This document shows, piece after piece, positions 1 through 64,000 of a stretch of DNA of 64,000 nt. The notes under the pieces were generated by a model. It was not told the DNA's origin and searched no databases. It saw only the letters and a program-made list of their open reading frames with translations. This DNA is from Dehalococcoidia bacterium. Lineage in GTDB: Bacteria; Chloroflexota; Dehalococcoidia; Lucifugimonadales; UBA3495. Position 1 is the first letter of the stretch. Each line of letters opens with the position of its first letter. The stretch is from assembly GCA_965116565.1 (NCBI GenBank), contig OZ220699.1, positions 483,589-547,588 of the forward strand, given 5' to 3'. The translations under genes were made by a program, and so were the position numbers.

Positions 1-1
1 G

Positions 2-1318
2 TTGGGTTCGTGGTGGGCTTACACCATCCTCGGATGGGGAGGGTTCTGGTTCTGGGACCCGGTGGAGAACGCGGCGTTCATGCCGTGGATCGCCCTGACC
101 GCGTTCATACATTCGATCATGGTGCAGAAGCGGCGCGGCATGTTCCGGATGTGGAACATCGTGCTGATCAACATCGCCTTCGGGTTCGCGCTCTACGGGA
201 TGTTCATGAACCGGGGCGGGCCGGTTCCGTCGGTGCACTCATTCGGCGCGTCCACGCTGGGTTGGGTCTTCCTGCTGTTCCTGGGATTCGGCGTCATCGT
301 GCCCATGGTGATATTCTTCTGGCGGTACGACCTGGTGCGGAGCGCGCAACGGCTGGATTCCATGCTGTCCCGAGAGGCAGCGTTCCTGATCAACAACCTG
401 CTGCTGCTGGGCGTTGCGTTCGCCACGCTGTGGGGCACGGTGTATCCGCTGCTGTCGCGGCTGTTTGCTGAGCAGGAGATCACGGTCGCCCGGCCCTTCT
501 ACGACCAGGTCAATGGGCCGTTGATGCTGGCGCTGGTGCTGCTCATGGGCGTCGGGCCGCTGCTGCCCTGGCGTCGGGCGAACCTGCAATCGCTGCGGCG
601 GGCATTGCTGCTGCCGGGGACGGCGGCGTTGATAACGGCGGCCGCGCTGCTGGCGGTGGGGGTACGCCAGCCCTACGCGGTGGTCGGGTTCGGTCTGTGC
701 GCGCTGGTCACCACCAGCATCCTGATTGAGTGGACGCGGGGGACCATCGCGCGGCGGCGCAGCGTGGGCGACAATCCAGCGGTGGGGTTCCTTCGCCTGA
801 TCGCGGCCAACCGCCCCCGCTACGGCGGGTACGTGGTCCACCTGGCCGTGGTGATGGTGGCGTTGGGAGTGGTGGGGCAGTCGTTCTACGGCGTGCAGCG
901 CGACGTGGTGATGTTCCCCGGGGATGAGGTAACCGTCGGCGATTACCGCATGACCTACGTGGACACGACGACGTTGGCTTTTGCGGACCGCACCGAGTTC
1001 CGCACCACGGTTGAGGTGTACCACAACGGCGAGTTCCTGGAGGCGATGCACCCGCGGCGGACGTTCCATCCCGACCACAACATGGCGTCCACCCTGGCTG
1101 CCATACGCTCGACGCCGGTGGAGGATTTCTACGTGGTGCCCAGCGAGAACCGGGAGGACGGCGCCGTGGGGTTCCGCATACTGGTGAACCCGCTGGTGTG
1201 GTGGATGTGGGTTGCGGGCCCGGTGCTGATCCTGGGCACAGTGATCGCGCTGTGGCCGTCCCGGGCGCCGGTGCGCCGTCCGGTGGTGGCGCCGGCTGCC
1301 GCCGGCTCTGCCGATTAG
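2..1318 (+). CDS. ccmF: Cytochrome c biogenesis heme lyase CcmF (5'-truncated by window edge)
   Basis: WGGFWFWDPVENA (WWD) motif, SVHSF motif, many TM helices, C-terminal NPLVWWMW. Confidence 0.95.
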   Translation: MGSWWAYTILGWGGFWFWDPVENAAFMPWIALTAFIHSIMVQKRRGMFRMWNIVLINIAFGFALYGMFMNRGGPVPSVHSFGASTLGWVFLLFLGFGVIVPMVIFFWRYDLVRSAQRLDSMLSREAAFLINNLLLLGVAFATLWGTVYPLLSRLFAEQEITVARPFYDQVNGPLMLALVLLMGVGPLLPWRRANLQSLRRALLLPGTAALITAAALLAVGVRQPYAVVGFGLCALVTTSILIEWTRGTIARRRSVGDNPAVGFLRLIAANRPRYGGYVVHLAVVMVALGVVGQSFYGVQRDVVMFPGDEVTVGDYRMTYVDTTTLAFADRTEFRTTVEVYHNGEFLEAMHPRRTFHPDHNMASTLAAIRSTPVEDFYVVPSENREDGAVGFRILVNPLVWWMWVAGPVLILGTVIALWPSRAPVRRPVVAPAAAGSAD

Positions 1319-1328
1319 CCTGCCTGCC

Positions 1329-1625
1329 ATGCAGCTTGGCCTGGCGATCGCCATCGCCCTGCTGATAATTGCCGTGGTGGCGTGGCCCCTGGTGGTGCGA
1401 CGGCGGAATGAATCCGCGACGCCCGAGGTCGAATCCGCGCGCGAAGTTGACCATACCGTCGCGCTGAACTCCGTGTACGACGCCATCCGCACCCTGCAGA
1501 CAGACTACAGGCTGGGACGGGTCAGCGACGACGACTACCAGGAGCAACTGGAGGAGTACCGGCGGCAGGCGGCGCGGATCCTGCGCGAGATGGACCGGGA
1601 AGGCGGACGGGCACAGGATGGTTGA
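1329..1625 (+). CDS. CcmI-like small membrane protein (cytochrome c maturation)
   Basis: N-terminal TM followed by 'YDAIRTLQTDYRLGRVSDDDY' as in CcmI N-terminal domains; directly after ccmF. Confidence 0.65.
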   Translation: MQLGLAIAIALLIIAVVAWPLVVRRRNESATPEVESAREVDHTVALNSVYDAIRTLQTDYRLGRVSDDDYQEQLEEYRRQAARILREMDREGGRAQDG

Positions 1626-2151
1626 CTCCACGGGAATCGCGGCCGCGGCCGAACCTGCGAGCGTCGCAGACATCGTGGAGGTGGTGTGGCTTCCGGCGCT
1701 GCTTGGCGTGGTCACGGCGGCGGCAACGTGGCTCATCTGGTACTATACCCATACGGTTTGTACTCTCGAGATCGCCGGTTTGACCGGTTGCAACCTGGGC
1801 TCTGTGGCCAAATATGTCAACGTTGACGTATTTGGCAGGATGCTGACCTACGGCGGGCTGGTCGGCGGGATCGGAGGGTTCTGGCGGTACGACATGATTA
1901 GAAAAGAACGAGCCGCGCGCATCGCGGCACAGATGCAAGTGGCTGAACTACAAAAACAGCTGGAGGAAGCACGAGCGAAGAACGCTGCCATCCGCGAGGA
2001 GGAACGCCTGCAGGCCACAGAGGAACGCCGGTTGGCTGCAGAGGAACGCCGGCAAGAACGCCAAGCATTTCTGGCCGCTCTGACCGAGCTAACCGCTGAA
2101 ATAGCCCACATGCGCCAACAGCGCAATGGCGGCAGCCACAACGGGCAGTGA
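1618..2151 (+). CDS. Hypothetical 2-TM protein with Cys-Cys loop and C-terminal coiled coil
   Basis: Two hydrophobic segments, VC..TGC loop, E/R/Q-rich tail; overlaps both neighbours; less GC3-biased codons. Confidence 0.7.
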   Translation: MVDSTGIAAAAEPASVADIVEVVWLPALLGVVTAAATWLIWYYTHTVCTLEIAGLTGCNLGSVAKYVNVDVFGRMLTYGGLVGGIGGFWRYDMIRKERAARIAAQMQVAELQKQLEEARAKNAAIREEERLQATEERRLAAEERRQERQAFLAALTELTAEIAHMRQQRNGGSHNGQ

Positions 2152-3202
2152 CCGGGCCTTGTTGCTCCGATTGGCATTAGCGGCCGCGTTCCTGGCCATC
2201 GTGCTGGCGGCGATGGTTTCGCCGGAGATATTTGCGCAGTCCTCCGGAACAGTGGCGGTATCGGGCAAGCTGGTCAACGGGACGCAGGGCGGCGCGATTC
2301 CGGCCAATACCACCGTCCTGCTGCACCAGTTCGGCATCGACGCCGGCTCGGTGGACACGTACGAAACGGCCACCGATGCGGACGGAGCATTCCGCTTTGA
2401 AGATGTGCCACCGACACCCGCCGACGGGAGCGCCGCGCTCGTGGCGATCTACGGCGGGACCAGGTACAGCCAGGTGATGTCACCGTCGGACCCGACGGAA
2501 TCGCTGGCCCTCACGGTGTACGAGTTGACGCGGGATGTGGGCGTGGTTGCCACCACCGAGCAGTCGATCATCGTGGCCGGAATTGACACCGCCACGCGGC
2601 GCATGGCCGCGGTGCAACTGTTCACGCTGGAGAACCGCAGCGATACCACGCTGGTACCCGACCTGACCGCTCCGCCCATGATCGGGCAGTTCAGCTTCCT
2701 GCGCTTTTCGTTGCCTCCGGAGGCCTCGAACCTGGACGTTTCCACCGATCTGATCGGCGGCGAAGTGATCCCGGTGGGCACTGGTTTCGCCATCACGGCT
2801 CCAGTGCAGCCGGGCCGCCACCAGGTCAGTTTCACATTCACCGTGCCCTATGAGGGTGACAGCCTGGCCTGGCGCGACAATACCCTGCAAGGAGCGGAGT
2901 CGCTGCGCCTGCTGATCCCCGACGAGTTCGGCGACATCGGCGTGGGCGGGCTGGACGCGCAGGATCCACTGACCCTGGGCGAGATAACCTACCGCGTCTG
3001 GCAAGCGGAAGATCTGGCTCCGGGGGCAGGAGTGAACCTGCAACTGTCGGGGCTCCCGGAACCGTCGTGGGTGACCAGGTTGGGCAATCCGCTATCCGAA
3101 GCGCGGTTCTGGTACGGGGCCATTCCCATCATGGTAGCCGCAGCGCTGGCCGGATTGTTGGTGTGGGGAGTGTGGCGACGTCCGGTCAACATCGCCGCCT
3201 GA
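2126..3202 (+). CDS. Exported, C-terminally membrane-anchored protein with carboxypeptidase-regulatory-like (Ig/beta-sandwich) domain, ccm-cluster associated
   Basis: Signal peptide, 'SGTVAVSGKLVNGT...TDADGAFRFEDVP', C-terminal TM. Confidence 0.7.
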   Translation: MAAATTGSDRALLLRLALAAAFLAIVLAAMVSPEIFAQSSGTVAVSGKLVNGTQGGAIPANTTVLLHQFGIDAGSVDTYETATDADGAFRFEDVPPTPADGSAALVAIYGGTRYSQVMSPSDPTESLALTVYELTRDVGVVATTEQSIIVAGIDTATRRMAAVQLFTLENRSDTTLVPDLTAPPMIGQFSFLRFSLPPEASNLDVSTDLIGGEVIPVGTGFAITAPVQPGRHQVSFTFTVPYEGDSLAWRDNTLQGAESLRLLIPDEFGDIGVGGLDAQDPLTLGEITYRVWQAEDLAPGAGVNLQLSGLPEPSWVTRLGNPLSEARFWYGAIPIMVAAALAGLLVWGVWRRPVNIAA

Positions 3203-3777
3203 TGTCCCGCCGCAACTGGATCATCCTGGGGACGGCGGCCGCGCTCATCCCCCTGTTCGCGCTGCTGGCGTGGGCATCGACACAGCAGCGGGGACTGCCG
3301 GCCGGCGCCGGCATCAACCAGCAGTTCGGGGAGATCAGCATAGATAGTTCGCCGGCAGCCGATTTCACGCTGCCGTTGCTGAATGGCGACACAATACGGC
3401 TGTCCGACCTGCGCGGCAAGGTGGTGATGGTGGATTTCTGGGCATCCTGGTGCGCTCCGTGCCGGCAGGAATCGGCGGCGCTGAACCGGGCCTACGCCGC
3501 CTACGTTGGCGAGCCCGTGGAGTTCGTCGGGGTCAACGTGTGGGACACGGAGGACTCGGCGGAGTTGTTCCTGGTGGAGTTTGGCGTGGTCTATCCGGCC
3601 GGCGTGGATGCCGGTGGCGATATCGCGCTCAACTATGGGGTGCGCGGCATCCCCGAGAAGTTTTTTATCGACTCCAACGGGGTGATCCGGCACAAGTACG
3701 TCGGCCCCATGCCGGAAGAGGTGCTGCGGGCGACGCTGGACAGCCTGCTGACCGAGGCTGGATCGGGCGGGGGATAA
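3202..3777 (+). CDS. TlpA/ResA/CcmG-family thiol-disulfide oxidoreductase
   Basis: DFWASWCAPC motif, cis-Pro loop GIPE, N-terminal TM; ATG at 3202 overlaps upstream TGA (start reassigned from 3067). Confidence 0.92.
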   Translation: MSRRNWIILGTAAALIPLFALLAWASTQQRGLPAGAGINQQFGEISIDSSPAADFTLPLLNGDTIRLSDLRGKVVMVDFWASWCAPCRQESAALNRAYAAYVGEPVEFVGVNVWDTEDSAELFLVEFGVVYPAGVDAGGDIALNYGVRGIPEKFFIDSNGVIRHKYVGPMPEEVLRATLDSLLTEAGSGGG

Positions 3778-3845
3778 CCGCAAAAGACGGGTGATACAAT
3801 CCGTCCATTCATTCCACCAGATAAGCGAGGAGACGCAACCCTGCG

Positions 3846-4898
3846 ATGACGACCACCGGCTCTCCCGATAACTTGGCCGAGTCCCAGGTGGCGCTGGCGA
3901 TGGACTGGGGCGGGACCTGGGCGCGCGCCGCGGTCATTGACCGGGAAGGCGGGCTGATCTGGCAGGGCCGCGTCGCCAACCAACCGGGCGCGCTGCAGGA
4001 TGAACTGGTGACGGCGGCCGGCGATCTGTTGCTTGAGGCCCGGGACAACGCGGTCGGACGGTCCATCACGGGCGCTGGCATCGCGCTGGCGGGGTCGATC
4101 GACGCCTCTACCAACATGCTGCTCTCCTCGCCCAACCTGCCCGCGCTCAACGGGGTGACGCTGCCCGACGTGTGGGCGCCCCTGCTGGACATGCCGGTGT
4201 GGGTGGGGAACGACGCCAACCTGGCCGCGTTGGGGGAATGCTATTACGGCGCAGGTCGACCGATACCGCCACACCATGAGCCGGCACGCACGCTGGTATT
4301 CGTTACCTTCAGCACGGGGGTTGGCGCCGGCGTGGTGGATGGCGGCGAGATATTCGTCGGGGCTGCCGGCGCCGCCGCCGAGGTGGGGCACATGACCATC
4401 GACTCCCGGGCCGACGCGCCAGCGTGCGCCTGCGGCAACAGCGGATGCCTGGAAGCGCTGGCCTCGGGCACGGCCATCGGAAGGGCGGCACAGGCCCGGC
4501 TGGCCGACGCCACGCCGGGCGCTCCCCTGCAACTGGCCTACGAGGCCAACGCCGACATCACGGGCGAGGACGTGTTTAACGCGGCGGAACGGGGCGATTC
4601 CGTCGCCCTGGAGGTGGTCAACGACGCCGTGGCTGCAATCGTCGTGGGCATGGGCAACGTGCTGAACCTGTTCAACCCCGACGTGGTGGTGCTGGGCGGC
4701 GGCGTAACCCAGGGCCTGCTGCAACTGGACCTGCTGGGGCGCATCGAGGACGGGATGCGCCGCCGCGCCATGAGCTCCGGACACCGCCGGTTCCGCCTGG
4801 CTCCCGCGACGCTGGGGGACAGCCAGGGGATGGTCGGCGCGGCCAGCCTGGTGTGGGCGAAAACCGGGGGCTTCGCGTCGGGTCGCCCGACAGCCTAG
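3846..4898 (+). CDS. ROK family sugar kinase/regulator (glucokinase-like)
   Basis: DWGGT, NDAN, GAAAEVGH, CACGNSGCLE zinc motif. Confidence 0.92.
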   Translation: MTTTGSPDNLAESQVALAMDWGGTWARAAVIDREGGLIWQGRVANQPGALQDELVTAAGDLLLEARDNAVGRSITGAGIALAGSIDASTNMLLSSPNLPALNGVTLPDVWAPLLDMPVWVGNDANLAALGECYYGAGRPIPPHHEPARTLVFVTFSTGVGAGVVDGGEIFVGAAGAAAEVGHMTIDSRADAPACACGNSGCLEALASGTAIGRAAQARLADATPGAPLQLAYEANADITGEDVFNAAERGDSVALEVVNDAVAAIVVGMGNVLNLFNPDVVVLGGGVTQGLLQLDLLGRIEDGMRRRAMSSGHRRFRLAPATLGDSQGMVGAASLVWAKTGGFASGRPTA

Positions 4899-5022
4899 CC
4901 CTCGTGCCCGCGCAGACGGCGCAGTCGGCCTCGAGGGCGGTGGCGCGCGCCTAATCTAAACTGCTCTAAACAAAAACGACACAGTAGAAATAGCTCAGCT
5001 GCCTTGTCGAACCACCCTGTCG

Positions 5023-5464
5023 TCAATGCAATGGTGCAGAGGTCCAATAGGCTCGTGGATCATTGGGGCTATTGGCAATGTGCCGTACCAATCCTCTCGA
5101 TTCCAGCAATCGCAGATTTCGCAGTACGCTGGGGGTTGCCCTCATCGTGGTAGATGAAAGTGTTGCCATTGACGTGAGCGCCGGGCCGTTCGGCGTAGCG
5201 CCCACGCAACGTGGTCACCAGCCTCTGGAATTGGCAGCCTTGGGTTTCCGCGCTGGCAGAGGTACACCGTCCGTTTCAGGGTAGCAGACGCCGTTCTCGT
5301 ACAGGTGGGGAGCGTCCACCTCCGAGGGCGGGTCGAGCAGCGGCCCGTTGACGGCGGGGGTAGTACACGCCGTTTTCGTAGAGATGCGGAGCCTCGGCCT
5401 CGGTTGGATGCTTGATCCGAGGCGGGTCGGGCATCGGCCTGGCTTTGGACGGTTTGGCGGTCAT
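5023..5464 (-). pseudogene. Frameshifted Uma2-family endonuclease N-terminus joined to a C-terminal wHTH fragment of an AlbA/RecG-like ATP-binding protein
   Basis: Piecing frames gives ...YPETDGVPLP/AETQGCQFQRLVTTLRGRYAERPGAHVNGNTFIYHDEGNP (Uma2-like), then LRNLRLLESRGLVRHIANSPNDPRAYW. Confidence 0.6.
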
Positions 5465-5514
5465 GGCCTGTCCGGCGTTGTGGGACGTGCGACGCGGCGG
5501 TTGCACGTTGCCGG

Positions 5515-6282
5515 CTAAACGATGTAGCGGCCGCCGACCACGTTCATGCGGTCGCCGGTGATGTAGGACGACTCGTCGCTGGCGTAGAACAGGCAAGCGT
5601 TGGCGATGTCCTGGACCGTGCCCTGCCGGCCCATGGGAATGGAGCTCAGGTGTTGCGCGGAGTTGCGCTCCACTTCCTGGAACTCCGGATACCATTCAGG
5701 GTGCGCACGGAACGTGTCCGTCGAACCGGGATTCACCAGGTTGGCCCGCACGCCCTGGCCGGCGTATTCGGCGGCGACGGCGCGGATAAGGCCCAGCAGC
5801 CCCGTTTTGGCGGTGGTGACCACGGCGGTCTCGGGCCGGCCGGTAATGGCAGCCTGGCCGCCCAGCGCAATGATGCTGCCGGAGCCCTGTTCGAGCATCC
5901 CGGGCAAAACGGCGCGCATGAGGTAGAAGGAAGCGTGCAGGTTGGTGGCGATGACGTCCTGCCACTCATCAACCGACACCTCCAGCAGCGGCTTGTGTGG
6001 CCGAACCGCCACGTTGCTGACCAGCACGTCCACCGTGCCCAGGGCATCGATACCTTCCGCCACCATCGCAGAGACGAGGTCAGGGTCGGACACGTCGCCG
6101 ATGACGGTGTGGGTACGGACGCCCAACTCGCGGCATTCGGCGGCAACTGACTCCAGGTCCTCCACCGACTGCCGGGTGTTGAGGATCAGGTCCGCCCCTT
6201 CGCGGGCGAAGGTGCGGGCGATTTCGGCGCCGATGTTGCGGCTGGCGCCGGTGATGAGAGCGGTTTTGTTTTCAAGACGCAT
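5515..6282 (-). CDS. SDR family oxidoreductase (FabG-like)
   Basis: TGASRNIG Rossmann motif, VRANLVNPG, YITG tail; catalytic Tyr position reads V (VTTAK). Confidence 0.92.
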   Translation of the reverse strand: MRLENKTALITGASRNIGAEIARTFAREGADLILNTRQSVEDLESVAAECRELGVRTHTVIGDVSDPDLVSAMVAEGIDALGTVDVLVSNVAVRPHKPLLEVSVDEWQDVIATNLHASFYLMRAVLPGMLEQGSGSIIALGGQAAITGRPETAVVTTAKTGLLGLIRAVAAEYAGQGVRANLVNPGSTDTFRAHPEWYPEFQEVERNSAQHLSSIPMGRQGTVQDIANACLFYASDESSYITGDRMNVVGGRYIV

Positions 6283-6310
6283 TTTGTTGTCCTCAGGGTG
6301 ATCATTTCTT

Positions 6311-6727
6311 TCATCGTCGCTTTCGCCATAGTTTTTTGATCAGCGAGATGCCCGCGCCACAGATGGTGATAAGTGCTGCTGATAGGTACAGTATTTCCAT
6401 GGCTTCAACATCAGACCGGATAACCACCACCACTATAAATGTTAGAGCTAATGCCGAGGCTACTAACGCAAACGTTGCCAGTATCGCTTTCCACAATAAT
6501 GGGTAAAGCTCCATCAATCAGGAACTGAAATCGGTGGTGAAGATCAGCACAATGCCGGACACAGCCCCGGCAATCCCAGCAGCACCGGCTATCGAACCAC
6601 CAACGACCGCAGTGATCGGCTGGACGTTGGTGACCACAAATTCTCCAGCCAGCACTGCCACCATGCCGACGAAGAACACAACCATCGACAAAATGAAGAT
6701 ACGATCCCACATAACGCTGCCTCTCAT
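6311..6727 (-). pseudogene. Small 4-TM membrane protein split by an in-frame TGA at 6518-6520 (or two adjacent 2-TM peptides)
   Basis: ORFs 6518..6727 and 6311..6517 are in frame, joined as TGA TTG ATG; low GC. Confidence 0.5.
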
Positions 6728-6833
6728 GCACCCTTACGAAGAGCATGATATGTGTGCCCAAGCGCGCTTGTCAAAAACGCCCGGGGCGGCCTCTGCTGCC
6801 CCGGGCTGAATAGACGACAATCTGCCGGCAGTA

Positions 6834-7874
6834 TCAGTAAGGTCCGTACCCCGGCACGTTGATACACGCCGCGATGTGGTTCGGCAACACCTCCCGCGCC
6901 TCCGGCATAACCCGCATGCAGTCGTCCGTCGCCAATGGACAGCGCGGATGGAATACGCACCCGCTGGGCGGGTTCAGCGGGCTCGGAACCTCACCCGACA
7001 GGATGATGCGCTCGCGCTGGGCGTCGAGGATCGGGTCGGGAATCGGGACTGCGGACAGCAGGGCCCTGGTGTAGGGATGCTGCGGGTTTTCGTAGATTGC
7101 GTTGCGGTCGGCGATCTCGACGATCTTGCCCAGGTACATGACCGCCACGCGGTCGCTGATGTGCCGCACCACGGACAGGTCGTGAGCGATGAACAGGTAC
7201 GTCAGGTCGTAGCGCTCCTGCAGGTCCTCCAGCAGGTTGATGATCTGGGCCTGAATGGACACGTCGAGCGCCGACACCGGCTCGTCGCACACGATGAAGG
7301 ACGGGTCAACCGACAAGGCTCGCGCCACGCCGATACGCTGGCGCTGTCCGCCGCTGAACTCGTGGGGGAACCGGTCGGCCATGTACGGGTTCAGGCCAAC
7401 GTTGTTCAGCAACTCCGCGACCCGTTCCCGGTACTCGCGCTTGTTGTTGACCAGTCCGTGTACGGCCAGGGGTTCGCCGATGATGTTGCCGGCGGTCATG
7501 CGGGGGTTGAGGGAGCTGTACGGGTCCTGGAAAATGATCTGCATCTGGCGGCGCATGGCGCGCATCTGGTTGGTTCGGGCATTGGCAATCTCGGTGCCGT
7601 CGAACCAGATTTCGCCGTCGGTCGGTCGGTAGAGACGCAGGATGCAGCGGCCGGTGGTGGTCTTGCCGCAGCCTGACTCGCCCACCAGTCCCAGGGTCTC
7701 GCCGCGCAGCACCGTGAAATTCACGTCGTCCACGGCCTTGATGTAGGCCACGGCCCGCTGGAACAGGATCCCCGACGTTACGGGGAAGTGCATTTTCAGG
7801 CCTCGGACATCCAGCAGCACCTCTCCGTGGCCCGGCTGGGTCTGGGCGGTCTGCGGCATTTCGGCAGTCGTCAT
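6834..7874 (-). CDS. Oligopeptide/dipeptide ABC transporter ATP-binding subunit (OppF/DppF-like)
   Basis: [21 protein letters not shown]-terminal GCVFHPRC domain. Confidence 0.95.
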
Positions 7875-7904
7875 TTTGTTACTCCTCTTGGAGCGGCAGC
7901 GGCG

Positions 7905-8948
7905 CTACGCGGTTCCCATCGCGTAGCTGAGGGCCTGCACACCGAGTATTTCGGAGCGCCAGCAGGCCGAAACGTGTGGTTCCTCGCCGCCGTTGGTTTC
8001 CACCGGCATCAGCGGCGGCGCCTCTGTGGCGCATTTATCGATCGCCCAACGACAGCGAGCGCGGAATGAGCAGCCCTGGGGCAGGTTCACGAGGTCGGGC
8101 GGCTGTCCTTCAATGGGCACCAACTTCGCGGCGTTGCCCGCGTCATCCAACAACCGCTGGTCAAGTCGCGGCACGGAGTCCAGCAATCCGACGGTGTAAG
8201 GATGGCGGGGGTTCGTGTAAATTTCCAGCGCGGAGCCGCGTTCAATGATCTTGCCCGCGTACATGACGTTCACCCGGTCCGCGTAGCGCGCCACCACGCC
8301 CAGGTTGTGGGTAATGATAATCAGCGCCACGCCCAGGGTATCCGTGAGGGACTTCATCAACTCCAGGATCTGCGCCTGAATGGTGACGTCCAACGCGGTG
8401 GTGGGCTCGTCGGCGATGATCAGCTTGGGGTTGCAACTGAGCGCCATGGCGATCATCACGCGCTGACGCATACCCCCGCTGAACTGGTGGGGATACTGTC
8501 GGATGCGGCGTTCGGGGTCAGGGATGCCCACCTGCGCCAGCAGGTCGATTGCGTCCTGGCGGGCGTCATCGCGGGACTTGCCCATGTGAAGCTGGATGGT
8601 TTCCGTGAGTTGGCGGTCGAGGGTCAGCACCGGGTTCAGGGACGTCATGGGTTCCTGGAACACCATGGCCATCTTGGCTCCCCTGATCCGTCGCATGTCG
8701 TCCATATCGACCTCGAGGATATTTTCCCCGTCGAACAGCACCTCGCCGCCTACGGTCTTGCCCGGCGGGTCGGGGATCAAGCGCATCAGCGACAAGGCGC
8801 TCACGCTTTTGCCGCATCCGCTTTCTCCCACCAGGCCCAGGGTTTCACCCGGCATCACTTCGTAGGTGACGTCGTCGACAGCCTTGACGATGCCCTCGTA
8901 GGTGAAGAAGTACGTTTGCAGATTCTTGACTTCAAGCAGCGGGTCCAC
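7905..8948 (-). CDS. Oligopeptide/dipeptide ABC transporter ATP-binding subunit (OppD/DppD-like)
   Basis: GESGCGKS, FSGGMRQR, ADEPTTALD, GCSFRARC; GTG start with AAGGAG RBS. Confidence 0.95.
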   Translation of the reverse strand: MDPLLEVKNLQTYFFTYEGIVKAVDDVTYEVMPGETLGLVGESGCGKSVSALSLMRLIPDPPGKTVGGEVLFDGENILEVDMDDMRRIRGAKMAMVFQEPMTSLNPVLTLDRQLTETIQLHMGKSRDDARQDAIDLLAQVGIPDPERRIRQYPHQFSGGMRQRVMIAMALSCNPKLIIADEPTTALDVTIQAQILELMKSLTDTLGVALIIITHNLGVVARYADRVNVMYAGKIIERGSALEIYTNPRHPYTVGLLDSVPRLDQRLLDDAGNAAKLVPIEGQPPDLVNLPQGCSFRARCRWAIDKCATEAPPLMPVETNGGEEPHVSACWRSEILGVQALSYAMGTA

Positions 8949-9026
8949 GGCGGCGCTCCTTCCTCGTATGTGCGTGCGTGCAGAACTACGCCTGCCGTAC
9001 GTTAGCGGCGCGAATTTGGTTGGATC

Positions 9027-9055
9027 AAATTACCATACGGCGCATGGTACGGCAA
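9027..9055 (-). promoter_or_regulatory. Putative sigma70 promoter of oppDF with palindromic operator in the spacer
   Basis: Minus strand TTGCCG-N17-TAATTT with TGn extension; TACCAT-N7-ATGGTA palindrome at 9031-9049. Confidence 0.55.
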
Positions 9056-9151
9056 GATACGCAATATCGGCAGGACCGATGCCATCAGCCTGCGACTCTC
9101 CGATGCTCGCCTATAGACCATAATATCGGAGCACCGGCGAACTCGCTGTGC

Positions 9152-9463
9152 TTAGCGATATGGCTGGACCACCGCCAGCTTTTCCGCCATACGATCCTCG
9201 GCGGTTTCCAGGTCGTACTGGTTCTGTATCCCCATCCAGAACGCGGCGCTGTTACCGAAAAACCTGGCCAGCAGCAGCGCGGTTTCGGCGGTGATGGCCC
9301 GCTCTCCGTGCACGATTGCGTGAATGCGCCGCGGGTCCACACCTATGGATTTAGACACGCGGTATTGGCTGATGTTCAAAGGGATCAGGAACTCCTCGTT
9401 GAGGATTTCGCCCGGATGGATAGGTGGGAGCTTTTCGTTTTCGTTGGATATGCTCAAATTCAT
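9152..9463 (-). CDS. higA: HigA-family antitoxin (XRE HTH)
   Basis: IHPGEILNEEFL...ITAETALLLARFFG...FWMGIQNQYDL; start reassigned to ATG 9463 (GGAG RBS). Confidence 0.93.
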   Translation of the reverse strand: MNLSISNENEKLPPIHPGEILNEEFLIPLNISQYRVSKSIGVDPRRIHAIVHGERAITAETALLLARFFGNSAAFWMGIQNQYDLETAEDRMAEKLAVVQPYR

Positions 9464-9502
9464 GGTTGCTCCTGCACATAATTCCGGTTTCACATACGAA
9501 CT

Positions 9503-9784
9503 TCAATGGTAATCGGTCAACTCAACCTCCAGGGCGTTCCCTGCTTTCCATTCGAAGCAGATCCGCCATTGTTCGTTTATCCGAATGCTATATTGTCCAT
9601 TGCGGTTGCCGGAGAGTTTTTCCAGACGATTGCCAGGCGGTATTCTGAGGTCATTTAAGTCAATGGCATTGTGTAGTATCGCCAATTTTCTCTGCGCGCC
9701 ACGCTGCAAATCCTGAGAAAAACCCTTGATCCGTTTGCGACGAAATATCGATTCAGTATCAGAATCTTTGAAGCTTATTATCAT
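9503..9784 (-). CDS. higB: HigB-family RelE-like toxin
   Basis: MIISFKD, LRIPPGNRLEKLSG, YSIRINEQWRICF, DYH end; upstream of higA. Confidence 0.93.
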   Translation of the reverse strand: MIISFKDSDTESIFRRKRIKGFSQDLQRGAQRKLAILHNAIDLNDLRIPPGNRLEKLSGNRNGQYSIRINEQWRICFEWKAGNALEVELTDYH

Positions 9785-9918
9785 TCACACCTCTATATCG
9801 TTGCGTTATTCTCTATAGTGTCGGCAAAATTATCCGTTATATTTAATTTGTACTTTCTGGCTGCCCACAGTCGTTTATGCCAGCCAACACCGATGCGACC
9901 GAGTGCAACCGTCCCGTT

Positions 9919-9967
9919 TAGTGCCTAGCACTATAATAGCACGGGGTGCTAATAGCGGCAAGCACTA
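9919..9967 (-). promoter_or_regulatory. Three tandem 6-3-6 palindromes overlapping a putative minus-strand promoter
   Basis: TAGTGC-CTA-GCACTA, TAGCAC-GGG-GTGCTA, TAGCGG-CAA-GCACTA; TTGCCG(9956-61)-N17-TATTAT(9933-38) on minus strand. Confidence 0.55.
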
Positions 9968-10025
9968 ATAACCATTCCGTGGACACCATCTGCTGGGTCG
10001 GCAGTAGGCTGCACACCAGCCAAAC

Positions 10026-10060
10026 ATGAAGGGGGCAGCACGCGTAGCTGCCCCCCTCAT
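10026..10060. repeat. REP-like hairpin / possible terminator of the selenoprotein gene
   Basis: GGGGGCAGC-ACGCGTA-GCTGCCCCC, extended by ATGA/TCAT. Confidence 0.65.
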
Positions 10061-10085
10061 ATTGTCGCGTCAGCGAGCCGTGATT

Positions 10086-11807
10086 TTACCCAACGTCCTC
10101 CACCGGCACCGTCGCGATGCCATACGTCCCGTAGAAGAAGTTGGCGTAGTGGGTGGAACCGCCGGTGACCCACAGCAGGTACTGGTCCGGATCCTCCAGC
10201 GCCGGGATGGTGGCGTCCGGGTCGTCGGCAAGGTGCTGAAGCTCGGGGTGGGCCAGCCACTTGCCGTTCTCGTCGGTGGGCACGCCGTTGCGGATGGCAT
10301 CCTGCAATGACGCGCGGCAACGCTCGTGCAGCCACTCCTGGGCGTCGCGCTTGCTGAAGCCGGCGTTGTTCAGTATGACCGCGCGCGACGGGCTGAGCAT
10401 GATCGGATGGTACGGGCCCTGGTAGGACACGCGCTCGTTGGTGTGGCCAACTTGCGCGGACTGCGGACCCTTGATCCACGCGCCACCGCCGGCGTGGCGG
10501 TAGAACATCATGGACGCGATGTTGTTCAGCGTGTCCAGGTGGTTCTTTGAGGCGTTGTCCAGCACGTCCGTCGGGCCGGTGACGGTTACCACCGTGACCG
10601 CGCTCTCGTCGGGCCGGAACCCCTTGTCCACGTGGTAGGGCTGCCACGGGCTGACCTCTTCGTTCTCGGCAATGCACATGCCGAACTTGGTGGGCAGGCC
10701 GATGAAGTTGGGGTCGCCGGCGCCGGCCTTGCAGTAGCCGATGTTGATGAGGCACAGGCGCAGGGCGCGCCCGATGGCGGTGTTGGCCTTGTTGACCACG
10801 CCGGGCCCCATGGCCGACGTGCCGTAGTTGATGCCGGCCCGGTCCGCTATTGGACCGTTGACCAGAATCAGCGGGGCCTCGGTGTGGCCCGACACCTGCA
10901 TGTCCCGGTGGTTGCTCTCCGGCTGGGCGATGCACTCGATGGCGGCCAGCAGGATGGGGAACTGCTCCGGACGGCAGCCGGCCATGACCGCGTTGATGGC
11001 GATCTTTTCCACGGTGGCCAGGCCGAAGCCGGGCTCCATGACCATCACCACGTCCTGCGGCGCGCGGCGCGTGCCCTTCAGCATGGCCTCCACCAACTCG
11101 GGCGTGGGCGGAACCACGGGCATCCCGTCGCTCCAGTCCCGCTCCTCCATGAATCGGTTGACGGCATCGATGCCCCACGGCGATTCGTCCAGCGTGACGG
11201 TGAACACGTCGGTCTCGCTGTGGCCGTTGGTCATGCCGGACAGGTCGGCCGTCGCCGACATGCGGGTGAGGCCGAGGATGATGTTGTCAATCTGCTCGTC
11301 CACCATGCTGTGGATGTAATCGGACTGCTGCCCGGTGCAGGCGTGGGGGATGGTGACGAACGCCGTCGCGGGCTGGCCCCAGCCGTCCACACAGGACTGC
11401 CAGGCACGGGCGAAACTGCGGGCGGCGATGCCGACGGCGGGGATGCCGGCCCTCTCCATAGCTACCATGTCGTGGGCAAGCCACGACGTGCAGCCCCCTC
11501 AATGGGCGGCGGCGCCCACCATGGCGTCAACCTCGTTGGAGATGATTGCCGCCTCGGCCTCGTCGATGTGCACGCCGCGGCTGAGGGAGGGACGGCCATC
11601 ACGCCGGGGGCCGCCGTAGCTCTCGAACTTCACGTTGGAGTAACGTCGGGCGATGTGCTCGGCCACCCGGTCAACGGCCACGCCGGCGCCGCCGGTCATG
11701 TTGTCGTAAAGGCCGATGGTCTTGCCCTCCAGGGTGTCCAGGCGGGGGGCCGGCGGAACTTTGAAATCCACCCGCGCGGCGGCGGGAGACATTATTCGCA
11801 GCTGCAT
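10086..11807 (-). CDS. UGSC-family selenoprotein (UxxC thioredoxin-like domain fused to a large partner domain), ~573 aa, Sec at TGA 11499-11501
   Basis: ORFs 11499..11807 and 10086..11468 are in frame: ...VGAAAH-TGA-GGCTSWLAHDMVAMERAGIP...; hairpin downstream of UGA. Confidence 0.85.
11469..11487 (-). promoter_or_regulatory. Candidate bacterial SECIS element
   Basis: GUCGUGG-CUUGC-CCACGAC, perfect 7-bp stem starting after an 11-nt spacer 3' of the UGA. Confidence 0.65.
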
Positions 11808-11901
11808 GGTCGTTTCATCCTATGGTGAGTTTTGGGGATTCTGGCATGTATTGGGCGGCTTGGCAACTTTGGGGCCGTTGGGCTGTGCTACGATGCTGGG
11901 C

Positions 11902-12645
11902 ATGCGCGCGCTGGTGGTGTCCGACATTCACTCGAACCTGGAGGCGTTTGACGCCGTGCTGGCCGATGCGGAGAGACGCGGCGGCTATGACACCGTATGG
12001 TTCCTGGGAGACCTGGTGGGTTACGGAGCCGATCCCGGCGCGTGCATCGAGCGACTGCGGGGCCTGCCGCACATCGCCATCGCGGGCAACCATGACCACG
12101 CGGTTACCGGCAAGCTGGACCCCGACCTGTTCAACGGCGCGGCGCGGGCGGCGGCCCTGTGGACTGCCCATGCACTCTCCAAAGACGAGATGACGTACCT
12201 GGCCGGACTGCCCGAGGTGCGCACGGTGGACGATTTTACCCACGTGCACGGGAGCCTGCGCGATCCGGTGATGGAGTACCTGATCAGCGAGCCGGCGGCG
12301 TTGGCCACGTTCGCGCTGATGGCGACGCCGTTCTGCCTGGTGGGGCACTCGCACTATCCGATCGTGTGGACGGAGAACGAGCACGGCGCGGACGTTGCGC
12401 TGCTGGACGAAACGGAACCGCTCATGCTGAGCGCGGAGCAGCGGGTGATCGTCAACCCGGGCAGCGTGGGCCAGCCCAGGGACGGAGACTGGAGGGCGTC
12501 GTACCTGCTTTATGACAGCGAGATCGGCGGCGCGGGCGCGCTGGAGCACCGCCGCGTCGAGTACGACATCGCGACGGCGCAGCGCAAAATTCGCGCGGCA
12601 GGCTTGCCGGAATCGCTGGCGGACCGGCTGGGGCGTGGGCATTAG
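11902..12645 (+). CDS. Metallophosphoesterase (calcineurin-like, YfcE-type)
   Basis: SDIHSN, GDLVGYG, GNHD, HGS, GHSH, NPGSVGQPRD; start reassigned to ATG 11902. Confidence 0.92.
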   Translation: MRALVVSDIHSNLEAFDAVLADAERRGGYDTVWFLGDLVGYGADPGACIERLRGLPHIAIAGNHDHAVTGKLDPDLFNGAARAAALWTAHALSKDEMTYLAGLPEVRTVDDFTHVHGSLRDPVMEYLISEPAALATFALMATPFCLVGHSHYPIVWTENEHGADVALLDETEPLMLSAEQRVIVNPGSVGQPRDGDWRASYLLYDSEIGGAGALEHRRVEYDIATAQRKIRAAGLPESLADRLGRGH

Positions 12646-12848
12646 GCGATTGGAGTAAAATAATTCAAATGAGCGTGAGAACTCATTCCCAACTCACGAA
12701 TGCCAAACGGCTCTCTGAATCTCGCGCCACTGCCTGAATCAGCAACTGTTACAATTGGCCGGAACAAGCGCAAGGATTCGACTGGCGACGCGCCGCAATT
12801 ATAGTCTCGGAGGAGGAGCCTCGGGGAAGGAGCCTCAGGAGGAACACC

Positions 12849-13139
12849 ATGCCTGCTATCAAGACTCGGCTGGAGGGAGCCTTGGAAGCGAGACGTCGTG
12901 CAAGGGCGAATCCGACGGTAACCCGCAGCCGCTACTCGTTGCGTCGTTTCCTCAAAGCAGCCCACGAGGCGCTCGCGGCAGGTGATGATCCCAAAGCAGT
13001 GGACATGGCGGCGCGCATCTATGTTCACGAAGACTTACGAGGCCGCGTCAACACCATACTTGCGCGCAGCCTGCATGACAAAACTGCAAACCGTTCCCGC
13101 CTGCGCTTAGACAGGTTGAATCGGCGGTCCGAACTGTAG
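12849..13139 (+). CDS. Divergent ribosomal protein S20 (bS20)-like basic protein
   Basis: MPAIK...RRRARAN...FLKAAHEALAAGD...HDKTANRSRLRL parallels S20 blocks; AGGAGG RBS. Confidence 0.5.
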   Translation: MPAIKTRLEGALEARRRARANPTVTRSRYSLRRFLKAAHEALAAGDDPKAVDMAARIYVHEDLRGRVNTILARSLHDKTANRSRLRLDRLNRRSEL

Positions 13140-13146
13140 ACGTGTC

Positions 13147-13638
13147 ATGTCCAGACGATCCGATCCACAGGATGCCGAAGCAGGTGCGGGGGAGAACGGC
13201 GGCGTTGGTCGATCGTCGACAGATATTACTCCAACAGCGCCTCCCTCACCCAGCGAGTCGTCCAGTGAACGCGACACGTTTGGCGCTGATTTGGCGGGGC
13301 ATCAGATCGGTCAGATCGTGATGCAAGCTTTTTCCCGTCTGTTCTAAACCACGAACGAAGAATCCATTGTCGACGCAGAACTAGCTCACAAAGCCCTTGA
13401 TCTCGACCGGCATGAACTGGACTTGATAAACGAAGAGGCAAAACGTGACCACCAGAGAAAGATGCAAGAAATTAAGATTATCGCGTCTCTGGCGGTCGCG
13501 GCGATGATTGTCATCCTGTTCATATGCGGTTTGGTAGCATGGCGTGCACCTGACAAGCTCCTGGAAATCGTCATACCTACCATCACTGCCATAGGTGGCT
13601 TGTTAGGTGGTTACGGTATAGGACGGGTTAGGCGTTAG
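13147..13638 (+). pseudogene. Membrane protein (disordered N-term, coiled coil, 2 TM) interrupted by in-frame TAA at 13345-13347
   Basis: ORFs 13147..13347 and 13423..13638 share a frame; the intervening codons are open apart from one TAA. Confidence 0.55.
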
Positions 13639-13754
13639 ATTGGTTCGCGACTTGCACAGCCGCCGAGATTGTCGGCGCAGTGTGGGAACGATTACAATCC
13701 GGGGGCGAACTGGACCAAGTACCGAGGCGACGCTGGCAACGAGGACTAAACAAA

Positions 13755-13934
13755 ATGAGCCAGAGCAACGATTTGGAGCGGATTTACCAGGAGCTGCGCC
13801 GGCGGGCGGTGGTGGAGTTTGGCGAGGAGCGCGCCGTGGAACTGGAATCGTACCTGCGGACTGCGGCGCAGCAGATTCACGACGTTGAGGGCGCCGACGT
13901 GCACCCGGACCTGGAGCCGCTGTTCCAGGAATAG
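13755..13934 (+). CDS. Small amidase-partner protein (GatC/AtzG/HpxX-like)
   Basis: 59 aa, helical, C-terminal PDLEPLF motif, GAGGA RBS, directly upstream of an amidase. Confidence 0.55.
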   Translation: MSQSNDLERIYQELRRRAVVEFGEERAVELESYLRTAAQQIHDVEGADVHPDLEPLFQE

Positions 13935-13958
13935 TGGGGGAGTCGAATACTCCCGGCG

Positions 13959-13987
13959 CCCCGGCCCTCGCCCGCGAGGGGAGAGGG
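13959..13987. repeat. Degenerate CCCTCTCCC...GGGAGAGGG-type palindromic repeat
   Basis: ccccggccctcgcccgcgaggggagaggg imperfect hairpin in intergenic gap. Confidence 0.4.
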
Positions 13988-14014
13988 AGTTGAGCCACAC
14001 CGTCAAGAGGTTGG

Positions 14015-15373
14015 ATGATGCCTGAACTTCATGAGCTATCGGTGGTAGAAGCCGCCGCGCAAATTCGCGAGGGAACCATTTCGCCGGTGGCCCTGGCGGA
14101 ATCGCTATTGGCGCGGATTGACGCGCTGGACGGGGACCTTCAGGCCTGGGTCACGATTGACCGGGACGCCGTGCTGGCGATGGCGCGGCAGCGGGAGGCC
14201 GAGGTGCAGAGCGGCGCGGCGCTGGGCCCCATCCACGGCGTGCCGGTGGGTCTGAAGGACATCTTCTACACCGAGGGGATGCTCACCGCGTGCGGCTCCA
14301 AGGTGTACGCCGACTTCGTCCCCAGCTTCGACGCCACGTCGGTGGCCAAGATCAAAGCCGCCGGCGGCATCATTCTGGGCAAGGCGGTCACCACCGAGTT
14401 CGCCACGTCCGACCCATCGCCGACGCGCAATCCCTGGAACCTGGAGCACACCCCCGGCGGTTCCAGCAGCGGGTCGTCGGCCGCGGTGGCGGCGCGCATG
14501 GTGCCGGCGGCGCTGGGCTCGCAGACCGGCGGCTCCACGTGCCGGCCGGCGGCGTACAACGGCATCGTGGGGCTGAAACCCACCTACGGGCGCATCAGCC
14601 GGTATGGAGTCGCGCCGGTGAGCTGGTCGCTGGACCACGTGGGCATCCTCACGCGCACGGTGGCGGACGCCGCGCTGATGCTGATGGTGCTGAGCGGCGA
14701 GGACGACAATGATCCCGGCAGCCTGCGCGAGCCCGTGCCCGACTTCGTGGCGCAGATGACGGAGCACGACCGGCCGCCGCGCATCGGGCTGGTGCGGCAG
14801 TATTACCAGGACTACGCTACGCCCGAGATCTGGGCGCATACGGAGGCGGTTGCCAACCAATTGGCGGAGGCGGGAGCAGAGGTGGAGGAGATCCCGCTGC
14901 CGGACAGCTTCGCCCGGGTGCACAGCTTCCAGCGGGTCGTCATGAACGTGGAGTGCGCCGGATTCCACCAGGCCAACCACCGCATCCGCGCCGCCGATTA
15001 CGGGCCGCGCATACGCGGCGGCATGGAGATGGGAATGATCATGCCCACGTCCACGTACATGAAGGCACAACGGCTGCGCCGGCAGTTCCGCGCCGACATG
15101 AGCGAGATGGCGGCCCGGGTGGACGTGGTGATGACGCCGGCAACGCCGGCGCCCGCGCCGAAGGACCTGAACACCACGGGGGACGCGGCGTTCCAGCAGC
15201 CGTGGACGGCGGCCGGCCTGCCGACGGTGGTGGTATCGACAGGACTGAGCGAGCTTGGGATGCCCATGGCCGTGCAGTTCGGCGGCCCGTGGGGTCAGGA
15301 GGGCCAGGTGCTGGGCGCAGGGCAGTGGTGCGAGCGCATCGCCGGCCTGAACCAGGCGCCGCCCGTTTCTTGA
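14015..15373 (+). CDS. Amidase-signature family enzyme
   Basis: GVPVGLKD (Lys), PGGSSSGS, GSQTGGSTCRPA (Ser-cisSer-Lys triad). Confidence 0.93.
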   Translation: MMPELHELSVVEAAAQIREGTISPVALAESLLARIDALDGDLQAWVTIDRDAVLAMARQREAEVQSGAALGPIHGVPVGLKDIFYTEGMLTACGSKVYADFVPSFDATSVAKIKAAGGIILGKAVTTEFATSDPSPTRNPWNLEHTPGGSSSGSSAAVAARMVPAALGSQTGGSTCRPAAYNGIVGLKPTYGRISRYGVAPVSWSLDHVGILTRTVADAALMLMVLSGEDDNDPGSLREPVPDFVAQMTEHDRPPRIGLVRQYYQDYATPEIWAHTEAVANQLAEAGAEVEEIPLPDSFARVHSFQRVVMNVECAGFHQANHRIRAADYGPRIRGGMEMGMIMPTSTYMKAQRLRRQFRADMSEMAARVDVVMTPATPAPAPKDLNTTGDAAFQQPWTAAGLPTVVVSTGLSELGMPMAVQFGGPWGQEGQVLGAGQWCERIAGLNQAPPVS

Positions 15374-15698
15374 CACCGCCAACCGTTCAGGAACTATAGC
15401 GATGCCCGACAATCAAGAACTGTTGAAACGCATCACGGCTCGTCCGGATGTGTTTGGAGGAAAACCGATTGTTCGCAACATGCGGATATCGGTCGAGCTC
15501 ATCCTGAGCCTTCTGAGCCAGGGAGCCACCACGCAAGAACTGCTGGACGACTACCCTGACTTGGAACCGGAAGACATGCGAGCCTGCGTTGCCTACGCTC
15601 ACGCCGTCATCGCCGGAGACACACTCGGCACGGTTTCAATAGCCGAGACATGACGCCGTTATGCTCAGCGTGCCCGCCCGTTTCTTGACACCCCCAAC
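15359..15698 (+). repeat. 25-bp direct repeat (15359-15383 / 15674-15698) flanking the DUF433 gene
   Basis: CCGCCCGTTTCTTGACACC(G/C)CCAAC, 24/25 identical; contains amidase stop codon and TTGACA. Confidence 0.85.
15402..15653 (+). CDS. DUF433-domain protein (orphan putative antitoxin)
   Basis: RITARPDVFGGKPIVRNMRISVELIL...LLDDYPDLEPEDMRACVAYA. Confidence 0.88.
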   Translation: MPDNQELLKRITARPDVFGGKPIVRNMRISVELILSLLSQGATTQELLDDYPDLEPEDMRACVAYAHAVIAGDTLGTVSIAET

Positions 15699-15713
15699 TG
15701 ATGTTGATAGCCT
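15685..15713 (+). promoter_or_regulatory. Promoter of tRNA pair
   Basis: TTGACA-N17-TAGCCT with TG extension and GC-rich discriminator, 28 nt upstream of tRNA-Lys. Confidence 0.6.
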
Positions 15714-15741
15714 AACTTTTGCGCCTTGTGCGCCGCTCTGT

Positions 15742-15817
15742 GGCCCGCTAGCTCAACTGGCAGAGCAGCTGACTCTTAATCAGCAGGTTCTCGGTTCGAC
15801 CCCGAGGCGGGTCACCA
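15742..15817 (+). tRNA. tRNA-Lys (anticodon CTT)
   Basis: Cloverleaf: GGCCCGC/GCGGGTC acceptor, GCTGA-CTCTTAA-TCAGC anticodon arm, GGTTCGA T-loop, encoded CCA. Confidence 0.97.
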
Positions 15818-15868
15818 TCTCCCAAAATGGTCGATTGGGCCGGTCATGCGCCAATCGGCGGGGGCTCT

Positions 15869-15953
15869 GGGGAAGTGTCGGAATTGGCAGACGAGCATGA
15901 CTTAGGATCATGTGCCCTTGGGCGTGCGGGTTCGAGTCCCGCCTTCCCCACCA
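15869..15953 (+). tRNA. tRNA-Leu (anticodon TAG)
   Basis: GGGGAAG/CTTCCCC acceptor, CATGA-CTTAGGA-TCATG arm, long variable arm, GGTTCGA, CCA. Confidence 0.97.
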
Positions 15954-15966
15954 TCTACGCTTTGGT

Positions 15967-15990
15967 TCCCCGATTCGTTCGGGGATTTTT
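15967..15990 (+). terminator. Rho-independent terminator after tRNAs
   Basis: TCCCCGA-TTCGT-TCGGGGA followed by TTTTT. Confidence 0.8.
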
Positions 15991-16020
15991 GGTTCGTGTG
16001 GATCGCGGAGAAGGCTTCGC

Positions 16021-16521
16021 CTAGCGCGGCCTGATCAGGGTCAACGTGGCAATGTACAGCCTCTCGCTGACTGAGCTCTGCAAGTAGCCGAGGATAGCCG
16101 CTTCGGTTTGACTGAGGTGCCCTCTGGCCTCCTGTGCCGTGATGACGGCGGTGTGATCGTAGTCCGCCGAGTGGCGGAGCTGCTGCATGAGGTCAAATGT
16201 ATCCGCGAAGTTGCGTGCTGGAGCGGAGAATTCATGGCGGTGGCGCCGAAGTTCACGGCGGGCGGGCGAATGGTCAAGTCCACGGTATATGCGCGACCAA
16301 GCAGCGACGGCCAGAGCGTCGCCTGGTGAACCGATGAGCATATCGGCGTTGCTTTCTGCCAGTGCGTGAAAAAGGGCGTAGTAGGCGTTGCTGATGGCCC
16401 TGCGGACGTGCCCGCCGGTGGGAGTGAATACCCCACGTCGCGTGTCGAGGAGGTCGTATCCCGCCTGTACGAGTTGACGCCAATCGACGGGCGTGGGCGG
16501 CAGGCCCCTGGCGGTAGTCAT
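16021..16521 (-). CDS. HEPN-domain protein
   Basis: RRAISNAYYALFHAL and LRHSADYD motifs. Confidence 0.8.
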   Translation of the reverse strand: MTTARGLPPTPVDWRQLVQAGYDLLDTRRGVFTPTGGHVRRAISNAYYALFHALAESNADMLIGSPGDALAVAAWSRIYRGLDHSPARRELRRHRHEFSAPARNFADTFDLMQQLRHSADYDHTAVITAQEARGHLSQTEAAILGYLQSSVSERLYIATLTLIRPR

Positions 16522-16808
16522 CTGCTCAGTTCGCCTCTATCCGAATACGAGATGTTGGGCGGATGGATGATCCCGGCCTTTTGGCAAACGTCGCGCATGT
16601 CGCTGCTGAATTCCAGCATCTTGTGAGGGTCGAGTTCGGGATGATCGTCTTCCAGGATCACGCGGATGTAAACGAAGTCCTCTTCGTCCGGGCCGGTCCG
16701 GTTTTCGGCTTTCACGTCGTTAATGATGAAATCGGCCGACAGGTAGTTGGGCAGTTCGTCCCTGATGATGCCGGCGATTTTTTCCAGGGTTTCGGGATTG
16801 GCGGTCAT
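16518..16808 (-). CDS. Small acidic partner of HEPN gene (possible degenerate nucleotidyltransferase-fold antitoxin)
   Basis: 4-bp overlap with the HEPN gene; start reassigned to ATG 16808 with GAGG RBS. Confidence 0.6.
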   Translation of the reverse strand: MTANPETLEKIAGIIRDELPNYLSADFIINDVKAENRTGPDEEDFVYIRVILEDDHPELDPHKMLEFSSDMRDVCQKAGIIHPPNISYSDRGELSR

Positions 16809-17060
16809 GGTTCCAACCTCTCGGAGTCGCGCTGTCATTTGATGATATTTTGCGCCGGAGACAAGGGTCAAGCAAGGCGGTGTCATTGTGAAAATGCGGG
16901 CCGCAGCCGTTCATGGGCCGAAACGGTTATGTTCGAGGCATGAGGAGTTCTTGTCCTGGCAAGCGCGCAACGGGGATAATGTTCGCGTATGGGATCCGGC
17001 GTTCGTCGAATAAGTTGACCCTCATGGCATTTGCCGATTTTCAAAGCGGAGTCTCTTGAT

Positions 17061-18971
17061 ATGGGCGTTTTTTCCAATCCGTGGCGCCGCATTGGCGCCC
17101 GTTTGTATCTGGCCCTGGGTTTTGCGGTGGTGCTGACGCTGGTTTCAGCGGCGGTGGGAGTGTTCTACTTTGAGCGGAGCGGTGACCTGAACTACCAGGT
17201 GCGGTCGGAGTCGGTGCCGGTGCTGGAGGCGTCGTGGGCGGCGGCAAGAGAGGTTGACGGCCTGCGCTACCTGGGAACCAACCTGCTGGCTCACTCGGCC
17301 GACGGATCGCGCGCCGTGAGCGCGGCCCAGGTGGATGACACCCTCGCGAGACTCGAGACGCACCTGGCGCAGGTCAGCAGCGTGCCATCTCTGGAAGCGC
17401 ACTCGGAGGCGGTGTATGACGGCGCATACGATCTGGCCGACATCATCAGCAGCCTGTCCCTGAACCGGATCGCCACGCTGCAGGCTGACGAGGACGCGGC
17501 GCAGGTGCAGGCACAACTGGCGGCGCTGGAAGTATCGGACCAAGCATCGCAGACGGCGGCAGGCGTGTTGGGCCAGGCGCTCAAAGCCGACGACGACGCG
17601 GAGTTGGAACGCCTGTGGAGCGAGCTGGAAACCCTGGCCGGATCGGGCGCCGACCCTGCGGTGCTGGATCTGGCGGCGGGCGACGGAGTGTTCTTCGTGC
17701 GGCGGCAGCAACTCGGCCTGCAGGAACAGGCCGCCGGGTTGGGCCAGGATTTTGAGCAGTCCGCCGCTGCGTTGCAGGATTCGGTGACCACGCTCCTGGG
17801 TGAGGCTCGCGCGGAGTCAGCGTCCACGTTGGACGCGGCGGTGGCGAGCTTCGACCAGGGAAGGGTCCTGCTGGCGGTCATCAGCATCGCCAGCGTGATT
17901 GCGGCGACGATGGCGGCCTGGCTATGGGTCGGCAACGGCGTGGTGCGTCGGCTGTCCCGACTGTCCGACCGGATGCGCAGCATGGCCACCGGCGACCTGG
18001 AAACGCCGGTGCCGGAGGTGGGCACCGACGAAATCGGCGAGCTTGCCGACGCCCTGGAGGTCTTCCGACAACAGGCGCTGGAAGTCCAGCGTCTGAACCT
18101 GGTCGAGCAGCTTTACGGCCAACTGCGGGAGGCCAACGCCGAGTTGCAGCGCATGCAGGACCGGTTGGTGGCCCAGGAGAAGCTGGCGGCGCTGGGCGAA
18201 TTGGTGTCCGGCGTGGCCCATGAGATCAGCAACCCGCTGAACTTCGTCAAGAACTTCTCCGAAGGATCCCAGGAACTGTACGGCGAACTGTCCGACATGC
18301 TCAGAACCTACCGGGACGAGATGAGCGCCGAGGACGCGGCCCTGCTGGACGACATCACTGAGGAGCTGACCACCAGTCTCAACCGGGTGCGGGACAACGG
18401 CGGGCGCGCGCTGGCGATCGTGGAGCGGATGCGCGGCCTGGGAGTGGTCGGAGGAGAACCCGTGCCGACCGACCTGAACCCGCTGGTGCGGCGGGCGGTG
18501 CAGTTGGGCTGCGACACCTTCCGGGCCGAATGGCAGGACTTCGAGATAGCGCCGAACTACGACCTGGACACCTCATTCGGGCAGGTGCCGCTGGTGGGGC
18601 AGGACTTCAGTGAGGCCCTGGTGAACCTGGTGTCCAACGCCTGCTACGCGCTGCGGGCAAAGCGGGAGTCGTCAGGCGGCGAAGAGGGTTACGAGCCTCA
18701 GCTGAAGGTATCGAGCCGGCTGGTGGACGGGATGGTCGAGGTGCGCGTACGGGACAACGGCACGGGCATTCCCGAAGACGTGGTGGGCCACATTTTCAAT
18801 CCGTTCTTCACCACGCGTGAGGGAGCGATGGGAGCCGGCCTGGGGTTGTCCATCGCCGCCGACGTCGCCCGGCGCGCCGGCGGCGACCTCACGGTGGAAA
18901 CCGAGTACGGGAAGTACACGGAGTTCACGCTGAGCGTGCCGACGGAGGAGCCGGCCCTGGCCGTGGCGTGA
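17061..18971 (+). CDS. Membrane sensor histidine kinase with HAMP domain (no adjacent response regulator)
   Basis: 2 TM, HAMP (DEIGELA), H-box AHEISNPL, N-box LVSNA, DNGTGI, GAGLGLS. Confidence 0.92.
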   Translation: MGVFSNPWRRIGARLYLALGFAVVLTLVSAAVGVFYFERSGDLNYQVRSESVPVLEASWAAAREVDGLRYLGTNLLAHSADGSRAVSAAQVDDTLARLETHLAQVSSVPSLEAHSEAVYDGAYDLADIISSLSLNRIATLQADEDAAQVQAQLAALEVSDQASQTAAGVLGQALKADDDAELERLWSELETLAGSGADPAVLDLAAGDGVFFVRRQQLGLQEQAAGLGQDFEQSAAALQDSVTTLLGEARAESASTLDAAVASFDQGRVLLAVISIASVIAATMAAWLWVGNGVVRRLSRLSDRMRSMATGDLETPVPEVGTDEIGELADALEVFRQQALEVQRLNLVEQLYGQLREANAELQRMQDRLVAQEKLAALGELVSGVAHEISNPLNFVKNFSEGSQELYGELSDMLRTYRDEMSAEDAALLDDITEELTTSLNRVRDNGGRALAIVERMRGLGVVGGEPVPTDLNPLVRRAVQLGCDTFRAEWQDFEIAPNYDLDTSFGQVPLVGQDFSEALVNLVSNACYALRAKRESSGGEEGYEPQLKVSSRLVDGMVEVRVRDNGTGIPEDVVGHIFNPFFTTREGAMGAGLGLSIAADVARRAGGDLTVETEYGKYTEFTLSVPTEEPALAVA

Positions 18972-19001
18972 GCCGCGCGCCGTGGAGATCGGGGTAAGCA
19001 G

Positions 19002-19026
19002 AGCGGCCTCTCATCGAGAGGCCGCT
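19002..19026. terminator. Hairpin between convergent genes (bidirectional terminator or REP)
   Basis: AGCGGCCTCTC-ATC-GAGAGGCCGCT perfect 11-bp stem. Confidence 0.6.
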
Positions 19027-19051
19027 GATTTGCGTTCGGTTTGGGGTGAGA

Positions 19052-20341
19052 CTAGGAGTCGTCGCCCGCGCCGGCGGGTACGGGGGCCGGCGGGTCGGCC
19101 ACATAGGGCTTGTTGGTCGCAGGGTCAATCTCGAAGGGGCCGGGGAGCTCCAGTTCATCTGCGATTTCGCGGACGGCGGGAAGAACCTCCTGCCCCATGA
19201 GGCGCAGGCTGCGCATGGCGTCGTCGTGGGTCATCGCGCCGTCGCCGTCCCAGAAGAAGATGCTGCCGGGGCGGATGGTCTCCAGCACGTGGCGGATCTT
19301 GGGGATGACGGTCTTGGGCGTGCCGCAGATGATGGTGTAGTCCTCGATCTGCTGCTCATAAGGACGGGAGAGGACGCCGCCGGGTCCGGCGCTGCCGCCC
19401 CGGGCCGCAGTGGCCACGGACTGGGTGGGCAGTACGCGCCGGCGGGAGGTGAGGCCGGGCAGCTGGAGCAGGGCCTGGTTGGTGGTGCCCTCGTTGCCGG
19501 CGAGGAAGGGGTTGCTGGGGCCCTGCACGTACTTGCGGCCGGCCTGCTCGGCGAGTTCCTCGGTTTCATCGACGTGAACCTTCCAGAGGTAGCCGATGTT
19601 CTGGGGGCCGGACTCGTAGCCCAGCTCGGCGGCGGTGTCGTGGTAGAGCTGGAAGGCCTGCTTGGTGGGTTCCATCTCGGTGGCGAGCATGATGTAGGGG
19701 ATGCGCTGCTCGGCGGCCCACATCAGGGAGTCGCGGCTGACGACGCCGGGCAGCCAGATGGGCGGATGGGGCTTCTGGTAGGGGCGCACCCACGGGTTCA
19801 CGTGGCGGAAGTGGTAGTGCTTGCCCTCCCAGCGGAAGGGGCCGGGGGTGGTCCACGCCTTGACGATAAGCTCGTGGGCCTCCTTGAACCGCTCCCAGTT
19901 GTAGTGGGGCTCGACGTTGTGGGACACGCTCTCGCGTCCGGTGCCGCGCACCCAGCCGGACACCAGCCGGCCGCGGGAGATCATGTCGATCATGGCAAGC
20001 TGCTCAACCAGCCAGAGGGGGTCATCCCAGATGGGGATGATGTTGCCCAGCAGCACGATCTTGGCGCGCTGGGTGATGCGGGCCAGGATGGAGGCCTCCA
20101 CGTTCATCGCGCCGCCCATGCAGAAGGGCGTGCTGTGGTGCTCGTTGAGCATCAGGCCGTCGAATCCCATCTCCTCAGCGTAGATTTTCTCGTCGAGATA
20201 GCGGTTGTAGAGGTCGGAGCCCAACTGAGCATCGTAGATTTCGTTGCTGACGTTCAGGTCCATGATGGGCTTGCCGGTTGCCCCGAAGTATCCGGACTTG
20301 GGGTCCTGGTACGGCCTTTCGGTAAAGTATCCGATGAACAT
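19052..20341 (-). CDS. LLM-class flavin-dependent oxidoreductase
   Basis: AEEMGFDGLMLNEHH, MIDMISRGRLVSGWVRG, PYQKPHPPIW. Confidence 0.93.
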   Translation of the reverse strand: MFIGYFTERPYQDPKSGYFGATGKPIMDLNVSNEIYDAQLGSDLYNRYLDEKIYAEEMGFDGLMLNEHHSTPFCMGGAMNVEASILARITQRAKIVLLGNIIPIWDDPLWLVEQLAMIDMISRGRLVSGWVRGTGRESVSHNVEPHYNWERFKEAHELIVKAWTTPGPFRWEGKHYHFRHVNPWVRPYQKPHPPIWLPGVVSRDSLMWAAEQRIPYIMLATEMEPTKQAFQLYHDTAAELGYESGPQNIGYLWKVHVDETEELAEQAGRKYVQGPSNPFLAGNEGTTNQALLQLPGLTSRRRVLPTQSVATAARGGSAGPGGVLSRPYEQQIEDYTIICGTPKTVIPKIRHVLETIRPGSIFFWDGDGAMTHDDAMRSLRLMGQEVLPAVREIADELELPGPFEIDPATNKPYVADPPAPVPAGAGDDS

Positions 20342-20467
20342 GTTGGGTCTCCTTGTCGCGCTTCCGGAGGCAAGTTAGGGGGCCGGTTCCGGCTGATGCG
20401 GGGATTCTAACACAGGGTGGTGAGACCGGCGCCTGGATTGATTGAGCGTCGAGAAAGCATCCGGGCG

Positions 20468-21262
20468 CTATGCGTCGGGCTTCACGTTCTCAACCAGGGT
20501 ACGCAAGAAGCCGACTGCGTCCGGTACGTCCCGGGCGATGCTCTCCTTGTCCAGAGGCAGGTGTTCGTGGCTGTAGAGGGCCGCGCCGCCGAACTCGGTC
20601 AGGTAGCGGTGGTTCTCGCCGGGAACGGGCGCGTCCGGCGGCAGTATCCCGTGCCGTTTGATCAGTTCGGTGATGATGCGCAGGTTGTGGCCGTCGCGTC
20701 CGCTGGTGGGATACTCGAATCCGTGGGCGCCCAGGACGGCTTTGTACGCGTTTTCCAGGGCGTTCTGGCCCATGCGGCCAATCTGCTTGTCGTCGGCATT
20801 GGCCAGGATACCCGCGTTTGCCATGGTTTCCAGTAAATCGGCCGCGCCGGTGGCGTCTTTCATTTTGCCCTCTACATCGTCCCAGTCGATGGACTCTTCG
20901 GGCAATTCAGTGTTTTCCTGGGGCAAGATTGGGGCTCCCTGCTTGGCGATGGAGTTGGCGAGGTTGTTGCGCAGGTGGCGGCGGCCGGCGAACTCGTCCG
21001 CCGTCATGCAGATCACGTCTATGCCGGAGGCTTCCGGCAGGCTCGCCTTCTGCAGCGCGCGGGCGCGCTCGCGCAGATCATCCAGCCACTCCTCCGTTGG
21101 GGAGTGCTTCTTGATGATCAGGACGTCGATGTCGGAATCGGGCCGATGGTCGCCGCGGGCGCGCGAGCCGAACAGGATGGTCTGCTCCGGTTCCGCCATT
21201 CGGTGGACCTCGCGGGCCACTGCAACGGCGCGCCGGTCCGCTTTGATAGCGTGGACGGTCAT
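20468..21262 (-). CDS. Fused nucleotidyltransferase (MNT) - HEPN protein
   Basis: LFGSRARGD...DSDIDVL, then QNALENAYKAVLGAHG...GRDGHNL; start uncertain (21262 or 21307). Confidence 0.8.
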   Translation of the reverse strand: MTVHAIKADRRAVAVAREVHRMAEPEQTILFGSRARGDHRPDSDIDVLIIKKHSPTEEWLDDLRERARALQKASLPEASGIDVICMTADEFAGRRHLRNNLANSIAKQGAPILPQENTELPEESIDWDDVEGKMKDATGAADLLETMANAGILANADDKQIGRMGQNALENAYKAVLGAHGFEYPTSGRDGHNLRIITELIKRHGILPPDAPVPGENHRYLTEFGGAALYSHEHLPLDKESIARDVPDAVGFLRTLVENVKPDA

Positions 21263-21307
21263 GGCTTTCGCAGTCGGTGGTTCGGCAGGTTGGCGGGAGA
21301 TTTTCAT

Positions 21308-21448
21308 CCGCTCATGGTGGGCCTGTCGAACCATCCGTCGATTGCAATGGCATCCGTCGACAGGCTCAGGATGAGCGGGAAGGCGGTCAGGATGATCGGG
21401 AAGGCGATCAGGGTGAGCGGGAACAGGGTCAGGATGAGCGGGAGGGGA
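21308..21448. repeat. Inverted REP pair (CCTGTCGAACCA / TCGACAGGCTCAGGATGAGCGG) followed by four 21-bp tandem derivatives
   Basis: Units at 21365, 21386, 21407, 21428, consensus nTCAGGaTGAgCGGGAagg. Confidence 0.8.
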
Positions 21449-22249
21449 TCAGGACCCGAGGAAATTTTTGACGACGCTGAGGAACTCGTCGGTTTTTTCG
21501 ATGTGGGGGTTGTGGCCGCAGTTGTCGAATACCGTGAGACGGGAGTTGGGGATGGACTCGTTGTAAACCTGGCTGGCGCTGACGGGGACGATCTCGTCTT
21601 CCCGGCCCCAGATGATCTGCGTGGGCAGACGCTTGAGTCTATGCAGCAGGTTGGGCAGGCCGGGATAGTGCATGTAGGGGCGCCAACTGAGCCGGCAGGC
21701 CTCCTCGCGGGCGATCTCCCACGCCTCCGACAGCTCGGGGGAAACTTCGTCGGGGCAGACGTCGAGAAACTCGGGAGTGCTGGCGGTGTCGTAGAAGCCG
21801 GCGGTGCAGAACTCCTTGGCGACGGCGAGGAACATGTCGTAGATCTCACCCTCCGGCGGACGAATACCGGCGGGGCTGACCAGCACCAGCTTGTTGAATG
21901 TGTCGGGGGACATCGCAGCCATTTCGGCGGCGAGCCAACCCCCGATGGAAAAGCCCATGAGGTTTGCGCCCTGGAGGCCGAGGTCGTCGATGGCTTCGAG
22001 ATACCAGCCGGCCAGGTCGCGCATGTTCATGATCCATTCCTGGCGTTCGGTTGCGCCGAAGCCGGGGTGGGACGGTATGTAGAGGGAGTAGTCCTGGGCA
22101 AGGGCGTCGTAGCAGCGGAGCCATGCCCGGTGTCCCAGTTCGTCGTGCAGCACGAGCAGGGGCGTTCCGCTGCCGCCTTTGACCATCTGAAGGCTGACGC
22201 CGGCTGCCTCCACGAATTCTTCCGTCCATGCTTGCGCGCCTGTCGCCAT
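21449..22249 (-). CDS. Alpha/beta hydrolase
   Basis: HPGFG, GFSIGG nucleophile elbow, WGRED, CGHNPH. Confidence 0.88.
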   Translation of the reverse strand: MATGAQAWTEEFVEAAGVSLQMVKGGSGTPLLVLHDELGHRAWLRCYDALAQDYSLYIPSHPGFGATERQEWIMNMRDLAGWYLEAIDDLGLQGANLMGFSIGGWLAAEMAAMSPDTFNKLVLVSPAGIRPPEGEIYDMFLAVAKEFCTAGFYDTASTPEFLDVCPDEVSPELSEAWEIAREEACRLSWRPYMHYPGLPNLLHRLKRLPTQIIWGREDEIVPVSASQVYNESIPNSRLTVFDNCGHNPHIEKTDEFLSVVKNFLGS

Positions 22250-22570
22250 GTGCCAAGACCTCCTCGTTCTCGTTTGAAATGGGGCGCATTAGATACTGCC
22301 TAGCCATCATAACACGGTGGTGATGGAGGCCAAGTCACCGGCCTCCGTGCACACGAGCGATCTGAATGTTTCGGCCCTCGGTGGGCCGTGGTTACCCAGG
22401 TGGTTGCGTAACCCAAGAGGTCGTCCAAGAAGCAAACCGGATCATACCCGTCGCGAGCAGCCAGGTTTGATTGAATGTCCGATACACCCAAGACCAGCAT
22501 GGCGTGTATGGCGCGGTTGGTATAATGCGGTCGTAATCGCGCGCGGTCCCACCGGTGCGGAGATACCCAC

Positions 22571-24070
22571 ATGACAACGAACCGCAGTGCCGAATACCTC
22601 TCCGGTCTGGTGCATGAGCTGCGCCGTCTGCCCCACGAAACCGAGTGGGTAGAGTTCAAGAAAAACCACGCCAACCCAGAAATGATTGGTGAGGATATCG
22701 CAGCCCTGTCCAACGGCGCAGCCCTGCATAGTCGGGAAAAGGCCTATATGCTTTGGGGTGTTGAAGACGAAACACATGTCGTTGTGGGCACTGATTTTGT
22801 GCCGGGCGCCGCAAAAGGCAAGGGCAACTCTCTTCTGGAGCCTTGGCTGTTGGCGAAGTTACGCCCGCAGGTGAACTTCGGCTTTCACATAGCTGAGGTT
22901 GATGGGCAGCGTGTCGTCGTTTTAGAAATTGAACCGTCCACGCAGCATCCGGTTGCTTTTGAGAACGAGCGGTTTATCCGCGTTGGCAGCGCCACCAAAA
23001 AGCTCAAAGATCACCCGGAAAAAGAACGCGCCCTGTGGCGTACTTTGGAGCGGACAAACTTCGAGAGTGGGGTAGCTTACGAACGGGCACGTAGCGAGGA
23101 TGTCTTGCTGAAGCTTGACTACCCCGAATATTTCAGTCTGCTGGACGCCCCATTGCCTGATGGCCGCGGTTCCATTCTGGAGGCGTTACAGGGCGACAGA
23201 CTCATCGTACCTTGCGATGCCGGCGGTTGGAACATCACCAACCTGGGCGCCATATTGTTGGCCAAAAATCTGAGGGATTTCTCCAGCGTATGGCGCAAAA
23301 CGTTGCGCGTCATTCAATATCGAGGGGAAGGACGCACCGAAACCCAGCGCGAACAGGAATTCCCCGGCGGTTACGCTACGGAATTTGATTCCATTGTCAA
23401 TTACATTGTGGCATTAACTCCAGCCACTGAAGTCATTGACGGGTCTTTCCGGCGCGCGGTTCCCACGTACCCGCTGATCGCATTGCGTGAACTGGTGGCC
23501 AACGCTCTGATACACCAAGATTTCTCCGTTGCCGGCGCTGGGCCAACTGTCGAGATTTTCGATAATCGCATCGAAATCACCAACCCAGGAGAACCGTTGG
23601 TCGATACGGAGCGTTTCCTGGACACACCACCCAAGTCTCGAAATGAGATACTGGCTGCTATGATGCGAAGGTTCGACATCTGCGAGGAACGTGGCACCGG
23701 CATCGACAAAGCTGTATTGAGCGTTGAGTTGCATCAGTTACCCGCACCTCTTTTCGAAGCGCCAGAGGCATTCACGCGGATATTTCTGTTTGCGCGTAAG
23801 CCGTTGTCAGCCATGGACAGACCAGAACGCGTGCGTGCCTGCTATCTGCACGCTTGTCTGCGGTATGTCGCCAATCAATCCATGAACAACGCTTCAATCC
23901 GCGAACGCTTCGGGATAGCTACACAGAACGCGGCCATCGCCTCCCGGTACCTCCGCGAAGCTTTGGACGACGGTTATATCGTGATAAGCAATCCCAGCGC
24001 CGGAGCACGGAACCGGACATACCTTCCTTTCTGGGCCAATCGGCACGAAATCGGAGACCAAGTTCTTTGA
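22571..24070 (+). CDS. Schlafen/AlbA_2 + HATPase-like (RecG C-terminal type) + wHTH protein, paralog 1
   Basis: ETEWVEFK, RELVANALIHQDF, IEITNPG, CEERGTGIDK; TATAAT at 22521. Confidence 0.85.
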   Translation: MTTNRSAEYLSGLVHELRRLPHETEWVEFKKNHANPEMIGEDIAALSNGAALHSREKAYMLWGVEDETHVVVGTDFVPGAAKGKGNSLLEPWLLAKLRPQVNFGFHIAEVDGQRVVVLEIEPSTQHPVAFENERFIRVGSATKKLKDHPEKERALWRTLERTNFESGVAYERARSEDVLLKLDYPEYFSLLDAPLPDGRGSILEALQGDRLIVPCDAGGWNITNLGAILLAKNLRDFSSVWRKTLRVIQYRGEGRTETQREQEFPGGYATEFDSIVNYIVALTPATEVIDGSFRRAVPTYPLIALRELVANALIHQDFSVAGAGPTVEIFDNRIEITNPGEPLVDTERFLDTPPKSRNEILAAMMRRFDICEERGTGIDKAVLSVELHQLPAPLFEAPEAFTRIFLFARKPLSAMDRPERVRACYLHACLRYVANQSMNNASIRERFGIATQNAAIASRYLREALDDGYIVISNPSAGARNRTYLPFWANRHEIGDQVL

Positions 24071-24171
24071 TGGTTGTTTGATAGAACAAAGGTAAATCAG
24101 GCGATCGTACGACTTGCACGCACTGAATCCTATTGCAATTCATGCCCGATTTTGTTTGATGGTTGTTTGAT
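24066..24171 (+). repeat. Exact 17-bp direct repeat TTTGATGGTTGTTTGAT (24066-24082, 24155-24171)
   Basis: Two identical copies 89 bp apart, each itself an 11-bp-period repeat of TTTGAT. Confidence 0.8.
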
Positions 24172-24202
24172 CACCACCCCGCAAGAGCCCCGGAGGCCCA
24201 TC

Positions 24203-25204
24203 ATGCCCAACCCCACCGTCCACATCATCGCGACCGGCGGCAGCATTGCCGGCGTCGGGCCCGACCGCATGGACTACATACGCTATCCCGAGATCGGCGA
24301 CCACCTGACCATCGACCAGAACCTGGCCCGCGTGCCGGAGATTGCCCAGAACTTCAACGTCATCGCCGAGGACATGGTCAGCGTGGGCAGCACCGCCATC
24401 GGCCCCGCCAACTGGATTGCCCTGGCCGAGCGCATCCACGCCATCGACCGCGAGGAACCCGACACCGCCGGCGTCGTCATCACCCACGGCACCGCGACGC
24501 TGGAGGAGACGGCCTACTTCCTGCACCTGACGGTCAAGACCCAGCGGCCCGTGGTCATCACCGGCGCCATGCGGCCGCCGACGTCCATCAGCACCGACGC
24601 CGACCTGAACCTGCTGGACGCGTGCCGGATCGCGGCCACGCCGGAATCGGCGGGCATGGGCGTGCTCACGGTGCTCAACAACCAGATCCAATGCGCGCGG
24701 GAGGTGTACAAGGCCAACACCCTGCGCGTCGAGACCTTCAAGCCCAACGAGTTGGGTTTCCTGGGCTACGCAGACTCCGACCACCGGGTGGTCTTCTATC
24801 GGCGACCCTACCGCAAGCACACCACGGACACCCCCTTCCGCGTGGACGGCATGGCCGATCTGCCCCGGGTGGACATCGTCCACGCCTACGCCGGCGCGGA
24901 CGGCATGCTGATCGACGCGGCCCGAGCCCACGGATCGGCCGGCCTGGTGGTGGCCGGATTCGGCGCGGGCACTTTCCCGCCCACGTTCATCGCGGCGGCG
25001 GAGCAGGCCGTGGCCGCAGGGATGCCCGTCGTACTCGCCAGCCGTTCCAGCGCCGGCCGCGTGGTGATGACGCCGCGCAAGGACGAGCAGGGGTTCATCG
25101 TGTCGGACAACCTGATGCCGCAGAAAGCGCGCCTGCTGCTCATGCTCGGCCTGACCGTCAGCAACGACCGGGACACACTCCAGCAAATGTTTTACGAATA
25201 CTGA
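24203..25204 (+). CDS. Asparaginase/glutaminase-family protein with non-canonical active site
   Basis: ATGGSIAG, HGTATLEETAY, VVITGAMRP, KARLLLML; start reassigned to ATG 24203 (GGAGG RBS). Confidence 0.9.
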   Translation: MPNPTVHIIATGGSIAGVGPDRMDYIRYPEIGDHLTIDQNLARVPEIAQNFNVIAEDMVSVGSTAIGPANWIALAERIHAIDREEPDTAGVVITHGTATLEETAYFLHLTVKTQRPVVITGAMRPPTSISTDADLNLLDACRIAATPESAGMGVLTVLNNQIQCAREVYKANTLRVETFKPNELGFLGYADSDHRVVFYRRPYRKHTTDTPFRVDGMADLPRVDIVHAYAGADGMLIDAARAHGSAGLVVAGFGAGTFPPTFIAAAEQAVAAGMPVVLASRSSAGRVVMTPRKDEQGFIVSDNLMPQKARLLLMLGLTVSNDRDTLQQMFYEY

Positions 25205-25274
25205 CGGTATCGGGCGGAATGTGACAGCGTGTGAGCCGCGCATTCCGCCAGAACGATTGTGAGTATGATGCTGC

Positions 25275-26777
25275 TTGAAAACCACATCCCGGCAAGAGCG
25301 TGCCGACAGGATTCCACACAGAGACGCCGAATATCTGACCAATCTGGTTGACAACCTACGTCGGCTACCGTCCGAAACCGAGTGGGTGGAGTTCAAGGTC
25401 AACAACGCAACGGAACCACAAACAATCGGCGAGTACATATCCGCCCTGGCCAATGCGGCTGCACTGAACGGAAAAGATGCATCATATATGCTATGGGGCA
25501 TTGAGGATGGCAGCCACGCCATAGTCGGCACGGCATTCAAGCCTGCTACAGCAAGACAGGGCAACGAACCCCTAGAAAACTGGCTGCGACGCGGACTGAC
25601 ACCACCACTGGATTTTCGCTTTCACGAAGTAGCGCATGACGGAAAGCGTGTTGTCATTCTGCAGTTGGAAAAGACGAGGCTACAACCGGTAGCTTTCAGA
25701 GGCGAGCGGTTCATACGAGTCAGCGATGTAAAGAAGAACCTCCGTGAGCATCCTGAGAAAGAACGTGCGTTGTGGCGCATTCTTGAGCAGTTTAATTTTG
25801 AGAGCGAGGTAGCATTCGATAAAGCAAGCGACGACGATGTTCTGTCCAGCTTGAACTGCCCCGCTTACTTTGACCGACTTAGCCAGCCACTTCCAGATGG
25901 GCGTGCTGCTATTCTAAGCGCGTTGCAGAACCGTCAACTGATTGTGCCCTGCGACGCAGGCGGTTGGAGTATCACTAATGTAGCTGCGGTACTGTTCGCC
26001 CATAACCTGCATGACTTTCCGCGAATACGGGGTAAAGCAATGCGGGTTATTCAATATCGTGGTGAGGGGCGAACCGAGACTCAGCGCGAGCAGGAATTCA
26101 CGCAAGGTTATGCTGTAGCGTTTAGCTCTATCATAGACTACATCATGACACTGGTTCCGGCTAATGAAGTAATCGAACAGGCTTTGCGCAGGGAAATGCC
26201 TATGTTCCCTCATATAGCGGTGCGTGAACTGGTAGCCAATGCGCTGATCCACCAGGATTTCTCGGTTGCCGGGGCTGGGCCAAAGGTAGAAATATACGAC
26301 ACCCGTATCGAAATCACTAATCCGGGGAAACCACTGGTCCCTACGGAACGTTTTGTGGATGCGGAACAGACACGCAATGATCAGTTGACCGGATTGATGC
26401 GTAGATTCAATATTTGTGAAGAGCGTGGTAGCGGCATTGACAAGGTGGCTGAGCAAGTCGAACTGTTCCAACTTCCAGCGCCTCTTTTTGAAACTGCACT
26501 AGGCTCCACACGCGCTGTGCTTTTCGCCCACAAGGCCTTGTCTGATATGGACCGTGCAGAACGGGTTCGTGCCTCCTATCTGCACGCCTGCTTGCGGTAC
26601 GTAATGCAACAGCCGATGAACACCAGTTCATTGCGAGAGAGGTTTAGCATCGCCAACGACCGCACTGACTTAGCCTCTCGTCTGCTTAGGGAAGCAGTGA
26701 ACGATGGAGCAATCGTCGTTCGTGACCCCACCGTGGGAAACAGGAGTCGCACCTACCTGCCACACTGGGCTGCTTGA
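25275..26777 (+). CDS. Schlafen/AlbA_2 + HATPase-like + wHTH protein, paralog 2
   Basis: Colinear with 22571..24070 (shared ETEWVEFK, LIVPCDAGGW, VIQYRGEGRTETQREQEF); start uncertain; lower GC. Confidence 0.85.
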   Translation: MKTTSRQERADRIPHRDAEYLTNLVDNLRRLPSETEWVEFKVNNATEPQTIGEYISALANAAALNGKDASYMLWGIEDGSHAIVGTAFKPATARQGNEPLENWLRRGLTPPLDFRFHEVAHDGKRVVILQLEKTRLQPVAFRGERFIRVSDVKKNLREHPEKERALWRILEQFNFESEVAFDKASDDDVLSSLNCPAYFDRLSQPLPDGRAAILSALQNRQLIVPCDAGGWSITNVAAVLFAHNLHDFPRIRGKAMRVIQYRGEGRTETQREQEFTQGYAVAFSSIIDYIMTLVPANEVIEQALRREMPMFPHIAVRELVANALIHQDFSVAGAGPKVEIYDTRIEITNPGKPLVPTERFVDAEQTRNDQLTGLMRRFNICEERGSGIDKVAEQVELFQLPAPLFETALGSTRAVLFAHKALSDMDRAERVRASYLHACLRYVMQQPMNTSSLRERFSIANDRTDLASRLLREAVNDGAIVVRDPTVGNRSRTYLPHWAA

Positions 26778-26837
26778 ATTTTATTTGCACGTTGTCTGCA
26801 AAATCGGCGCGAATCGCACGTTTGCCCACATCCTCCA

Positions 26838-26901
26838 CATGCTCGGCCTAACCATTTCGGACGAACGGGACGCGCTGTAGCAAATGTTTTACGAATACTG
26901 A
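26838..26901 (+). pseudogene. Diverged copy of the last 21 codons of the asparaginase gene
   Basis: 52/64 nt identical to 25141-25204, no indels; MLGLTISDERDAL*QMFYEY* vs MLGLTVSNDRDTLQQMFYEY*. Confidence 0.9.
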
Positions 26902-26973
26902 TACCCCATTGCATTTATCGGAGTGTATAATGCGCTCCATTCCGCCTCTGGAGCCACATTAGGAGCGCGACGA

Positions 26974-28347
26974 ATGGCACACGCAGCCAGCATCAGTCCT
27001 TCGCAACCCGACACTCAGGACGTGGAGCCGCGCACCAAGGGCTCCGTGATGGCGACCACGCTCATCGGGGCGCACGCCTTCGAACATCTCTACGCCCACA
27101 GCATACCCCTGTTGGCGACGGTGATCGCCCTCGACCTGGGACTTGGCGCGCTGCAGGTGGGAATGATCGTGGTGGTGCGATCGATTTTCGGCGGTCTGAC
27201 CAGCGTGTCCGGCGGCATCCTGGTGGACCTGTTCCACCACAGAGTGGCCTGGGTGTTGTCCATCAGCACCTTTATGATCGGCACCGGTTACCTGCTCATG
27301 TCCATCGCGCCCACCTTTGGGCTGATAATCGGCGCCCTGGCCCTGGGTTCCATGGGCAGCGCGTTGTGGCATCCGCCGGCCTTGGGCCTGCTGGCACGCC
27401 GATTCCCACAGCGGCGCGGCCTGTTCATATCGATGCACCGCTCCACGGGCAGCATCGGCGACGTGCTGGGGCCGATGGTCGCCGGGGCGTTGGTGCTGGG
27501 CGCGCTGGCCTGGAGCGCCGGCGAAGCCGAGGACATCGTAACCCAGGGTTGCGGAGCGCTGCCCTTCTGCTGGCAATTGCCCTGGCCCGCCATCAGCTGG
27601 CGTTGGGTGCTGGGCGTCAGCACGCCGATAATGTTCATCTCCACCGTGCTGATATTCATCCTGCTGCGCAACGCCGGTGGGGAGCGTCCCGTCGGCGTGG
27701 ACGTAAGCGCGCGCGTCCGCACCAACTGGGCCGGAATGAAGGACGCCTTCCGCGGCACCGGAATGTGGGCCATCTTCACCGTGTCCGCCGTTCGCGGCAT
27801 GGCCGACCGGTCGCTGGTGTTCCTGATCCCCCTGTACCTGACCCAGGCGCTGGGCGCGAACACCTTCCTGGCATCGGCCCACGTCGCCCTCATGGTCGGC
27901 CCCGGCATCCTGGCCGGCCCGCTGATCGGCGCGTTCTCGGACAAGGTGGGCCGCCGCCCGCTGATCATCTTCATCATGGCGGCCACCACGCTGCTGACCC
28001 TCGGCATCATCTGGGCCGGCCAGTCGCACCAGGTATATACCTTCTGGATCACACTCTTTGTGGGAATCTACGGCCTGCTGAACTTCTCGGTGAACAACCT
28101 GACCCAGGCCGCCGCCGCCGACATCGCCGCCGGCCGTCGCCTGGAGTCCAGCTTCCTCGGCCTGATGTGGGGCAACAACACGCTGTTCGGCGCCGTTGCG
28201 GCCGTCATGATCTTCGGGCCGGTGGAATGGTTCGACTGGCAGTACGGGTTCTACATTGCGGCCGGGATCTACTTCGTGGGCCTGCTGGTGTCTCTGCTGA
28301 TCCCCGGCAAGCCCAAGGAACCCGAAGCGGTGGCGGTTCCGGCCTGA
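26974..28347 (+). CDS. MFS transporter (paralog 1)
   Basis: ~12 TM, WHPPALG, GAFSDKVGRR motif A in C-half; AGGAG RBS before ATG 26974. Confidence 0.9.
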   Translation: MAHAASISPSQPDTQDVEPRTKGSVMATTLIGAHAFEHLYAHSIPLLATVIALDLGLGALQVGMIVVVRSIFGGLTSVSGGILVDLFHHRVAWVLSISTFMIGTGYLLMSIAPTFGLIIGALALGSMGSALWHPPALGLLARRFPQRRGLFISMHRSTGSIGDVLGPMVAGALVLGALAWSAGEAEDIVTQGCGALPFCWQLPWPAISWRWVLGVSTPIMFISTVLIFILLRNAGGERPVGVDVSARVRTNWAGMKDAFRGTGMWAIFTVSAVRGMADRSLVFLIPLYLTQALGANTFLASAHVALMVGPGILAGPLIGAFSDKVGRRPLIIFIMAATTLLTLGIIWAGQSHQVYTFWITLFVGIYGLLNFSVNNLTQAAAADIAAGRRLESSFLGLMWGNNTLFGAVAAVMIFGPVEWFDWQYGFYIAAGIYFVGLLVSLLIPGKPKEPEAVAVPA

Positions 28348-28371
28348 TCGCCTGATGGTTGTCCTCAACAC

Positions 28372-28400
28372 GCAGGGGGCGGGTTTGAGACCCGCCCCCA
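28372..28400 (+). repeat. RAYT-type REP hairpin
   Basis: GCAG-GGGGCGGGT-TTGAG-ACCCGCCCC; near-identical to 34370-34395 in opposite orientation. Confidence 0.8.
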
Positions 28401-28423
28401 CATCCGTATGCGGCGGTCCATAG

Positions 28424-29761
28424 ATGGCGCACGCGTCCGCGCCGCCACAGCCGGCGCCGAATGTACCGACCACCGAAGGCCGCCGCACGGGCAACGGCGT
28501 GATGGCCTCCACGCTCATCGGCGCCCACGCCTTCGAGCACTTCTTCTCCAACGCCATCCCTCTGCTCACCACGTTCATCGCCGCCGACATGGGGTTGAGC
28601 GCCCTCCAGGTGGGGGTGATTGTGGCCGTGCGCTCGGCGTTTGCCGGAGTCACCAGCGTTCTGGGCGGGTTCCTGTCGGACCTGTTCCACCACCGGGTGG
28701 CGTGGGTGCTGTCGATCAGCGCGTTCCTTTCGGGCATCGGCCTGCTGATGATGGCGGTGTCGCCATCCTTTGCGCCGCTGCTGATCGCGCTGGCCTGCGC
28801 GTCGTCCGGAGCGGCGCTGTGGCATCCCCCGGCGCTGGGGCTATTGGCGCAGAGATTCCCCAGCCGGCGCGCCCTGTTCATATCCATGCACCGCTCCACC
28901 GGCAGCGTCGGCGACGTTCTGGGTCCGATGGCCGCCGGCATCCTGCTGCTGGGCGCGTTGCAATGGGAGGCCTCGGATGGCCTGACCGTAGGGTGGGAAC
29001 TGGGCTGGGAGCCGATCGGCTGGCGCATGTGGCTGGCCGTCAGCGCGCCCGTGATGATCGTCTCGGCGTTCATCATCTATGGACTGCTGCGCCACGCGGG
29101 CAACGCGCCGGTGTTGAACATCGACATCGTCCAGCGGATGCGCCACCAGTGGGACAGCACCCGGGTGGCGTTTCGCGGCACCGGCCTGTGGGCGATATTC
29201 GCGGTGTCTGCGGTGCGCGGCATGGCCGACGGCTCGCTGCTGTTCCTGGTGCCGCTTTACATGACGCAGGCGCTGGGGGTCAACTCATTCCAGGCGGCGG
29301 CGCACCTGGCCCTGATGGTCGGGCCGGCCATGGTGACGGCGCCGCTCATCGGAGCGCTCTCGGACAAGGTGGGACGAAAGTCCTTGATCGTGTTCCTGAT
29401 GGCGTTCACCACGGTGCTGACCGTGGCCATGCCGCTCAGCGGGCAGCAGTATTCCCCGTGGATCACCGTCTGCGTCGCGCTGTACGGGTTGCAGCACTTC
29501 ACGGTGATCAACCTCACGTCGGCGGCAGCGGCGGACGTGGCCGCGCGGTACCGGCTGGAATCGAGTTTCCTGGGCTTGATGTGGGGCAACAACGTTCTGT
29601 TCGGGGCGGTGGCCGCCGTGCTGATTTTCGGGCCGATCGAGTGGTTGGACTGGCAGTACGGCTTTTTCATCGCGGCCGGCATCTACTTCGTCGGCCTGCT
29701 GGCGTCGCTGATGATCCCGAGCGACCGCGGAGGGCCGGAACCGGCGGCGGCCTCCGCCTGA
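28424..29761 (+). CDS. MFS transporter (paralog 2)
   Basis: Colinear paralog of 26974..28347; GALSDKVGRK. Confidence 0.9.
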   Translation: MAHASAPPQPAPNVPTTEGRRTGNGVMASTLIGAHAFEHFFSNAIPLLTTFIAADMGLSALQVGVIVAVRSAFAGVTSVLGGFLSDLFHHRVAWVLSISAFLSGIGLLMMAVSPSFAPLLIALACASSGAALWHPPALGLLAQRFPSRRALFISMHRSTGSVGDVLGPMAAGILLLGALQWEASDGLTVGWELGWEPIGWRMWLAVSAPVMIVSAFIIYGLLRHAGNAPVLNIDIVQRMRHQWDSTRVAFRGTGLWAIFAVSAVRGMADGSLLFLVPLYMTQALGVNSFQAAAHLALMVGPAMVTAPLIGALSDKVGRKSLIVFLMAFTTVLTVAMPLSGQQYSPWITVCVALYGLQHFTVINLTSAAAADVAARYRLESSFLGLMWGNNVLFGAVAAVLIFGPIEWLDWQYGFFIAAGIYFVGLLASLMIPSDRGGPEPAAASA

Positions 29762-29817
29762 TAGCCCGACGCAGCCCGCTATAATGGTTGCAGATCCGTA
29801 GCATTCGGAGGCCGGAG

Positions 29818-30573
29818 ATGCTGACGCCGGAGCAGATACAGGAAGTCAAGGCCATTGTGCGTGAGGCTGACCGCGCCTTTGACCGGCGCAACTACGAAGG
29901 TTTCTCGCAGAAAATCTGGGACGCCACGGCGCAGGCCATCCGGTTCATCGCCAAAGAGCGGGGTTGGCCCCACGAAACCGACGCGGATATTGACGCTGCC
30001 GGACGTGGGTTAGCCGGCGAGTACGATGATGCCGGTTCTGCACTGTCCGAATTCCGCACCGCAGACTTCTGCCGAGTCAACGGTCAGGGTCTCGTGTTGC
30101 ACAGGTACGAAATCGAAGAAGATCGGGATCTCGCGTACACCTTTGTAGAACGATTGGCGGGAACTTCGTTGTGCGATGATAGAGCACCGAGGAGACGGGC
30201 AATTGCTCTGTTCGGTGAGGAGGCTAATACAGTCAAAGACATGGTCGCAAAAGCCGATGCAGCATTTGCCCGGCAGGATTATCAGAGGTTCTACGCGCAA
30301 ATGTGGGACGCAACTGCCCAAGCCATCCGCTTCGTGGCTATGGAACGAGGCTGGCCTTACGAAACCGACGCCGACATCGAGACCGCCGGCTTGCGATTAG
30401 CCCGAGATTACGAAGACGATTTTGACGCAATGGCGGAACTGAGCTTTGCCCGATTCGCTCGCGTCAACGGGCGTTGCCTGGCGCTCAAAGATTACGAAAT
30501 CTCCGAGGACTGGGAAATCTCCGTCCGCTTCGTAGATCGGCTGCTCGGCACGTCGTCCCGCTACAAGCCATGA
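29818..30573 (+). CDS. Tandem-duplicated PaREP1/HEPN-like domain protein lacking His motifs
   Basis: Two copies of WDATAQAIRF.A.ERGWP.ETDADI; GGAG RBS; TATAAT at 29780. Confidence 0.65.
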   Translation: MLTPEQIQEVKAIVREADRAFDRRNYEGFSQKIWDATAQAIRFIAKERGWPHETDADIDAAGRGLAGEYDDAGSALSEFRTADFCRVNGQGLVLHRYEIEEDRDLAYTFVERLAGTSLCDDRAPRRRAIALFGEEANTVKDMVAKADAAFARQDYQRFYAQMWDATAQAIRFVAMERGWPYETDADIETAGLRLARDYEDDFDAMAELSFARFARVNGRCLALKDYEISEDWEISVRFVDRLLGTSSRYKP

Positions 30574-30923
30574 CCGCCACAGAGTGCATTGACGCATACC
30601 GCAGATTTTCCGTTTTGGCGGAGCAGCATTTTAGTCAAGGCGATGACCGTGCCGGCGCCGAAATGCTGTATGGCGCGCTGACTCAGATCATCATAGCAAT
30701 TGCCCTGGGGCGCCGAGCGGAGTTTCGAGAACATCAACACCGTAGGCGGGTCGTTCGCGCGCTCACCACCGAACTCAACGATTCTGGAATAGGCAAAGCC
30801 TTCGCCGCGGCTCAGCGGCTGCATGTACATTTCTACCTAAATAACCTGGCTGGGGATGACCTGGTGGAAGACATCAGCGATACTCATACTCTCATCAACC
30901 GCCTCCTGCCCCTAACCTCCTGA
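30570..30923 (+). CDS. PaREP1-family (HEPN-like) protein
   Basis: GAEMLYGA, EHQH, AQRLHVHFY motif; ATGA overlap with the upstream gene. Confidence 0.75.
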   Translation: MTATECIDAYRRFSVLAEQHFSQGDDRAGAEMLYGALTQIIIAIALGRRAEFREHQHRRRVVRALTTELNDSGIGKAFAAAQRLHVHFYLNNLAGDDLVEDISDTHTLINRLLPLTS

Positions 30924-30925
30924 CC

Positions 30926-31594
30926 ATGACCGCCATCCGCACATCCGGCCTCCTGTTCCTCATCACCGCCGTCGCCACGGCGGTATCGGTGATGACCCGT
31001 CTCAGCGGCAGCGCGGAGCCTCTTGAAGGCAGTCCCATCCAGGTCCCAATCATCCTGGACCAGGGCCAGTACGTGATCGCAGGGGCGGCCCGCACCATCT
31101 CCGGATTCGCGCTGGTGGCAGCGGCGGCGTTTCTGAGGCTCGCGCTGCGTCGAGGGCAACCGGTAACGGTGGGGATCGCCACTACATTGCTGGAACTCTC
31201 GGGGACGGCGACGGCGATTTCCGGAGTGTCGATGCTGGCCCTGGCCGGATGGTTGCCACAGGCCGCGGAAGGGACCGCAACGCTCGTGGCCTGGGACGCT
31301 CCGGGCTGGATGGGAGCGGTTGACGGCGCGCGCTGGTTCGCCGGCAAGGTGGGATTCACGCTGGCCGGCCTGGGCCTCATCGCGCTGGGGCCGGTACAGT
31401 GGCGCATGGGCGGGATATTCAAAATCAGCGCGGTCGTCGACGTCATTATCGGCGTAGCCATGCTCTTTATCTGGGTAGATGCCGCCACCGTGATGCACCG
31501 TATATCCGGCATCGCCTTCCTGGTCTGGCTGATCATTATGGGCGTCTGGCTGACGCTGGGCCTGATCAAGTCTCCCCAACCCGCGACGACGTAA
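30926..31594 (+). CDS. Multi-pass membrane protein (DUF4386-like)
   Basis: About six TM segments, ends 'AFLVWLIIMGVWL'. Confidence 0.65.
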   Translation: MTAIRTSGLLFLITAVATAVSVMTRLSGSAEPLEGSPIQVPIILDQGQYVIAGAARTISGFALVAAAAFLRLALRRGQPVTVGIATTLLELSGTATAISGVSMLALAGWLPQAAEGTATLVAWDAPGWMGAVDGARWFAGKVGFTLAGLGLIALGPVQWRMGGIFKISAVVDVIIGVAMLFIWVDAATVMHRISGIAFLVWLIIMGVWLTLGLIKSPQPATT

Positions 31595-31652
31595 CCTGTC
31601 AGTGCGGGCCCACCTCCGCCGGATGAGTTAATGCCAAAATTCCCCCGGCAAG

Positions 31653-31760
31653 TGACACCCGCCCGTTGTCCGCAGTAGCGCCCACGTTCTATCCTGCATT
31701 CGTCAGGTCCCCAACCGGTGATCGAGAACCGCGCGGGGTCGTCGCATCGCATGCAGTGGC
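31653..31760. repeat. ~110-bp dispersed repeat, copy 1 (copy 2 at 61496-61604)
   Basis: About 89% identical to copy 2 (11 substitutions, 1 indel); both intergenic, same orientation. Confidence 0.9.
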
Positions 31761-32072
31761 GTTTCACCAAACCATTGAAACATAGCGAGGTGTCAAAAGG
31801 TTCGGGTCAATAAACGGCCTGTCGGGTAACCGACGGCAGAATATGGTTCCCAAGGGGCCTATGGGTGGTTCAATCCCCGACCAGGCTCCCGGAACCCCCA
31901 AACCCTCCCACCGGCCCGCCAAAACCACTATTTTCGCCCCCAAAACCGGCCCAATCCGCCACCATTCACCCCCAAGTCCAACCTCACCGCCCTACTCAAA
32001 TGAACGGAAATGAGCGGAAGTGAGCGGGTTTTCGCAAAACCCCCACCGTCCCAATCCATCCCGCCCGCGATC

Positions 32073-32097
32073 GTCATTCCGGCGAAAGCCGGAATCC
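32073..32097 (+). repeat. GTCATTCCGGCGAAAGCCGGAATCC-type REP
   Basis: ATTCCGGC-GAAA-GCCGGAAT hairpin; relatives at 32498 and 61317. Confidence 0.85.
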
Positions 32098-32116
32098 GGA
32101 TCTCAGAGGTAACCCC

Positions 32117-32449
32117 ATGACCATCTCCCAAATCCGTCGTCGCATCGACGCCCTCAAGCGCCGGTTCGCCCCCGAACTCGCCATCATCAGGCTCCGCCGC
32201 ATCGCCGAGGCCGTCGCCGACGATTGGGACCCCGACCATCCTCCCGAACCCGCCGACGTCATACAGCGTATCGCCCGTGCCGGCTTCTGCCTCAACACCT
32301 TCACCAACCTCAGCCGCTACCTCAAAGACACCCGACTCCAGAGTGATGTCCCCATACCCGAATCAATCGTCCTCAGACTCCTCCCCTGGGCCAGCGCCGA
32401 TCGCTATAGCGGCCTCCTCCGCTGGGACCTGCCCGCCCCCGCGCGCTAG
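32117..32449 (+). CDS. Hypothetical protein
   Basis: GAGGT RBS, 110 aa, GC3-biased codons; bracketed by REPs. Confidence 0.65.
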   Translation: MTISQIRRRIDALKRRFAPELAIIRLRRIAEAVADDWDPDHPPEPADVIQRIARAGFCLNTFTNLSRYLKDTRLQSDVPIPESIVLRLLPWASADRYSGLLRWDLPAPAR

Positions 32450-32497
32450 CCGGCTTTGACATTTGGAACATGCCCCGTCGTTCCGGCGCCATCGTCC

Positions 32498-32550
32498 GTC
32501 ATTCCGGTGAAAGCCCGTCACCCCGTGCTTGACACAGGGCCGGAATCCAG
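32498..32550 (+). repeat. Composite REP: GTCATTCCGG..GCCGGAATCCAG element interrupted by a CACCCCGTGCTTGACACAGGG element
   Basis: gtcattccggtgaaagcc|cgtcaccccgtgcttgacacaggg|ccggaatccag. Confidence 0.7.
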
Positions 32551-32669
32551 TGAGTGCAAAATGAAGAGAAGCCCACCGCAACACCAACCGGCGCCACCCT
32601 TGACACACAACACATACTGCTGGTCCGCCTTGAGCGGATGGCAATCTCGTGACTCACAGGAGATCAAAA

Positions 32670-33167
32670 ATGCCCACCCGCGATGAAAACCTCGCCACCG
32701 TACGACGTATCCGCGACGAGCTGACGTCCTTGCTGGAGGGGATGGACTACTGCCTCGACTGGAAGGACGGCGACAACCGAGCCCTTGACCAATGGAGCGC
32801 GCGCGAGGTGCTGTATCACCTGGTGGACACACCTGAAGGCGGTATCGGCAGCGTCATCGCCGGCGTGTTGAACGGCGCCAGGGATGAGGTCACCATCCTG
32901 CCCGACGCCAACAACATGACGCCGGAGCGAATGGCAACGGATATGAACGAAGCGCTGTCCGGTCCGCTGGGCATCCTGCAGACGGCCGAGGATGCCATCG
33001 CCGGCGCGTCGGACGCGGACTTTACGGAGAAGGCCGCCATGGCCCACCTGCCGCACCGCGACATCCACGAGATGCGCACGGCCCAGTCGTTCATCGACGG
33101 GCTGGAACGGCACTGGGGCGAGCACCTGAACCAGCTGAGAGTGATTCGCGAGACGCTCGGCGTGTAG
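32670..33167 (+). CDS. DinB-superfamily protein
   Basis: WSAREVLYHL and HWGEHLNQL His motifs; AGGAG RBS. Confidence 0.7.
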   Translation: MPTRDENLATVRRIRDELTSLLEGMDYCLDWKDGDNRALDQWSAREVLYHLVDTPEGGIGSVIAGVLNGARDEVTILPDANNMTPERMATDMNEALSGPLGILQTAEDAIAGASDADFTEKAAMAHLPHRDIHEMRTAQSFIDGLERHWGEHLNQLRVIRETLGV

Positions 33168-33172
33168 CGCCG

Positions 33173-33388
33173 ATGCCAGGCTCGTTGGGCGCCATGGTTG
33201 CGGGTTTCAAGTCGGCAGCCACCAGGCGAATCAATACTGCACGCAATGCTCCCGGCGCACCGGTGTGGCAACGGAACCATTACGAGCGCGTTATCCGCAA
33301 TGAACGCAGCATTGACCGAATTCGCCAATACATCCGGCACAATCCGCTCAGGTAGCCGGATGACCCGGACAATCCGGCTAACCGGTAA
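33173..33388 (+). pseudogene. C-terminal remnant of REP-associated tyrosine transposase (RAYT, Y1)
   Basis: SLGAMVAGFKSAATRRIN...VWQRNHYERVIRNERSIDRIRQYIRHNPLR*(TAG at conserved W)PDDPDNP; HUH region absent. Confidence 0.85.
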
Positions 33389-33411
33389 TCGCAACCGGCC
33401 GGTCGCCCAAG

Positions 33412-33441
33412 TTGACACTTAGCCATCGTCGCGCATATATT
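33412..33441 (+). promoter_or_regulatory. Putative sigma70 promoter
   Basis: TTGACA-N18-TATATT upstream of the 33484 gene. Confidence 0.5.
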
Positions 33442-33483
33442 CCGTTCAATAATATCTATCACGCAAAACGGAGGAGATTAGAA

Positions 33484-34335
33484 ATGGCGACACCAAGAGG
33501 ACGAGTCAGCGTCGACGCCGGCAACGTAGGATTCATCGTGCAGCACGAACTGTGGGACGGGAACATCCAGGACCACTCCGACCAGGGCGTTGTGATCCTG
33601 GTGCAGGTGGGCGATGAGACGGCCCTGCGGTTCAACTGCTTCGACATCGAAAAGAGCTACGTGTACGCTCCCGACGGCAAGAACGTCCAGTACCGCATGG
33701 ACCAGACTACCGACGGCAACCCCATCGGTTGGTCGGTGCGCACCATGCGCAGCAACCTCGGCACCATGCTGGATGCCGCCGGCTACTCAGACGCCGCTGC
33801 CGGCCTGGACATGGACGCCGTGAACAAGGCGCTGGACGAGGTGGACAGCACTGCCCGCGTGAAGTTCGCTGCCGACCGCAACACGGTCAAGCACAACCGC
33901 GGCACCGACATCATCGAGGCCGGCAACATCCGCTTCGGGCTGGAGATGCGCCGCCAGGCTTCGGGCGACGGCGGGCTGGCCATCCACGTGCTGAGCGACC
34001 TGGCCGGCAACACCGGGCGGGTGTTCACGGAGGAGACCGAGTTGCTGGCGTTCGACTGCTTCCGCGACGAGCCGCACTACCACTACGGGCCGCGGAACAA
34101 GAATCACCGCATCTTCTGGGACAAGACGCTGGTCCCCGACCCGCTGGGCTGGTGCCTCGACCAGTTCAAGACGGGCAAGCTCAAGTCCATGATCGAGCGT
34201 GCCGGCTACCCCGGCGTCGCCGCCGACCTGGACGATGACGTGCTGGCGTCAGCCGTCCAGCGGGTGGAGCAGCGCGGCCGCGAAATGGAAGCCACCGGCA
34301 TCCCCGCCGAGGTAACACCCAACACCGTGCAGTAG
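33484..34335 (+). CDS. Hypothetical protein with two homologous domains
   Basis: Repeats LRFNCF/LAFDCF, NPIGWS/DPLGWC, DAAGY/ERAGY; GGAG RBS. Confidence 0.8.
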   Translation: MATPRGRVSVDAGNVGFIVQHELWDGNIQDHSDQGVVILVQVGDETALRFNCFDIEKSYVYAPDGKNVQYRMDQTTDGNPIGWSVRTMRSNLGTMLDAAGYSDAAAGLDMDAVNKALDEVDSTARVKFAADRNTVKHNRGTDIIEAGNIRFGLEMRRQASGDGGLAIHVLSDLAGNTGRVFTEETELLAFDCFRDEPHYHYGPRNKNHRIFWDKTLVPDPLGWCLDQFKTGKLKSMIERAGYPGVAADLDDDVLASAVQRVEQRGREMEATGIPAEVTPNTVQ

Positions 34336-34369
34336 GCCACGAAGATCAATCAACACTGGCAGAGCACAT

Positions 34370-34395
34370 GGGGCGGGTTTCAAACCCGCCCTTAC
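34370..34395 (-). repeat. RAYT-type REP hairpin
   Basis: Minus strand GTAA-GGGCGGGTTT-G-AAACCCGCCC. Confidence 0.8.
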
Positions 34396-34420
34396 TGACA
34401 ACGATACTCACACGCTCACT

Positions 34421-35338
34421 ATGTCTTCGCAACTCCCCCATCCCTTTCCTTATCAGGGCAGCAAGCGCAATATCGCCAAGCATATATTGCCGTACCTACC
34501 GAGCGATACAAGCCGCTTGATAGAGCCATTTTGCGGCTCTGCGGCTGTCACAATTGCAGCAGCAGCCCACGGGTTAGCTGGAAAATTTGTCCTCAATGAT
34601 ATTGACGCAGCGTTGATGGACCTTTGGGCAGAAATTATAGATAGGCCGGGTCAGTTAATGGATGGGTACGATCAACTCTGGAGTGAACAGCATGCGGACC
34701 GGAAAGAGCATTTTTACCGAATCCGAACAGAGTTCAACGAGACACACCACCCTCATCACCTGCTGTACTTACTGGCTAGGATCGTTAAGGGCGCAGTAAG
34801 GTACAGCTCGGATGGGTTTTTCAATCAGAGTCCAGACAATCGCCGGTCTGGTATGAAACCGGCGACTATGCGACGACAGATTTTTGGCGTCTCTGCATTG
34901 TTATCCGAGAGAACCACACTTTCTTCCCTGGATTTCAGGGATGTTGCGATGACGGCGAGGCCCTTGGACGTTGTGTATATGGACCCCCCATATCAAGGCA
35001 CTTCGTTTGTGAGAGATCATCGTTACTACAGCGGGATCACCTACAATGAATTCGCTGACGTTCTCGCCTTGATGAACTTGAACCACGTATCTTATATGGT
35101 CAGTTATGATGGCCGCACGGGGGAGAAACAACATGGGAAACAGCTCCCACGCGAACTTCGCCTGCGTCACTTGGAAATTTATGCGGGAAAATCGAGCCAA
35201 GCTACGCTTCTCGGACAAGACAGCGACACCGTCGAATCTTTGTATTTGTCTCCGGCACTGGTAAACAGACTGGACTCCATTGGGAGCGGTTATTTTCAGT
35301 CAGCACTATGGAAGCCAGCAGGTTTCCCGAATGAATGA
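34421..35338 (+). CDS. N6-adenine DNA methyltransferase (Dam/D12 alpha class) of a type II RM pair
   Basis: YQGSK, EPFCGSAAV (motif I), VYMDPPY (motif IV); lower GC. Confidence 0.92.
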   Translation: MSSQLPHPFPYQGSKRNIAKHILPYLPSDTSRLIEPFCGSAAVTIAAAAHGLAGKFVLNDIDAALMDLWAEIIDRPGQLMDGYDQLWSEQHADRKEHFYRIRTEFNETHHPHHLLYLLARIVKGAVRYSSDGFFNQSPDNRRSGMKPATMRRQIFGVSALLSERTTLSSLDFRDVAMTARPLDVVYMDPPYQGTSFVRDHRYYSGITYNEFADVLALMNLNHVSYMVSYDGRTGEKQHGKQLPRELRLRHLEIYAGKSSQATLLGQDSDTVESLYLSPALVNRLDSIGSGYFQSALWKPAGFPNE

Positions 35339-36059
35339 ACCGAACTTGCCGCCGGAATTTTTGGAGTTGCTACGTAACGTCCAAGCGCGCCGTCCCCGCA
35401 CCGTAATTGACCATATCCTTCAACACGGGTTCGTGACTACCGAGGAGCTTCGAGACCTGTACGGGTACAACCATCCACCCAGGGGAGCGCGGGACGTGCG
35501 TGAGCTCGGCATTCCGCTTGAAACCTTCAGGGTTACGGCGTCAGACGGTCGGTCGATAGGCGCGTATCGGTTCGGAGACCCGGCTGCACAAAGGTCCGCA
35601 ATGCTATCTGGACGAACGGGTTTCTCCGCCACCATCAAGGCCGAACTGATTGAAAAATTCGGTTCCCGCTGCAACCTGTACCTTGAGGATTTCCCTGAAC
35701 GAGAACTTCAGATTGACCACCGAATCCCATTTGGAATCGCCGGTGAGGGCAGTCTATCCACCGATATAGATGACTATATGCTTTTGTGCCCTTCAGCCAA
35801 TCGCGCGAAATCGTGGAGTTGCGAGCATTGCGAGAACTGGGAAACGCGAGAGGCGGATGCTTGCCGTTCTTGCTATTGGGCTTTCCCAGAGAATTACACC
35901 CATATCGCTATGCGCCAAATTCGCCGCCTGGATATAATCTGGTCAAATGACGAAGTATCAGAATACGAAAGATTGACTGACGCGGCCCGCGACGAACAAC
36001 AGGAACTGCCGGAGTTTGTCAAAGCAGTGATACGGCGCCATCTCGAGACGCTGGGGTAA
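35331..36059 (+). CDS. HNH-type restriction endonuclease (SphI-like)
   Basis: GYNHPPRGARD N-terminal motif, LQIDHRIP...CPSANRAK HNH core, CEHC/CRSC zinc ligands; 8-bp overlap with MTase. Confidence 0.8.
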   Translation: MNEPNLPPEFLELLRNVQARRPRTVIDHILQHGFVTTEELRDLYGYNHPPRGARDVRELGIPLETFRVTASDGRSIGAYRFGDPAAQRSAMLSGRTGFSATIKAELIEKFGSRCNLYLEDFPERELQIDHRIPFGIAGEGSLSTDIDDYMLLCPSANRAKSWSCEHCENWETREADACRSCYWAFPENYTHIAMRQIRRLDIIWSNDEVSEYERLTDAARDEQQELPEFVKAVIRRHLETLG

Positions 36060-36196
36060 TGGTTCGTCCCTAATCATACAACCGTAAACCCTTATCTTGC
36101 TTGTTGGCGATTCCAAGCCTCAATGTAAAACGCCGTCAACCTACTGGCTGCATTGACTGCGAAATGAACACCGTCGTACGGCTGCACGAGCCCTGT

Positions 36197-36568
36197 CTAT
36201 ATTGGACCGCCCCAACCCAGCCGCAGCCATTCTGCCGGAACCAGGCGTTCGCCGTGTGGGTCGGCCAGCAGATTGAAGGTCTCCAGAGCCGTGGCGCCCA
36301 GCAGATAGTTGCCATCAGGCCCAAAAATTACGGGGCATTGCCGTTCTTTCTCGTCAATGCGAAAAAGCGCCATGCCGAATCCGTACCGGACCCGGCTGCC
36401 GTCAGCCAGAATGAAGCCGAGTTCTTCCTGGGGAGACACATTCAACGTGCCCAGCAGCGACGCCGGCAACATGGAGTGAGCGGCCCCGGTATCTACGACA
36501 ATATCGACGGGATACATATCCCCGCCGTCAGGATGGCCTACGCTGATCGACACGGTGAAAATCGACAT
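36197..36568 (-). CDS. Retropepsin-like (clan AA) aspartic protease
   Basis: VVDTGAAHS catalytic motif, LLGATALE; start reassigned to ATG 36568 just after lepA stop. Confidence 0.85.
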   Translation of the reverse strand: MSIFTVSISVGHPDGGDMYPVDIVVDTGAAHSMLPASLLGTLNVSPQEELGFILADGSRVRYGFGMALFRIDEKERQCPVIFGPDGNYLLGATALETFNLLADPHGERLVPAEWLRLGWGGPI

Positions 36569-36573
36569 CGCCC

Positions 36574-38442
36574 CTACCCCTCGTCCCCTATCTTCAGCAG
36601 GCTCAGGAACGCCTCCTGAGGCACCTCCACGCGGCCGACGCGCTTCATGCGCTTTTTGCCTTCCTTCTGCTTCTCCAGGAGCTTGCGCTTGCGGGTGATG
36701 TCGCCGCCGTAGCACTTGGAGAGGACGTCCTTGCGCATGGCTCGGACGGTTTCGCGAGCCACGATGCGGCTGCCGATGGCGGCCTGGATGGGGACCTCGA
36801 ACATCTGGCGCGGGATGGTGGAGCGGAGCTTTTCGACTATGGTGCGGCCCTGGACCACGGCGTTGTCGCGGTGGCTGATCATGCTGAGGGCTTCGACGGG
36901 CGTCTGGTTCACCAGGATGTCGATGCGGACCAGCGGCGCGGCGCGGTAACCCTCGAAGGTGTAGTCCAGCGAGGCATACCCCTGCGTGCGGGATTTGAGC
37001 TGGTTGTAGAAGTCGGCGAGCATCTCGGCCAGCGGCATGGTGTACTCCATGACCACTCGGGTCTGCTCACTCTCGGCGCTGGCGTTGGCGCCGTTCTCGC
37101 CCTGGCCGCCGCCGATGCCCTGTATGTACTCCATGCGGCGGAACTCGGAGCGGCGGGCGTGCATCAGTTCCATGACCGCGCCGACGGAGCGGCTGGGGGC
37201 GACGATGGTCACTCCCAGGATCGGCTCTCGCACCTCGGAGATGGCGTTGGGCTGCGGGAGGAGGGACGGGTTGTCCACTCGGATCACGTCGCCGTTGGTC
37301 AGCAAGACTTCGTAGGCCACGCTGGGGGCGGTGACGATGAGGTCCAGGTCGTACTCGCGCTCGAGTCGTTCCTGGACGATTTCGAGATGCACGAGGCCGA
37401 GGAAGCCGCAGCGGAATCCGAAGCCGAGGGCGCCGCTGTTCTCGGGCTCTATGGTGAGGGAGGCGTCGTTGAGCTTGAGCTTTTCGAGGGCGGCGCGCAG
37501 CCGGGTGTAGTCCTCGCCGTCGGCGGGATAGAGGCCGGCGAACACCATGGACTTGAGCTCGACGTAGCCGGGCAGGGGTTCCTCGGCGGGCAGGACGTTA
37601 TTGGTCAGGGTGTCGCCGACGGCGCACTCCTGCACGTCCTTGAATCCGGTGGCGACGTAGCCCACCTGGCCGGCCTGAAGCGTGCCGGTGGCGGTGGGTT
37701 CGGGCGCGAACACGCCCACCTCCATGATCTCCACCGTCCTGCCTGAGGACATCACCCGCAGCCGGTCGCTGGTGGAGATGGTCCCGTCGGCGACGCGGAC
37801 GTAGGCGATGATGCCCTTGTAGGTGTCGTAGGTGGAGTCGAAGACGAGGGCGCGGAAAGGATCGTCGGCGCCGCCGGCCGGCGGCGGGACGCGTTCCACG
37901 ATGGCGTCGAGGAGTTCCATGCAGCCGAGGCCGGACTTGGCGGAGACAAACATGACCTCGTCGCGGCGGAAGCCGAAGATCTGCTCCATCTCCGCAGCCA
38001 CGCGCTCGGGCTCGGCGGACGGCAGGTCCACCTTGTTGATGACCGGGATCATCTCGAGGTCGTATTCCAGGGCCAGCAGGGTATTGGCGATGGTCTGGGC
38101 CTCGACGCCCTGGGTGGCGTCGACCACCAGCAGCGCGCCTTCGCAGGCGGCCAGGGCGCGAGAGACCTCGTAGGAGAAATCGACGTGCCCGGGGGTGTCG
38201 ATCAGGTTGAGCTGGTAGTCGCCGGCATTGTCGCCACCCTTGACCCGGTGGGACATGGTCACGGCCTTGCCCTTGATGGTGATGCCGCGCTCGCGTTCCA
38301 GATCCATCTGGTCGAGGAACTGCGCCTTCATGTCCTGGGGACGCACGGCGCCGGTGATTTCCAGGAAGCGATCCGCCAGCGTGGATTTGCCGTGATCGAT
38401 GTGTGCGATGATGCAGAAATTGCGGATACGCTGCTGATTCAT
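36574..38442 (-). CDS. lepA: Translation elongation factor 4
   Basis: [47 protein letters not shown]; start ATG 38442. Confidence 0.98.
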
Positions 38443-38764
38443 AATGCCGTCCTTATAACGTACATCATGGTAGCACGGGCCCAATCGGAGCGGCAACGAA
38501 ACGGCACAGCGGCGGAATGCGGATGCCATGGAATCATTAATCCTTCAAAGGAGGCCCAGCGAACGTTCTCAAGGCAACTCAACAATCAACCTGCAACGCC
38601 GACCTTAACGAAACCTTAATCAACGGCGGGTAGCATGCGCACTGGCCAGGCCAGGGCACGACTTGCGGCGCGTTGTATCCTTACGTGCCGGAGCGAGGAG
38701 TCGCCCCGGCATGTATGCCGACGATCCGTTTGGACGAACCGGCGGCGGTGAACGGGAGCACGAT

Positions 38765-41700
38765 ATGATCTTTCTGACCAAGCTGGCCCTGCGGAGCAGG
38801 ACCGTGACCGTCATGGTGCTGGTGCTCATCCTGGTTGGCGGGGTGTATGCCTACCAACAACTGCAGCAGGAGCTTTTCCCTGAAATAAGCCTGGGTGTGA
38901 TCAACGTCTCCACGTCGTTCCAGCAGGGCGCTCCCTACCAGGTCTCGCAGGAGGTCACCAAACCGATCGAGGACGTGATCATCGGGATGGAGGGTCTCAA
39001 AGAGGTCACCTCCACCTCGCGAGGCAGCCGTTCCACGGTGCGGGCCAGCTTCGAGACCAACGCGGACCTGGAGGAGGCGGAGGCGGAAATAGTCAGCAGG
39101 GTGTCCGCCCTCCGGCTGCCCGACGCCGCCGGCGACCCGCGGGTGTTTGCGCTGTCGCCGAATCAGCGGCCGGTGATGGAACTGAGCATCTCGGGACAGC
39201 GGGACATTCCCGAACTGCTGCGGATTGTGGAGCGGCAGATCGTGCCTCCGCTGCAGGCCATTCCCGGCGTGTTCGAGGTGGACATCGAGGGCGGCGTGTC
39301 GGAGCAGGTTTTCGTCACGGTTGACCCGGCGCTGCTGGAAACCTACGGCCTGACGATCCAGAACGTGATCGGGGCGTTGCAGAGCAACTCCGTGGACCTG
39401 ACCGCGGGCAGCATGTCGTCGCAGGACGGCATCCTTACGGTGCGGGCCTTCCACGGGTACACCAACCTGGAAACGATCCGCAACCTGCCCGTGGGGTTCG
39501 CCCGCCGAGATGCAACGGCGGGAGCGGACCGTACGGTCAGCGCCAACGCGACGCCCATCAGGATGGAAGACGTGGCCGACGTGCGGGTGGCGACTCCGGA
39601 AGCCAGAACCGTTTCCCGCACCAACGGACAGCCCAGCGTCAGCCTGAACGTGCTCAAGACGCCCGACGGCAACACCATCGACATCACCTACGAAATAGAT
39701 GATCTGCTCCTGGAGTTGGAGGACGCCCTGCCGCCGGACCTGGACATCGCAGTGATGGACAGCCAGGCGCCGCGTCTGGAGGAAGAGCTGAGCAAGGTCA
39801 TCAGCCAGGGCATCCAGGGATTCGCGTTCGCCGTTATAGCCGTGTTCGTATTCCTGTTGCAGATCCGGCCCGCCGTTCTGTCGGGCACGATCAATACGTT
39901 GCGCCCCACGGCCATTATCGCCACGTCGATTCCCCTGAGCGTGATGGTGACCTTCCTGGTCATGGGGGTATTCGGCTGGAACATGAACTTCATGAGCCTG
40001 GCCGGCCTGGCCATCGCGGTGGGTCGCATCGTGGACGACAGCATCGTGGTGCTGGAGAACATATACCGGCATATCCAGAACGGCAGCCCCCGGTCGGTCG
40101 CGGTGGTGGAGGCCACTCAAGAGGTCGGCCCGGCCATCGTTGCGTCCACGCTGACCACGGTAGCGGTGTTCGTTCCGTTGGGATTCCTCCCGGGCGTGGT
40201 GGGCCAGTTCTTCCTGCCCTTCGCGCAGACCGTGTGCGTGTCGCTGGTGGCGTCCACGCTGGTCGCGCTGACGGCGGTTCCGGTGCTGGCGTCGTGGTTC
40301 CTGAGACAGGGCGATTTGACGATCGATCCCGAGGCGCAGCAGGAGGACACCCTGCTGCAGCGGCTGTACACGCCGGTGCTGCGGCTGGCGCTGCGGTTCC
40401 GATTGCCGACGGCGATCCTGAGCGTCGTGGTGGTGCTGGCCAGTCTCATGTTGATACGGGCGCTGCCCATTGAGCTGTTTTCGCAGGGGCGCACGGAGGG
40501 AATCCGCATTGACCTGAACCTGAGGAACAACGCTTCCACGGGTAGGCTTTTCCAGGAGGTGCGCGCGGTTGAACGAGCGCTGGACGACTTCGTGGATAGC
40601 GGCGCGGTGGAGAGCTACCAGGTCACGCTGGGTTCCGGTAGCAGGAATTTCGGCGCGGCCGGAGCCGACGCATCGTTTGACCGGGCCGGATTCACCGTCG
40701 TTCTCCCCGAGGACGCTCCGGACGACCTGGATGAGGAGATTCGCAACGCGTTGCCCGAAAGCCCGGGCGTCACGTCGCGGGTGTTCGCGGACTCTGGCGG
40801 TCCGGGCCGGGGCGGCGGCGTCCGACTCACCCTGACCGGGCCCAACTACGAGGACGTGCGGACTGCCGCCGGCATCCTGGAGACCGCGATCGAGCGCGAC
40901 CCGGGCGTGCGCAACGCGAATACCAACATCGTGGACGGGGCGGAGGAATTCACCATAAACATCGACCCCGACGAAGCCGGCCGTTACGGCCTGACGTCGA
41001 CCAATGTCGCCAACCAGATTCGCACCTGGCTGCGGGGCAGCGAGGTGTCGGAAATCAACCTGGGCGAAGAAACGCTTGATGTCGTCGTGCGCGGCGCTCC
41101 CGAAAGCGTGGACGATCCCAAGGATATTCCGCTGCTGCCGATCTCGGGCAACGCCGGCGCCGTCGCGCTGGGGACCATATCGGATTCCGGCTACACCGTG
41201 GGCCCCAGCGTGGTCACGCATTACAACGGCAACCGCTCGGCCACGGTGTCGGGCAGCCTGGCCGGCCGCGACGCCGGCGCCATCGGTGATCGGGTCGATG
41301 CGATCGTAGCGTCCACGCCACTGCCGCCGGGGATCAGCGTGCGCTCGGGCGGGACGTTCAGCGACATCCGCGAGGAATTCAACAACGTGTACGTGGCGAT
41401 GGCCATCGGCGTATCGCTGGTGTACCTGGTGATGGTGGCGACGCTGGGTTCCCTGAAGATCCCGTTCATCATCGTGCTCAGCATGCCGTTGGCGGTGGTC
41501 GGCGCATTGATAGCGCTGGTGATCACCGACCGTTCGCTGAGCCTGCCGGCGCTGATGGGGTTCCTGCTGCTGGTGGGCATCGTGGTGACCAACGCCATCG
41601 TGTTGCTGACGTTCGTGCAGCAGTTGAGGCAGAGGGGCGCGCCGCCGTATGAGGCCGTCATGTCGGCTGGGCGCACGCGGCTGCGACCCATACTGATGAC

Positions 41701-41968
41701 GGCGTTCACGACGATCCTGGCGTTGATCCCGCTGTCGCTGAGCGAGTCCGCCGGGCTGGTGGGGGCGGAGCTGGCGACGGTGGTGATCGGCGGCCTGATC
41801 AGCTCCACCTTCCTGACGCTGGTGGCCGTGCCGGTGGTGTACCTGCTCTTCGAGGAATCGATCCCGAACCTGTATCACCGTGTGCGCGCGTTGGTCTGGA
41901 GACGAACGGAGGGGTCAGCGGCAGGAGATGCGGACAGCACGCAGGAAGGAGAACAGGCGGCGGTGTGA
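38765..41968 (+). CDS. RND efflux permease (AcrB/SwrC-like), no adjacent MFP
   Basis: GRIVDDSIVVLENI, GIVVTNAIVLL, RLRPILMT; start reassigned to ATG 38765. Confidence 0.95.
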   Translation: MIFLTKLALRSRTVTVMVLVLILVGGVYAYQQLQQELFPEISLGVINVSTSFQQGAPYQVSQEVTKPIEDVIIGMEGLKEVTSTSRGSRSTVRASFETNADLEEAEAEIVSRVSALRLPDAAGDPRVFALSPNQRPVMELSISGQRDIPELLRIVERQIVPPLQAIPGVFEVDIEGGVSEQVFVTVDPALLETYGLTIQNVIGALQSNSVDLTAGSMSSQDGILTVRAFHGYTNLETIRNLPVGFARRDATAGADRTVSANATPIRMEDVADVRVATPEARTVSRTNGQPSVSLNVLKTPDGNTIDITYEIDDLLLELEDALPPDLDIAVMDSQAPRLEEELSKVISQGIQGFAFAVIAVFVFLLQIRPAVLSGTINTLRPTAIIATSIPLSVMVTFLVMGVFGWNMNFMSLAGLAIAVGRIVDDSIVVLENIYRHIQNGSPRSVAVVEATQEVGPAIVASTLTTVAVFVPLGFLPGVVGQFFLPFAQTVCVSLVASTLVALTAVPVLASWFLRQGDLTIDPEAQQEDTLLQRLYTPVLRLALRFRLPTAILSVVVVLASLMLIRALPIELFSQGRTEGIRIDLNLRNNASTGRLFQEVRAVERALDDFVDSGAVESYQVTLGSGSRNFGAAGADASFDRAGFTVVLPEDAPDDLDEEIRNALPESPGVTSRVFADSGGPGRGGGVRLTLTGPNYEDVRTAAGILETAIERDPGVRNANTNIVDGAEEFTINIDPDEAGRYGLTSTNVANQIRTWLRGSEVSEINLGEETLDVVVRGAPESVDDPKDIPLLPISGNAGAVALGTISDSGYTVGPSVVTHYNGNRSATVSGSLAGRDAGAIGDRVDAIVASTPLPPGISVRSGGTFSDIREEFNNVYVAMAIGVSLVYLVMVATLGSLKIPFIIVLSMPLAVVGALIALVITDRSLSLPALMGFLLLVGIVVTNAIVLLTFVQQLRQRGAPPYEAVMSAGRTRLRPILMTAFTTILALIPLSLSESAGLVGAELATVVIGGLISSTFLTLVAVPVVYLLFEESIPNLYHRVRALVWRRTEGSAAGDADSTQEGEQAAV

Positions 41969-42034
41969 GGGGGCTAGTTTGTTATATTAACCCTATCTAC
42001 GCCTGATACACCCACCGTCCGCGGGAGCATCATC

Positions 42035-43309
42035 TTGCTCACATCCCTTCGCCTGGTCAACTTCAAGAACTTCGCCGACGAGACGCTGAAGCTGGGCCCC
42101 TTCACGGTGATCGTCGGCGCCAACGCCAGCGGCAAGAGCAACATCCGCGACGCCTTCCGCTTTCTGCACGGCATCGGACGGGGGTACACGCTGGCGGAGA
42201 TCGTGGGTGGCAAAGTTGGTGATGGAGGGCAGACAGTCTGGGAGCCTCTTCGTGGCGCGCCAATCGAGATAACTCGGTTCGCTCCGACCCTTCCGTTTGA
42301 TTGGTCCAAGTTTTCCGTAACGATCGATTCGGCGTCGGAAGAGTGGCAAGCATCATATTTCATTAACGTCGGGTTCAATCAGAATTCTCCAGAAGGTTTC
42401 CGTGTGTTCGGAGAACGGCTGACGACCGACTCAGATCTTGTTTACCAGACCAGCGACGAGACTTCGGGATCGCTTCTCAAGCTACATTTCGGAGATGACA
42501 GAGTAAATTCTACGCGTGTCAACTCCAGTCAACCAATCCTTACCCAAATATTCGCACACAGCACCATGTTTTTACCTTCGGGCGACACGATGCCTATGCC
42601 TCGGGGTGTTGGATCTTTCATGAGGACGCTTGGACAGACACGGTTTTTGGAGTTCTCAAATGAACGGATGCGCGAACCATCGGTTTCGCGTGTCACTTCC
42701 TTAGGAGACTACGGCCAGAACCTGCCTACTGTCCTAGAGTCCATCTGTGCCGACGCCGACCAGAAGTACATCCTCACCTCGTGGCTGCAGGAACTGACGC
42801 CCATGGACGTGCAGGATTTCGAGTTTCCCCGCGACCCAAGCGGGCGCGTACATCTGCGCATAGTGGAGCGTAACGGGCGGCAGATATCTGCCTACAGCGC
42901 GTCGGACGGGACGTTGAAGTTCCTGGCGATGCTGGCCCTACTCCTGAACGAGAACCCGAGCGGCACCTACTTTTTCGAGGATATCGACGCCGGGATCCAC
43001 CCGAACCGCCTGTGGCTGCTGCTGGAACTGATCGAAAAGCAGACCGCCAAGGGGAACATCCAAGTCATCACCACCACCCACTCTCCCGCATTGTTGGGCT
43101 GGATAAATGACACCACTTTTGAGCACACCTCCATCGTGTACCGCGACGAGAATTCCGCTGACGGGATCATTCGCCCGGTATCCGAACTGCCCAACATACG
43201 GGATCTGCGCTCATCTCAGGGATTGGGTCGCCTGCTGACGTCAGGCTGGATGGAGGATGCGCTGGCGTTGGCTCAAGATGGAGACGGAGGAGGGGAGGCT
43301 AGAGCGTGA
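42035..43309 (+). CDS. ABC-type (AAA_21/OLD-like) ATPase
   Basis: GANASGKS Walker A, SDGT signature, FFEDIDAGIHP, TTHSP H-loop. Confidence 0.88.
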   Translation: MLTSLRLVNFKNFADETLKLGPFTVIVGANASGKSNIRDAFRFLHGIGRGYTLAEIVGGKVGDGGQTVWEPLRGAPIEITRFAPTLPFDWSKFSVTIDSASEEWQASYFINVGFNQNSPEGFRVFGERLTTDSDLVYQTSDETSGSLLKLHFGDDRVNSTRVNSSQPILTQIFAHSTMFLPSGDTMPMPRGVGSFMRTLGQTRFLEFSNERMREPSVSRVTSLGDYGQNLPTVLESICADADQKYILTSWLQELTPMDVQDFEFPRDPSGRVHLRIVERNGRQISAYSASDGTLKFLAMLALLLNENPSGTYFFEDIDAGIHPNRLWLLLELIEKQTAKGNIQVITTTHSPALLGWINDTTFEHTSIVYRDENSADGIIRPVSELPNIRDLRSSQGLGRLLTSGWMEDALALAQDGDGGGEARA

Positions 43310-43872
43310 AGGTGCTCATAATTCCTGAGGACTTTCGAAATGATCAGCACATACTCACGGCAATGTTCACTCGACTATTGCGCAATATTGGAGACACTTC
43401 TCCCAAAGTCAGGATCTGTCGCGATCCCCTGCTCGGCGGGGTGACGGAAGCCCTTAAGTCCGAGCGCATCGCCGAGATCATGGAAGCCAACCGTGGGATG
43501 TTCGACCTGTTCATCCTCTGCGTGGACCGGGACGGCGTGCTCGGCCGGCGGCAGCGGCTTGACGAAATAGAGCGCGAATTTGGCCCACACTTCCTTGCGG
43601 AAAATGCCTGGGAAGAACTTGAAACGTGGGCATTGGCAGGTCTAGATCTGCCGCCCCAATGGCGTTGGCAGGACGTTCGCGCTGAGGTTCACGTCAAGGA
43701 GCGGTACTTCGAGCCGCTGGCCACGCAACGGGGCTTATCCGATGCGCCCGGCGGTGGCCGGAAAGCGCTCGGTGACGAAGCCTCCCGCAACATCCCAGCC
43801 ATCCGCCAGAAATGTCCCGAGGATTTTGACGACCTGGCGCACCGCTTGCAGGCAATCGGGCAAACACCGTAG
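43306..43872 (+). CDS. TOPRIM-like partner protein (DUF4276-type)
   Basis: IIPED and CVDRDG acidic motifs, EELETWALA; GTGA overlap with ATPase. Confidence 0.7.
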   Translation: MKVLIIPEDFRNDQHILTAMFTRLLRNIGDTSPKVRICRDPLLGGVTEALKSERIAEIMEANRGMFDLFILCVDRDGVLGRRQRLDEIEREFGPHFLAENAWEELETWALAGLDLPPQWRWQDVRAEVHVKERYFEPLATQRGLSDAPGGGRKALGDEASRNIPAIRQKCPEDFDDLAHRLQAIGQTP

Positions 43873-43983
43873 ACGCGCTGACGTCGGCGCGGCACGTCCG
43901 CCGGGGTTCGGCGTTTGGTGTTACAATTCCCCGCAGACTTTTTTGCCGCTATTCATTTCTGTCCTGTAACAGAGGAGCTTTTC

Positions 43984-44424
43984 GTGCCTACCTACGTCGA
44001 TCCCTCCGCCTGCAACGCCTGCGCCGGCCTGCACGGCGGACCCCAGTGCGTGTACATCTGTCCCAACGACCTGATGGTCCTGGACGACATCGTCAACAAG
44101 GGCAGCAACCAGGAGCCGGACATGTGCTCCGAGTGCTACGCCTGCGTCAAGCTGTGCCCGGAGAACGCGATCCACGTCCGCGGCTATGCCGACTTCGTGC
44201 CCCTGGGCGCGGAGGTGCAGCCGCACTACGAAGGCCAGGACATCGTCTGGAACGTGACGTTCCGCGACGGACGCACCGAGCACTTCCGCTTCGCCTCCCG
44301 CTCCACGCCGTGGGGCAGCATTGACCCCTACGCCGGCATCAACCCCGCCGACCGCGACGCGCTGCGCACGACGGCCCTCTTCGGAGAACCGGAATACCTC
44401 ATGCTCCCGGAATCTGCCGATTAA
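43984..44424 (+). CDS. aprB: Adenylylsulfate reductase beta subunit
   Basis: MPTYVDP..C..C...CVYICPNDLM, QEPDMCSECYACVKLCP, VRGYADFVPLG; GTG start with GAGGAG. Confidence 0.95.
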   Translation: MPTYVDPSACNACAGLHGGPQCVYICPNDLMVLDDIVNKGSNQEPDMCSECYACVKLCPENAIHVRGYADFVPLGAEVQPHYEGQDIVWNVTFRDGRTEHFRFASRSTPWGSIDPYAGINPADRDALRTTALFGEPEYLMLPESAD

Positions 44425-44683
44425 TTCCGGCCATTTTCGCGTCGCAGGCGATCAGAGCATCGCTGGTCCCGGCCATCGCCGACGACGGTGGCCGGCATGT
44501 CTGTGACAAGTACCTTACTGTCCGGTCAGCACGAATTCCAAGCAAGCGACATCGACAGGTTGTCACACGCGCCCCAAGCTCACCCTTCTGACCGCCTCCT
44601 GACTGCCGCTCCGACCCAATCTGCTATACTGCCGTGCGCCGCTTTCAGCGGTTGCCGGCCAAACCCTGAGGAGTACTCCCGAG

Positions 44684-46543
44684 ATGCCTGAACCCACCAC
44701 TCGTATTGTTGAATCCGACGTCCTGATCATAGGCGGCGGAATGTCCGGCTGCGGCGCGGCCATCGAGGCCCGCTACTGGGGCGGCGACGACCTGCGCATC
44801 GTCATGGTGGACAAGGCCGCCACCGACCGCAGCGGCGCCGTGGGCGAGGGCCTCTCCGCCATCAACATGTACATGGGCATGCGCCATGGCTGGAACCAGC
44901 CCGAGGACTACGTTGAGTACGTCCGCAACGACATGATGGGCGTTTCGCGTGAGGATCTGGTCTACGACGTGGCCCGGCACGTGGACAGCAGCGTCCACAT
45001 GTTTGAAGAGTGGGGCCTGCCCTTCTGGTACGACGACGAAGGGCTGTACGTGCGCGAGGGTCGCTGGCAGGTGATGATCCACGGCGAGGCGTACAAGCCG
45101 ATCGTGTCCGAGGCCACCAAGAAGGCCATCGGACCGGACAACCATTTCGAACGGGTTTTCATCTCGCATCTGTTCACTGACGCCGACGACCCCAACCGCA
45201 TCGCCGGCGCCGTAGGCTTCGGCGTGCGCGAGGATGTGATCTACATCTTCAAGGCCCGCTCCGTGATCAGCGCGGCCGGCGGGGCGACCGCCATCTTCCG
45301 TCCCCGCAGCGTGGGCGAGGGCATGGGCCGCACGTGGTACTCCATATTCGACACCGGATCCGTGTACGGCCTGATCATACCGGTGGGTGGAGAGATGACG
45401 CAGATGGAGCACCGGTTCGTGCCCAGCCGGTTCAAAGACTCCTACGGCCCGGTGGGCGCTTGGTCGCAGCTATTCCGAGCGGACCTCACCAACGCGGCCG
45501 GCGAGAACTACTTCATCAACCGCCTCCCCGAACTGAAGAAATACGATCCCTATGGCTCCGCGTTCCCGACGCCGACGCCTCTGCGGAACCACCTGCTCTG
45601 GACGGAGATCCAGGCCGGCAACGGCCCCATCATGCTCAAGACGCCCGAGGCCATCGACGCGCTGGCGGCCGGCGACGAGGACCGCAAGCGGGACATCATC
45701 GCGGAGGCGTGGGAAGACTTCCTGGACATGACCATCTCCCAGGCCATCCTCTGGGCCGCCCACAACATCGCGCCGGAGGACCGTCCTTCGGAGGTCGTTC
45801 TGGCCGAGCCGTACATCATGGGCAGCCACAGCGGAGAAGCCGGCGCCTGGGTGAGCGGCCCCGAGGACGTGGCGCCCGACGGCTACCACTGGGGCTACAG
45901 CAAGATGACCACCGTCAACGGCCTGTTCGCCGCCGGCGACGGCGTGGGAGCATGCCCGCACAAGTTCTCATCAGGTTCCTTCACCGAGGGCCGCCTGGCC
46001 GGCAAGTCCGCCGTCGCGTACGCCCTGGACAACACCACGCCGCCCAGGGTGGACGACCGCAAGATCGACGAGTTGAAGCGGCAGGCGTGGGCGCCCATGG
46101 TCACGTTCGAGGAGAACCAGTACGCCTCGACCAATCCGGATGTGAACCCCAACTACCTGCTGCCGCGCCAGGGCCTGTTCCGGCTGCAGAAGCTTATGGA
46201 CGAGTATGTGGCCGGCGTGTCGGCCGGATTCACCACCAACGAATCGACCATGCTGCGCGGCCTGGAGTTGATGACCATGCTGCGCGAGGACACCGAAAAG
46301 CTGGCCGCTCGCAACCGCCATGAACTGCTCCGGTGTCACGAGCTGATCCACCGCACCTGGGTTGCCGAGGCCCACCTGCGCCACATGCTGCACCGGAAGG
46401 AGACCCGCTGGCCGGGGTTCTACTACCGCAGCGATTACCCCGAGATGGACGAGGCCAACTGGCGGGTGTTTGTGAACTCGCGCTACGACGCCGAGAAGGG
46501 CGAGTGGAGCGTGTTCACGCGGGATTGCCCGCAGGTGTTCTGA
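44684..46543 (+). CDS. aprA: Adenylylsulfate reductase alpha subunit
   Basis: GLSAIN, WQVMIHGE, GRTWY, HRFVPSRFKDSYGPVG, EPYIMGSHS, HKFSSGSFTEGR. Confidence 0.97.
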   Translation: MPEPTTRIVESDVLIIGGGMSGCGAAIEARYWGGDDLRIVMVDKAATDRSGAVGEGLSAINMYMGMRHGWNQPEDYVEYVRNDMMGVSREDLVYDVARHVDSSVHMFEEWGLPFWYDDEGLYVREGRWQVMIHGEAYKPIVSEATKKAIGPDNHFERVFISHLFTDADDPNRIAGAVGFGVREDVIYIFKARSVISAAGGATAIFRPRSVGEGMGRTWYSIFDTGSVYGLIIPVGGEMTQMEHRFVPSRFKDSYGPVGAWSQLFRADLTNAAGENYFINRLPELKKYDPYGSAFPTPTPLRNHLLWTEIQAGNGPIMLKTPEAIDALAAGDEDRKRDIIAEAWEDFLDMTISQAILWAAHNIAPEDRPSEVVLAEPYIMGSHSGEAGAWVSGPEDVAPDGYHWGYSKMTTVNGLFAAGDGVGACPHKFSSGSFTEGRLAGKSAVAYALDNTTPPRVDDRKIDELKRQAWAPMVTFEENQYASTNPDVNPNYLLPRQGLFRLQKLMDEYVAGVSAGFTTNESTMLRGLELMTMLREDTEKLAARNRHELLRCHELIHRTWVAEAHLRHMLHRKETRWPGFYYRSDYPEMDEANWRVFVNSRYDAEKGEWSVFTRDCPQVF

Positions 46544-46572
46544 CCGGACGCCATACCAAGAACCTGGCAACA

Positions 46573-46596
46573 TCACCCCGTACCCATACGGGGTGA
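46573..46596. repeat. TCACCCCGTA..TACGGGGTGA hairpin (REP-like; may terminate aprA)
   Basis: Perfect 10-bp stem; related to the insert at 32516-32539. Confidence 0.65.
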
Positions 46597-46613
46597 CATT
46601 TTTGGAGCGACGC

Positions 46614-47222
46614 ATGGCCACAGAAGCGCCGACACCCGACCCAATCGCCATTTTCGAGAAAGCGTCCCGTCGCGTACAGGTCATCATGGAGGGCATCCGG
46701 CAGGACCAGGGTGACGGCGCCACGCCCTGCACGGAGTGGAACGTGCGACAGGTGATGAACCACGTTATCGGCGGCGCGGAGGTGCTGGCCGGCAGCCTTG
46801 AGGGCAATATTCCCGAAGGTGTGGGCGGCGTGTCTCCCAACAGTTCCTACTCGGATGAGGTGGAGATTTCCAGGCTCGCGCGAGCTTACGCCGATGAGTC
46901 GGTCCGCATTCTGAACGCCGCCAGGCAGCCGGGCGCGATGGAGAGCACAACGCCCGGCGGCATGATGACGGTTCCGCAGTTCCTGATCGCCATGGCCGCG
47001 GACCACATCATCCACGGCTGGGACCTGGCTCGGGCCACCGGGCAGGACGATACGCTGGACGGGGACGTGGTGGAGGCTGCCTATGCCATGATGACGGCGT
47101 CCGAAACCGCCGGGTTTGTGGACATGGGACGCCAAATGGGGTTTGTCGGCCCTGCCGTTTCGGTGGCTGAGGACGCCCGGCTGCAGGACAAACTGGTCGC
47201 TCACATGGGGCGCCAGCCGTAA
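46614..47222 (+). CDS. TIGR03086-type metal-binding protein (mycothiol maleylpyruvate isomerase/DinB fold)
   Basis: TPCTEWNVRQVMNH, HGWDLARATGQ. Confidence 0.85.
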   Translation: MATEAPTPDPIAIFEKASRRVQVIMEGIRQDQGDGATPCTEWNVRQVMNHVIGGAEVLAGSLEGNIPEGVGGVSPNSSYSDEVEISRLARAYADESVRILNAARQPGAMESTTPGGMMTVPQFLIAMAADHIIHGWDLARATGQDDTLDGDVVEAAYAMMTASETAGFVDMGRQMGFVGPAVSVAEDARLQDKLVAHMGRQP

Positions 47223-47250
47223 CGGTCCCCACCGGACAGGACGTGCCACG

Positions 47251-47580
47251 ATGGCCTACGACGAAACGCTGGCTGACCGCGTTCGAAAGAGCCTTGTCGG
47301 GCATTCCGACATTGACGAGCGCAAGATGTTCGGAGGGCTGGCTTTCATGCTGGACGGCAACATGTGCTGCTGCGTCACCGAACATGGGCTGATGGTGCGC
47401 GTGGGGCCGGACGCGTACGAGGATGCGCTGTCCCAACCGTATGCGGGCGTCATGGATCTCACGGGGCGACCCATGCGAGGGTGGGTACTGGTGCAGATCG
47501 AAGGGCTGGCATCCGATCCCGTGTTATGCAGATGGGTAGCGCAGGGCGCGGAGTTCGCGGCGACGCTGCCGGCGAAGTAG
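47251..47580 (+). CDS. TfoX/Sxy N-terminal domain protein
   Basis: MAYDETLADRVR, ERKMFGGLAFMLDGNM, GRPMRGWV. Confidence 0.88.
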   Translation: MAYDETLADRVRKSLVGHSDIDERKMFGGLAFMLDGNMCCCVTEHGLMVRVGPDAYEDALSQPYAGVMDLTGRPMRGWVLVQIEGLASDPVLCRWVAQGAEFAATLPAK

Positions 47581-47591
47581 CGCGGACTGCT

Positions 47592-48218
47592 CTAGCCGGC
47601 AGCAGGCGCGGGCGCCACGTCCTCCGCCGAGATTATGACCTGGCCGTCGTCACCATGAACATGGCGGTAGAGCGGCCTGATGGCCGCGAGCAACTCCTGA
47701 TGACGCCGATCGTTCTGTTCGCCGGACCGCTCAAACATCTGCAGGGTTTCCTGCCTTGCCCTTTCTATGGAATCGTGCGTTTCCTGGCGCATTCGCTCCA
47801 TCGAATCGTGTGTTTCCTGACGCATTCGCTCCATCGAATCTTGCGTTTCCAGTCTCATTCGTTCGATGGTTTGCTGCGTATCATGATGGCGCCGATCCAC
47901 CACTTCCAACATTCCCTGGCGCAACCGCTCCATGTTTTCCTGCGTTCCTTCGCGCAACCGCTCCATGCTCTCCTGCGTTTGCCTGTGCTGCCACTCCATG
48001 TTTTCCTGCGTTTGCTTGTGCTGCCACTCCACCAGCTCAAGAGATTCCCTGTGTCGTTCGTCAATCCTGAGGCGCGTCTCCTGGTGCTGACGGTAGTTGG
48101 ACCTATCGCGAAAGTTGATTGTCCAAATGAAAATGCCGGCAATCAGCGTAATCAGGGCGATCATTGCCCCGACGCCGATTCCCGCGAGTTGGATCAGTTC
48201 AGCGTTCGTTGCCATCAT
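47592..48218 (-). CDS. Single-TM protein with 11-residue-repeat coiled coil
   Basis: N-terminal TM; QETHDSMERMR repeats encoded by 33-bp tandem units at 47770-47868. Confidence 0.8.
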   Translation of the reverse strand: MMATNAELIQLAGIGVGAMIALITLIAGIFIWTINFRDRSNYRQHQETRLRIDERHRESLELVEWQHKQTQENMEWQHRQTQESMERLREGTQENMERLRQGMLEVVDRRHHDTQQTIERMRLETQDSMERMRQETHDSMERMRQETHDSIERARQETLQMFERSGEQNDRRHQELLAAIRPLYRHVHGDDGQVIISAEDVAPAPAAG

Positions 48219-48332
48219 GTAATTCGCTGCTGAGCGACTGTCCATACTTTACCATTAAAGTTGCGCAACCCCATTCCATCATTGTCCATATAAAATGGAC
48301 AAATCAACCCTTATCTTCATGGAGAAGAACCA

Positions 48333-49178
48333 ATGCAAGCCATTGACATGCACATTCACGTTCCGCGCGAACCCGGGCTTCCCGAGATCGAGATTGAGGC
48401 GGAGTTGCTGCGATACTTCCGCGCGCCGCCGCCTCCCAAGGACCCGGCCGAGATGGCGGACAAGTTTCGCGAGCTGGACCTGTTCGGGGTGATCTTTTCG
48501 GTGGACACCACCACCAACACGGGAGAGAAGCCCGACAGCAACGACTGGGTCGCGAGCATTGTGAACGACCACCCGGAGCAGTTCATGGGGTTCGCGTCGG
48601 TGGATCCCTGGATGGGCAAAGCGGCCTGCTATGAGCTGGAACGCTCGGTGAAGGAACTGGGACTGAAGGGCTTGAAGCTGCACCCGATTCACCAGGCTTT
48701 CTTCCCCAACGACACGCGGTTCTACCCGCTGTATGAGGTGGCCGACGGGCTGGGCATCCCGGTGCTGTTCCATTCAGGGTTCGCCGGCGCGGGTTCGGGG
48801 ACGCCGGGCGGAAGCGGTCTCAAGCTCAAGTACAGCCAGCCCGTACCGTGCTTCGACGACGTGGCCGCCGATTTTCCCAACATGACCATCATCATGGCGC
48901 ACCCCGCATGGCCGTGGATCGACGAGCAGATCGCCGTCGCGCTGCACAAGTCCAACGTGTTCCTGGACCTGTCGGGCTGGATGCCCCGGTTCATTCCGGA
49001 GACGCTGATCCGCGAGACCAACACGCGGCTGCAGGACAAGGTGATGTTCGGCTCGGACTTCCCGTTCATTCAGCCAGACAACTGGCTGGCCGACTTCCAG
49101 AACCTGCAGATGCGCGACCACGTCATCCCCAAGGTGCTGCTGGAGAACGCTCAGCGAGCGCTGAACATCGCGGCCTAG
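48333..49178 (+). CDS. Amidohydrolase_2 family protein (CouO/4-hydroxyphenyl-beta-ketoacyl-CoA hydrolase-like)
   Basis: IDMHIH, LKLHP, LFHSG, MAHPAWPW, DLSGW, FGSDFP. Confidence 0.85.
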   Translation: MQAIDMHIHVPREPGLPEIEIEAELLRYFRAPPPPKDPAEMADKFRELDLFGVIFSVDTTTNTGEKPDSNDWVASIVNDHPEQFMGFASVDPWMGKAACYELERSVKELGLKGLKLHPIHQAFFPNDTRFYPLYEVADGLGIPVLFHSGFAGAGSGTPGGSGLKLKYSQPVPCFDDVAADFPNMTIIMAHPAWPWIDEQIAVALHKSNVFLDLSGWMPRFIPETLIRETNTRLQDKVMFGSDFPFIQPDNWLADFQNLQMRDHVIPKVLLENAQRALNIAA

Positions 49179-49229
49179 CGAGTCTGCGGAAACTGGACCC
49201 TTCCCGGCGGTCTGCGCTCAGGCCGGGGT

Positions 49230-50720
49230 CTATTGGCCGCCGCTTCGTAGCGCCGTCAACGTCCCTCCCGCGGAAGCAGCCAGCAGGAGATCCCCAGAAA
49301 CGACAATCGGGGCGGTGACCGCGCCATCGAGGGAAGCGGCCCATTGCTGGGAGCCGTCGGCCAGGGACAACGCGGTGATGCGTCCGTGCTCGTCGCCGAC
49401 CAGGGCGACCGGGCCGGCGATGGTGGCGCCGGTTGTTATGTCGACGGCGAGGTCGGTCTCCCAGATGATCTCGCCGGTGACGGCATCAAGGGCGCTCACC
49501 AGACCGGCGGCGTCGGAGACCACGATAGCCTGGTCGGATACAGCGGGCTGATAGGGTTGCTTGGCCGATATTCTGGTGGACCAGACGGTTCCCTGCTGGA
49601 CCGGGGGCTGCTTGGCAAAACCCCACACGGCCAGTTGGGTGCGCACGTAGTAGATGGGCCGTTCCAGCGGGTAACGGTGCCCACGGTAGTCGATGCCCCA
49701 GATGCGGGCCCGGTTGCCGTCCCGCCTGACGCCGTTGCTGCTGACGTGGAGCAGATCTTCTGTCACCACGGGGCCGCCGCGGGTCCAGCGACCCTCGCCG
49801 GCGTTGTAGATCATGCGAAGCTTGCCGGTGTTGACGTTGAGGATATGGATCTTGGCGTCGTTGGAGGTGGCGATGAGCAGGCCATCGTTGATGGCCGGAG
49901 GAGCGATGATCCAGTCGTCCATCCGGTAGTCCCACAGGGTTTCGCCGGTGGCAGCGTCCAGGGCCAGCAGACGGTTGCGGTCGGTTTCGGCAACAAAGAG
50001 CCGTCCGTCCGCGACGGCTGGCGAGGGCAGAGACGCCACGGGCAGGCGCTTTGACCAGACCAAATCGCCGGAGTCCTCGTCCAGAGCAGACACGATGCCC
50101 GGCTTGAACACCACGAAAACCAACCCGTCGGACACGGCGGGGGTGACGGCGGCGGTGAGACCCGAGTCGTAACGCCACAGGGGGGTGCCGGTTTCGCGAT
50201 CCAGGGCTACGACGCTGCCGTCCTCCGCAGTTACGAATACGCGATCATCCACCACGGCAGGCGGGGCACCGATGGGCGCGCCGGCGGTGTATTTCCATCC
50301 GCCGGAGGCAGACGGCTCATCGGCGACGGACACGAGCGGACCGACGGCGGCCGATGCATTGGTGATGCCGTTGCCAGCCTGGGGCCAGTCTCCGGAAACC
50401 GGTGGAGCCGAAGTGTCGGCGATGGCAGTGGTCGGCTGCGGAGGATCGGGCGGCAACCCCGTGTAGGCCCAGAGGACGTACATCAACACTCCGATCAGCG
50501 GCAAAACGATGACTGCCGCGCGAGTCAACCGGTTGCGCAGGAAATCGAGGCGCACGCGCCGGGAGCGCTGCTGCGCTTCACCGGCGGCAACGGTTTCCAG
50601 GCCGGAGAACGCGCCGCACTGGGCGCACCGTGCGCCGGACACGGATGGGTCGTTGAGGTGGCCGCAGAAACGGCAGAGGAGGACGTTCGCCTCCTCTGAC
50701 TGTGACGGGTTTGCGCTCAC
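49230..50720 (-). CDS. PQQ-like beta-propeller membrane protein with N-terminal zinc ribbon
   Basis: CRFC..CAQC, one TM, repeated ALD..TG..LW blades. Confidence 0.85.
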   Translation of the reverse strand: MSANPSQSEEANVLLCRFCGHLNDPSVSGARCAQCGAFSGLETVAAGEAQQRSRRVRLDFLRNRLTRAAVIVLPLIGVLMYVLWAYTGLPPDPPQPTTAIADTSAPPVSGDWPQAGNGITNASAAVGPLVSVADEPSASGGWKYTAGAPIGAPPAVVDDRVFVTAEDGSVVALDRETGTPLWRYDSGLTAAVTPAVSDGLVFVVFKPGIVSALDEDSGDLVWSKRLPVASLPSPAVADGRLFVAETDRNRLLALDAATGETLWDYRMDDWIIAPPAINDGLLIATSNDAKIHILNVNTGKLRMIYNAGEGRWTRGGPVVTEDLLHVSSNGVRRDGNRARIWGIDYRGHRYPLERPIYYVRTQLAVWGFAKQPPVQQGTVWSTRISAKQPYQPAVSDQAIVVSDAAGLVSALDAVTGEIIWETDLAVDITTGATIAGPVALVGDEHGRITALSLADGSQQWAASLDGAVTAPIVVSGDLLLAASAGGTLTALRSGGQ

Positions 50721-50725
50721 GTGGA

Positions 50726-52177
50726 CTAGAAGGCGGGACGCTGCAGGACCGCGGGATCGATGCGGCGGCGGATGCGCCGTCCGTCCGTGGGTTCGCCGAG
50801 GATCTGACCGTTATCGACCATGACCTTGCCGCGCAGGATCACGGTGGTGGGCCAGCCGAAAATCTCCCAACCTTCCCAGGGGCTGTAGTCGCGGAGGTGC
50901 AGGTCGTCCATGGTCAGGCGCTTGTGGATGGTGGGGTCGATGATGGCGAAGTCGGCGTCGCTTCCGGGGGCAATGACGCCCTTCTGCGGGTACATGCCGA
51001 GCAGGCGGGCGGCGTTGGTGGCGGTGATGTTGGCGAACTGGGTGAGGGACATGCCGCGCCGCACAACGGCCTCGGTGTAGTTGACGCCCATGCGGATCTC
51101 AATGCCGATGTTGCCGCCGCGCATGTCCTGCACATTGAGGCCGGCCGTCTTGTCGATGTAGGTGGTGAAACTGCTGTCGGTGGCCGTGAAAGTGAGGTCG
51201 TTGCCCAGCAGGCCGGACCACAGGTCGCTGCCGTCCTCGGGATATTTGAGGGACGGGTAGGTGTGGTACTTCATGCCGTCGGGTTCGCGATATTGCCAGG
51301 AGTTGAACGAGAGGGCCAAGGTGAGCACCTCGCCGTAGACGGCCTGACCCCGACTGCGGGCGGCAGCCACGGCGTTGACGCCGTCGCTGCCGGTGACGTG
51401 GACGAAGTACATGCCGGCGTCGTTCTGTCCGGCGATGCGTATCACGTCTCGGAAGGCTACGTCCTCCACCTCCTTGGAGTGGATGAGATTCGCATTCCAC
51501 CAGTCCCACATGCCCCGTTGCTGGGCGACCAGGTAGTTGTACATGACGATTTCATCGTCTTCGGCGTGGACGGCGAGGACGCCGTCGTGGCGGCCCAGGT
51601 GCGCGGTCAGATCGGCCAGTCGCCCGTTGTCGATACGGCCGGTGGGCGTGAGGGTCAGCGGCGGATCTTGGGGCGGGCGGATATTGGTGGTGAATATTTT
51701 GACGCTGGGAAAGTCGTTGTTGATCAGTTCTCCCACGCGGGCGATGCTGTCGGCGGTGTTGCTGCTCCGGTATATGACGTGGGCGGAGTAGTCGGCGTAG
51801 GTGTTGCCCTCCCACACGGACAGGAAGTCGAGGATGCCGCCGACCAGTTCCCCCTCGTTGGGCGCGGGAGCAAAGTCAACGACGGTGGTGGTGCCTCCCC
51901 AGATCGCGCCGAGGGAATGTTCCAGCGGACCGGCGTTGGGCACGCCGGCAACCTGCTGGTGCACGCCGGGCTGGACGTTGGCCGCGGCGTGGATATGAGG
52001 CTCGATGCCGCCGGGAGTTACAATGCGTCCGGTGGCGTCCACGGTCTGCGCGGCCTCGTCGATGAGGGTGCCGGGCGCGCCGATGGCGACGATGCGGCCG
52101 TCCTGAACGCCGATATCCACGGCGGCGGCCTCGCTGGGCATGACGACGGTACCGCCAGTGATCAGCAGGTCAAACAT
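50726..52177 (-). CDS. Dihydropyrimidinase/hydantoinase-like cyclic amidohydrolase
   Basis: PGGIEPHIH, SVKIF (carboxy-Lys), VHAED, FVHV, TD, KGVIAPGSDADF. Confidence 0.88.
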   Translation of the reverse strand: MFDLLITGGTVVMPSEAAAVDIGVQDGRIVAIGAPGTLIDEAAQTVDATGRIVTPGGIEPHIHAAANVQPGVHQQVAGVPNAGPLEHSLGAIWGGTTTVVDFAPAPNEGELVGGILDFLSVWEGNTYADYSAHVIYRSSNTADSIARVGELINNDFPSVKIFTTNIRPPQDPPLTLTPTGRIDNGRLADLTAHLGRHDGVLAVHAEDDEIVMYNYLVAQQRGMWDWWNANLIHSKEVEDVAFRDVIRIAGQNDAGMYFVHVTGSDGVNAVAAARSRGQAVYGEVLTLALSFNSWQYREPDGMKYHTYPSLKYPEDGSDLWSGLLGNDLTFTATDSSFTTYIDKTAGLNVQDMRGGNIGIEIRMGVNYTEAVVRRGMSLTQFANITATNAARLLGMYPQKGVIAPGSDADFAIIDPTIHKRLTMDDLHLRDYSPWEGWEIFGWPTTVILRGKVMVDNGQILGEPTDGRRIRRRIDPAVLQRPAF

Positions 52178-52257
52178 TTTCAGCCCTCCGGACGGCGCGA
52201 ATCATCGCGCCGGGATAGTGCATGGTAGCACAAACCACCAGGGACGCAGATGGCGCG

Positions 52258-53388
52258 TCAGCTGAGAGCCTGGGCCAGATCGGCGATGAGGTCGTCGGCG
52301 TGCTCGAGGCCGACGGATACACGGAGGAGATCGTCGGGCGTGGTGGAATCCGGCCCTTCGATGGAGGCGCGGTGCTCGATCAGGCTCTGGGTGCCGCCGA
52401 GGCTGGTGGCCCGCACGAAGAGTTGGACGTTGGCGGCCACGCGCATGGCGGCGTCCCGTCCGCCGGCGACCTGGAACGAGAGCATCCCGCCGAAGTCGGA
52501 CATCTGACCGGCGGCGACGGCATGGCCCGGATGGTCGGGCAGTCCGGGGTAGTGAACCGCCGCGACGTTGGGGTGGTCGTGGAGGAAGCGGGCGACGCGG
52601 CCGGCGTTGGCGCAGTGGGCCGGCATTCGGACGTGCAGGGTGCGTATTCCGCGCAGGGTGAGCCAGCAGTCGAATGGCGACGGCACAGCCCCGTGGAGGT
52701 TCTGGATGAGGCGTATGCGCTGGAAGAATTCCGAATCGGTCGCGCTGACGACCGCGCCGCCGGTCACGTCCTCATGGCCGCCCAGGTACTTGGTGGTGGA
52801 GTGGACGACCAGATCGGCGCCCAGGGCCAAGGGACGCTGGAGCATGGGGCTGGCCCAGGTGTTGTCGCAGGCGCACAGCGCGCCGGCCGACCGAGCGATG
52901 GCTGCCATCTCCGCGATGTTGGTGATCTTGAGCAGCGGGTTGGACGGCGTTTCCACCCAGATCATGCGAGTGCTGGGCTGAACGGCGCGGCGCACGTTGT
53001 CGGCGTCGGTCATGTCAACGAAGGATGTCTGCAAACCCCACGGCGCGAAGACCTCGCGCAGCAGGCGGGCGGTGCCGTGATAGCAGTCATCTGGGGCGAT
53101 GACGTGGTCGCCGGGAGCCAGCGCCTGGAATACCGTGGCGGTGGCGGCGGAGCCGGAGGCGAATGCGGCGGCAACGGCTTCCCCGGCTTCACCCCCCTCC
53201 AGCATGGACAGCAGGTTTTCCAGTGCGTGCCGGTTGGGATTGTCGGACCGGGAATAGACGAAGCCGCGAGAATAGTCGCCGTCGGGGTCGCGCTCGAAGG
53301 TCGTGGACAGGTAGATGGGCGGAGCGACGGCGCCGGTGGCGGAGTCGATCTGATGGGCGGCCTGGGCGGCGATGGTTTCGGGGTTCAT
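52258..53388 (-). CDS. PLP-dependent trans-sulfuration enzyme (cystathionine gamma-synthase/lyase, MetB-like)
   Basis: YSRSDNPNR, WVETPSNP, DNTW, HSTTKYLGGH, LLRVSVGLE. Confidence 0.93.
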   Translation of the reverse strand: MNPETIAAQAAHQIDSATGAVAPPIYLSTTFERDPDGDYSRGFVYSRSDNPNRHALENLLSMLEGGEAGEAVAAAFASGSAATATVFQALAPGDHVIAPDDCYHGTARLLREVFAPWGLQTSFVDMTDADNVRRAVQPSTRMIWVETPSNPLLKITNIAEMAAIARSAGALCACDNTWASPMLQRPLALGADLVVHSTTKYLGGHEDVTGGAVVSATDSEFFQRIRLIQNLHGAVPSPFDCWLTLRGIRTLHVRMPAHCANAGRVARFLHDHPNVAAVHYPGLPDHPGHAVAAGQMSDFGGMLSFQVAGGRDAAMRVAANVQLFVRATSLGGTQSLIEHRASIEGPDSTTPDDLLRVSVGLEHADDLIADLAQALS

Positions 53389-53492
53389 GGGGTGATGGTT
53401 TGGACGCTGGAGTTCCCGCCAGAAACCTTCGCGATGTTAGAATGAGGACACACCACACGATTGTACTATGGCAGGAGTCGGGAGGAACGACG

Positions 53493-53813
53493 ATGGCTAT
53501 AAGAAATGCGGCAACTACCTCGAGCAAGCCCATCCGTATGACGGATTCAGACTGGGAAGAATGGATGGGAGACCCACAAATGGTCCGTGAGGAAATGGCC
53601 GAGCATTCGGAACGCCAACGACAAATGAACAGCATGGTCGATGACTTGACCCGTCAATACCCTGATCAATGGGCGGCGCTGACGGAAAGCGGCGAGTTGC
53701 TGATTGCCCCATCTTTGGACGCACTGATTACGGAACTGCGCCAGATGCAGACTCGCCCGGGCAGCAACGTGATTGAGTACTTGGACACCGATCCTGACAG
53801 CTTGATACTATGA
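53493..53813 (+). CDS. DUF5678-like small protein
   Basis: YPDQWAALTESGELLIAPSLDALITEL; GGAGG RBS; coupled to protease. Confidence 0.7.
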   Translation: MAIRNAATTSSKPIRMTDSDWEEWMGDPQMVREEMAEHSERQRQMNSMVDDLTRQYPDQWAALTESGELLIAPSLDALITELRQMQTRPGSNVIEYLDTDPDSLIL

Positions 53814-54217
53814 TCATCGGCCAATTTGACGAACGCGGGCGTCCTTTTATAGAGGGACGCCTGTTGATCCCCCGCCTGGGCCTCGCAGGGCGGGTGAATT
53901 TTTTGGTAGATACAGGTGCAAGCGGCATGTTGCTGCACCCGCGGGATGCGTCTGACATGGACTTGCCCTTTGGGAAACTGGTCAATCCAGTGCAGCGCGT
54001 GGGTATCGGTGGAGCGCACACATACTACACCGAATCCGCAAGCATACTATTTCTCGACTCTAACGAATGGCGGCGTTTTGACGTTGACCTGAACATCGCA
54101 CCACCGAATCCGGATGCGGACCGTTTACCATCCCTAATGGGGAGGGAAGTCTTGAATCAGATGCGGATGGATTATGACTTCCCGGCCCGGCGGCTGGAGT
54201 TCACAGTCAGCGTCTAG
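53810..54217 (+). CDS. Retropepsin-like aspartic protease
   Basis: FLVDTGAS, SLMGREVL; ATGA overlap. Confidence 0.85.
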   Translation: MIIGQFDERGRPFIEGRLLIPRLGLAGRVNFLVDTGASGMLLHPRDASDMDLPFGKLVNPVQRVGIGGAHTYYTESASILFLDSNEWRRFDVDLNIAPPNPDADRLPSLMGREVLNQMRMDYDFPARRLEFTVSV

Positions 54218-54225
54218 GGATAGCA

Positions 54226-54252
54226 TAAGGGCGACGCATGCGCCGTCCTTAC
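54226..54252 (-). repeat. RAYT-type REP hairpin
   Basis: Minus strand GTAAGGACGGCGCATGCGTCGCCCTTA, imperfect palindrome between convergent genes. Confidence 0.7.
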
Positions 54253-54276
54253 GGCTTGAGTTGGCGTGGGTCAGCG

Positions 54277-55848
54277 TCAAACGCCGGCTTTGATGAACTC
54301 GGCCACGCGCTCGCCGATCATTATCGTGGTGGCGTTGGTGTTGGCGCGGATGACGTCGGGCATCACCGAGGCGTCGGCGACCCGCAACCCCTGCACCCCG
54401 TGGACCTGGCCGTGCTGGTTGACCACGGCCATGGGGTCGCTGTCGGGACCCATCTTGCAGGTGCCGGCGATGTGGTGCTGGGTGTAGGCGTTGCGCAGGA
54501 TCCAGGCGTCCAGCGCGTCGTCGCTGACCAGGTCGGCGTCCACCGGGTTGAGCCGCTCGACGATGAACTCTTTGAATGGGGACTCCTGTGCAATCTCCAG
54601 GGCCTTGCGGATGGCCTGGCGCATGCGCTGGCGGTCGTAGGGGTCGCTGAATAGCTGGTAGTCCAGGTCGGGCTGCACGGCGGGGTCGGTGGACTGGAGC
54701 GAGAGTCGGCCGAAGCCCACGGCGTTCTGCAGGCCGACGCTGAGTCCGAAGTGGAAGCCCTCGCCGTCGTAGGACACGCTGGCCGGCCGGTGCTCGCTGG
54801 TCATCAGCGTGGGCGTGATCTGGAAGTCGGCTTTGGTCGGCGAATCGTCGGCGCTCCAGCGCAGGCCCACCTGGATGTTGGGCGCGAAGGTGTCGGGCTC
54901 CTCGCCCTCGCCGCGGAACAGGATATACGCGGCGGGATGGTCGCGGAAGTTCATGCCCACGCCGGGAAGCTCGTGGTTGACGGGGATTCCCATCTCGCGC
55001 AGGTGGTCGGCCGGCCCGATGCCCGACAGCAGCAGGATCTGGGCGGAGCCGATGGTGCCGCTGCACAGCACGATCTCGTTGCCCTCGACGGTGAAGATCT
55101 CGCCGCCGCTCTCGACCTCGACGCCTACCGCTCGTGGTGAGCCTGTCGAACCATCGCCATCGAGGATCACACGGCGGGCGTGGATGTTGCCGCGCACGGT
55201 GAGGTTCAGGCGATGGCGGGCGGTGTTGAGGAAGGTGAGCGAGGTGCTCATGCGCACGCCGTCGATGTTGTTCATGGGGCGCGGCGAGATGGCGGTTTCG
55301 CAGTCCGGCGCGTTCTGGTCGGGGTGCTCGGGGATGCCCAGGGCGATGCAGGCATCGTAGAAGGCGGTGTTGAAGGGCAGCCAGTCGTCGCGCCTGGGGC
55401 GGCGCACGGGCAGCGGCCCCTCGGAGCCGTGGAAGTCGTCGCCGCCGAAGTCCCAGTCGTTCTCCAGCTTGCGGAAGAAGGGCAGGCAGTCGGTGAACTT
55501 CCACTCGTCGTTGCCCCACTCGGCCCACAGGTCGTAGTCCTCGGGGATGCCGCGAAACACCACCTGGCCGTTGATGGACGACGAGCCGCCCATGGCCTTG
55601 CCGCGCGGGATGACCATGAGTTCGTCCTGCGACGGGTTGGCGCGGCCGCGCAGGTCCCAGCTGTGGGGGCCGTAGGCGGAGAGCCAGGTGTTGTTGCCCT
55701 GCTTGAGGTCCTGGGGCAGATGCTCAAAGTCGGGATAATCGGGCCCGGCCTCCAGCAGGATGACCGACTTGTCGGTCTGCTCGGACAGCCGCGTGGCCAT
55801 CACACAACCGGCGGAACCGCCGCCAACCACGATGTAGTCATACTTCAT
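54277..55848 (-). CDS. GMC oxidoreductase (choline dehydrogenase-like)
   Basis: VGGGSAG, PRGKAMGGSSSING, HIAGTCKMG, VADASVMP, ANTNATT. Confidence 0.95.
   Translation of the reverse strand: MKYDYIVVGGGSAGCVMATRLSEQTDKSVILLEAGPDYPDFEHLPQDLKQGNNTWLSAYGPHSWDLRGRANPSQDELMVIPRGKAMGGSSSINGQVVFRGIPEDYDLWAEWGNDEWKFTDCLPFFRKLENDWDFGGDDFHGSEGPLPVRRPRRDDWLPFNTAFYDACIALGIPEHPDQNAPDCETAISPRPMNNIDGVRMSTSLTFLNTARHRLNLTVRGNIHARRVILDGDGSTGSPRAVGVEVESGGEIFTVEGNEIVLCSGTIGSAQILLLSGIGPADHLREMGIPVNHELPGVGMNFRDHPAAYILFRGEGEEPDTFAPNIQVGLRWSADDSPTKADFQITPTLMTSEHRPASVSYDGEGFHFGLSVGLQNAVGFGRLSLQSTDPAVQPDLDYQLFSDPYDRQRMRQAIRKALEIAQESPFKEFIVERLNPVDADLVSDDALDAWILRNAYTQHHIAGTCKMGPDSDPMAVVNQHGQVHGVQGLRVADASVMPDVIRANTNATTIMIGERVAEFIKAGV
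55128..55155. repeat. REP copy embedded in frame in the GMC gene
   Basis: 26/28 identical to intergenic 21308-21335; encodes DGSTGSPRA. Confidence 0.85.
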
Positions 55849-56147
55849 AACGGGAGACGCTCCTGTGCGGGGATGGGTACGGCGGGGATTTTAGCATGGG
55901 GAATTGGGATGATTGATACACCAAGGATGTGGTTGATAAGACGTGCGGCCATCGCGACGCTTGCGGGTACGTCTTAACGCCAGTTGGCGGGATCAGCCTG
56001 AAGACAAAGTTACCCTCTCTCAATGTCAAGTAATCACACGCTCTTTGGGGAACGCAGTATAATCGCATCTTCGTCCACATCGTGCCAATTGAGGATTGGT
56101 GAACACTGGGGATATACGCTAGTAGCGCACAGAGGGTAAAGCGTCAG

Positions 56148-56939
56148 ATGATGCGGTTCCTAAGGCCCGGGGCATATCGGGCGACCAACGTGATCCTGGC
56201 CGGGTTTATTCTCATCTTGTCCACGGTGTCCTGCGTTGGCGAGAGCACCGCGGGTGTTGATCCAAATCTCAGCGAATCAGTTTCGCGTCATGTGCATTTA
56301 GAGGCACCAAAAAGCCGCTGGGACCTGGCGCGGGACGCAGCCATCGCCGGGCAGGCTATGGCAACGATCATCGCGATCGGTTTGGGCGGTGTATTTGCCT
56401 GGCGACGTGGTTATCTTTTTCGCACAGGGCAACCGTACATAACAATCGCACACGAGATTACGCATCGGCGCGTTAGTGACGGGTATGTCCAACTGGAATT
56501 GACGGCGACCGTTCACAACCCGTCGCGGGTCAAAGTTGAGCTCCGGGACGCTCTATTCATCGTCCAGCAATTGGCTCCTGCGAGCGACGACTATGTTACC
56601 GACCTGTACCGCCGGGCGTTCGGCGAGCACGAACCCAGGCAGTACCGACCCTTGGCATGGGAGTATCTGGATGAAATCCCCCGCGTCTGGAACAAAGATG
56701 AACTGCTCGTCGAGCCAGGGGCGTCAGTAGCCGTCGCTTTCGAGTATGTACTGTCCGTTGAGATTCACTCGGTATCTATAACCACTCATTTCTATAACAC
56801 GAAGGTAATGGGAAAAATACCCGCTGGTACAAATCCACGCGACGCGGAAAACAGGAAACATTTCGGGATGTGGGCGGCATCCGGAACCAAAGGCTGGAAT
56901 CGCACCACTACCTACGATATACTCAGAGAAGAACTTTAG
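56148..56939 (+). CDS. Hypothetical membrane/exported protein
   Basis: 263-aa ORF, signal-like N-terminus plus internal TM; lower GC. Confidence 0.7.
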   Translation: MMRFLRPGAYRATNVILAGFILILSTVSCVGESTAGVDPNLSESVSRHVHLEAPKSRWDLARDAAIAGQAMATIIAIGLGGVFAWRRGYLFRTGQPYITIAHEITHRRVSDGYVQLELTATVHNPSRVKVELRDALFIVQQLAPASDDYVTDLYRRAFGEHEPRQYRPLAWEYLDEIPRVWNKDELLVEPGASVAVAFEYVLSVEIHSVSITTHFYNTKVMGKIPAGTNPRDAENRKHFGMWAASGTKGWNRTTTYDILREEL

Positions 56940-56952
56940 ACGGTTAGTAGCG

Positions 56953-57135
56953 ATGTTCTTTTTCTTCTTTTTCGGTGCGAAAGGCACCAAAGAACTGCGC
57001 GGGGCACAGGAGCCGAAAGTCCCGCCCGCTGTAAGTGATTTCGGGGGCGGTCCACCGGGCTATAAACTGCTGACTAAGGACCTTCTCGACAAGCGCGATG
57101 CGCTGGAAGAAGCGGCCGGTCAATCGGAAAAATAG
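56953..57135 (+). CDS. Small hypothetical ORF starting MFFFFFF
   Basis: 13 bp after the previous stop; Phe run uses mixed TTC/TTT codons. Confidence 0.4.
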   Translation: MFFFFFFGAKGTKELRGAQEPKVPPAVSDFGGGPPGYKLLTKDLLDKRDALEEAAGQSEK

Positions 57136-57151
57136 CGGTTGGCACTCAGCT

Positions 57152-57856
57152 TCACCCTTCGCACGCCGCCCGCGCCCGCGCGAACACCGCGTCCAGCATA
57201 TCCAGCGTGAGCCGGCCGGTTTGGGTGTTCTGCTGGCTGGGGTGGTAGCTGGCGATGAGGATGGGGCCGCCGTCGGGTAGTTCGGTGGCGACGTTGTGGC
57301 CGAAGGGCGGTTTGCGCTCGGGCGGAGTGCGTCCGGCGGCGGCGTAGGCCCGCAGGAAGGCGTCGAAGGCGATGCGACCCAGGGCGACCACGGCGCGGAG
57401 GTCGGTGAGCAGTTGGATCTCCCGGGTGATGTAGGGACGGCAGGCGGTCAGCTCGTCGGGTCGCAGCTTGTTCTGCGGCGGCGCGCAGCGGGCGGCGGCG
57501 GTGATCAGCGCGCCCTTGAGTTCCAGGCCGTCGCCGGGCCGGATCGATTCGGGCTGGTTGGCGAACCCGGCCCGGTGCAGCGCGCCGAAGAGCCAGTCGC
57601 CGCTGCGGTCTCCCGTGAACATCCGCCCGGTGCGGTTGCCTCCGTGGGCCGCGGGCGCCAGTCCCACCACCAGCAGACGGGCGTCGGGGTCGCCGAACGC
57701 GGCCAGGGGACGGCCCCAGTAGTCCTCATCGCGGTACATCCGACGCTTGACGCGGGCGGTTTCCTCGCGCCACTCGACCAGGCGGGGACACTTGCGGCAG
57801 GCTACGACCTGCTGCTGTATCTCGTCGATGGAGGCGGTCGCAGATATATCAAGCAT
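57152..57856 (-). CDS. Uracil-DNA glycosylase family 5 (UdgB-like, 4Fe-4S)
   Basis: CRKCPRL, GLAPAAHGGNRTGRMFTGDRSG, RCAPP, SYHPSQQN. Confidence 0.93.
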   Translation of the reverse strand: MLDISATASIDEIQQQVVACRKCPRLVEWREETARVKRRMYRDEDYWGRPLAAFGDPDARLLVVGLAPAAHGGNRTGRMFTGDRSGDWLFGALHRAGFANQPESIRPGDGLELKGALITAAARCAPPQNKLRPDELTACRPYITREIQLLTDLRAVVALGRIAFDAFLRAYAAAGRTPPERKPPFGHNVATELPDGGPILIASYHPSQQNTQTGRLTLDMLDAVFARARAACEG

Positions 57857-57880
57857 GGCAAAGGCCAGCGGCCAGTTTTA

Positions 57881-57960
57881 CCGGGATAAACAGGATGAAC
57901 GGGATGGACAGGATATTTGACAGAGGAAAATGCGTAGGGGCGAACAATCATTCGCCCCTG
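57881..57960 (+). repeat. Four 9-bp tandem units (ACAGGATGA-like) plus RAYT-type REP GTAGGGGCGAACAATCATTCGCCCCT
   Basis: Units at 57881-57916; REP at 57934-57960 with GTAG foot. Confidence 0.8.
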
Positions 57961-57971
57961 CCGGGGCGCTT

Positions 57972-58847
57972 TTAGCGTTGGAGGAACTTGAGGATTTTCG
58001 GGTTGACCTTTTCCGGGCGCTCCTGGTGCATGAAGTGGCCGGTGCCGGGGATGATGACCTTTTCCAGCCCGCCCTTGAAGTATTCGTACATGCCCGAACT
58101 CAGGAAGGACTCCAGGCGGCGCGGCCGGTCGCGGGTGCCGTGGAGCGCAAGGGTCGGCACGGTGACGGGGCCGGCGCCGATGACGGCCTGGTCGGCGCGC
58201 ACCTGGTCGTCCACCTGCGACGTGTCGTAGCGGGCGCGGTAGTAGCCAAGGGCAGCCTGCACCACGCCGGGCTTGCGGAAGGTGGAGCGGATGCTCTCCA
58301 GCGCCTCGGCGGGTATGTCCCACTCGGGCGAGGCCCAGCGCCACCAACCCTCGACGAAAGCGTAGTCGTTGTGGGCGACGATCTCATCGGCTTCGGGCCG
58401 CTGGAAGAAGAACCCGTGCCAGGTGCCGCGCAGGTACTCGAACTCCATGCTCAGTTCGCGGTTCACGCGGCCGGAGGCGATGGTCACCAGCTTGATGACC
58501 TTTTCCGGCGCGAGGGCGGTGGCTCCGACGACGGCTCCGGCGCCCCAGTCGTTGCCGATGAGGTAGGCCCGCTCGGCTCCCAGCGCGCCGATGAGTTCCA
58601 CGGCGTCCCGGGCCATCAGCGCCGAGTGGTAGCGACCGTCGGCCGGCGCGGAGGTGGGCGCGTAGCCGCGCATGAACGGCGCGACGGCACGGAATCCGGC
58701 GGCGGCGAGGTCGGGCAGCAGGTGTCGGAAGGAGTAAGCGTGGTCGGGGAAACCGTGCAGGCAGATGGCCAGCGGGCCGTCGCCCATTTCCAGGTAGTGG
58801 AAATCGATGCCGTTGGCGTGCACGGAACCGGTGTTGAAATCAGTCAT
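57972..58847 (-). CDS. Alpha/beta hydrolase (epoxide hydrolase-like)
   Basis: LHGFP, MRGY, GNDWGA Asp nucleophile, GHFMHQE; start reassigned to ATG 58847. Confidence 0.9.
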   Translation of the reverse strand: MTDFNTGSVHANGIDFHYLEMGDGPLAICLHGFPDHAYSFRHLLPDLAAAGFRAVAPFMRGYAPTSAPADGRYHSALMARDAVELIGALGAERAYLIGNDWGAGAVVGATALAPEKVIKLVTIASGRVNRELSMEFEYLRGTWHGFFFQRPEADEIVAHNDYAFVEGWWRWASPEWDIPAEALESIRSTFRKPGVVQAALGYYRARYDTSQVDDQVRADQAVIGAGPVTVPTLALHGTRDRPRRLESFLSSGMYEYFKGGLEKVIIPGTGHFMHQERPEKVNPKILKFLQR

Positions 58848-58902
58848 GGGGCCTCGCGATAGATTTTTGTTTGGAGTGACGTCTATTTGCTTGGAGCGAC
58901 GT

Positions 58903-59898
58903 CTAATTGAGATCGTAGGACACCTGCAAGCCGACTGACACCTCCACCTCGGGTTCCGAATCGAAGGGCAGCAGAGCTGAGAAGCGATAGGAGGCGTCCC
59001 CGCCGCAACGGCTGGGGGCAGCGCCGAGCCAGCGGTAAGGGTCGTCCTGCAGCGGGTACTCCAGCGCGCCGTTGACTGCACCCCGCACGACTCCCAGGGC
59101 GTCGGCCAGATCGTCGGCGGCTTTCGCGGCGGCGGGCACCGCCTCCCGACGGGCCAGAGAAATCGCCCGGTTGCAGTTTTCGTCCGTCAGGCTGAACCGC
59201 ACGCCAAACGTCTCGGAGCGGCGTACGACTTCCTCCACCTGTTCGACAATGGAATCGGCCAAAGCGGCGTATTCGTTCACGTCCATCTCCACCGAAATCA
59301 CGGCGGGCTCGTACCTGCCCAGGTGTTCGAATTCCACGGCTTCCTCGGCCAGACCGATGGATACCAGATTGGCGCGTATCTCCTCGCGGTCCCGGTCGGA
59401 CAATTGCTCAGGACCGGAAGGGCCATAGTCCATCTCCGGAATCACGACCACATAGGCCTCGTCGGCGGCGACGGTAACGGTACCGATGGCGGAGACGGTC
59501 AGGCTGCCTGCGGTAGCGAAGGTCTGGGAAGCGGGCGACAGGTTGAACGCTCCGAAACTTCCCGGGCCCGATGGCGCTGCTACCGAACGGGAGCGCAACA
59601 GAACCAAAGACGCCCCGCCGCCGCTGGGTCGCCGGTCCGACGCGGCGGGCTGGGTGGGCGAGGGCGCGGCTGATGTGGGCATCCGGGTTGGTGCGACCGT
59701 CGGGTCCGCTGGGACGGTCATCGGCGCCGCTGCAACCGTTGGAGAAGCGGTGGCATCTGTTACTGGAGGCGTGGCAAGGTCAACAGGCAGAGCGGAAGGT
59801 GTCGGATCGACAGCTTCCTGACCGCAGGCCATTGCGATCACCATAACGACGAGCATAAGGAGGCCAGCCATTCTCTTACGGCTCGGCAGTCTTTTCAT
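58903..59898 (-). CDS. SIMPL (DUF541)-domain lipoprotein
   Basis: Lipobox AMAC, Pro/Thr linker, AIGTVTVAAD, AREAVPAAAKAADDLADALG. Confidence 0.75.
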   Translation of the reverse strand: MKRLPSRKRMAGLLMLVVMVIAMACGQEAVDPTPSALPVDLATPPVTDATASPTVAAAPMTVPADPTVAPTRMPTSAAPSPTQPAASDRRPSGGGASLVLLRSRSVAAPSGPGSFGAFNLSPASQTFATAGSLTVSAIGTVTVAADEAYVVVIPEMDYGPSGPEQLSDRDREEIRANLVSIGLAEEAVEFEHLGRYEPAVISVEMDVNEYAALADSIVEQVEEVVRRSETFGVRFSLTDENCNRAISLARREAVPAAAKAADDLADALGVVRGAVNGALEYPLQDDPYRWLGAAPSRCGGDASYRFSALLPFDSEPEVEVSVGLQVSYDLN

Positions 59899-59933
59899 AG
59901 CACCTCGTGTATCCCTGCGAATATGGTTCCCAA

Positions 59934-59967
59934 GAACCTGCGACCAACCCAGGTTCGTCGCAGGTTC
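59934..59967. promoter_or_regulatory. Inverted repeat upstream of the SIMPL gene (operator or leader hairpin)
   Basis: GAACCTGCGAC-N12-GTCGCAGGTTC; TATACT on the minus strand immediately upstream. Confidence 0.5.
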
Positions 59968-60029
59968 AGTATAGCAACCAGCAGATCGAGGAGCGTCTGT
60001 GGCGGCGGGCGCTCGGCAACGATGGCGGA

Positions 60030-61130
60030 TCAGAATTCGCGTATCTGCGGCAGGACTTCTTTCCCGAAGAGTTCGACCCCGGCCATGACGTCCCTGTGGT
60101 TCAGGCCGGGCTGCTGGAAGGCCAGATCGGCCACGCCGACGCCGCATTTGTCGTGGTATTCACGCAGTTGCTCCGCCACGGTGTCGGGGCTGCCGACGAA
60201 GTTGAGCATGCGGATGGTTCCGCCGGAGCGGGCTCGCGGGGGCGCAGGCGGCGACTGGGCATTGGCCTGGCCGGCGGCGCGGGCGGACTGCACCGCCTGG
60301 GACAGCGAGCGGCCGATGAATGTGCCGGTGCCTCCGCCGGCGGCTTCGACGCGGTCTCTGAGGGCGTGGGCCCTGGCGTCGGTTTCGGCGAGGCAGATGC
60401 CGCCCCGGTATACGATGTCGTCCGGCCCGGGCTGCCAGCCGGCTTCGTCGCACCACTCCCGGTATTGCCCGACGGTTGCGCTCATATCATCGGGATGATC
60501 GTAGGAAACGCCCAGGCCCAGGCGGTTGGCTGCGGCGTATTTGACGGTATCGGGGCTGCGGGTCGCCACGATGATGGGCGGCAGGGGACGCTGCACGGGC
60601 TGGGGCCAGACGCAAACGGTGCGGTACTGGTAGTGGCGCCCCACCCACGAGAAGGGTTGCGGCTCGGTGAGGGCCTTGAGCACCAGGTCCATGGCCTCTA
60701 CCAGTCGCTCCCTGCCCTCGGCGGGGTTGAGGTCGTAGACCTGGTCCTCGCCGGGAGTGCCGCGCATGAAGGCCGCGACGAGCCGGCCGCCGGTCAGGTT
60801 GTCGAGCATGCCGATTTCCTCGGCGGCGCGGATGGGGTTGTTGAGGGGCAGGAGTTGACCCAGCAGGGCGATGCGGGCAGTCTTGCAGCGTTCGGCGACG
60901 GCGGCGGCCATCACCGCCGGGTTGGGCGTGGTGCGGTTGCCGGAGTAGTGATGCTCGGACAGGCTGATCCAGTCGAACCCGAGGGCCTCGGCCAGTTCAC
61001 ACTCGACCATGCCCTCCCGGTACGAGCGCTGGGACACCTCGGGATCGTGGTAGGCAGGCGGCACCGGCCAGCCGGCAGGGAACGTGTCCCGGTCCGCGTA
61101 GCTCATGCAACCGAAATAGGACGCCTTCAT
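60030..61130 (-). CDS. LLM-class flavin-dependent oxidoreductase
   Basis: AEALGFDWISLSEHHY, MLDNLTGGRL, PQPVQRPLPP. Confidence 0.92.
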   Translation of the reverse strand: MKASYFGCMSYADRDTFPAGWPVPPAYHDPEVSQRSYREGMVECELAEALGFDWISLSEHHYSGNRTTPNPAVMAAAVAERCKTARIALLGQLLPLNNPIRAAEEIGMLDNLTGGRLVAAFMRGTPGEDQVYDLNPAEGRERLVEAMDLVLKALTEPQPFSWVGRHYQYRTVCVWPQPVQRPLPPIIVATRSPDTVKYAAANRLGLGVSYDHPDDMSATVGQYREWCDEAGWQPGPDDIVYRGGICLAETDARAHALRDRVEAAGGGTGTFIGRSLSQAVQSARAAGQANAQSPPAPPRARSGGTIRMLNFVGSPDTVAEQLREYHDKCGVGVADLAFQQPGLNHRDVMAGVELFGKEVLPQIREF

Positions 61131-61316
61131 GGACAAACCTGCCGCGTGGGTGAGTGAGGCCGATGGTAGGCACGGCGACGGGGGTTGTCAACGAAGGCAA
61201 TGACCGGCGACTGTTCCGAGTCGGTGGGCGCCCTCATTAAAACCCTGCCGTTCCCGGAAACACGGCAACCCGGACAGCCTGCGCACCGGCAAACGTGAGG
61301 ACAGCAAGGATTTCCC

Positions 61317-61341
61317 GGATACCGGCTTTCGCCGGTACGAC
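61317..61341 (-). repeat. GTCATTCC-family REP variant
   Basis: Minus strand GTCGTACCGGCGAAAGCCGGTATCC. Confidence 0.75.
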
Positions 61342-61495
61342 GGTCTCATTGCGGGACCGTCGTCTCAAATTTGTACCGCCACGGCCACGGTAGCAAATCC
61401 ATCCGTTACGGTAGCGGAGCCATCATGCAATCCACGAACCGGTTTTCATCTCGGGGCGTCAAGTTCCGAGATGCAACTATTTGAAAATCCAGGTA

Positions 61496-61604
61496 TGACA
61501 CCCGCCCGTTGCCCATGGTAGCGCCCACGTTCTAACCTACATACGTCAGGTTCCCCAACCGGTACTCGAGAACCGCGCGGGGTCGCCGCATCGCATGCAG
61601 CGGC
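61496..61604. repeat. ~110-bp dispersed repeat, copy 2
   Basis: See 31653-31760. Confidence 0.9.
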
Positions 61605-61837
61605 AGCCACCAACCAGACGACCCAGCCTTGCCAGCAGGCACCATCCTGGAGGCGGCAGCCTGAACAATATCAACGGGGATGACGCTTATCCCACCACGG
61701 ATACTTGACGGGACGTAACCGCCCTTGCTCCGGCCTTGACATCGATCCCGAAATCTGATTCCATTGGCAGCCACTCAGGTCAGTTACCGTCACACACGCC
61801 ATTTTTTGGACGTATACCGTTAGGAGGAGGCCCAAGG

Positions 61838-63724
61838 ATGTCGTATATCCATATGCGAACCCGGAATCTTAGGGCGTTGGCATTATCATCTCTGGCCGTG
61901 GTAGCCCTGTTGATTGCCGCTTGCGGCACTGCTGAGCAACCGGCCCAACAGGTGGAGCCGCAGGTCATCGAGAGGGAGGTCGTCAAAGAGGTAGAAGTCA
62001 CCAGGGAAGTCCAGGTGGAGGTCGAGAAGGAAAAAATAGTTGAGGTTGAGAAAGAAGTAGTAAAAGAGGTCCCGATAGAGAAGGTGGTGTTCGCCACCCC
62101 GGTGGCCGGCGTTCACCAGACGGATAGACCCGAATGGGTGAGCACTGGCGCCGACCATCACTACAATGGCGACTTCGTCTTTGTGCACCGGGCCAACCCT
62201 GGGTTCCTGGACGTGCACTATGGGGCCAGTTCCACCACTACCCTCTTGCCCTCCGGCCCTCGGTTCAACCAACTCCTGATGTACAACCCCAGGGAGCCGA
62301 AAGAGATTATCGGCGACCTGGCCCAGAGTTGGGAGATCAAGGATGGGGGCAAGAATTTCGTGTTTCGCCTGCACGATGCCAACTGGCACGACGGCACCCC
62401 GGTAACTGCCGAAGACATCGTTTGGAGCCTCAACCGAATGTCCCAGCCCGATGTTACGCGGGGCCGAGTCACAGCCATCCGTACCTTCTACGAGCACGGG
62501 AGCGCAGTGGCAGTGGACGACCAAACGGTGCTGATGCCCCTGAAGTTCCCCTCTTCGACGGCTCTGGGCTGGCTGGCTGTGGACTACTACAAGATTTATC
62601 CCAAGGCCCTGGAGAGCGTGTCCCAGGACGACTTCAACTGCTGTTTCAAGAACACCTTCGGATCCGGCCCCTGGAAGTTCAGGTCCTGGAAGAAAGGCGA
62701 CTCCTACGAGTTCGACCGCAACAACGACTACTTCAAGGATCCCATGCCCTATGCTGACGGCATGAAGGTGTTCATCATCACCGACTATGCCCGGCGTCTG
62801 GCCACCCTCAAAACCCAGCAGGTTATGGGACGGTACAACATGGGCGGCATCCTGCTGGCGGACGTTGAGCAGGTGCAGAAGGAGACCGGCGGCAAGATGC
62901 GGGTTCTGAAGGGCGGCGCCGCCGGCGTTTACGGTTTCTGGTTCCACTGGAACCGGCCGCCCCTGGATGACCCCAAGGTGCGTAAGGCGATTTACCTGGC
63001 GCTGGACCGCCACGAGATCGCTGAGATTTCCCAGGGTGGCGCAGCCCTGGTTGGCAACTTCTTCCCGCCTGGCTATGCCCTCAGTGAGGAAGAAGTCATG
63101 GAGTTGCCAGGCTTTCGCACCAACGCTGAAGGCTTGAAGCATCCCGACGACTTGGTCGAGGCCAAACGGCTGCTGGCCGAAGCGGGCTACCCCGATGGGT
63201 TCAAGCTGACCTACAACGTGGATCAGAGCAAGTTTTCACGGACCAACAGCGAGCTGATGGCGGACCAGTTGAGGCAGCATCTCAACATCGATGTGGAGCT
63301 TCAGGTCGCCGACCGGGCTACTTTCTACGCCCAGTTGCGGGATGGCACCCACGACTTCAGCCAGATCGGCACCGGCCTCTACTTCAAGGAGCCGGAAACG
63401 GTGCTGGCCCAATGGTACTTCCTGGACACTCTCCGCAACCCCCATAACTGGTCCCACCCCCGCGTTACCGAGTTGATGGACTTGCAGGGGAAGGAACTGG
63501 ACTCGGAGGTCCGGCGGGGATACTTCCAGGAGATGGCGGAAATCCTCAACGAGGGAGAGGGCCACTGGGTTCCCCTCTATTGGACCGCCAGCAGCGGCCT
63601 CATCGACTACCGTTTGCAGAATATGCGGCCGCCCTACCACCCGCATACCATCTGGACCTGGGAGCACGTTTGGTGGGACCCGGACGCAGAGTTGCTCGGC
63701 CCGGACGCTCCGCCCATCGAGTAA
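61838..63724 (+). CDS. Family-5 (peptide/nickel) ABC transporter substrate-binding lipoprotein
   Basis: Lipobox IAAC, GDLAQSW, WHDGTPVTAED, GSGPWKF, VRKAIYLALDR; AGGAGGAGG RBS. Confidence 0.95.
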   Translation: MSYIHMRTRNLRALALSSLAVVALLIAACGTAEQPAQQVEPQVIEREVVKEVEVTREVQVEVEKEKIVEVEKEVVKEVPIEKVVFATPVAGVHQTDRPEWVSTGADHHYNGDFVFVHRANPGFLDVHYGASSTTTLLPSGPRFNQLLMYNPREPKEIIGDLAQSWEIKDGGKNFVFRLHDANWHDGTPVTAEDIVWSLNRMSQPDVTRGRVTAIRTFYEHGSAVAVDDQTVLMPLKFPSSTALGWLAVDYYKIYPKALESVSQDDFNCCFKNTFGSGPWKFRSWKKGDSYEFDRNNDYFKDPMPYADGMKVFIITDYARRLATLKTQQVMGRYNMGGILLADVEQVQKETGGKMRVLKGGAAGVYGFWFHWNRPPLDDPKVRKAIYLALDRHEIAEISQGGAALVGNFFPPGYALSEEEVMELPGFRTNAEGLKHPDDLVEAKRLLAEAGYPDGFKLTYNVDQSKFSRTNSELMADQLRQHLNIDVELQVADRATFYAQLRDGTHDFSQIGTGLYFKEPETVLAQWYFLDTLRNPHNWSHPRVTELMDLQGKELDSEVRRGYFQEMAEILNEGEGHWVPLYWTASSGLIDYRLQNMRPPYHPHTIWTWEHVWWDPDAELLGPDAPPIE

Positions 63725-63936
63725 CGGGCTTTCCCTTGCGTCTGATTTAGACGCCGCACCCGGTTATCCTGGGGCACCGTGTCAGTGCCCCAGGACAGGG
63801 TGAATATTGTCCAACCCATACGAGTGAGAACTGCCAAGCATAGACAGTGACCTTTGACCGCCCAGTTCCAGGGACTTCCGGTTCCAGGGGCTCGCGGTTC
63901 CGGGATGGAGAGGTCACCGAGGCGTCGGGAGGAGTG

Positions 63937-64000
63937 ATGAAAGGCTATGTGGTGAGGAGGATAGGCCTCTTCATTCCCACCATGCTTCTGACTACCGTAA
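63937..64000 (+). CDS. ABC permease (OppB/DppB-like), 3'-truncated by window edge
   Basis: MKGYVVRRIGLFIPTMLLTTV after GGAGGAG RBS. Confidence 0.75.
   Translation, partial: MKGYVVRRIGLFIPTMLLTTV

Follow-up and report, generated by a model that had tools for sequence, protein, structure and literature searches.

Defence and toxin-antitoxin cassettes set singly between conserved genes of a Dehalococcoidia chromosome: hot-spot turnover and duplicated gene 3' ends

How defence and toxin-antitoxin (TA) genes move without a visible mobile element is a question left by surveys of bacterial hot spots (PMC5635113, PMC10121019, PMC10250203), and it is raised again by a segment of a Dehalococcoidia chromosome of approximately 63% GC, the 64-kb stretch of DNA (483589-547588) that was analysed here and is referred to as the window. 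Approximately 13 low-GC3 accessory units were scattered among its housekeeping genes, one per gap, with cassette GC3 values of 0.60-0.69 as opposed to 0.80-0.92 in adjoining genes. An earlier, sequence-only reading had described toxin and defence cassettes set singly among ordinary genes, with no integrase or intact transposase, and had proposed a distributed gene-capture system that used gene ends and REP hairpins as landing sites. The single setting was borne out, since each of the units occupied its own gap, and the lack of recombination genes was confirmed by a PF00589 search, with 11 matches in the genome and none in the window, and by a domain scan of approximately 70 window ORFs, in which no recombinase or transposase domain was noted. 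Gap contents were compared among congeneric species (G0xx), each represented by one genome.

The identities proposed for higBA, DUF433, PaREP1, two AlbA_2-ATPases and a restriction-modification (RM) system were backed by HMM searches. Thus, higA (9152-9493) and higB (9503-9784), which adjoin 9 nt apart on the minus strand between the OppD and UGSC genes, matched an HTH antitoxin (HTH_3, PF01381, 1.6e-8) and a toxin of the HigB/RelE fold (HigB-like_toxin, PF05015, 2.7e-18), the combination that defines a type II HigBA pair. A higA homologue (73% at the amino acid level) was found approximately 1 kb from UGSC in G002, and the position of higBA was taken in other relatives by a HEPN-like gene or by nothing. 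The next unit, a window-specific patch of about 1.1 kb (12653-13752, no strand assigned) between a metallophosphoesterase gene and orf84, holds orf128 and orf96, neither of which was matched in family searches; this gap shrinks to 40-150 bp in G018, G003, G002 and G032. The DUF433 cassette (15359-15698, plus strand; gene at 15402-15653, Pfam DUF433 2e-22) was kept at 88-89% amino acid identity in G018 and G032. Two HEPN types had been claimed, of which one was recovered, as a weak HEPN-like match at 16021-16521 (E=0.006, under the Pfam cut-off), and the second was not found in the window. Together with an overlapping upstream partner of 122 aa that had no family match, the HEPN-like gene forms a minus-strand unit (16021-16886) between tRNA-Leu and a histidine kinase gene; the pair was missing at this locus in G002 and G018, and a pair 55-66% identical to it adjoins UGSC in G003.

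Both AlbA_2-ATPase genes were assigned by Pfam (SLFN_AlbA_2 and HATPase_c_4 in each) and lie on the plus strand on either side of the asparaginase gene. AlbA1 (22571-24070, in a unit at 22321-24197) substitutes for the abhydrolase/asparaginase intergenic region of approximately 150 bp, without a flanking repeat, and this gap was empty in G018 and G016; its closest homologues were from Dehalococcoidia MAGs (68% and 60%), followed by homologues from many phyla (41-59%). AlbA2 (25275-26777, in a unit at 25127-26901), between the asparaginase gene and MFS1, had counterparts in G018, G031 and G001 that were 70% identical at the amino acid level, compared with 92-97% for the flanks, and at least five different cargoes were noted in the asparaginase/MFS1 gap among approximately 20 species, three of which had none. 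The PaREP1-like pair (29788-30923, plus strand) sits between the promoter and the start codon of DUF4386 without any duplication. The Pfam match was 2e-8 for its second gene (30474-30923) and weak (E 0.065) for the upstream gene of 261 aa; the site was empty in G003, where the junction could be read across an 87-bp gap, and pairs at the same position in G032 and G016 were 44-50% identical as opposed to 94% for the flanks. Two adjoining dispersed repeat families follow at 31652-32451 (plus strand), namely A, which is 246 bp long, non-coding and present in about 22 copies, and B, which is about 545 bp long, includes orf110 (32117-32449) and is present in about 35 copies; their gap was empty in G018, G003, G002 and G032.

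The type II RM unit (34337-36196, plus strand) comprises adjacent genes for a D12 methyltransferase (34421-35338; Pfam MethyltransfD12 9e-32, PADLOC MTase_II 1.5e-80) and a restriction endonuclease (35280-36059; PADLOC REase_II ~2e-55), and was missing in G003, which has a 31-bp gap, and in G032, in which DUF7700 is followed directly by a homologue of orf172. An ATPase-TOPRIM cassette had also been proposed; the corresponding unit (42035-43872, plus strand) lies between AcrB and AprB. Its ATPase (42035-43309) was verified (AAA_21, Pfam 1e-29; PADLOC PDC-M07A, component A of a candidate system, 214 bits) and the TOPRIM assignment of the translationally coupled 188-aa gene received no HMM support, as this product matched nothing in PADLOC, Pfam or NCBIfam and only an E..DxD pattern was visible. 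The pair was missing in G003 (32-bp AcrB/AprB gap), and in G018 it was 60-63% identical at the amino acid level compared with 88-95% for the flanks. Two low-GC3 genes without a match in family searches were orf217 (47592-48245, minus strand), between the TfoX and amidohydrolase genes, and orf263 (56148-56939, plus strand), between the GMC oxidoreductase and UDG genes; the gap of the former is filled in G018 by a different sequence of approximately 600 bp, and that of the latter has other lengths in G003 and G018. Between these two lies a unit (53490-54217, plus strand) composed of a small protein gene (53490-53813) and a retropepsin-like aspartic protease gene (53810-54217; Pfam Asp_protease_2 8e-7). 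It was the only one of two proposed retropepsin modules to be recovered when the protease was compared with the window by tblastn, and four further pairs were found elsewhere in the genome. The retropepsin gap measured 15 bp in G003, 103 bp in G008 and 146 bp in G002, all without cargo; in G017 it contained a different cargo of 2.7 kb, and in G018 a 58-69% identical copy.

Thus, the gaps of AlbA1, AlbA2, PaREP1, RM, AAA_21, the retropepsin pair, DUF433 and the orf110 element were each empty in some relatives, and cassettes that did share a position (AlbA2, AAA_21 with its partner, PaREP1) were far more diverged than their flanks. Because congeners mostly showed empty, swapped or much more diverged contents, the cassette gaps are regarded as turnover hot spots; simple vertical conservation, which would have told against gene capture, did not hold. 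Varying cassettes or none between conserved flanks, with no associated mobility genes, is also the pattern of minimal mobile elements, or MMEs (Saunders & Snyder 2002; Snyder 2007, as described in PMC3787668), and of hot spots of horizontal transfer that are free of mobile genetic elements (MGE) and recombine at flanking core genes (Oliveira et al. 2017, PMC5635113). In those systems, as here, whole genes are exchanged, frequently for RM, defence or unknown functions, and flank homologous recombination is the proposed mechanism, of which the strong divergence of the cassettes relative to their flanks gives an indirect hint here. MMEs, however, were described among strains of a transformable pathogen, as opposed to single genomes from species of an uncultured Dehalococcoidia genus, and the double crossover by which they are exchanged does not yield the duplicated gene tails that were noted here at a subset of loci. 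The core defence hot spots of P. aeruginosa (PMC10250203) and the E. coli defence hot spots without identifiable MGEs (PMC10121019) likewise have fixed, core-flanked positions, highly variable content and, in some cases, no identifiable means of mobilisation, but they are small in number and each accommodates many systems, whereas here many gaps hold one small cassette each.

The two copies of upstream-gene 3' ends reported from the window were real, measuring 25 bp at DUF433 and 78 bp at AlbA2, and relatives provided matching empty sites. At DUF433, the direct repeat (15359-15383 and 15674-15698, 24/25 identical) contains the stop codon of the amidase gene as well as TTGACA, the -35 box of tRNA-Lys, and at the empty site in G002 the amidase stop lies within the TTGACA upstream of tRNA-Lys. 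At AlbA2, the asparaginase tail (25127-25204) and its copy (26824-26901) are identical at 60/78 positions, including all of the last 23 nt; the copy is a diverged, non-coding mosaic with an in-frame TAG. A single asparaginase tail was present at the empty AlbA2 site in G032 and also in G013 and G011, and in G016 the tail copy was kept with a different cargo. Repeat scores of 22 (DUF433) and 28 (AlbA2) compared with 11 or less for 29 core genes and the 11 remaining units. Direct repeats taking in the target gene's 3' end, in the manner of attL and attR, were thus limited to these two cassettes, and no bracketing repeat was found at the other 11 of the 13 window units.

Similar duplications were evident throughout the genome. 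In a scan based on crude gene calls, non-genic copies of the last ~70 nt of a gene were found downstream in 16 cases and upstream in 1, whereas the corresponding control with gene heads (5' ends) gave 5 and 3, with no equivalent asymmetry. Some matches were not insertions but tandem paralogues or genes duplicated in part, and approximately nine loci were clean and bracketed small cassettes, among them BrnTA, VapBC, Uma2, DUF433 and AlbA2. BrnTA and VapBC cassettes were common to many congeners. The repeats ranged from 25 to 317 nt, differed in sequence at every locus and had no common core, and most terminated at or near the stop codon, which is where homology between donor and recipient is expected to stop and which fits homology-anchored insertion. 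The Uma2 cassette, with a 43-nt repeat in this genome, illustrates the range of states. One tail copy at the empty site in G017 aligns with both repeats; the gene and its downstream flank are adjacent in G013 and G016; and the cargo is present in G018 with a 317-nt repeat and in G009 and G001 without a repeat. Tail duplication around small cassettes is therefore supported as a recurrent, direction-specific signature of this genome.

The explanation that we favour, with a rough probability of 0.6, is ordinary hot-spot exchange of the MME type by host recombination, combined with recurrent one-sided or single-crossover insertions that duplicate the upstream tail. Many gaps between conserved genes would serve as small turnover hot spots, each with one TA or defence cassette, and most cassettes would be gained, swapped and lost by host homologous recombination in the conserved flanks, leaving no scar. 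A minority would be scarred by a duplicate of the upstream 3' end, 25-120 nt long and occasionally ~300 nt, beyond the cassette. Such scars may arise when incoming DNA is homologous on one side only, over the conserved gene tail. A circularised fragment might then integrate through a single crossover (insertion-duplication), or integration might be facilitated by the homology of that one side. Selection would then retain both tail copies, the first of which completes the upstream gene while the second often holds the downstream promoter; for tRNA-Lys this can be read from the sequence, as the copy includes its TTGACA -35 box, and for MFS1 it is plausible. Neither a dedicated recombinase nor an attC-like site nor REP/RAYT machinery would take part. 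For a RecA-driven crossover, homology of 25 or 43 bp is short, and this counts against the explanation. In Campbell-type insertion-duplication, as here, homology on one side or in a single segment leaves that segment duplicated, with a copy at either end of the insert. Most of what is known of such events, of homology-facilitated illegitimate recombination (PMC3240628) and of the merodiploids formed during transformation (PMC3784515) comes from laboratory constructs and experiments, and the literature consulted gave no description of a footprint left naturally across a genome, at the 3' ends of genes next to TA or defence cassettes.

A rather doubtful variant is that the cassette and the 3'-terminal 25-300 nt of a conserved gene together constitute a minimal mobile unit without a recombinase of its own, the tail being a portable landing pad. 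A circle would form by excision between tail copies and, on entering a naive genome, would restore the tail-cassette-tail order through a single crossover; throughout the genome, gene 3' ends would then offer TA and defence genes a platform for capture without integrons.

Origin in situ was also considered, by tandem duplication of a gene tail with its downstream cassette, after which one copy was deleted or decayed; the cassettes would then be old, vertically inherited and differentially lost. At 6314-6763 (minus strand) the apparent cargo is in fact the downstream TA operon repeated in tandem in diverged form, with a duplication that extends 120 nt beyond the stop codon; the retropepsin array is tandem, the 317-nt fragment in G018 is closest to that genome's own gene (91%), and the wide distribution of BrnTA and VapBC would suit old cassettes. 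Yet two steps would be required at each locus, and the clean empty sites in close relatives with cargo in distant ones, the fact that the same repeats enclose one cargo in the window and another in G016, and the low GC3 of the cargo would be left unexplained, so that this origin is unlikely.

Dedicated capture, in which a trans-acting enzyme inserts small circular cassettes at gene 3' ends and the tail repeats represent attL and attR, is very unlikely. Repeats of which the first copy restores the gene are the product of integrative elements that target 3' ends, the signature is recurrent and direction-specific, and nine non-Xer tyrosine recombinases among the PF00589 matches outside the window are candidates for the enzyme. 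On the other hand, the repeats vary from locus to locus in both sequence and length, Uma2 cargo has, depending on the species, no repeat or one of 43 or 317 nt, no recombinase is located within or near the cassettes, and most window units are repeat-free. With no core shared by the repeats and no assignable enzyme, nothing indicates a dedicated system, and no evidence of one was found; the earlier proposal is supported in part, by the turnover of the cassettes and the recurrent tail copies. An integrative island at a gene 3' end was similarly rejected, there being no integrase inside the element and no att core shared across sites. Integron and superintegron TA cassettes resemble those described here in being small, promoter-poor, often TA and captured without their own transposase, but integrons have intI, attI, attC and an array, whereas these cassettes are dispersed and have no common recombination site; an integron was rejected in the absence of IntI, attI, an array or attC-like sites, and a comparison of the borders brought out no shared repeats.

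REP-like elements formed a cluster in a core/core gap (21307-21446, no strand assigned; 16-33 genomic copies) and further hairpins at 28375-28398, 34370-34392, 54229-54242, 57876-57959 and 61316-61343. Insertion directed to REP hairpins or terminators, by REP/RAYT or otherwise, is most improbable and is largely refuted for this window, as the hairpin with 18 genomic copies at the left RM border (34370-34392), one after the retropepsin gene and others beside DUF433 in G018 and G032 are set against REP-like repeats, scored as multi-copy 14-mers with at least 8 copies, at 2/26 cassette borders versus 5/26 core/core gaps, the lack of a Y1_Tnp/RAYT match (PF01797, E<=0.001) in the genome and the fact that the RM-border hairpin occupies the position of the DUF7700 terminator in G003. 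The proposed role of REP hairpins as landing sites, and a REP/RAYT system as such, were rejected on these grounds.

A partial parallel to the favoured insertions is found in rhs genes, for which PMC2935791 describes diversification by C-terminal displacement. There the displaced part is the toxin tip of the polymorphic toxin itself, as opposed to unrelated metabolic genes upstream of a separate cassette. In rhs, an incoming piece with a conserved end and new cargo reportedly pushes the old 3' end downstream, where an orphan fragment remains.

Host homologous recombination on conserved flanks, as in MMEs and MGE-free hot spots, accounts for most of the pattern. Turnover of this kind is already known, and the duplicated tails point to homology-anchored insertion. 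The genome provides a countable footprint of such events, 3' tails downstream of small cassettes in a ratio of 16:1 over the control direction, and this footprint, in combination with matching empty, filled and alternatively filled sites, makes one MGE-independent route of defence and TA gene movement directly testable. If seen in other phyla, the footprint could mark recently acquired cassettes.

The source genome is closed (3.87 Mb, approximately 63% GC). Genes were called with codon statistics for which long ORFs of the same genome served as the training set, and approximately 70 window ORFs were searched against Pfam, PADLOC and NCBIfam. The backbone consists of housekeeping and metabolic genes, i.e., CcmF, a TlpA-like redoxin, a ROK kinase, an SDR, OppD/OppF, a split UGSC gene, a metallophosphoesterase, an amidase, tRNA-Lys and tRNA-Leu (the sole matches of an Rfam search), a histidine kinase, luciferase-like monooxygenases, an asparaginase, two MFS transporters, LepA, AcrB, AprBA, amidohydrolases, a Cys/Met PLP enzyme, a GMC oxidoreductase, UDG and an SBP. 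The UGSC-family gene (10086-11807, minus strand) reads as two same-frame ORFs of 102 and 460 aa, and this split, with a gap of about 30 nt, was present in every congener examined, a pattern that would fit an in-frame TGA (selenocysteine).

Accessory units sit singly between these core genes, with GC3 values of 0.60–0.69 for all units as opposed to 0.80–0.92 for their neighbours. Most of the cassettes listed in the sequence-only reading were real: higBA; DUF433; two AlbA_2 + HATPase_c_4 proteins (AlbA1, 22571-24070; AlbA2, 25275-26777); PaREP1 with an upstream gene that is weakly PaREP1-like; a D12 methyltransferase with a type II restriction endonuclease (RM); an AAA_21 ATPase (AAA21, 42035-43309), which matched the PADLOC candidate PDC-M07A at 214 bits, with a coupled 188-aa gene; and a retropepsin-like protease with a small upstream gene. 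Other entries fared less well, in that the HEPN assignment was weak (E = 0.006), the TOPRIM assignment lacked HMM support and the two retropepsin modules were one pair. Further units were a 1.1-kb patch at 12653-13752, orf217, orf263 and the orf110 repeat element. Searches of Pfam (E ≤ 1), NCBIfam and PADLOC gave no names for the 188-aa "TOPRIM" protein, a 122-aa "MNT" protein, orf172, orf217, orf263 or orf110. The closest relatives of one cassette protein, AlbA1, were from Dehalococcoidia MAGs. As had been claimed, integrases were absent from the window (none of 11 PF00589 matches genome-wide) and no transposase domain was matched among the approximately 70 scanned ORFs.

Syntenic regions were mapped by tblastn and blastn in congeneric species, one genome per species, the comparators thus being separate species with LepA identities of 85–94%. 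G018 was collinear with the window from 11.9 to 54 kb, cover by G032, G016, G002 and G003 was partial, and G017 and G012 showed no synteny around LepA. The cassettes were not simply vertically conserved, since gaps in these congeners were empty, otherwise filled or occupied by diverged copies. Thus, AlbA1 was absent from G018 and G016 (gap of approximately 150 bp), RM from G003 (31-bp gap) and G032, the AAA21 pair from G003 (32 bp), the PaREP1 pair from G003, DUF433 from G002 and G003, the retropepsin pair from G003, G008 and G002 (with 2.7 kb of other cargo in G017) and the orf110 element from this site in all relatives. Where the cassette was present, amino acid identity was 60–63% for the AAA21 pair of G018 (flanks, 88–95%), 44–50% for the PaREP1 pair of G032 and G016, and 88–89% for DUF433 of G018 and G032. 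The center of the AAA21 gene (42270-42708) had no DNA match to the G018 copy, both ends of which matched at 73–82%; this segment holds a 14-mer, CTCAAATGAACGGA, that is also present in the leader of the orf110 family. An inversion of the region from the metallophosphoesterase gene to abhydrolase266 (11716-24200) sets the window, G018 and G016 apart from G002, G003 and G032; in the latter three, the metallophosphoesterase gene adjoins the asparaginase gene divergently. AlbA1 lies exactly at one junction of this inversion.

The gap between the asparaginase gene and the first MFS transporter gene (MFS1) is clearly a hot spot. It was empty in G032, G013 and G011. Cargo of the AlbA type occupied it in the window and in G018, G031 and G001 (70% aa identity), whereas G002 had an 1100-aa gene, G003 had one of 458 aa, and the genes of G016 by eye resembled those for a dCTP deaminase and a DUF1524 protein; about eight further species had 1.5–6 kb of other content. 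At this site, G018 (C96 13724-14578, locus L021) retains a fragment of approximately 100 aa with the motif EVWEFRIGGYQ..DKWLK, by which it resembles a type IIG/ISP restriction enzyme C-terminus. The 1100-aa gene of G002 occupies the same site (gap 2597184-2601308), and the fragment would be a decayed predecessor in the hot spot if the two are related. Over the gaps as a whole, the pattern matches that of minimal mobile elements (PMC3787668) and of hot spots without mobile elements (PMC5635113; also PMC10121019, PMC10250203).

Direct repeats bracketing the units were searched for systematically, 29 core genes serving as controls, and exceeded background at exactly two units, DUF433 and AlbA2. 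DUF433 is bracketed by a 25-bp repeat, CCGCCCGTTTCTTGACACC(G/C)CCAAC, at the amidase stop codon and just upstream of tRNA-Lys. In G002, which lacks this cassette, the TTGACA box preceding the tRNA contains the amidase stop codon, and the duplication thus keeps both the gene end and the -35 box. The insertion is common to G018 and G032, and additional material entered beside it later. At AlbA2, the last 78 nt of the asparaginase gene are repeated beyond the cassette (60/78 identity, final 23 nt exact, in-frame TAG), and in the empty site of G032 a single asparaginase tail abuts the region upstream of MFS1. The same displaced tail, along with approximately 50 nt upstream of it, was found in G016 with different cargo; hence the duplication is old, and the cargo between both copies has been exchanged since. 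Compared with orthologous tails, the displaced copy was a mosaic with no clear donor; differences between the repeats were ordered by codon position as third > first > second, which did not separate a foreign donor tail from divergence in situ. No duplication was found at the junctions of PaREP1 (between promoter and start codon), AlbA1 (intergenic region replaced) or RM (beside a terminator hairpin). A candidate third duplication, at AAA21 (CTAGTTTG..TTATATTAACCC versus GTTTGGTGTTACAAT), was rejected as too weak and may be promoter resemblance plus 5-nt microhomology.

Tail duplication was also evident genome-wide. For 2,920 genes from crude, home-made calls, the terminal 70 nt and a further 15 nt were compared with 6 kb of downstream sequence and, for control, 6 kb of upstream sequence; gene starts were treated likewise. 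Non-genic copies of gene tails numbered 16 downstream and one upstream (p approximately 1e-4, one-sided binomial), whereas those of gene heads numbered three downstream and five upstream; only 3' ends copied to the downstream side are in excess. On inspection, matches included tandem paralogues, IS or TnpB cases and three long partial-gene copies (approximately 270–300 nt), as well as about nine clean tail-cargo-tail loci. Repeats at the latter were 25–123 nt long, 77–100% identical and mostly ended at or near the stop codon, and the cargo (300–1600 bp) was lower in GC (53–64%). By eye, this cargo resembled a BrnT/BrnA pair, a PIN/VapC pair and a Uma2 nuclease, in addition to several unknowns and to DUF433 and AlbA2, the last two being the only ones confirmed by HMM. 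BrnTA and VapBC cassettes were common to subsets of congeners. At the Uma2 locus, the two repeat copies of 43 bp are identical; this site is empty in G017, where the single tail copy aligns to both repeats, and in G013 and G016 the gene and downstream flank are adjacent, 40–85 bp apart. For the same cargo, the second copy in G018 is a 317-nt gene fragment, and there is no second tail copy in G009 or G001. What remains of the proposal that cassettes enter at gene ends is narrower, namely a tail-duplication footprint that is recurrent and direction-specific (16:1) and is seen at two window units.

The proposal that REP hairpins serve as landing sites was not supported, because multi-copy hairpins were present at fewer cassette borders (2/26) than core/core gaps (5/26), the hairpin beside RM coincides in position with the terminator of DUF7700 in G003, and no RAYT gene was found anywhere in the genome. 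An in-frame REP-type sequence with 21–39 genomic copies lies within the GMC oxidoreductase gene (55128-55155). Two other dispersed repeats were noted. The orf110 family (approximately 545 bp; window 31895-32451, orf110 at 32117-32449) occurs at about 35 other genomic places and encodes a conserved, all-helical 110-aa protein (at least 16 intact paralogues, 65–89% aa identity; AlphaFold pLDDT 65) that was without a match in Pfam, NCBIfam or PADLOC. The gene follows a conserved leader of approximately 220 nt, and copies almost always precede the next gene by 40–210 nt and share its orientation, often with REP clusters around them. Family A is a 246-bp non-coding repeat (31652-31897; 109-bp fragment at 61496-61604) with about 22 genomic copies at 78–88% identity; it showed no folding advantage over shuffled sequence (z -0.77) and had no Rfam match.

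The comparisons show insertions with matching empty sites, in which the tail of the upstream gene is duplicated. Repeats differed in length from locus to locus and, around the same cargo, from species to species, and no shared repeat core, cassette-borne recombinase or RAYT was found. Turnover at most gaps would proceed by double crossover in conserved flanks and leave no scar. The scarred minority may arise where the gene tail alone is homologous, through either a single crossover that integrates a circularised fragment or homology-facilitated integration from one side (PMC3240628; compare PMC3784515 and rhs C-terminal displacement, PMC2935791). Selection could explain the bias toward tails, because tail duplication spares the upstream gene and downstream promoter while head duplication would part a gene from its promoter. 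For some loci, a serious rival is tandem duplication in situ followed by decay; these are 6314-6763 and the tandem retropepsin-pair cassettes between hisH and hisA, outside the window (3810650-3812490 of the genome), each of which ends in the same junction of approximately 83 nt, including the first hisA codons. The array repeats the junction-duplication theme in tandem. A site-specific recombinase acting in trans is unlikely, since repeat sequence and length differ at every locus. The dispersed architecture is real but of a known kind, namely dispersed hot spots or minimal mobile elements with TA and defence cargo, and for the tail-duplication footprint the best explanation is recombination by the host on one-sided homology, not a new capture machine.

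Follow-up and report, generated by a model that had tools for sequence, protein, structure and literature searches.

A UGSC-family selenoprotein fused to a partner domain of no catalogued family in a SAR202 genome, a probable selenol/thiol oxidoreductase

Gene organization at the locus

The window, that is the whole stretch of 64,000 nucleotides analysed here, comes from the genome of a marine Dehalococcoidia bacterium of the SAR202 lineage. On its minus strand, an ORF of 102 amino acids is followed in the same frame by an ORF of 460 amino acids; nothing but one TGA and a run of exactly ten codons (GGCTSWLAHD) separates the first ORF from the ATG of the second. This arrangement, from which the first-pass annotation had proposed a hidden selenoprotein, was confirmed from the sequence. 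When the TGA is translated as selenocysteine (U), the two ORFs merge into one protein of 573 residues with the motif A-H-U-G-G-C-T-S-W. The translated context of Sec103 reads ...VGAAAH-U-GGCTSWLAHDMVAMER... and the predicted junction peptide over this residue is GVHIDEAEAAIISNEVDAMVGAAAH-U-GGCTSWLAHDMVAMER. The protein comprises an N-terminal UGSC domain, a linker and a large C-terminal partner domain, which we refer to as X (Table 1). The same gene structure is shared by 78 orthologous loci.

Two neighbours flank the gene in the window. The predicted start of a divergent metallophosphoesterase gene (PF12850) reaches ~90 nt into the selenoprotein gene at its 5′ end, so the true start probably lies further downstream. 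On the 3′ side, the selenoprotein gene is immediately followed by the genes of a HigB-like toxin (93 aa, PF05015) and of an HTH antitoxin (113 aa).

Table 1. Positions of the features discussed, in the window and in other sequences
Feature	Sequence	Position	Strand	Basis or remark
Whole UGSC-X fusion selenoprotein gene, 573 codons	Window	10086..11807	minus	Translated with TGA=U
Start codon ATG of the selenoprotein gene	Window	11807-11805	minus	
Stop codon TAA of the selenoprotein gene	Window	10088-10086	minus	
102-aa ORF	Window	11499..11807	minus	
460-aa ORF	Window	10086..11468	minus	
In-frame TGA, selenocysteine codon 103	Window	11499..11501	minus	Orthologue conservation, Cys homologues, Sec machinery
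U103-G-G-C106 redox motif	Window	11490..11501	minus	Motif conservation and AlphaFold secondary structure
SECIS-like hairpin	Window	11469..11487	minus	Sequence, pair conservation, synonymous-site minimum
Hairpin, GUCGUGG	Window	11487-11481	minus	
Hairpin loop, CUUGC	Window	11480-11476	minus	
Hairpin, CCACGAC	Window	11475-11469	minus	
UGSC domain, residues 5-181	Window	11265..11795	minus	PF24696, NF041046, structure model
Linker, residues 182-200	Window	11208..11264	minus	Low conservation; pLDDT <50 at 190-196
Partner domain X, residues ~201-573	Window	10089..11207	minus	No Pfam model or solved structural relative
Cys278 codon, motif N-A-V-M-A-G-C	Window	10974..10976	minus	Invariant in alignment
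AGGA, possible ribosome-binding site, 9 nt 5′ of the ATG	Window	11817..11820	minus	Reading of the sequence, inference only
Divergent metallophosphoesterase gene	Window	11716-12645	plus	PF12850
HigB-like toxin and HTH antitoxin genes	Window	9152-9784	minus	PF05015 (toxin)
UGSC gene with Sec-TGA, second TGA, then X	C1	3282395-3283951	minus	X in the same frame
X-like fragment, residues 339-440	C1	1338956-1339270	plus	TAG and TAA stops
selD	C1	1715448-1716371	minus	One in-frame TGA
GrdB/PrdB-like selenoprotein gene	C1	2917880-2919094	plus	PF07355, 51 bits
Tandem acetyl-xylan-esterase-like genes	L069	5756-6682 and 6687-7613	same as selenoprotein gene	308 aa each
NifU-like gene	L116	9683-9931		
NifU-like gene	L118	13894-14142		
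NifU-like gene	L119	9738-9992		
NifU-like gene	L121	8766-9020		
NifU-like gene	L122	6732-7004		

The in-frame TGA as a selenocysteine codon

When one genome per species was scanned, residues 1-572 were matched at 80 loci, all of them in Dehalococcoidia/SAR202/Chloroflexota metagenome-assembled genomes. Codons were counted in 78 of the 80, as loci cut by contig ends were left out. Codon 103 is TGA in every one of the 78 uncut orthologous loci, and the surrounding H-U-G-G-C-T-S-W-L is invariant across them. The orthologous proteins are 74-98% identical to the window protein overall and both halves are conserved: identity amounts to 69-99% over the 102 residues upstream of the TGA and to 75-97% over the C-terminal part. 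Conservation extends to the nucleotide level. The normalised synonymous entropy, computed only at codons with a conserved amino acid, has a mean of 0.58 for the gene but drops to 0.17-0.20 at codons 102-113, and this minimum of the whole gene lies over the hairpin described below. Leu110 is encoded by CTT in 79/79 sequences, Ser108 by TCG in 78/79 and Thr107 by ACG in 77/79. The sole freely varying site is His112 (CAC/CAT), where the exchange converts a G-C pair to G-U.

More distant relatives were retrieved from 1.84 billion cluster representatives (4798 relatives), and the full-length ones measure 549-584 aa and share 31-39% identity with the window protein. An alignment of homologues, suggested by the first-pass annotation as a check, places Cys at the UGA position: distant full-length proteins read GDCGSCTSW, GDCGGCTLW or ADCGSCCSW across the site. 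The aligned U/C-G-x-C element occurs as H-U-G-G-C in 79 orthologues, as D-C-G-S-C or D-C-G-G-C in distant homologues and as D-U-G-S-C in paralogues. A few homologues, such as P0127 (TGGS) and P0143 (CGAS), no longer have the Sec/Cys pair.

The genome, a single contig of 3.87 Mb with 62% G+C, also holds the selenocysteine machinery which a selenoprotein implies and which the initial reading had predicted. A tRNA-Sec scores 64.7 bits, in agreement with ARAGORN (anticodon tca), and selA (547.7 bits), selB (360.1) and selD (378.7) all exceed their cut-offs. The selD gene itself contains one in-frame TGA and hence would encode a Sec-containing selenophosphate synthetase. A genome-wide recoding of UGA was dismissed, since TGA ends 1011 of 2123 long ORFs and is thereby the most frequent ordinary stop codon of this genome.

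Is the TGA nevertheless an ordinary stop? In the reading which public annotation follows, there are two genes: the TGA ends a protein of 102 aa, and a separate protein of 460 aa starts at ATG 11468. The frequency of TGA stops in this genome and the presence of an ATG ten codons past the TGA would fit such a reading, as would the split UGSC and X pairs which exist elsewhere in the genome and of which one shares a frame. However, the TGA lies in the middle of the UGSC domain. The Pfam match (PF24696) is one single stretch over residues 5-181 which runs across the TGA, so that two genes would yield two half-domain products, neither of which is a complete domain by itself. The ten codons between TGA and ATG are invariant with frozen synonymous sites, full-length homologues align Cys with the TGA, and each of the genome's eight UGSC domains has a TGA at the motif together with a hairpin. 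Since one match spans the stop, we read the locus as a single protein of ~573 aa, which bears out the size first proposed. Taken together, the evidence from the domain, conservation, RNA, Cys homologues, machinery and genetic code renders a two-gene arrangement very unlikely. Least credible of all is a pseudogene or an assembly or sequencing error: single-base errors do occur in metagenome-assembled sequence of this type, but the same TGA recurs in 78 independent genomes at the protein identities given above and with both halves conserved. As far as sequence can tell, the TGA at codon 103 is a genuine selenocysteine codon.

Database records mirror the difficulty of this gene for standard callers, which the first-pass annotation had expected to split it. 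Among the best 120 database matches, all 120 are ‘hypothetical protein’ truncations of ~460 aa which start just past the TGA, and no Sec-containing long form is annotated as one protein in the databases searched. The annotation error is systematic, as thousands of database entries are such 460-aa truncations.

The SECIS-like hairpin

A perfect 7-bp hairpin begins 11 nt 3′ of the UGA, precisely as noted at the outset, and it is kept in the 79 orthologues and in the seven paralogues. At the same placement, a perfect 7-bp hairpin follows only 0.75% of long-ORF TGA stops and 0.34% of random TGA triplets in the same genome; the hairpin is more than a chance occurrence. Across the 79 orthologues the stem pairs are preserved; exchanges to G-U occur, and in two cases compensation yields A-U.

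All eight UGSC UGAs of the genome have a hairpin downstream in the same register. Three pairs are constant among the eight copies, namely C-G at 16-30, G-C at 17-29 and G-C at 19-27. At 18-28, six copies have U-A, one has G-U and one has a G-A mismatch; pair 20-26 is G-C in two and C-G in six. A search of Rfam gave no match for the hairpin.

The UGSC domain

The N-terminal part of the protein matches the Pfam UGSC family PF24696 with 93.4 bits against a cut-off of 25, and all 46 aligned homologues match this model as well. The NCBIfam equivalog NF041046 scores 78.7 bits, which is below its cut-off of 125. Within its own genome, the window copy is the most divergent of eight UGSC domains (89 bits vs 125-187).

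An AlphaFold2 model was computed on the 46-sequence alignment (mean pLDDT 87.4, pTM 0.89), and the pTM value indicates that the two domains are confidently packed in the model. The N-terminal domain is modelled with a (beta-alpha)5 order. Sec103 is located between strand 95-99 and helix 104-119, which positions the UxxC motif at a helix N-terminus. In the model this domain looks flavodoxin-like rather than thioredoxin-like, and a Pfam scan gave no thioredoxin match in the UGSC protein. Foldseek comparison of the model with the PDB returned no match at E<=0.001. The weaker matches cover the N-terminal domain only and are to flavodoxin, the MccF N-domain, SIS and CpaE.

The partner domain X

Domain X stands apart from catalogued families. 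Pfam and NCBIfam scans of X alone and of 46 homologues identified no family, a PDB sequence search with the full protein and with the 46-sequence profile found no meaningful relative, and Foldseek against the PDB gave no solved structural relative of X.

Conserved positions are nevertheless numerous. Invariant in 46 diverse sequences are D227-G228 (within W-S-D-G), T235, M275-A276-G277-C278, S306, N342, G346-R347, K374 and E381. Cys278 is placed by the model at the start of helix 280-294, and it is invariant both in the 46-sequence alignment (A2) and in the eight X copies of the genome. Such conservation makes Cys278 a candidate catalytic or resolving thiol. X is also found as free-standing proteins of 345-392 aa. 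In five proteins of 709-741 aa (P0149, P0150, P0187, P0190 and P0194), X is matched in two stretches and no Pfam domain is detected; these appear to be tandem X-X proteins. A thioredoxin domain was absent from all of the 20 nearest variant architectures scanned.

Pairing of UGSC and X

The genome was searched with the full protein and with the Pfam UGSC model. The number of UGSC domains is exactly eight, and a single in-frame TGA is present in each at D/H/L/E-U-G-[SG]-C; eight X domains pair one to one with them, either adjacent or fused. The window copy is the only true fusion among the eight pairs. X precedes UGSC in five pairs, and UGSC precedes X in two. Fusions in the reverse order, X-UGSC, are known from elsewhere (P0156 and P0203), both truncated at the Sec codon.

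X recurs in related genomes in variable numbers: 6-9 copies were counted in each of 12 further genomes from this genus, and 0-4 in other families of the order. The UGSC domain was absent from 14 of 14 control genomes. UGSC and X belong together as one unit.

Two further loci of the genome deserve mention. On C1, a UGSC gene with its Sec-TGA runs into another TGA within the linker, and X follows seven codons on in the same frame; the locus looks like a fusion which a single stop codon has split, or like one about to form. An X-like fragment interrupted by stops is probably a decayed ninth copy (Table 1).

Genomic neighbourhoods

The window orthologues have no universal neighbour, and their surroundings are poorly conserved over 78 loci. 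In 31 of the 78, two AXE1-like esterase genes directly follow the gene, at the place which the HigB/HigA pair occupies in the window. The locus L069 is one example: tandem hydrolases resembling acetyl-xylan esterases begin 31 nt after the selenoprotein gene, and the same is seen in 30 other loci. Given this short distance and the common strand, the esterases may form an operon with the selenoprotein gene in those genomes.

Six neighbourhoods of long Cys forms were inspected. In four of them (Paraburkholderia, Roseixanthobacter, Phytohabitans and one metagenome contig), genes for an MFS transporter, MmgE/PrpD, an aldehyde dehydrogenase and a 3-hydroxyisobutyrate-dehydrogenase-like (HIBADH-like) protein recur, either adjoining or within a few kb. 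Genes for a TcuA/TcuB-like flavoprotein and CitB accompany them in three of these four, Phytohabitans being the exception. IclR or GntR regulators are frequent in these neighbourhoods. From its gene content, the Cys-form context points to the catabolism of small polycarboxylic acids. Around the eight SAR202 copies, no organic-acid cluster of this kind is present.

A second recurrent element of the Cys-form loci is a small NifU-like protein. Homologous proteins of 82-90 aa are encoded in coupling with, or near, the Cys-form gene in five of the six neighbourhoods (Table 1); the gene overlaps or abuts the Cys-form gene in four loci and is ~4 kb away in L118. The protein carries a CxxC motif, which is CxxxxC in L122. 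Hosts of these NifU-accompanied long Cys-form UGSC-X genes are Proteobacteria and Actinobacteria, in addition to metagenome contigs. The NifU-like protein may serve the Cys forms as their own redox or carrier protein; the SAR202 genome has no homologue of it. One Cys-form locus also includes a thioredoxin gene.

Proposed function

Jointly, these features are in all probability those of a single 573-residue UGSC-X selenoprotein, decoded by SelB with the assistance of the hairpin; the protein would act as a selenol/thiol oxidoreductase. Three features lead us to infer the latter: a Sec-x-x-Cys motif at a helix N-terminus, an obligatory partner with an invariant Cys, and the tethering and packing of both domains. 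Its most likely role would be that of a selenol/thiol-dependent reductase acting on small organic acids.

Four steps can be envisaged. X would bind a small carboxylated organic substrate. The selenolate of Sec103 would then attack the substrate or an intermediate bound to Cys278, and a selenenyl-sulfide would form with Cys106 (or Cys278). Finally, an external thiol system, such as thioredoxin, would re-reduce the centre. The paralogues could represent one type of enzyme with differing substrates. Catalysis, substrate and the role of Cys278 in X are guesses, because X has no recognisable relative.

The roles of the two domains could also be inverted. X would then be the catalytic enzyme, working through Cys278, and UGSC a built-in (seleno)redoxin which re-reduces X at each turnover. 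Thioredoxin, which re-reduces methionine sulfoxide reductase and arsenate reductase, serves as the model for such a division of labour. Thioredoxin-fused Msr and arsenate reductases resemble UGSC-X in that a flexible linker connects a small U/CxxC domain with a catalytic domain which depends on Cys. Consistent with this distribution of roles, Cys278 is invariant and the Sec/Cys pair is lost in P0127 and P0143, the placement of UxxC at a helix N-terminus is classic for a redoxin, and X exists in free-standing and tandem forms. In contrast to the redoxin-fused reductases, UGSC is modelled as a (beta-alpha)5 flavodoxin-like domain and X is unrelated to any known reductase. A strict 1:1 ratio of UGSC to X, with eight dedicated copies in one genome, would moreover be unusual for a general electron carrier, while the small CxxC protein and the single thioredoxin gene of the Cys forms suggest a separate reductant. 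Selenocysteine is mostly found at catalytic positions, which also counts against a mere redoxin role. On balance we regard this inverted assignment as possible but rather unlikely, and retain Sec103 as the attacking group of the proposed selenol/thiol oxidoreductase.

A wider proposal, which we put forward still more tentatively and regard as doubtful, is that UGSC-X constitutes a class of selenoenzymes yet to be characterised, whose catalytic domain has a fold not so far met in solved structures, and which SAR202 has multiplied to 6-9 Sec copies per genome in order to cleave or reduce different carboxyl-rich organic compounds. If this were true, selenium supply would affect how refractory dissolved organic matter is turned over, SAR202 being a globally abundant deep-ocean lineage.

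Comparison with known systems

The UGSC family has been recognised for some time. The 2008 survey (Zhang & Gladyshev, PMC2398784) ranks the UGSC-containing protein, with 255 Sec and 21 Cys forms and a UxxC motif, among the selenoprotein families that were most abundant in the Global Ocean Sampling data. It also reports a fusion of UGSC with a domain termed Unknown_1, which may or may not be X (PMC2398784). In reviews of 2022 and 2026, the family is still listed with no function assigned. The NCBI name ‘UGSC family (seleno)protein’ is already attached to Cys forms of 558-570 aa, among them proteins of Phytohabitans, Roseixanthobacter, Paraburkholderia caffeinilytica, Nonomuraea, Streptosporangium and Sphaerimonospora.

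The window protein resembles this family in its U-x-x-C motif with Sec or Cys, in the hairpin after the UGA and in its aquatic distribution. The original assignment to the UGSC family therefore holds at the level of PF24696 membership and of the UxxC type, but the motif itself is UGGC rather than UGSC. As family and fusion had already been published and named, the locus is less new than it was first rated: it is a real selenoprotein gene, mis-annotated, which belongs to a known family and has a previously seen architecture. Its interest lies in X, with no catalogued family or solved relative, and in the eight Sec-containing pairs of a SAR202 genome. The natural fusion physically ties UGSC to X and provides a two-domain construct for expression and assay. 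Furthermore, Cys versions occur in cultured Paraburkholderia, Nonomuraea and Phytohabitans, inside organic-acid catabolic clusters, where genetics is feasible; in such cultivable bacteria, the function of UGSC could be approached directly.

GrdB and PrdB, the selenoproteins B of glycine/sarcosine/betaine reductase and of D-proline reductase, which work together with GrdE and PrdA, provide an instructive comparison. In these proteins as in the window protein, Sec is part of U-x-x-C-T, follows a hydrophobic strand and precedes a helix, after which E-x-x-G-[IL]-x-[TA]-V is found. A Sec subunit combined with a second, substrate-binding polypeptide and reduction by thiols are further points of likeness. 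UGSC-X differs from the GrdB/PrdB systems in showing no sign of a pyruvoyl group, and X displayed no similarity to GrdE/PrdA in Pfam scans. Homology of UGSC to GrdB was rejected, because PF07355 misses all eight UGSC domains and a profile alignment is not significant: hhalign of the genome's own GrdB-like selenoprotein with the UGSC segment sets U on U, but with E=0.075 and a probability below 1%. In a whole-genome search at E<=1, PF07355 was matched only at C1:2917949-2918374 and by none of the eight UGSC domains. GrdB/PrdB is thus best taken as an analogy of working principle, a resemblance and not a membership. The single match belongs to that GrdB/PrdB-like selenoprotein, which carries the motif LTPT-U-PLCT and continues for ~240 residues after its TGA.

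Follow-up and report, generated by a model that had tools for sequence, protein, structure and literature searches.

[quoted passage not shown] The direct repeats flanking such RM systems often extend across the target gene's stop codon, and this bias toward gene 3' ends has been attributed to selection that keeps the target gene intact (PMC2853133). The criteria used by Furuta et al. in 2010 were repeats of more than 30 bp that are single at the empty site, an insert of less than 20 kb without integrase or transposase, and the presence of both R and M genes. Long target duplication has been catalogued for RM genes since 2000, so far without a settled mechanism. In 2012, a route that combines tandem duplication with recombination was proposed (MBE 29:2937, PMC3457768); it shares with the locus described here direct repeats interrupted by DNA that is absent from the other allele, for which general recombination suffices, but it was put forward to account for a 21-nt insert in rRNA genes and does not concern gene cassettes.

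How closely does our locus resemble these systems? Within the window, the whole 64,000-nt stretch of DNA that was analyzed, an asparaginase gene (NCBIfam type II asparaginase TIGR00520, 316 bits) with orthologues in 24/24 genomes of the genus (85–98% amino acid identity) is followed by a 1.6-kb insert that holds one gene, par2, and encodes no transposase, and then by a second copy of its own 3' end (Table 1). Copy A, within the gene, and the orphan copy B are identical at 60 of 78 nt (77%) in an ungapped alignment from a repeat search; their 64-nt core matches at 52/64 positions (81.25%; self-BLAST of the whole genome, E = 2e-6), the terminal 23 nt match exactly, and copy B contains an in-frame TAG at 26878–26880. 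The tail copy is thus as the initial annotation had described it, and it represents a cassette border rather than a chance resemblance. The homology begins about 78 nt ahead of the stop codon and ends exactly at the TGA, and a search of the 3.87-Mb genome found no third copy of the tail, only these two.

Table 1. Features of the asparaginase–MFS locus and of related cassettes in the window
Feature	Position	Strand	Remarks
DUF433 case (event E4)	15358..15698	+	DUF433 gene 15402-15653
par1, second AlbA_2/HATPase_c_4 cassette	22571..24070	+	upstream of asparaginase gene
Two 11-mer doublets	24063..24171	+	TTSTTTGATGG TTGTTTGATNN, 89 bp apart, after par1
Asparaginase gene, target or "address" gene	24203..25204	+	Pfam Asparaginase + Asparaginase_C
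Tail copy A	25127-25204	+	functional final 25 codons of the asparaginase gene + TGA
Cassette left end, spacer	25205..25274	+	-10-like GAGTATGATG; homologous to GGGTATAATG
Cassette start sequence (after copy A)			CGGTATCGGG
par2, low-GC cargo	25275..26777	+	Schlafen/AlbA_2 + HATPase_c_4, ~490-500 aa, start codon uncertain
11-mer doublet	26784..26802	+	TTTGCACGTTGTCTGCAAA, immediately 3' of par2 stop
Cassette end sequence (before copy B)			CGCACGTTTGCC
Tail copy B	26824-26901	+	orphan, decayed copy of asparaginase 3' end
Original downstream flank	26902..26973	+	extended -10 of MFS gene, TGTATAAT, at 26924-26931
MFS transporter gene	26974..28347	+	right-hand core gene of hot spot; Pfam MFS_1; 74-96% aa in relatives
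Sequence that would adjoin the asparaginase stop in a predicted A/B recombinant (cassette loss)			TACCCCATTGC

Like the published cases of long target duplication, those found here are small addiction or defence units without transposase or integrase, set between direct repeats that measure tens to hundreds of bp. [quoted passage not shown] At the par2 locus, the repeats exceed 30 bp (78 nt at 77%, with the 64-nt core at 81%), show a single alignment with conserved flanks at the empty sites of G020 and G022, are not multi-copy, and bound less than 20 kb of DNA without an integrase or transposase gene. The cargo is an AlbA_2/HATPase_c_4 gene in place of R and M genes, and the par2 structure belongs to the "other DNAs" extension of long target duplication, not to the RM set. 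Further differences from the published cases lie in the remaining cargo (PIN and BrnT-like pairs, DUF433, Uma2), in the host, a marine Chloroflexota (SAR202) genus with many events in one genome, and in the tie between a cassette family and its address gene across species, with repeats that are variable and nested. These last features point to homology-driven transfer between filled and empty alleles, where published work leaves the mechanism open. The capture route suggested by the initial annotation is not new and matches a process already described.

It had also been claimed that copy B is no simple target duplication, having evolved as protein in another lineage. The tail nearest to copy B belongs to G020, the closest relative, rather than to a distant lineage (66/78); copy B together with its downstream flank forms an unbroken 124-nt alignment (87%) to the empty allele of G020; and the copy B of G016 has the identical start position and a homologous left junction, indicating that copy B is old and decaying. 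Of the differences between the copies, about half arose in the in-gene copy A, whose nearest tails are those of G020 and G024 (71/78 each), and the changes in copy B include the non-conservative R to H, L to H and Q to stop. A difference between AGC and TCG, taken earlier for a conservative serine substitution, is better explained by one substitution in an ACC or ACG threonine codon, which the majority of the genus has there. Given the flank continuity, the G020-like tail and the shared junction, copy B is an old, decayed target duplication of local origin, which has been decaying since about the time at which the species split from its closest relatives; no evolution in a distant lineage has to be invoked. 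That the final 23 nt match perfectly could reflect a crossover point, gene conversion or a constraint at the DNA level. This block is conserved between species too, and tail and copy agree in it at 23/23 positions in the genome under study (G000), 21/23 in G016 and 17/23 in G017. Its candidacy as a forced crossover site was rejected, as it is the longest block of identity in the 78-nt repeat only, not in the whole gene.

The proteins encoded by par1 and par2 score above the gathering threshold for SLFN_AlbA_2 (PF04326; 61.3 and 58.4 bits, respectively) and HATPase_c_4 (PF13749; 76.7 and 67.9 bits) in the usual order, and hence both are SLFN_AlbA_2 + HATPase_c_4 proteins. They share 61% amino acid identity, and the best database relative of par2 reaches 73%, with at least 7993 relatives at E<=1e-50; PADLOC matches for par2 are weak only. 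The par2 gene has a GC content of 53% and its stretch 51–54%, compared with 68–69% in the neighboring genes. The DNA that follows copy A is homologous to DNA upstream of par in filled alleles, and sequence comparison identifies GGGTATAATG as the sequence upstream of par genes in relatives; the spacer may act as a promoter. A consensus promoter scan yielded nothing useful, and our statements on promoters rest on the conservation of GTGTATAATGCG, which every relative examined has kept ahead of the MFS gene. Beyond par2, the doublet TTTGCACGTTGTCTGCAAA corresponds to one unit of the 77-bp repeats found after par genes in relatives, occurring once in the genome and one to four times after par in G001, G004, G016, G018, G019, G024, L046 and L048. 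The motif was considered as a general, genome-wide recombination site at cassette ends and discarded, given its single occurrence and its link to par genes only.

Across 24 genomes of the same genus, the gap between the asparaginase and MFS genes is empty in five (G020, G022, G011, G013 and G023). In G020 and G022 it measures 71–77 bp and leads from the asparaginase stop directly to the MFS promoter region, with TACCCCATTGCATTT after the stop as in the downstream flank of our locus; the empty sites that the initial annotation had called for are thus present in relatives. The gap holds par alleles in G001, G018, G019, G024, L046 and L048 and elsewhere RM genes, Uma2, a dCTP-deaminase-like gene or a binding-protein gene, and in G017 cassettes are stacked in tandem at the asparaginase gene, with a tail copy between the units. 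Among G000, G018 and G024, par is only 63–70% identical at the amino acid level where asparaginase is 96–98% identical; in the pair G001/L048 both stand at about 97%. With alleles that depart from the species tree and are strongly out of step with the flanking genes, par is exchanged as a cassette at a fixed address, in agreement with the allele exchange between relatives proposed earlier. In assembled contigs from public runs, depth is about 26 for par2 and 300–550 for asparaginase, a difference consistent with other strains sharing the core gene only. These contigs, which drop rare variants, contained no A-to-B joint and no circular or excised form.

The pattern is not confined to this gap. 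A genome-wide scan, based on crude gene calls, counted 14 orphan copies of gene 3' ends downstream of the gene, compared with 1 upstream and, for mirrored 5' ends, 4 upstream, so that the recurrence predicted by the initial annotation was observed. An anchored scan with 24-nt tails gave no enrichment, tandem paralogues swamping the signal; events E8 and E10 were dropped as C-termini of tandem paralogues, and E13, with a transposase inside, was left out of the clean events. About ten analogous scars exist elsewhere in the genome, and the cassettes bracketed by tail copies include PIN, BrnT-like, DUF433, Uma2 and other small ones. Repeat lengths range from 25 to >300 nt and differ even at a single address, and no core motif was shared among the repeats of 11 events, with no k-mer above shuffled controls. 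Counted from the stop codon, the repeat edges fall between -23 and +61; of the suggested general "3'-end-directed" route, recurrence across the genome holds, and the edge rule proves loose. The window contains a second case, 15359–15698, in which the DUF433 gene has on either side a repeat of about 26 nt (15358-15383 and 15672-15698), extending across the stop codon of the amidase gene and a TTGACA box; in the empty alleles of G041 and G002 the amidase stop leads directly to a tRNA gene. Cassette families recur at one address gene across species, namely par at asparaginase, BrnT-like at a CoA-transferase-like gene, and Uma2 at a hydratase gene. The repeats of young events are nearly or fully identical (E1, 43/43; E2, 51/52). 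In E1, the Uma2 family occupies the same gene in four species, with 43-nt repeats in G000 and nested repeats of about 40 and at least 300 nt in G018. In E2, the gene ends in the filled-type sequence (..GVL*) and copy B continues into the empty-type C-terminus (..ETAVIL*); the same address in G018 carries stacked cassettes with a tail copy between units. The structures of E1 and E2 are hybrids of a filled and an empty allele.

We consider it somewhat probable that the par2 locus arose by insertion with long target duplication at an asparaginase–MFS recombination hot spot, with entry by homology, and is the scar of that event. The most likely mechanism would be the homology-dependent entry of a relative's tail-plus-cassette unit into an empty allele. 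The cassette, self-contained and composed of the promoter-like spacer, par2 and one 11-mer-doublet unit directly 3' of the asparaginase stop, would come from a related chromosome that already had par at the same address and not from naked foreign DNA. Part of the asparaginase tail, together with the cassette, would recombine by RecA-type homology with the empty allele, arriving either as a circle or through a tandem duplication that then recombines with that allele; the product would be identical. One crossover within the shared tail would duplicate the tail, and the repeat length would be the length of address-gene sequence on the incoming piece. Copy A maintains an intact gene, copy B remains joined to the original downstream DNA with the MFS promoter, and the direct repeats may later permit precise loss of the cassette. 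A related process, homology-facilitated illegitimate recombination in naturally transformable bacteria, reportedly described by de Vries and Wackernagel in 2002, likewise uses one anchor in a conserved gene to bring in the adjacent foreign DNA of a relative, but usually deletes recipient DNA and leaves no duplication. Against the homology-based explanation stand the exact match of the last 23 nt, which it does not fully account for, and the end-joining or pop-out step that a circle requires in a genome without Ku; in addition, a de novo insertion into a staggered break, followed by decay, would produce the same present-day structure at this locus.

Such a de novo event, an illegitimate insertion in which foreign DNA is joined to the staggered ends of a double-strand break close to where the gene ends, seems to us rather unlikely. 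Fill-in of long overhangs would generate a true target-site duplication of 25–300 nt, with copy B decaying later. The identity of the repeats in the young events E1 and E2, the single copy of the repeat sequence at empty sites, and the variable repeat length without a common core motif all fit this scheme, and double-strand breakage has been suggested by Furuta et al. (PMC2853133). However, no Ku domain was found in the genome, which encodes no Ku-type end joining, and NHEJ-type capture was down-weighted for this reason. Random capture also does not predict one cassette family at one address gene in many species, and the nested repeats in G018, with donor- and recipient-type endings, fit the transfer of an existing filled allele. 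The reading of copy B as all that is left of a full-length asparaginase paralogue once present in tandem, which the initial annotation had named as its own refutation, is very improbable and already contradicted by the present data. The genome does contain a second asparaginase gene (51% amino acid identity), but it lies 2.2 Mb away; 0/24 relatives carry a tandem paralogue at the locus, the homology breaks off abruptly 78 nt ahead of the stop codon, the tail most similar to copy B is the orthologous one of the sister species and not that of the paralogue, and about ten similar scars are found at other genes.

Work on streptococcal ICEs, IMEs and CIMEs has described cis-mobilizable elements, integrase-less islets bounded by attL and attR at gene 3' ends. 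The repeats could by analogy be the attL and attR of a degraded, once integrase-borne islet served in trans by a tyrosine or serine recombinase, an explanation that we regard as improbable. Integrative elements typically aim at gene 3' ends and bring a replacement tail, the exact 23-nt block resembles an att core, and the genome encodes 11 tyrosine recombinases; shared with CIME-type islets are also the recombinase-less cassette between a gene 3' end and its copy and the tandem stacking with an intervening tail copy, seen at the G017 asparaginase gene and at E2 in G018. Unlike such islets, however, the repeats of the 11 events have no conserved core, their length varies at a single site, and the G017 copy lacks the exact core, matching its own tail at only 17 of 23 positions. 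No tyrosine recombinase is encoded within 100 kb of the par2 site or near the other events, the nearest being about 138 kb away, and no integrase-like or integrase-sized ORF suited to such a role was recognized in the relatives' inserts inspected (a set without the >8-kb inserts of G006 and G007), with no cognate integrase element found; the earlier claim of an integrase-free cassette stands as far as recombinases in cis are concerned. Integron cassettes end 3' in an imperfect palindrome of the attC type and depend on an IntI/attI platform, and here par2 is followed by a direct 11-mer doublet, with no array and no nearby integrase. Transposons and insertion sequences have terminal inverted repeats, a target duplication of 2–14 bp and a transposase; a search of the cassette ends (25205-26823) gave no inverted repeats, the duplication is 78 nt long, and a transposase gene is absent.

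What is the relevance of these scars? We speculate, with considerable reservation, that this SAR202 genus may maintain an integrase-free mobile pool of defence and toxin–antitoxin cassettes, each family addressed to one gene, entering by a tail-carried single crossover and leaving between the copies. If true, such a pool would supply the missing mechanism of long target duplication and constitute a RecA-only gene-cassette system functionally parallel to integrons. The scars show that long target duplication moves, beyond RM systems, Schlafen-like ATPases, PIN, BrnT-like modules, DUF433 and Uma2, and this would help to explain why accessory genes in free-living marine Chloroflexota are scattered one per gap, without islands or integrases. 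The genus is a dense natural experiment from which the mechanism can be inferred: it offers over 30 genomes, several address genes that each occur with empty, filled and hybrid alleles, stacked cassettes, and repeats varied in age and length. For annotation, orphan tail fragments such as copy B are to be regarded as insertion scars, not as paralogue pseudogenes.

The par1 cassette, for which no target duplication was detected, is present at its position in G004 and absent there in G016, G018 and G022. The layout of the doublets after par1 is the same in G004.

On the complete, 62% GC chromosome of 3.87 Mb that holds the window, the last 78 nt of the type II asparaginase gene (copy A) recur downstream, gap-free and at 77% identity, as an orphan tail copy (copy B). 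The two copies bracket par2, a gene whose stretch has a GC content of 51–54% against 68–69% in the flanks. A 64-nt core of the repeat is identical at 52/64 positions (E = 2e-6 in a whole-genome self-BLAST), the final 23 nt are the same in both copies, and copy B carries an in-frame TAG; a whole-genome search returned no third copy. Because repeat, in-frame TAG and bracketed low-GC par2 were all found, the observation of the initial annotation, a diverged copy of the asparaginase 3' end behind the second AlbA-ATPase paralogue, is confirmed as written.

Features of the asparaginase–MFS region in window positions, tail-copy events (E) of the same genome, and one fragment from a relative
Feature	Position	Strand	Description
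Asparaginase gene	24203-25204		type II; Pfam/NCBIfam-type family matches
Copy A	25127-25204		asparaginase gene's own tail
Last seven asparaginase codons	25182-25204; copy 26879-26901		AT-rich
par2	25275-26777	+	single gene between copies A and B; Pfam SLFN_AlbA_2 + HATPase_c_4
Doublet unit	26784-26802		one unit left
Copy B	26824-26901		orphan tail copy
TAG in copy B	26878-26880		in frame
MFS gene	26974-28347
par1	22571-24070	+	SLFN_AlbA_2/HATPase_c_4 gene
Doublets after par1	24063-24171		par1-type
Long ORF upstream of par1	20975-22303	+	no Pfam match
Genes opposite this ORF	20468-21334; 21449-22249	-
E1			Uma2 gene; repeats 43/43 identical
E2			pair read as BrnT/BrnA-like from sequence, no Pfam match; repeats 51/52
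E3			PIN gene + partner; 96-nt repeat, 94%
E4	15358-15698		DUF433
E6			uncharacterised 181-aa gene
E7			PIN gene
E9			uncharacterised 166-aa gene
E13	C1:3848738-3850084		IS-type transposase, 448 aa, beside weak tail-copy candidate
Asparaginase fragment in G003 (L045)	G003:C4 ~2254646-2254795		51 codons, C-terminal; 61% aa identity, one TAG

What is the origin of copy B? On its 3' side TACCCCATTGCATTTATCGG is followed by GTGTATAATGCG, a conserved element of the MFS promoter; empty alleles have this same sequence behind the asparaginase stop. The nearest of 24 tails to copy B, as was to be established for the initial annotation, is that of the relative G020 (66/78), which for copy A shares first place with one other tail (71/78), and copy B with its downstream flank aligns with the G020 tail and flank unbroken over 124 nt at 87%. 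The 12 differences from the G020 tail are in line with neutral decay since the split, by an estimate based on the gene's nucleotide divergence of 9%. A tail copy in G016 has the same start (-78) and a left junction homologous to that in the window's own genome, G000, with different cargo, and the duplication is therefore older than the separation of the G000 and G016 alleles. Several A/B differences are explained by changes on the A side, with the genus-consensus codons GAC, GCG and CTG kept in copy B; changes private to copy B include R→H, L→H and Q→stop. Given the nearest tail, the continuous flank alignment, the shared junction and the decay-like difference count, copy B is an old duplicate that arose from the empty-type tail of its own lineage, and its evolution as protein in another lineage, which the initial annotation had invoked, is not needed.

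Divergence along copy B is uneven, with a perfect last 23 nt versus 18 changes in the first 55. The terminal asparaginase codons, including CAA ATG TTT TAC GAA TAC, show nucleotide-level conservation in much of the genus; GC3 of the gene is 88%. Where the site is empty, and likewise in copy B, this AT-rich block precedes the MFS -10 box by ~37–57 nt, which is where an UP element would lie; it is conserved equally where par follows asparaginase instead of the MFS promoter. Orphan copies of this tail are confined to G000, G016 and G017. All three carry a CAG→TAG change at one of two adjacent Gln codons (the same codon in G000 and G017, the other in G016); GC-to-AT decay could have produced this by chance, or a stop could have been selected for. 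The asparaginase fragment in G003 is 600 kb away from the asparaginase gene of its genome and is perhaps a tail copy displaced by transposition or rearrangement.

Comparison of 15 kb around the asparaginase orthologue, present in 24/24 same-genus genomes, identifies the asparaginase–MFS interval as a hot spot. Empty sites, which the initial annotation had proposed to look for, occur in G020 and G022 (gap of 71–77 bp), and the gap is ~240 bp in G011, G013 and G023. A par gene comes straight after asparaginase in G001, G018, G019 and G024 and on two metagenomic contigs (L046, L048). Other occupants are a par remnant (G021), type IIG RM genes (G002, G009), a binding-protein gene of ~800 aa (five genomes), Uma2 (G005) and dCTP-deaminase-like plus HNH-like genes (G016). 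The order in G017, asparaginase, binding-protein gene, tail copy, par, means that a second cassette was stacked ahead of an older one, with the tail copy in between. The par alleles are out of step with their flanking genes: among G000, G018 and G024 the asparaginase proteins are 96–98% identical and the par proteins only 63–70%, and a comparison of par2 with 5.8 billion proteins gives a best identity of 73%, so par alleles have been replaced at a fixed address. G001 and L048 are ~97% identical in both proteins.

In G018 and G024 the stretch that separates the MFS gene from the par repeats retains the 3' remnant of a type IIG RM gene, an intact 1090-aa counterpart of which lies at the same locus in G009. 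The remnant spans ~100 codons in G018; in G024 it is shorter as well as broken. Part of an earlier occupant has thus been overwritten. Over window positions 24700-27200, summed depth in run X1, probably the source metagenome, is 300–550 for asparaginase and MFS and ~26 for par2; many co-occurring relatives therefore have the core genes without this cassette. Contigs resembling par2 at ~94–96% nucleotide identity occur in other metagenomes.

The arrangement recurs across the genome. We combined whole-genome self-BLAST with seed-and-extend on our own gene calls, seeking orphan two-copy matches (score >= 20) to a gene's last 150 nt at most 6 kb away. Downstream of 3' tails, where the initial annotation had expected such copies, there were 14 matches, compared with one in the upstream control and four for 5' ends searched upstream; 5' ends searched downstream gave eight, 3/8 being cargo genes of the same events. 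The clean events include E1, E2, E3, E4, E6, E7 and E9, and E13 was left out of this set. Cargo and address gene, the host gene whose 3' end is duplicated, share a strand in nearly all of them. Counted from the stop codon, the right repeat edge falls anywhere between -23 and +61, which means that the stop as such is not what is targeted. None of the events has a gene for a tyrosine recombinase nearby, a motif search over the event repeats gave nothing above shuffled controls, and Ku is missing from the G000 genome.

Three further addresses can be followed in relatives. At E2, orthologues of the empty class end in ..WRE(S/T/G)AVIL* without a cassette (G022, G046, G041, G002), and those of the filled class end in ..GVL* followed by a BrnT-like gene, which tblastn finds in 11 relatives. 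The G000 gene ends in the filled-class style and the empty-class ending follows its copy B, which makes the structure a hybrid of filled and empty allele; G018 has two stacked cassettes here with a tail copy between them. E1 is empty in G016, G046, G017 and G042; in G001, G018 and G043 the site holds Uma2 alleles of 73–83% identity. In G018 (L081, an enoyl-CoA hydratase-like gene) nested tail copies follow the Uma2 cassette, ~40 nt with the ending of the in-gene, donor type (PNFQGR) and directly thereafter at least 300 nt with the common PEFKGR ending, the scar of a two-step or long-homology integration. E4, which the initial annotation had singled out at 15359-15698 as a second instance, is indeed DUF433 bracketed by repeats; in G041 and G002 the amidase stop/TTGACA box runs straight into a tRNA gene, and elsewhere the site holds DUF433 or other cargo.

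We propose, with somewhat better than even confidence, that the mobile unit combines the cassette with a portion of the address gene's tail and stems from the filled allele of a relative, and that a single homologous crossover would place it into an empty or different allele, thereby doubling the tail. The unit could be a circle or an equivalent tandem-duplication intermediate, and the resulting repeats would permit precise cassette loss afterwards, which may account for some empty alleles. That one cassette family at one address has repeats of varied length is expected if filled-allele pieces with a variable share of the address gene recombine with another allele; neither a site-specific enzyme nor random capture happening several times over would easily explain it.

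A true staggered-break insertion is unlikely, if still to be reckoned with. Degraded integrase att sites are improbable, recombinase genes in cis and a common core motif both being absent. That copy B is the remnant of a tandem asparaginase paralogue is contradicted and can hardly be credited. The architecture is that of a phenomenon described by Kobayashi's group as "insertion with long target duplication" (Nobusato 2000, Gene 259:99; Furuta 2010, PMC2853133), in which unique direct repeats of 30–420 bp, single at the empty site, flank RM units that lack mobility genes. The par2 locus has the same architecture in its structural features but differs in carrying no RM cargo, and we therefore file it as that phenomenon with other cargo, in a phylum new for it. 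Its mechanism is open in the literature, and the comparative evidence here favours a homology-driven route.

The long ORF upstream of par1 is outscored in codon scoring by the two genes on the opposite strand, and the "conservation" that tblastn shows for it in relatives probably reflects those genes, read in antisense. Behind par genes there are always one to four units of 77 bp, each opening with the 11-mer doublet TTGCTTGCNCG TTGCTTGCAAA, a motif that is unique in the G000 genome. Doublet type matches par type, TTSTTTGATGG TTGTTTGATNN following par1-type genes and TTGCTTGCNCG TTGCTTGCAAA par2-type genes, with a spacing of 89 or 77 bp and 1–4 repeats. The doublets resemble iteron or operator arrays and are possibly bound by the par protein.

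What the first reader, a model, noticed from the sequence alone, without database searches (positions are those of the whole stretch)
29818..30923. PaREP1 operon: His-less tandem dimer followed by a His-retaining monomer
Seen: gene 1 has two PaREP1-like domains in which the family's His positions read ETDADI and FCRVN/FARVN; gene 2 (ATGA-coupled) keeps EHQH and LHVHFY. Established: PaREP1 is HEPN-like, and HEPN RNases act as dimers. Inference: a possible new TA type in which an inactive single-chain pseudo-dimer neutralises the active HEPN-like toxin.
Basis: partly seen in the sequence, partly recalled or inferred. Interest (0 to 1): 0.62.

Follow-up and report, generated by a model that had tools for sequence, protein, structure and literature searches.

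The report
Paired dead-and-live PaREP1 (HEPN-like) gene cassette
A marine Dehalococcoidia bacterium carries a small dispensable two-gene cassette in which a doubled copy of a HEPN-like protein, stripped of its likely catalytic residues, is coupled to an intact copy; this pairing recurs about ten times in the genome and gives a testable candidate for the long-missing partner of the PaREP1 family.

Summary
Gene 1 (29818-30573, 251 aa) is an internal tandem duplication; its halves are 53% identical. Each half is a remote PaREP1/HEPN-fold domain that has lost the family's Glu and both His. Gene 2 (30570-30923, 117 aa) is a bona fide PaREP1 protein that keeps them, and the two genes overlap by ATGA.

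The locus is not unique. Relatives carry a single-domain gene 1 plus gene 2. This genome holds about 10 such pairs of a His-less "A" gene upstream and a His-bearing "B" gene downstream, plus about 30 unpaired copies. Doubled A-A genes followed by B arose independently in at least three lineages.

The pair is accessory. It is present in 12 of 25 genomes of the genus. It sits between two core genes, at a spot that elsewhere holds a Thoeris-like TIR cassette. One relative keeps A only.

Both genes are under purifying selection.

Best reading (about 0.4): A-A is a non-catalytic dimeric partner that masks B, in the manner of a toxin-antitoxin pair. The main rival (about 0.33) is a stable, non-toxic heteromer. 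Toxicity, RNase activity and binding were not tested here.

The parts
29758..29785 (+). Promoter-like site, CTGATA-16 nt-TATAAT, 32 nt upstream of gene 1
   Evidence: 10 of 12 consensus matches. This is a consensus match only. The same CCGCTATAAT box lies directly before the DUF4386-like gene in the cassette-free relative G003. The cassette therefore sits between that box and gene 3.
29818..30573 (+). Gene 1: 251-aa single-chain A-A protein made of two non-catalytic PaREP1-like domains
   Evidence: There are 13 orthologous clusters at 75-85% identity, all 251 aa. dN/dS is 0.10.
29818..30162 (+). A domain 1 (aa 1-115): five helices; WPHETDAD acidic loop; FCRVN in place of LHxNFY
   Evidence: dN/dS is 0.107.
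30163..30213 (+). Linker (aa 116-132), predicted disordered
   Evidence: pLDDT below 50 at residues 122-128. This is the least conserved stretch in A2.
30214..30570 (+). A domain 2 (aa 133-251): WPYETDAD acidic loop; FARVN
   Evidence: dN/dS is 0.082. The N and C halves are sister clades, support 96/96.
30570..30573 (+). ATGA overlap of the gene 1 stop and the gene 2 start (translational coupling)
   Evidence: The same 4-nt overlap is seen in relatives and in 6 of the first 8 paralogous pairs examined in this genome.
30570..30923 (+). Gene 2: 117-aa B-type PaREP1 protein that keeps E31, H55/H57 and R83-L-H85-V-H87-F-Y
   Evidence: AlphaFold pLDDT 94.4, pTM 0.88. Foldseek hits: 2q00_A TM 0.76, 2hsb 0.79, other HEPN structures, and the HepT toxin 6m6w_H. 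dN/dS is 0.17.
30926..31594 (+). Gene 3: DUF4386-like membrane protein. It is a core neighbour, probably co-transcribed, and not part of the module.
   Evidence: Weak Pfam DUF4386 hit. Present in all 25 genomes of the genus, with or without the pair.
28424..29761 (+). MFS transporter gene, the upstream core flank
   Evidence: It is syntenic in all related loci.

Best explanation
The locus is one member of a two-gene module family built from two diverged PaREP1 (HEPN-T clade) paralogues.

B (gene 2) keeps the family's conserved Glu...His...His set and is the effector. By analogy with other HEPN proteins it is probably an RNA-cleaving enzyme.

A (gene 1) has lost all three residues. It carries an acidic run (ETDAD) where B carries a His/Arg run (EHQHRRR). 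A and B are made in a fixed ratio through stop/start coupling.

A works as a dimer. Here, and independently in other lineages, that dimer became a single chain through internal duplication. It binds B and masks its His/Arg site. This keeps B silent until a trigger such as infection or stress frees it. The behaviour is like a toxin-antitoxin pair or an abortive-infection system.

Shown here: homology of A and B; loss of the residues; coupling; strict co-occurrence; recurrence; accessory distribution; purifying selection.

Inferred: binding, inhibition, RNase activity, and the trigger.
For: Homology and residue loss:
- A and B are homologous, and A has lost E/H/H.
- Both have a HEPN/PaREP1 fold.

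Co-occurrence:
- The orthologous pair is adjacent in 12 of 12 genomes and 13 of 13 loci.
- There are about 10 paralogous A->B pairs in this genome and no B-type gene without an upstream A. The starts mostly overlap the stops by 4 nt.
- Four of 4 distant A-type subfamilies sampled elsewhere also have a B reading frame overlapping the A stop.

A-A fusions:
- Independent A-A fusions are followed by B (P0189 in L046, P0193 in L045) or by A+B (P0190 in L042).

Accessory behaviour:
- The pair is present in 12 of 25 genomes of the genus, while gene 3 is present in 25 of 25.
- The site is empty or deleted in G003 and G002.
- The same site holds ThsB-TIR + PDC-M50A in G018, and both cassettes together in L028.

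Asymmetric loss:
- G011 keeps an intact A and has lost B.
- One B in this genome is frameshifted next to an intact A.

Charge: median pI is 4.8 for A and 6.4 for B; median net charge is -8.5 against -2.

Family dynamics: PF05942 copy number ranges from 7 to 82 per genome in the genus and is mostly 0 in sister families.

Literature:
Against: - No PaREP1 protein has a demonstrated activity. The canonical Rx4-6H motif is absent (R83-x-H85).
- About 24 unpaired copies with an intact E/H/H set have no recurring partner. An intact PaREP1 domain is therefore not toxic by itself, or it is controlled some other way.
- A is more conserved than B: 85/66, 75/66 and 78/62% identity on shared contigs, and dN/dS 0.10 against 0.17. 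A is also fully folded and has no DNA-binding domain. This is unlike most type II antitoxins.
- Single-chain inactive-active fusions exist (P0191, P0211, P0218). They suggest a permanent association.
- The AlphaFold model gives no confident packing of the two halves (pTM 0.54).
- There is no match in PADLOC or PHROGs.
- The orphan asymmetry rests on one or two cases.
Confidence: 0.4

Rival explanations
1. Obligate, non-toxic heteromer. A homodimeric ancestor duplicated and subfunctionalised. B supplies the catalytic residues. A, as A2 or as single-chain A-A, is a permanent scaffold or substrate-binding pseudo-enzyme subunit. The complex, not free B, is the working enzyme.
For: - A is conserved more strongly than B, and its own polar positions are invariant: W34, K32, T54, R86, N88, E101-D102-W103.
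- The losses are complementary. A keeps the helix-2 Lys that B has lost, and B keeps the Glu that A has lost.
- Single-chain inactive-active fusions exist, in the same N-to-C order as the gene pairs (P0191, P0211, P0218).
- Stop/start coupling fits fixed stoichiometry.
- Unpaired intact copies are evidently tolerated.
Against: - The distribution is patchy within one genus, and G011 tolerates loss of B alone with A retained.
- The cassette lies in a hot spot shared with defence-type cargo.
- Extreme swings in copy number are more typical of conflict systems than of enzymes.
- The replacement of the His/Arg loop by an acidic loop looks like masking, not like a contribution to catalysis.
Confidence: 0.33
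2. Not nucleases at all. PaREP1 bundles bind a metal or a small ligand through the Glu/His/His set, as DinB-like or other helical-bundle His proteins do. A/B pairs would then be binding proteins or chaperones with one liganding and one non-liganding subunit.
For: - The conserved set is E + H + H. B-type proteins are His-rich, with a median of 7 His in about 120 aa.
- The canonical HEPN Arg is missing (PMC3710099).
- No activity is known for the family.
Against: - The closest folds are all HEPN proteins, including the HepT RNase toxin. Pfam places the family in the HEPN/KNTase_C clan.
- An accessory, defence-adjacent distribution is not expected for metal handling.
- No metal-related neighbours recur.
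Confidence: 0.12
3. The pair serves the flanking membrane proteins (the MFS transporters and the DUF4386-like gene 3) as part of one conserved operon.
For: - The order MFS-MFS-g1-g2-g3-DinB-like is syntenic in 13 public loci.
- Gene 3 starts 2 nt after the gene 2 stop.
- A promoter-like box is shared.
Against: - Gene 3 and the MFS genes are present in every genome of the genus, while the pair is in only half.
- Other A/B pairs sit between unrelated metabolic genes.
- The same gap carries unrelated cargo in G018.
Confidence: 0.04
4. Gene 1 is a decaying duplicate or an assembly artefact with no function.
For: It has lost the conserved residues. It has no Pfam hit above the cut-off.
Against: - Thirteen independent metagenomic clusters share the intact 251-aa frame.
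- dN/dS is about 0.1 in both halves.
- The fold is predicted with confidence.
- A-type orthologues are conserved across the genus.
Confidence: 0.01

Closest known systems
PaREP1/PaREP8 family (Pfam PF05942; HEPN-T clade of Anantharaman et al. 2013, PMC3710099; structure 2q00)
   Same: - Gene 2 passes the Pfam cut-off.
- Both genes have the same five-helix HEPN-type fold.
- The His of the degenerate motif is kept and the Arg of Rx4-6H is not.
- The family is multi-copy and found in variable regions, and tandem PaREP genes were already noted in archaea.
   Different: - The family is described as archaeal and thermophile-centred. Here there are 7-82 copies per genome in a bacterial (Dehalococcoidia/SAR202-type) genus.
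- The A-type partner is below Pfam detection and is annotated only as hypothetical.
- I found no description in the held literature of the systematic pairing of a partner that has lost E/H/H (upstream) with an intact partner (downstream), nor of the single-chain A-A form.
HEPN-MNT (HepT-MntA) type VII toxin-antitoxin system
   Same: - The effector is a small HEPN-fold protein. Foldseek hits HepT 6m6w_H and 7bxo_F.
- It is a two-gene coupled cassette with the partner upstream, and it is an accessory element.
- Fusions of the two partners occur.
   Different: - There is no nucleotidyltransferase partner.
- The partner is itself a HEPN paralogue without catalytic residues, so inhibition, if any, would be by binding and not by AMPylation.
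- The canonical Rx4-6H motif is absent.
Antitoxins derived from part or a copy of their toxin (for example HipS in HipBST, PMC9325769) and pseudo-enzyme partner subunits in general
   Same: The partner is evolutionarily related to the effector and lacks its catalytic residues.
   Different: - Here the partner is a full-length paralogue of the same fold, not a split-off domain.
- It is repeatedly doubled into one chain.
- No biochemical data exist.
Single-chain two-HEPN effectors (Cas13) and obligate HEPN dimers (Las1, RNase L, Csm6)
   Same: They support the idea that the working unit is a pair of HEPN domains. Single-chain two-domain PaREP1 proteins (A-A, S-S, inactive-active) are common.
   Different: In those proteins both domains normally contribute catalytic residues. 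Here one whole chain (A-A) has none, and the intact domain is a separate protein.

Membership tests
PaREP1/PaREP8 (PF05942) | Score above the Pfam gathering cut-off (24.4 bits) | tested here: met
   Gene 2 scores 35.4 bits. All 53 of its homologue clusters carry PF05942.
PaREP1/PaREP8 (PF05942) | The same cut-off applied to gene 1 | tested here: not met
   Gene 1 scores 13.7 bits, E 0.059, in the N half only. Homology is shown only by profile-profile comparison (94.9%, E 4.8e-8) and by fold (2q00_A target TM 0.70). Gene 1 is a divergent relative, not a Pfam-defined member.
PaREP1/PaREP8 (PF05942) | Conserved His of the degenerate HEPN motif (LHxNFY), plus the upstream His and the helix-2 Glu | tested here: met
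   Met for gene 2: E31 and H85 are invariant, and H55 and H57 are at least 90% conserved. Not met for gene 1: Q/A at the Glu position, D55/D57, and R86/N88.
PaREP1/PaREP8 (PF05942) | Helical HEPN-type fold | tested here: met
   AlphaFold models plus Foldseek. Gene 2 against 2q00_A gives TM 0.76 and against 2hsb 0.79. Gene 1 halves against 2q00_A give target TM 0.70.
Canonical HEPN RNase | Rx4-6H motif | tested here: not met
   Gene 2 has R83-L-H85-V-H87, a spacing of 1 or 3. This agrees with the literature statement that PaREP1/8 lacks the R.
Canonical HEPN RNase | RNA cleavage activity | not testable with these tools
   No assay was possible. No published activity for PaREP1 was found in the held library.
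Type II-like toxin-antitoxin module | Two small adjacent co-directional genes that are translationally coupled and strictly co-occurring | tested here: met
   ATGA overlap. Adjacent in 12 of 12 genomes and 13 of 13 loci.
Type II-like toxin-antitoxin module | Patchy, accessory distribution | tested here: met
   Present in 12 of 25 genomes of the genus. Empty or deleted sites exist, and the hot spot is shared with ThsB/PDC-M50.
Type II-like toxin-antitoxin module | Free toxin arrests growth and the antitoxin neutralises it by binding | not testable with these tools
   No expression experiment was possible. The structure tool does not offer complex modelling.
Type II-like toxin-antitoxin module | Antitoxin has a DNA-binding domain and/or a disordered, fast-evolving, labile part | tested here: not met
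   Gene 1 has no RHH or HTH domain. It is fully helical apart from the linker. It evolves more slowly than gene 2.
Type II-like toxin-antitoxin module | Orphan antitoxins tolerated, orphan toxins not | tested here: inconclusive
   There is one orphan A (G011) and one frameshifted B beside an intact A. No orphan B was found among about 10 pairs here and 13 orthologous loci. The numbers are too small.
HEPN-MNT type VII TA | Minimal nucleotidyltransferase partner | tested here: not met
   No nucleotidyltransferase domain is found in gene 1 or its neighbours.
Known anti-phage defence systems (PADLOC) | Match to a PADLOC model | tested here: not met
   There are no significant hits for A, B or unpaired copies. 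The weak PDC-M32B hit (E 0.003, 33 residues) is noise.

The most novel reading that the evidence does not exclude
PaREP1 A/B cassettes are a new toxin-antitoxin or abortive-infection type. In it, the antitoxin is a catalytically dead paralogue of its own HEPN-like toxin. The antitoxin acts as a dimer, repeatedly made single-chain, whose acidic loops plug the His/Arg site of the toxin. This would supply the 'still unidentified antitoxin' of the PaREP1 family raised in 2013.
Probability: 0.3. Interest if true: 0.75.

Novelty: new variant of a known kind. Interest (0 to 1): 0.58.

Why it matters
PaREP1/8 is a large HEPN family with no known activity and no known partner. In 2013 the literature asked whether it is a toxin with an unidentified antitoxin (PMC3632139).

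These results add four things:
- a large bacterial expansion of a family regarded as archaeal;
- a previously unannotated sister family (A-type, at least 171 clusters, all labelled 'hypothetical') that always sits upstream of one PaREP1 subtype;
- a clean natural series (unpaired genes, A+B pairs, A-A+B, and inactive-active fusions) that says the working unit is a pair of domains;
- a small, well-defined pair (251 + 117 aa) that can be tested directly in E. coli.

If A neutralises B, this would be inhibition of a HEPN effector by its own dead paralogue. If A is instead a permanent subunit, it would be a pseudo-enzyme heteromer in an accessory gene family. Either outcome gives the first functional handle on PaREP1.

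There is also a practical point. Gene callers often miss or miscall the B gene.

Tried and rejected
- Sequence searches of the PDB with gene 1, gene 2 and their profiles gave only chance hits. NCBIfam gave noise only.
- PADLOC and PHROGs gave nothing for A, B or unpaired copies. The weak PDC-M32B hit was rejected as noise.
- I tested whether gene 3 (DUF4386-like) belongs to the module. It does not: it is in all 25 genomes of the genus.
- I tested whether the doubled gene 1 arose by merging the two tandem pairs seen in L013 and L019. It did not: the N and C halves are sister clades.
- I looked for a recurring partner next to about 30 unpaired copies. None was found; the hits were only antisense frames of the genes themselves.
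- Long open frames (463 and 603 aa) around some PaREP1 hits looked like fusions. They are spurious high-GC frames before ordinary unpaired genes.
- Whether the site in G003 is an insertion or a deletion was only tentatively resolved. G003 keeps about 17 nt that resemble the gene 2 3' end, which points to deletion.
- Model coordinates are not exposed. I therefore could not measure how the two halves pack or how close E31, H57 and H85 lie.
- A complex of A-A with B cannot be submitted to the structure tool.
- dS is saturated (about 1.4), so the dN/dS values are rough.

Full report
**1. What is in the sequence**

Gene 1 runs from ATG 29818 to TGA 30573 (251 aa). Gene 2 runs from ATG 30570 to TGA 30923 (117 aa). 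The two overlap by ATGA. A GGAGG lies 9 nt before the gene 1 start, and every orthologue begins MLTPEQ or MLSPEQ, so the start is secure.

The two halves of gene 1 are 53% identical over 116 ungapped residues, E 5e-41.

Gene 2 is a Pfam PaREP1 (PF05942) member: 35.4 bits against a cut-off of 24.4. Gene 1 is sub-threshold: 13.7 bits, in the N half only.

A profile of gene-1 domains matches a profile of gene-2 orthologues over the full length (hhalign 94.9%, E 4.8e-8).

The AlphaFold models give five helices per domain.
- Gene 1: pLDDT 84.7, pTM 0.54, with a disordered linker at about residues 116-132.
- Gene 2: pLDDT 94.4, pTM 0.88.

Foldseek places both on the PaREP1-type structure 2q00 and on HEPN structures. 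For gene 2 these are 2q00_A (TM 0.76), 2hsb (0.79), 1ufb, 1wol, 4nqf, the sacsin HEPN domain, and the HepT toxin 6m6w_H. For the gene 1 halves, 2q00_A gives target TM 0.70.

In the profile alignment, H55 and H57 of gene 2 face D55 and D57 of gene 1. H85 and H87 of gene 2 face R86 and N88 of gene 1.

**2. The doubled gene 1 is derived; the pair is the unit**

All 13 related public loci come from Dehalococcoidia or SAR202-type Chloroflexota MAGs. In each, a single-domain 122-aa gene 1 overlaps gene 2 by ATGA. Two of the loci carry the pair twice in tandem.

The 251-aa form occurs in the window's lineage and in 13 metagenomic clusters at 75-85% identity.

In a maximum-likelihood tree, the N and C halves of the fused proteins form one clade (support 96/96), separate from the single-domain clades. 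The fused gene therefore arose by internal duplication, not by fusion of two pairs.

**3. A recurring module**

The genome (3.87 Mb, one contig) has 43 PF05942 matches, 31 of them above the cut-off. With HMMs built from A-type and B-type sequences I found about 10 pairs. In each pair an upstream 'A' gene is followed by a downstream 'B' gene. In 6 of the first 8 pairs examined, the B start overlaps the A stop by 4 nt.

An alignment of A, B and unpaired copies shows a clean pattern.
- Unpaired copies read SEKGWGA ... W-x-H-x-x-H-R ... L-H-x-N-F-Y.
- B keeps the Glu in most copies and the second His in all intact copies. It keeps the first His in most. It has lost the Lys (AEMLWGA).
- A has lost the Glu and, with one partial exception (A_1433, FHHN), both His. 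The first His stretch is replaced by an acidic run (ETDAD, QTKDD, RDDDD, ETEED). The gene 1 lineage keeps the helix-2 Lys.

A proteins are acidic (median pI 4.8, net charge -8.5). B proteins are near neutral and His-rich (median pI 6.4, net charge -2, 7 His).

No B-type gene lacks an upstream A. About 24 unpaired copies have no recurring neighbour.

The A-type family has at least 171 clusters at 90% identity. None has a Pfam annotation, and the only names are 'hypothetical protein [Chloroflexota]'. In 4 of 4 distant A subfamilies sampled, a B-type frame overlaps the A stop, although gene callers missed it in two of them.

**4. Two-domain single chains are common**

A profile search of 1.84 billion representative proteins gave 1176 hits at E up to 1e-3 and 304 at E up to 1e-10. 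Many proteins of 235-290 aa had two matched stretches. Reading their motifs gives three classes.
- A-A fusions: P0189, P0190, P0192, P0193, P0195, P0196, P0199. Their halves resemble each other more than they resemble other proteins, which indicates independent duplications.
- A fusion with both domains active: P0206.
- Fusions with an inactive N domain and an active C domain: P0191, P0211, P0218.

The contexts are as follows. P0189 and P0193 are each followed by a B gene. P0190 is followed by an A+B pair. P0191 stands alone near a phage capsid-like gene.

More generally, the working unit of the family is a pair of domains.

**5. The pair is accessory**

Copy number of PF05942 is 7-82 in all 25 genomes of the genus and 0 in most sister families of the order.

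The orthologous pair is present, always adjacent, in 12 of 25 genomes of the genus. G011 has gene 1 only. There gene 2 is cleanly absent, and the gene 1 stop overlaps the gene 3 start.

Gene 3 (DUF4386-like) and the MFS genes are in all 25 genomes. The pair is therefore an indel between core genes.
- In G003 the gap is 86 nt. It keeps the CCGCTATAAT box and about 17 nt that resemble the gene 2 3' end, so a deletion is likely.
- In G018 the same gap holds a ThsB-type TIR gene plus a PDC-M50A membrane gene.
- In L028 that cassette and the fused pair lie side by side.

Selection was estimated with the Nei-Gojobori method on five fused-form loci. dN/dS is 0.10 for gene 1 (0.107 for the N half, 0.082 for the C half), 0.17 for gene 2, 0.31 for gene 3 and 0.24 for the MFS gene. 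dS of the cassette is about 1.4, which is saturated, against 0.5-0.7 for the flanks. Both halves of A, and B, are functional proteins.

**6. Mechanism**

Shown here: A and B are cognate, co-produced paralogues, and A is a non-catalytic version. A tends to be doubled into one chain. The cassette is dispensable and keeps company with defence-type genes.

Inferred, and my best reading (about 0.4): A as a dimer docks on B. Its acidic loops mask the His/Arg site of B. This keeps a HEPN-like nuclease silent until it is released.

The main rival (about 0.33) is a permanent, non-toxic heteromer in which A is a pseudo-enzyme subunit. Four observations favour it:
- A is more strongly conserved than B;
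- the losses of Lys and Glu are complementary;
- inactive-active fusions exist;
- many intact unpaired copies are tolerated.

A metal- or ligand-binding role is possible (about 0.12). Linkage to the flanking transporters and decay of gene 1 are essentially excluded.

**7. Comparison with what is known**

Anantharaman et al. [quoted passage not shown] Makarova et al. 2013 asked whether these proteins are toxins 'using a still unidentified antitoxin'. I found no paper in the held library that describes an A-type partner, a bacterial expansion, or a HEPN effector paired with a dead HEPN paralogue.

Gene 2 is a member of PF05942. Gene 1 is a remote relative that fails the family's cut-off and lacks its conserved residues. 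The cassette fails the HEPN-MNT definition because it has no nucleotidyltransferase. It meets only the genomic criteria of a toxin-antitoxin module, not the functional ones.

**8. Verdict**

This is a new variant of a known kind. It is of moderate to high interest because it turns an old open question about PaREP1 into a simple bench test.

**Limits**
- Complex modelling was not possible, and model coordinates are not exposed.
- The orphan counts are small.

Noticed in passing
whole genome G000 and 24 genomes of the same genus: There is a lineage-specific expansion of PaREP1 (PF05942) in a bacterial genus of Dehalococcoidia, with 7-82 copies per genome. Most sister families of the order have none. 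The literature describes the family as archaeal and thermophile-centred.
   Followed up: partly
L026 2497-3454 (G018); L028 1963-2942: The gap between the MFS gene and the DUF4386-like gene is a cargo hot spot. In G018 it holds a ThsB-type TIR gene plus a PDC-M50A membrane gene instead of the PaREP1 pair. In L028 both cassettes sit side by side. PDC-M50A-like genes of 153-160 aa without a TIR gene lie upstream of gene 1 in L009, L010, L017, L023, L029 and L030.
   Followed up: partly
L023 1671-2180 (G011:C1, about 1298988-1299350): G011 carries an orphan, intact single-domain gene 1. Gene 2 is cleanly missing, and the gene 1 stop overlaps the start of the DUF4386-like gene.
   Followed up: yes
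G000:C1:1434167-1434556 (outside the window): The B-type partner of the pair at 1433697/1434167 changes frame before its LH/IHAD motif, while the upstream A is intact. This is either a real frameshift or an assembly indel.
   Followed up: partly
L032/L033 2844-3212; L036 2691-3098; L037 2572-2979; L038 2569-2976: Public gene calls miss or truncate the B-type gene that overlaps the A stop. In L036-L038 an antisense ORF is called instead.
   Followed up: yes
L043/L044 2001-2729 (P0191): This single-chain protein has an inactive N domain and an active C domain. It has no PaREP1 neighbours and lies about 1.9 kb from a phage capsid-like gene, so it may sit in a prophage.
   Followed up: no
window 31595-32669: About 1.07 kb lies between the DUF4386-like gene and the DinB-like gene (32670-33164). 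In relatives those two genes are about 130 nt apart or overlap. The insert contains a 110-aa ORF (32117-32449) with no Pfam match.
   Followed up: partly
window 34421-36059: A D12-class N6-adenine DNA methyltransferase gene (34421-35338) is followed by an overlapping 259-aa ORF with no Pfam family. This may be a restriction-modification pair about 3.5 kb downstream of the cassette.
   Followed up: no
G000:C1: 434212, 3765185, 936144, 927401, 132517, 425920: There is a third PaREP1 subfamily of six copies. Its motif is AEKAWCATKRATDAL ... LHGxCF(Y/H), with conserved Cys residues. It is distinct from the A type, the B type and the common unpaired type.
   Followed up: no
window 29818-30923 against flanks: Synonymous divergence of the cassette among five fused-form loci is about 1.4. 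For the flanking MFS gene and gene 3 it is 0.5-0.7. This hints at exchange of the cassette between lineages or at a different mutational regime. The values are saturated and rough.
   Followed up: no
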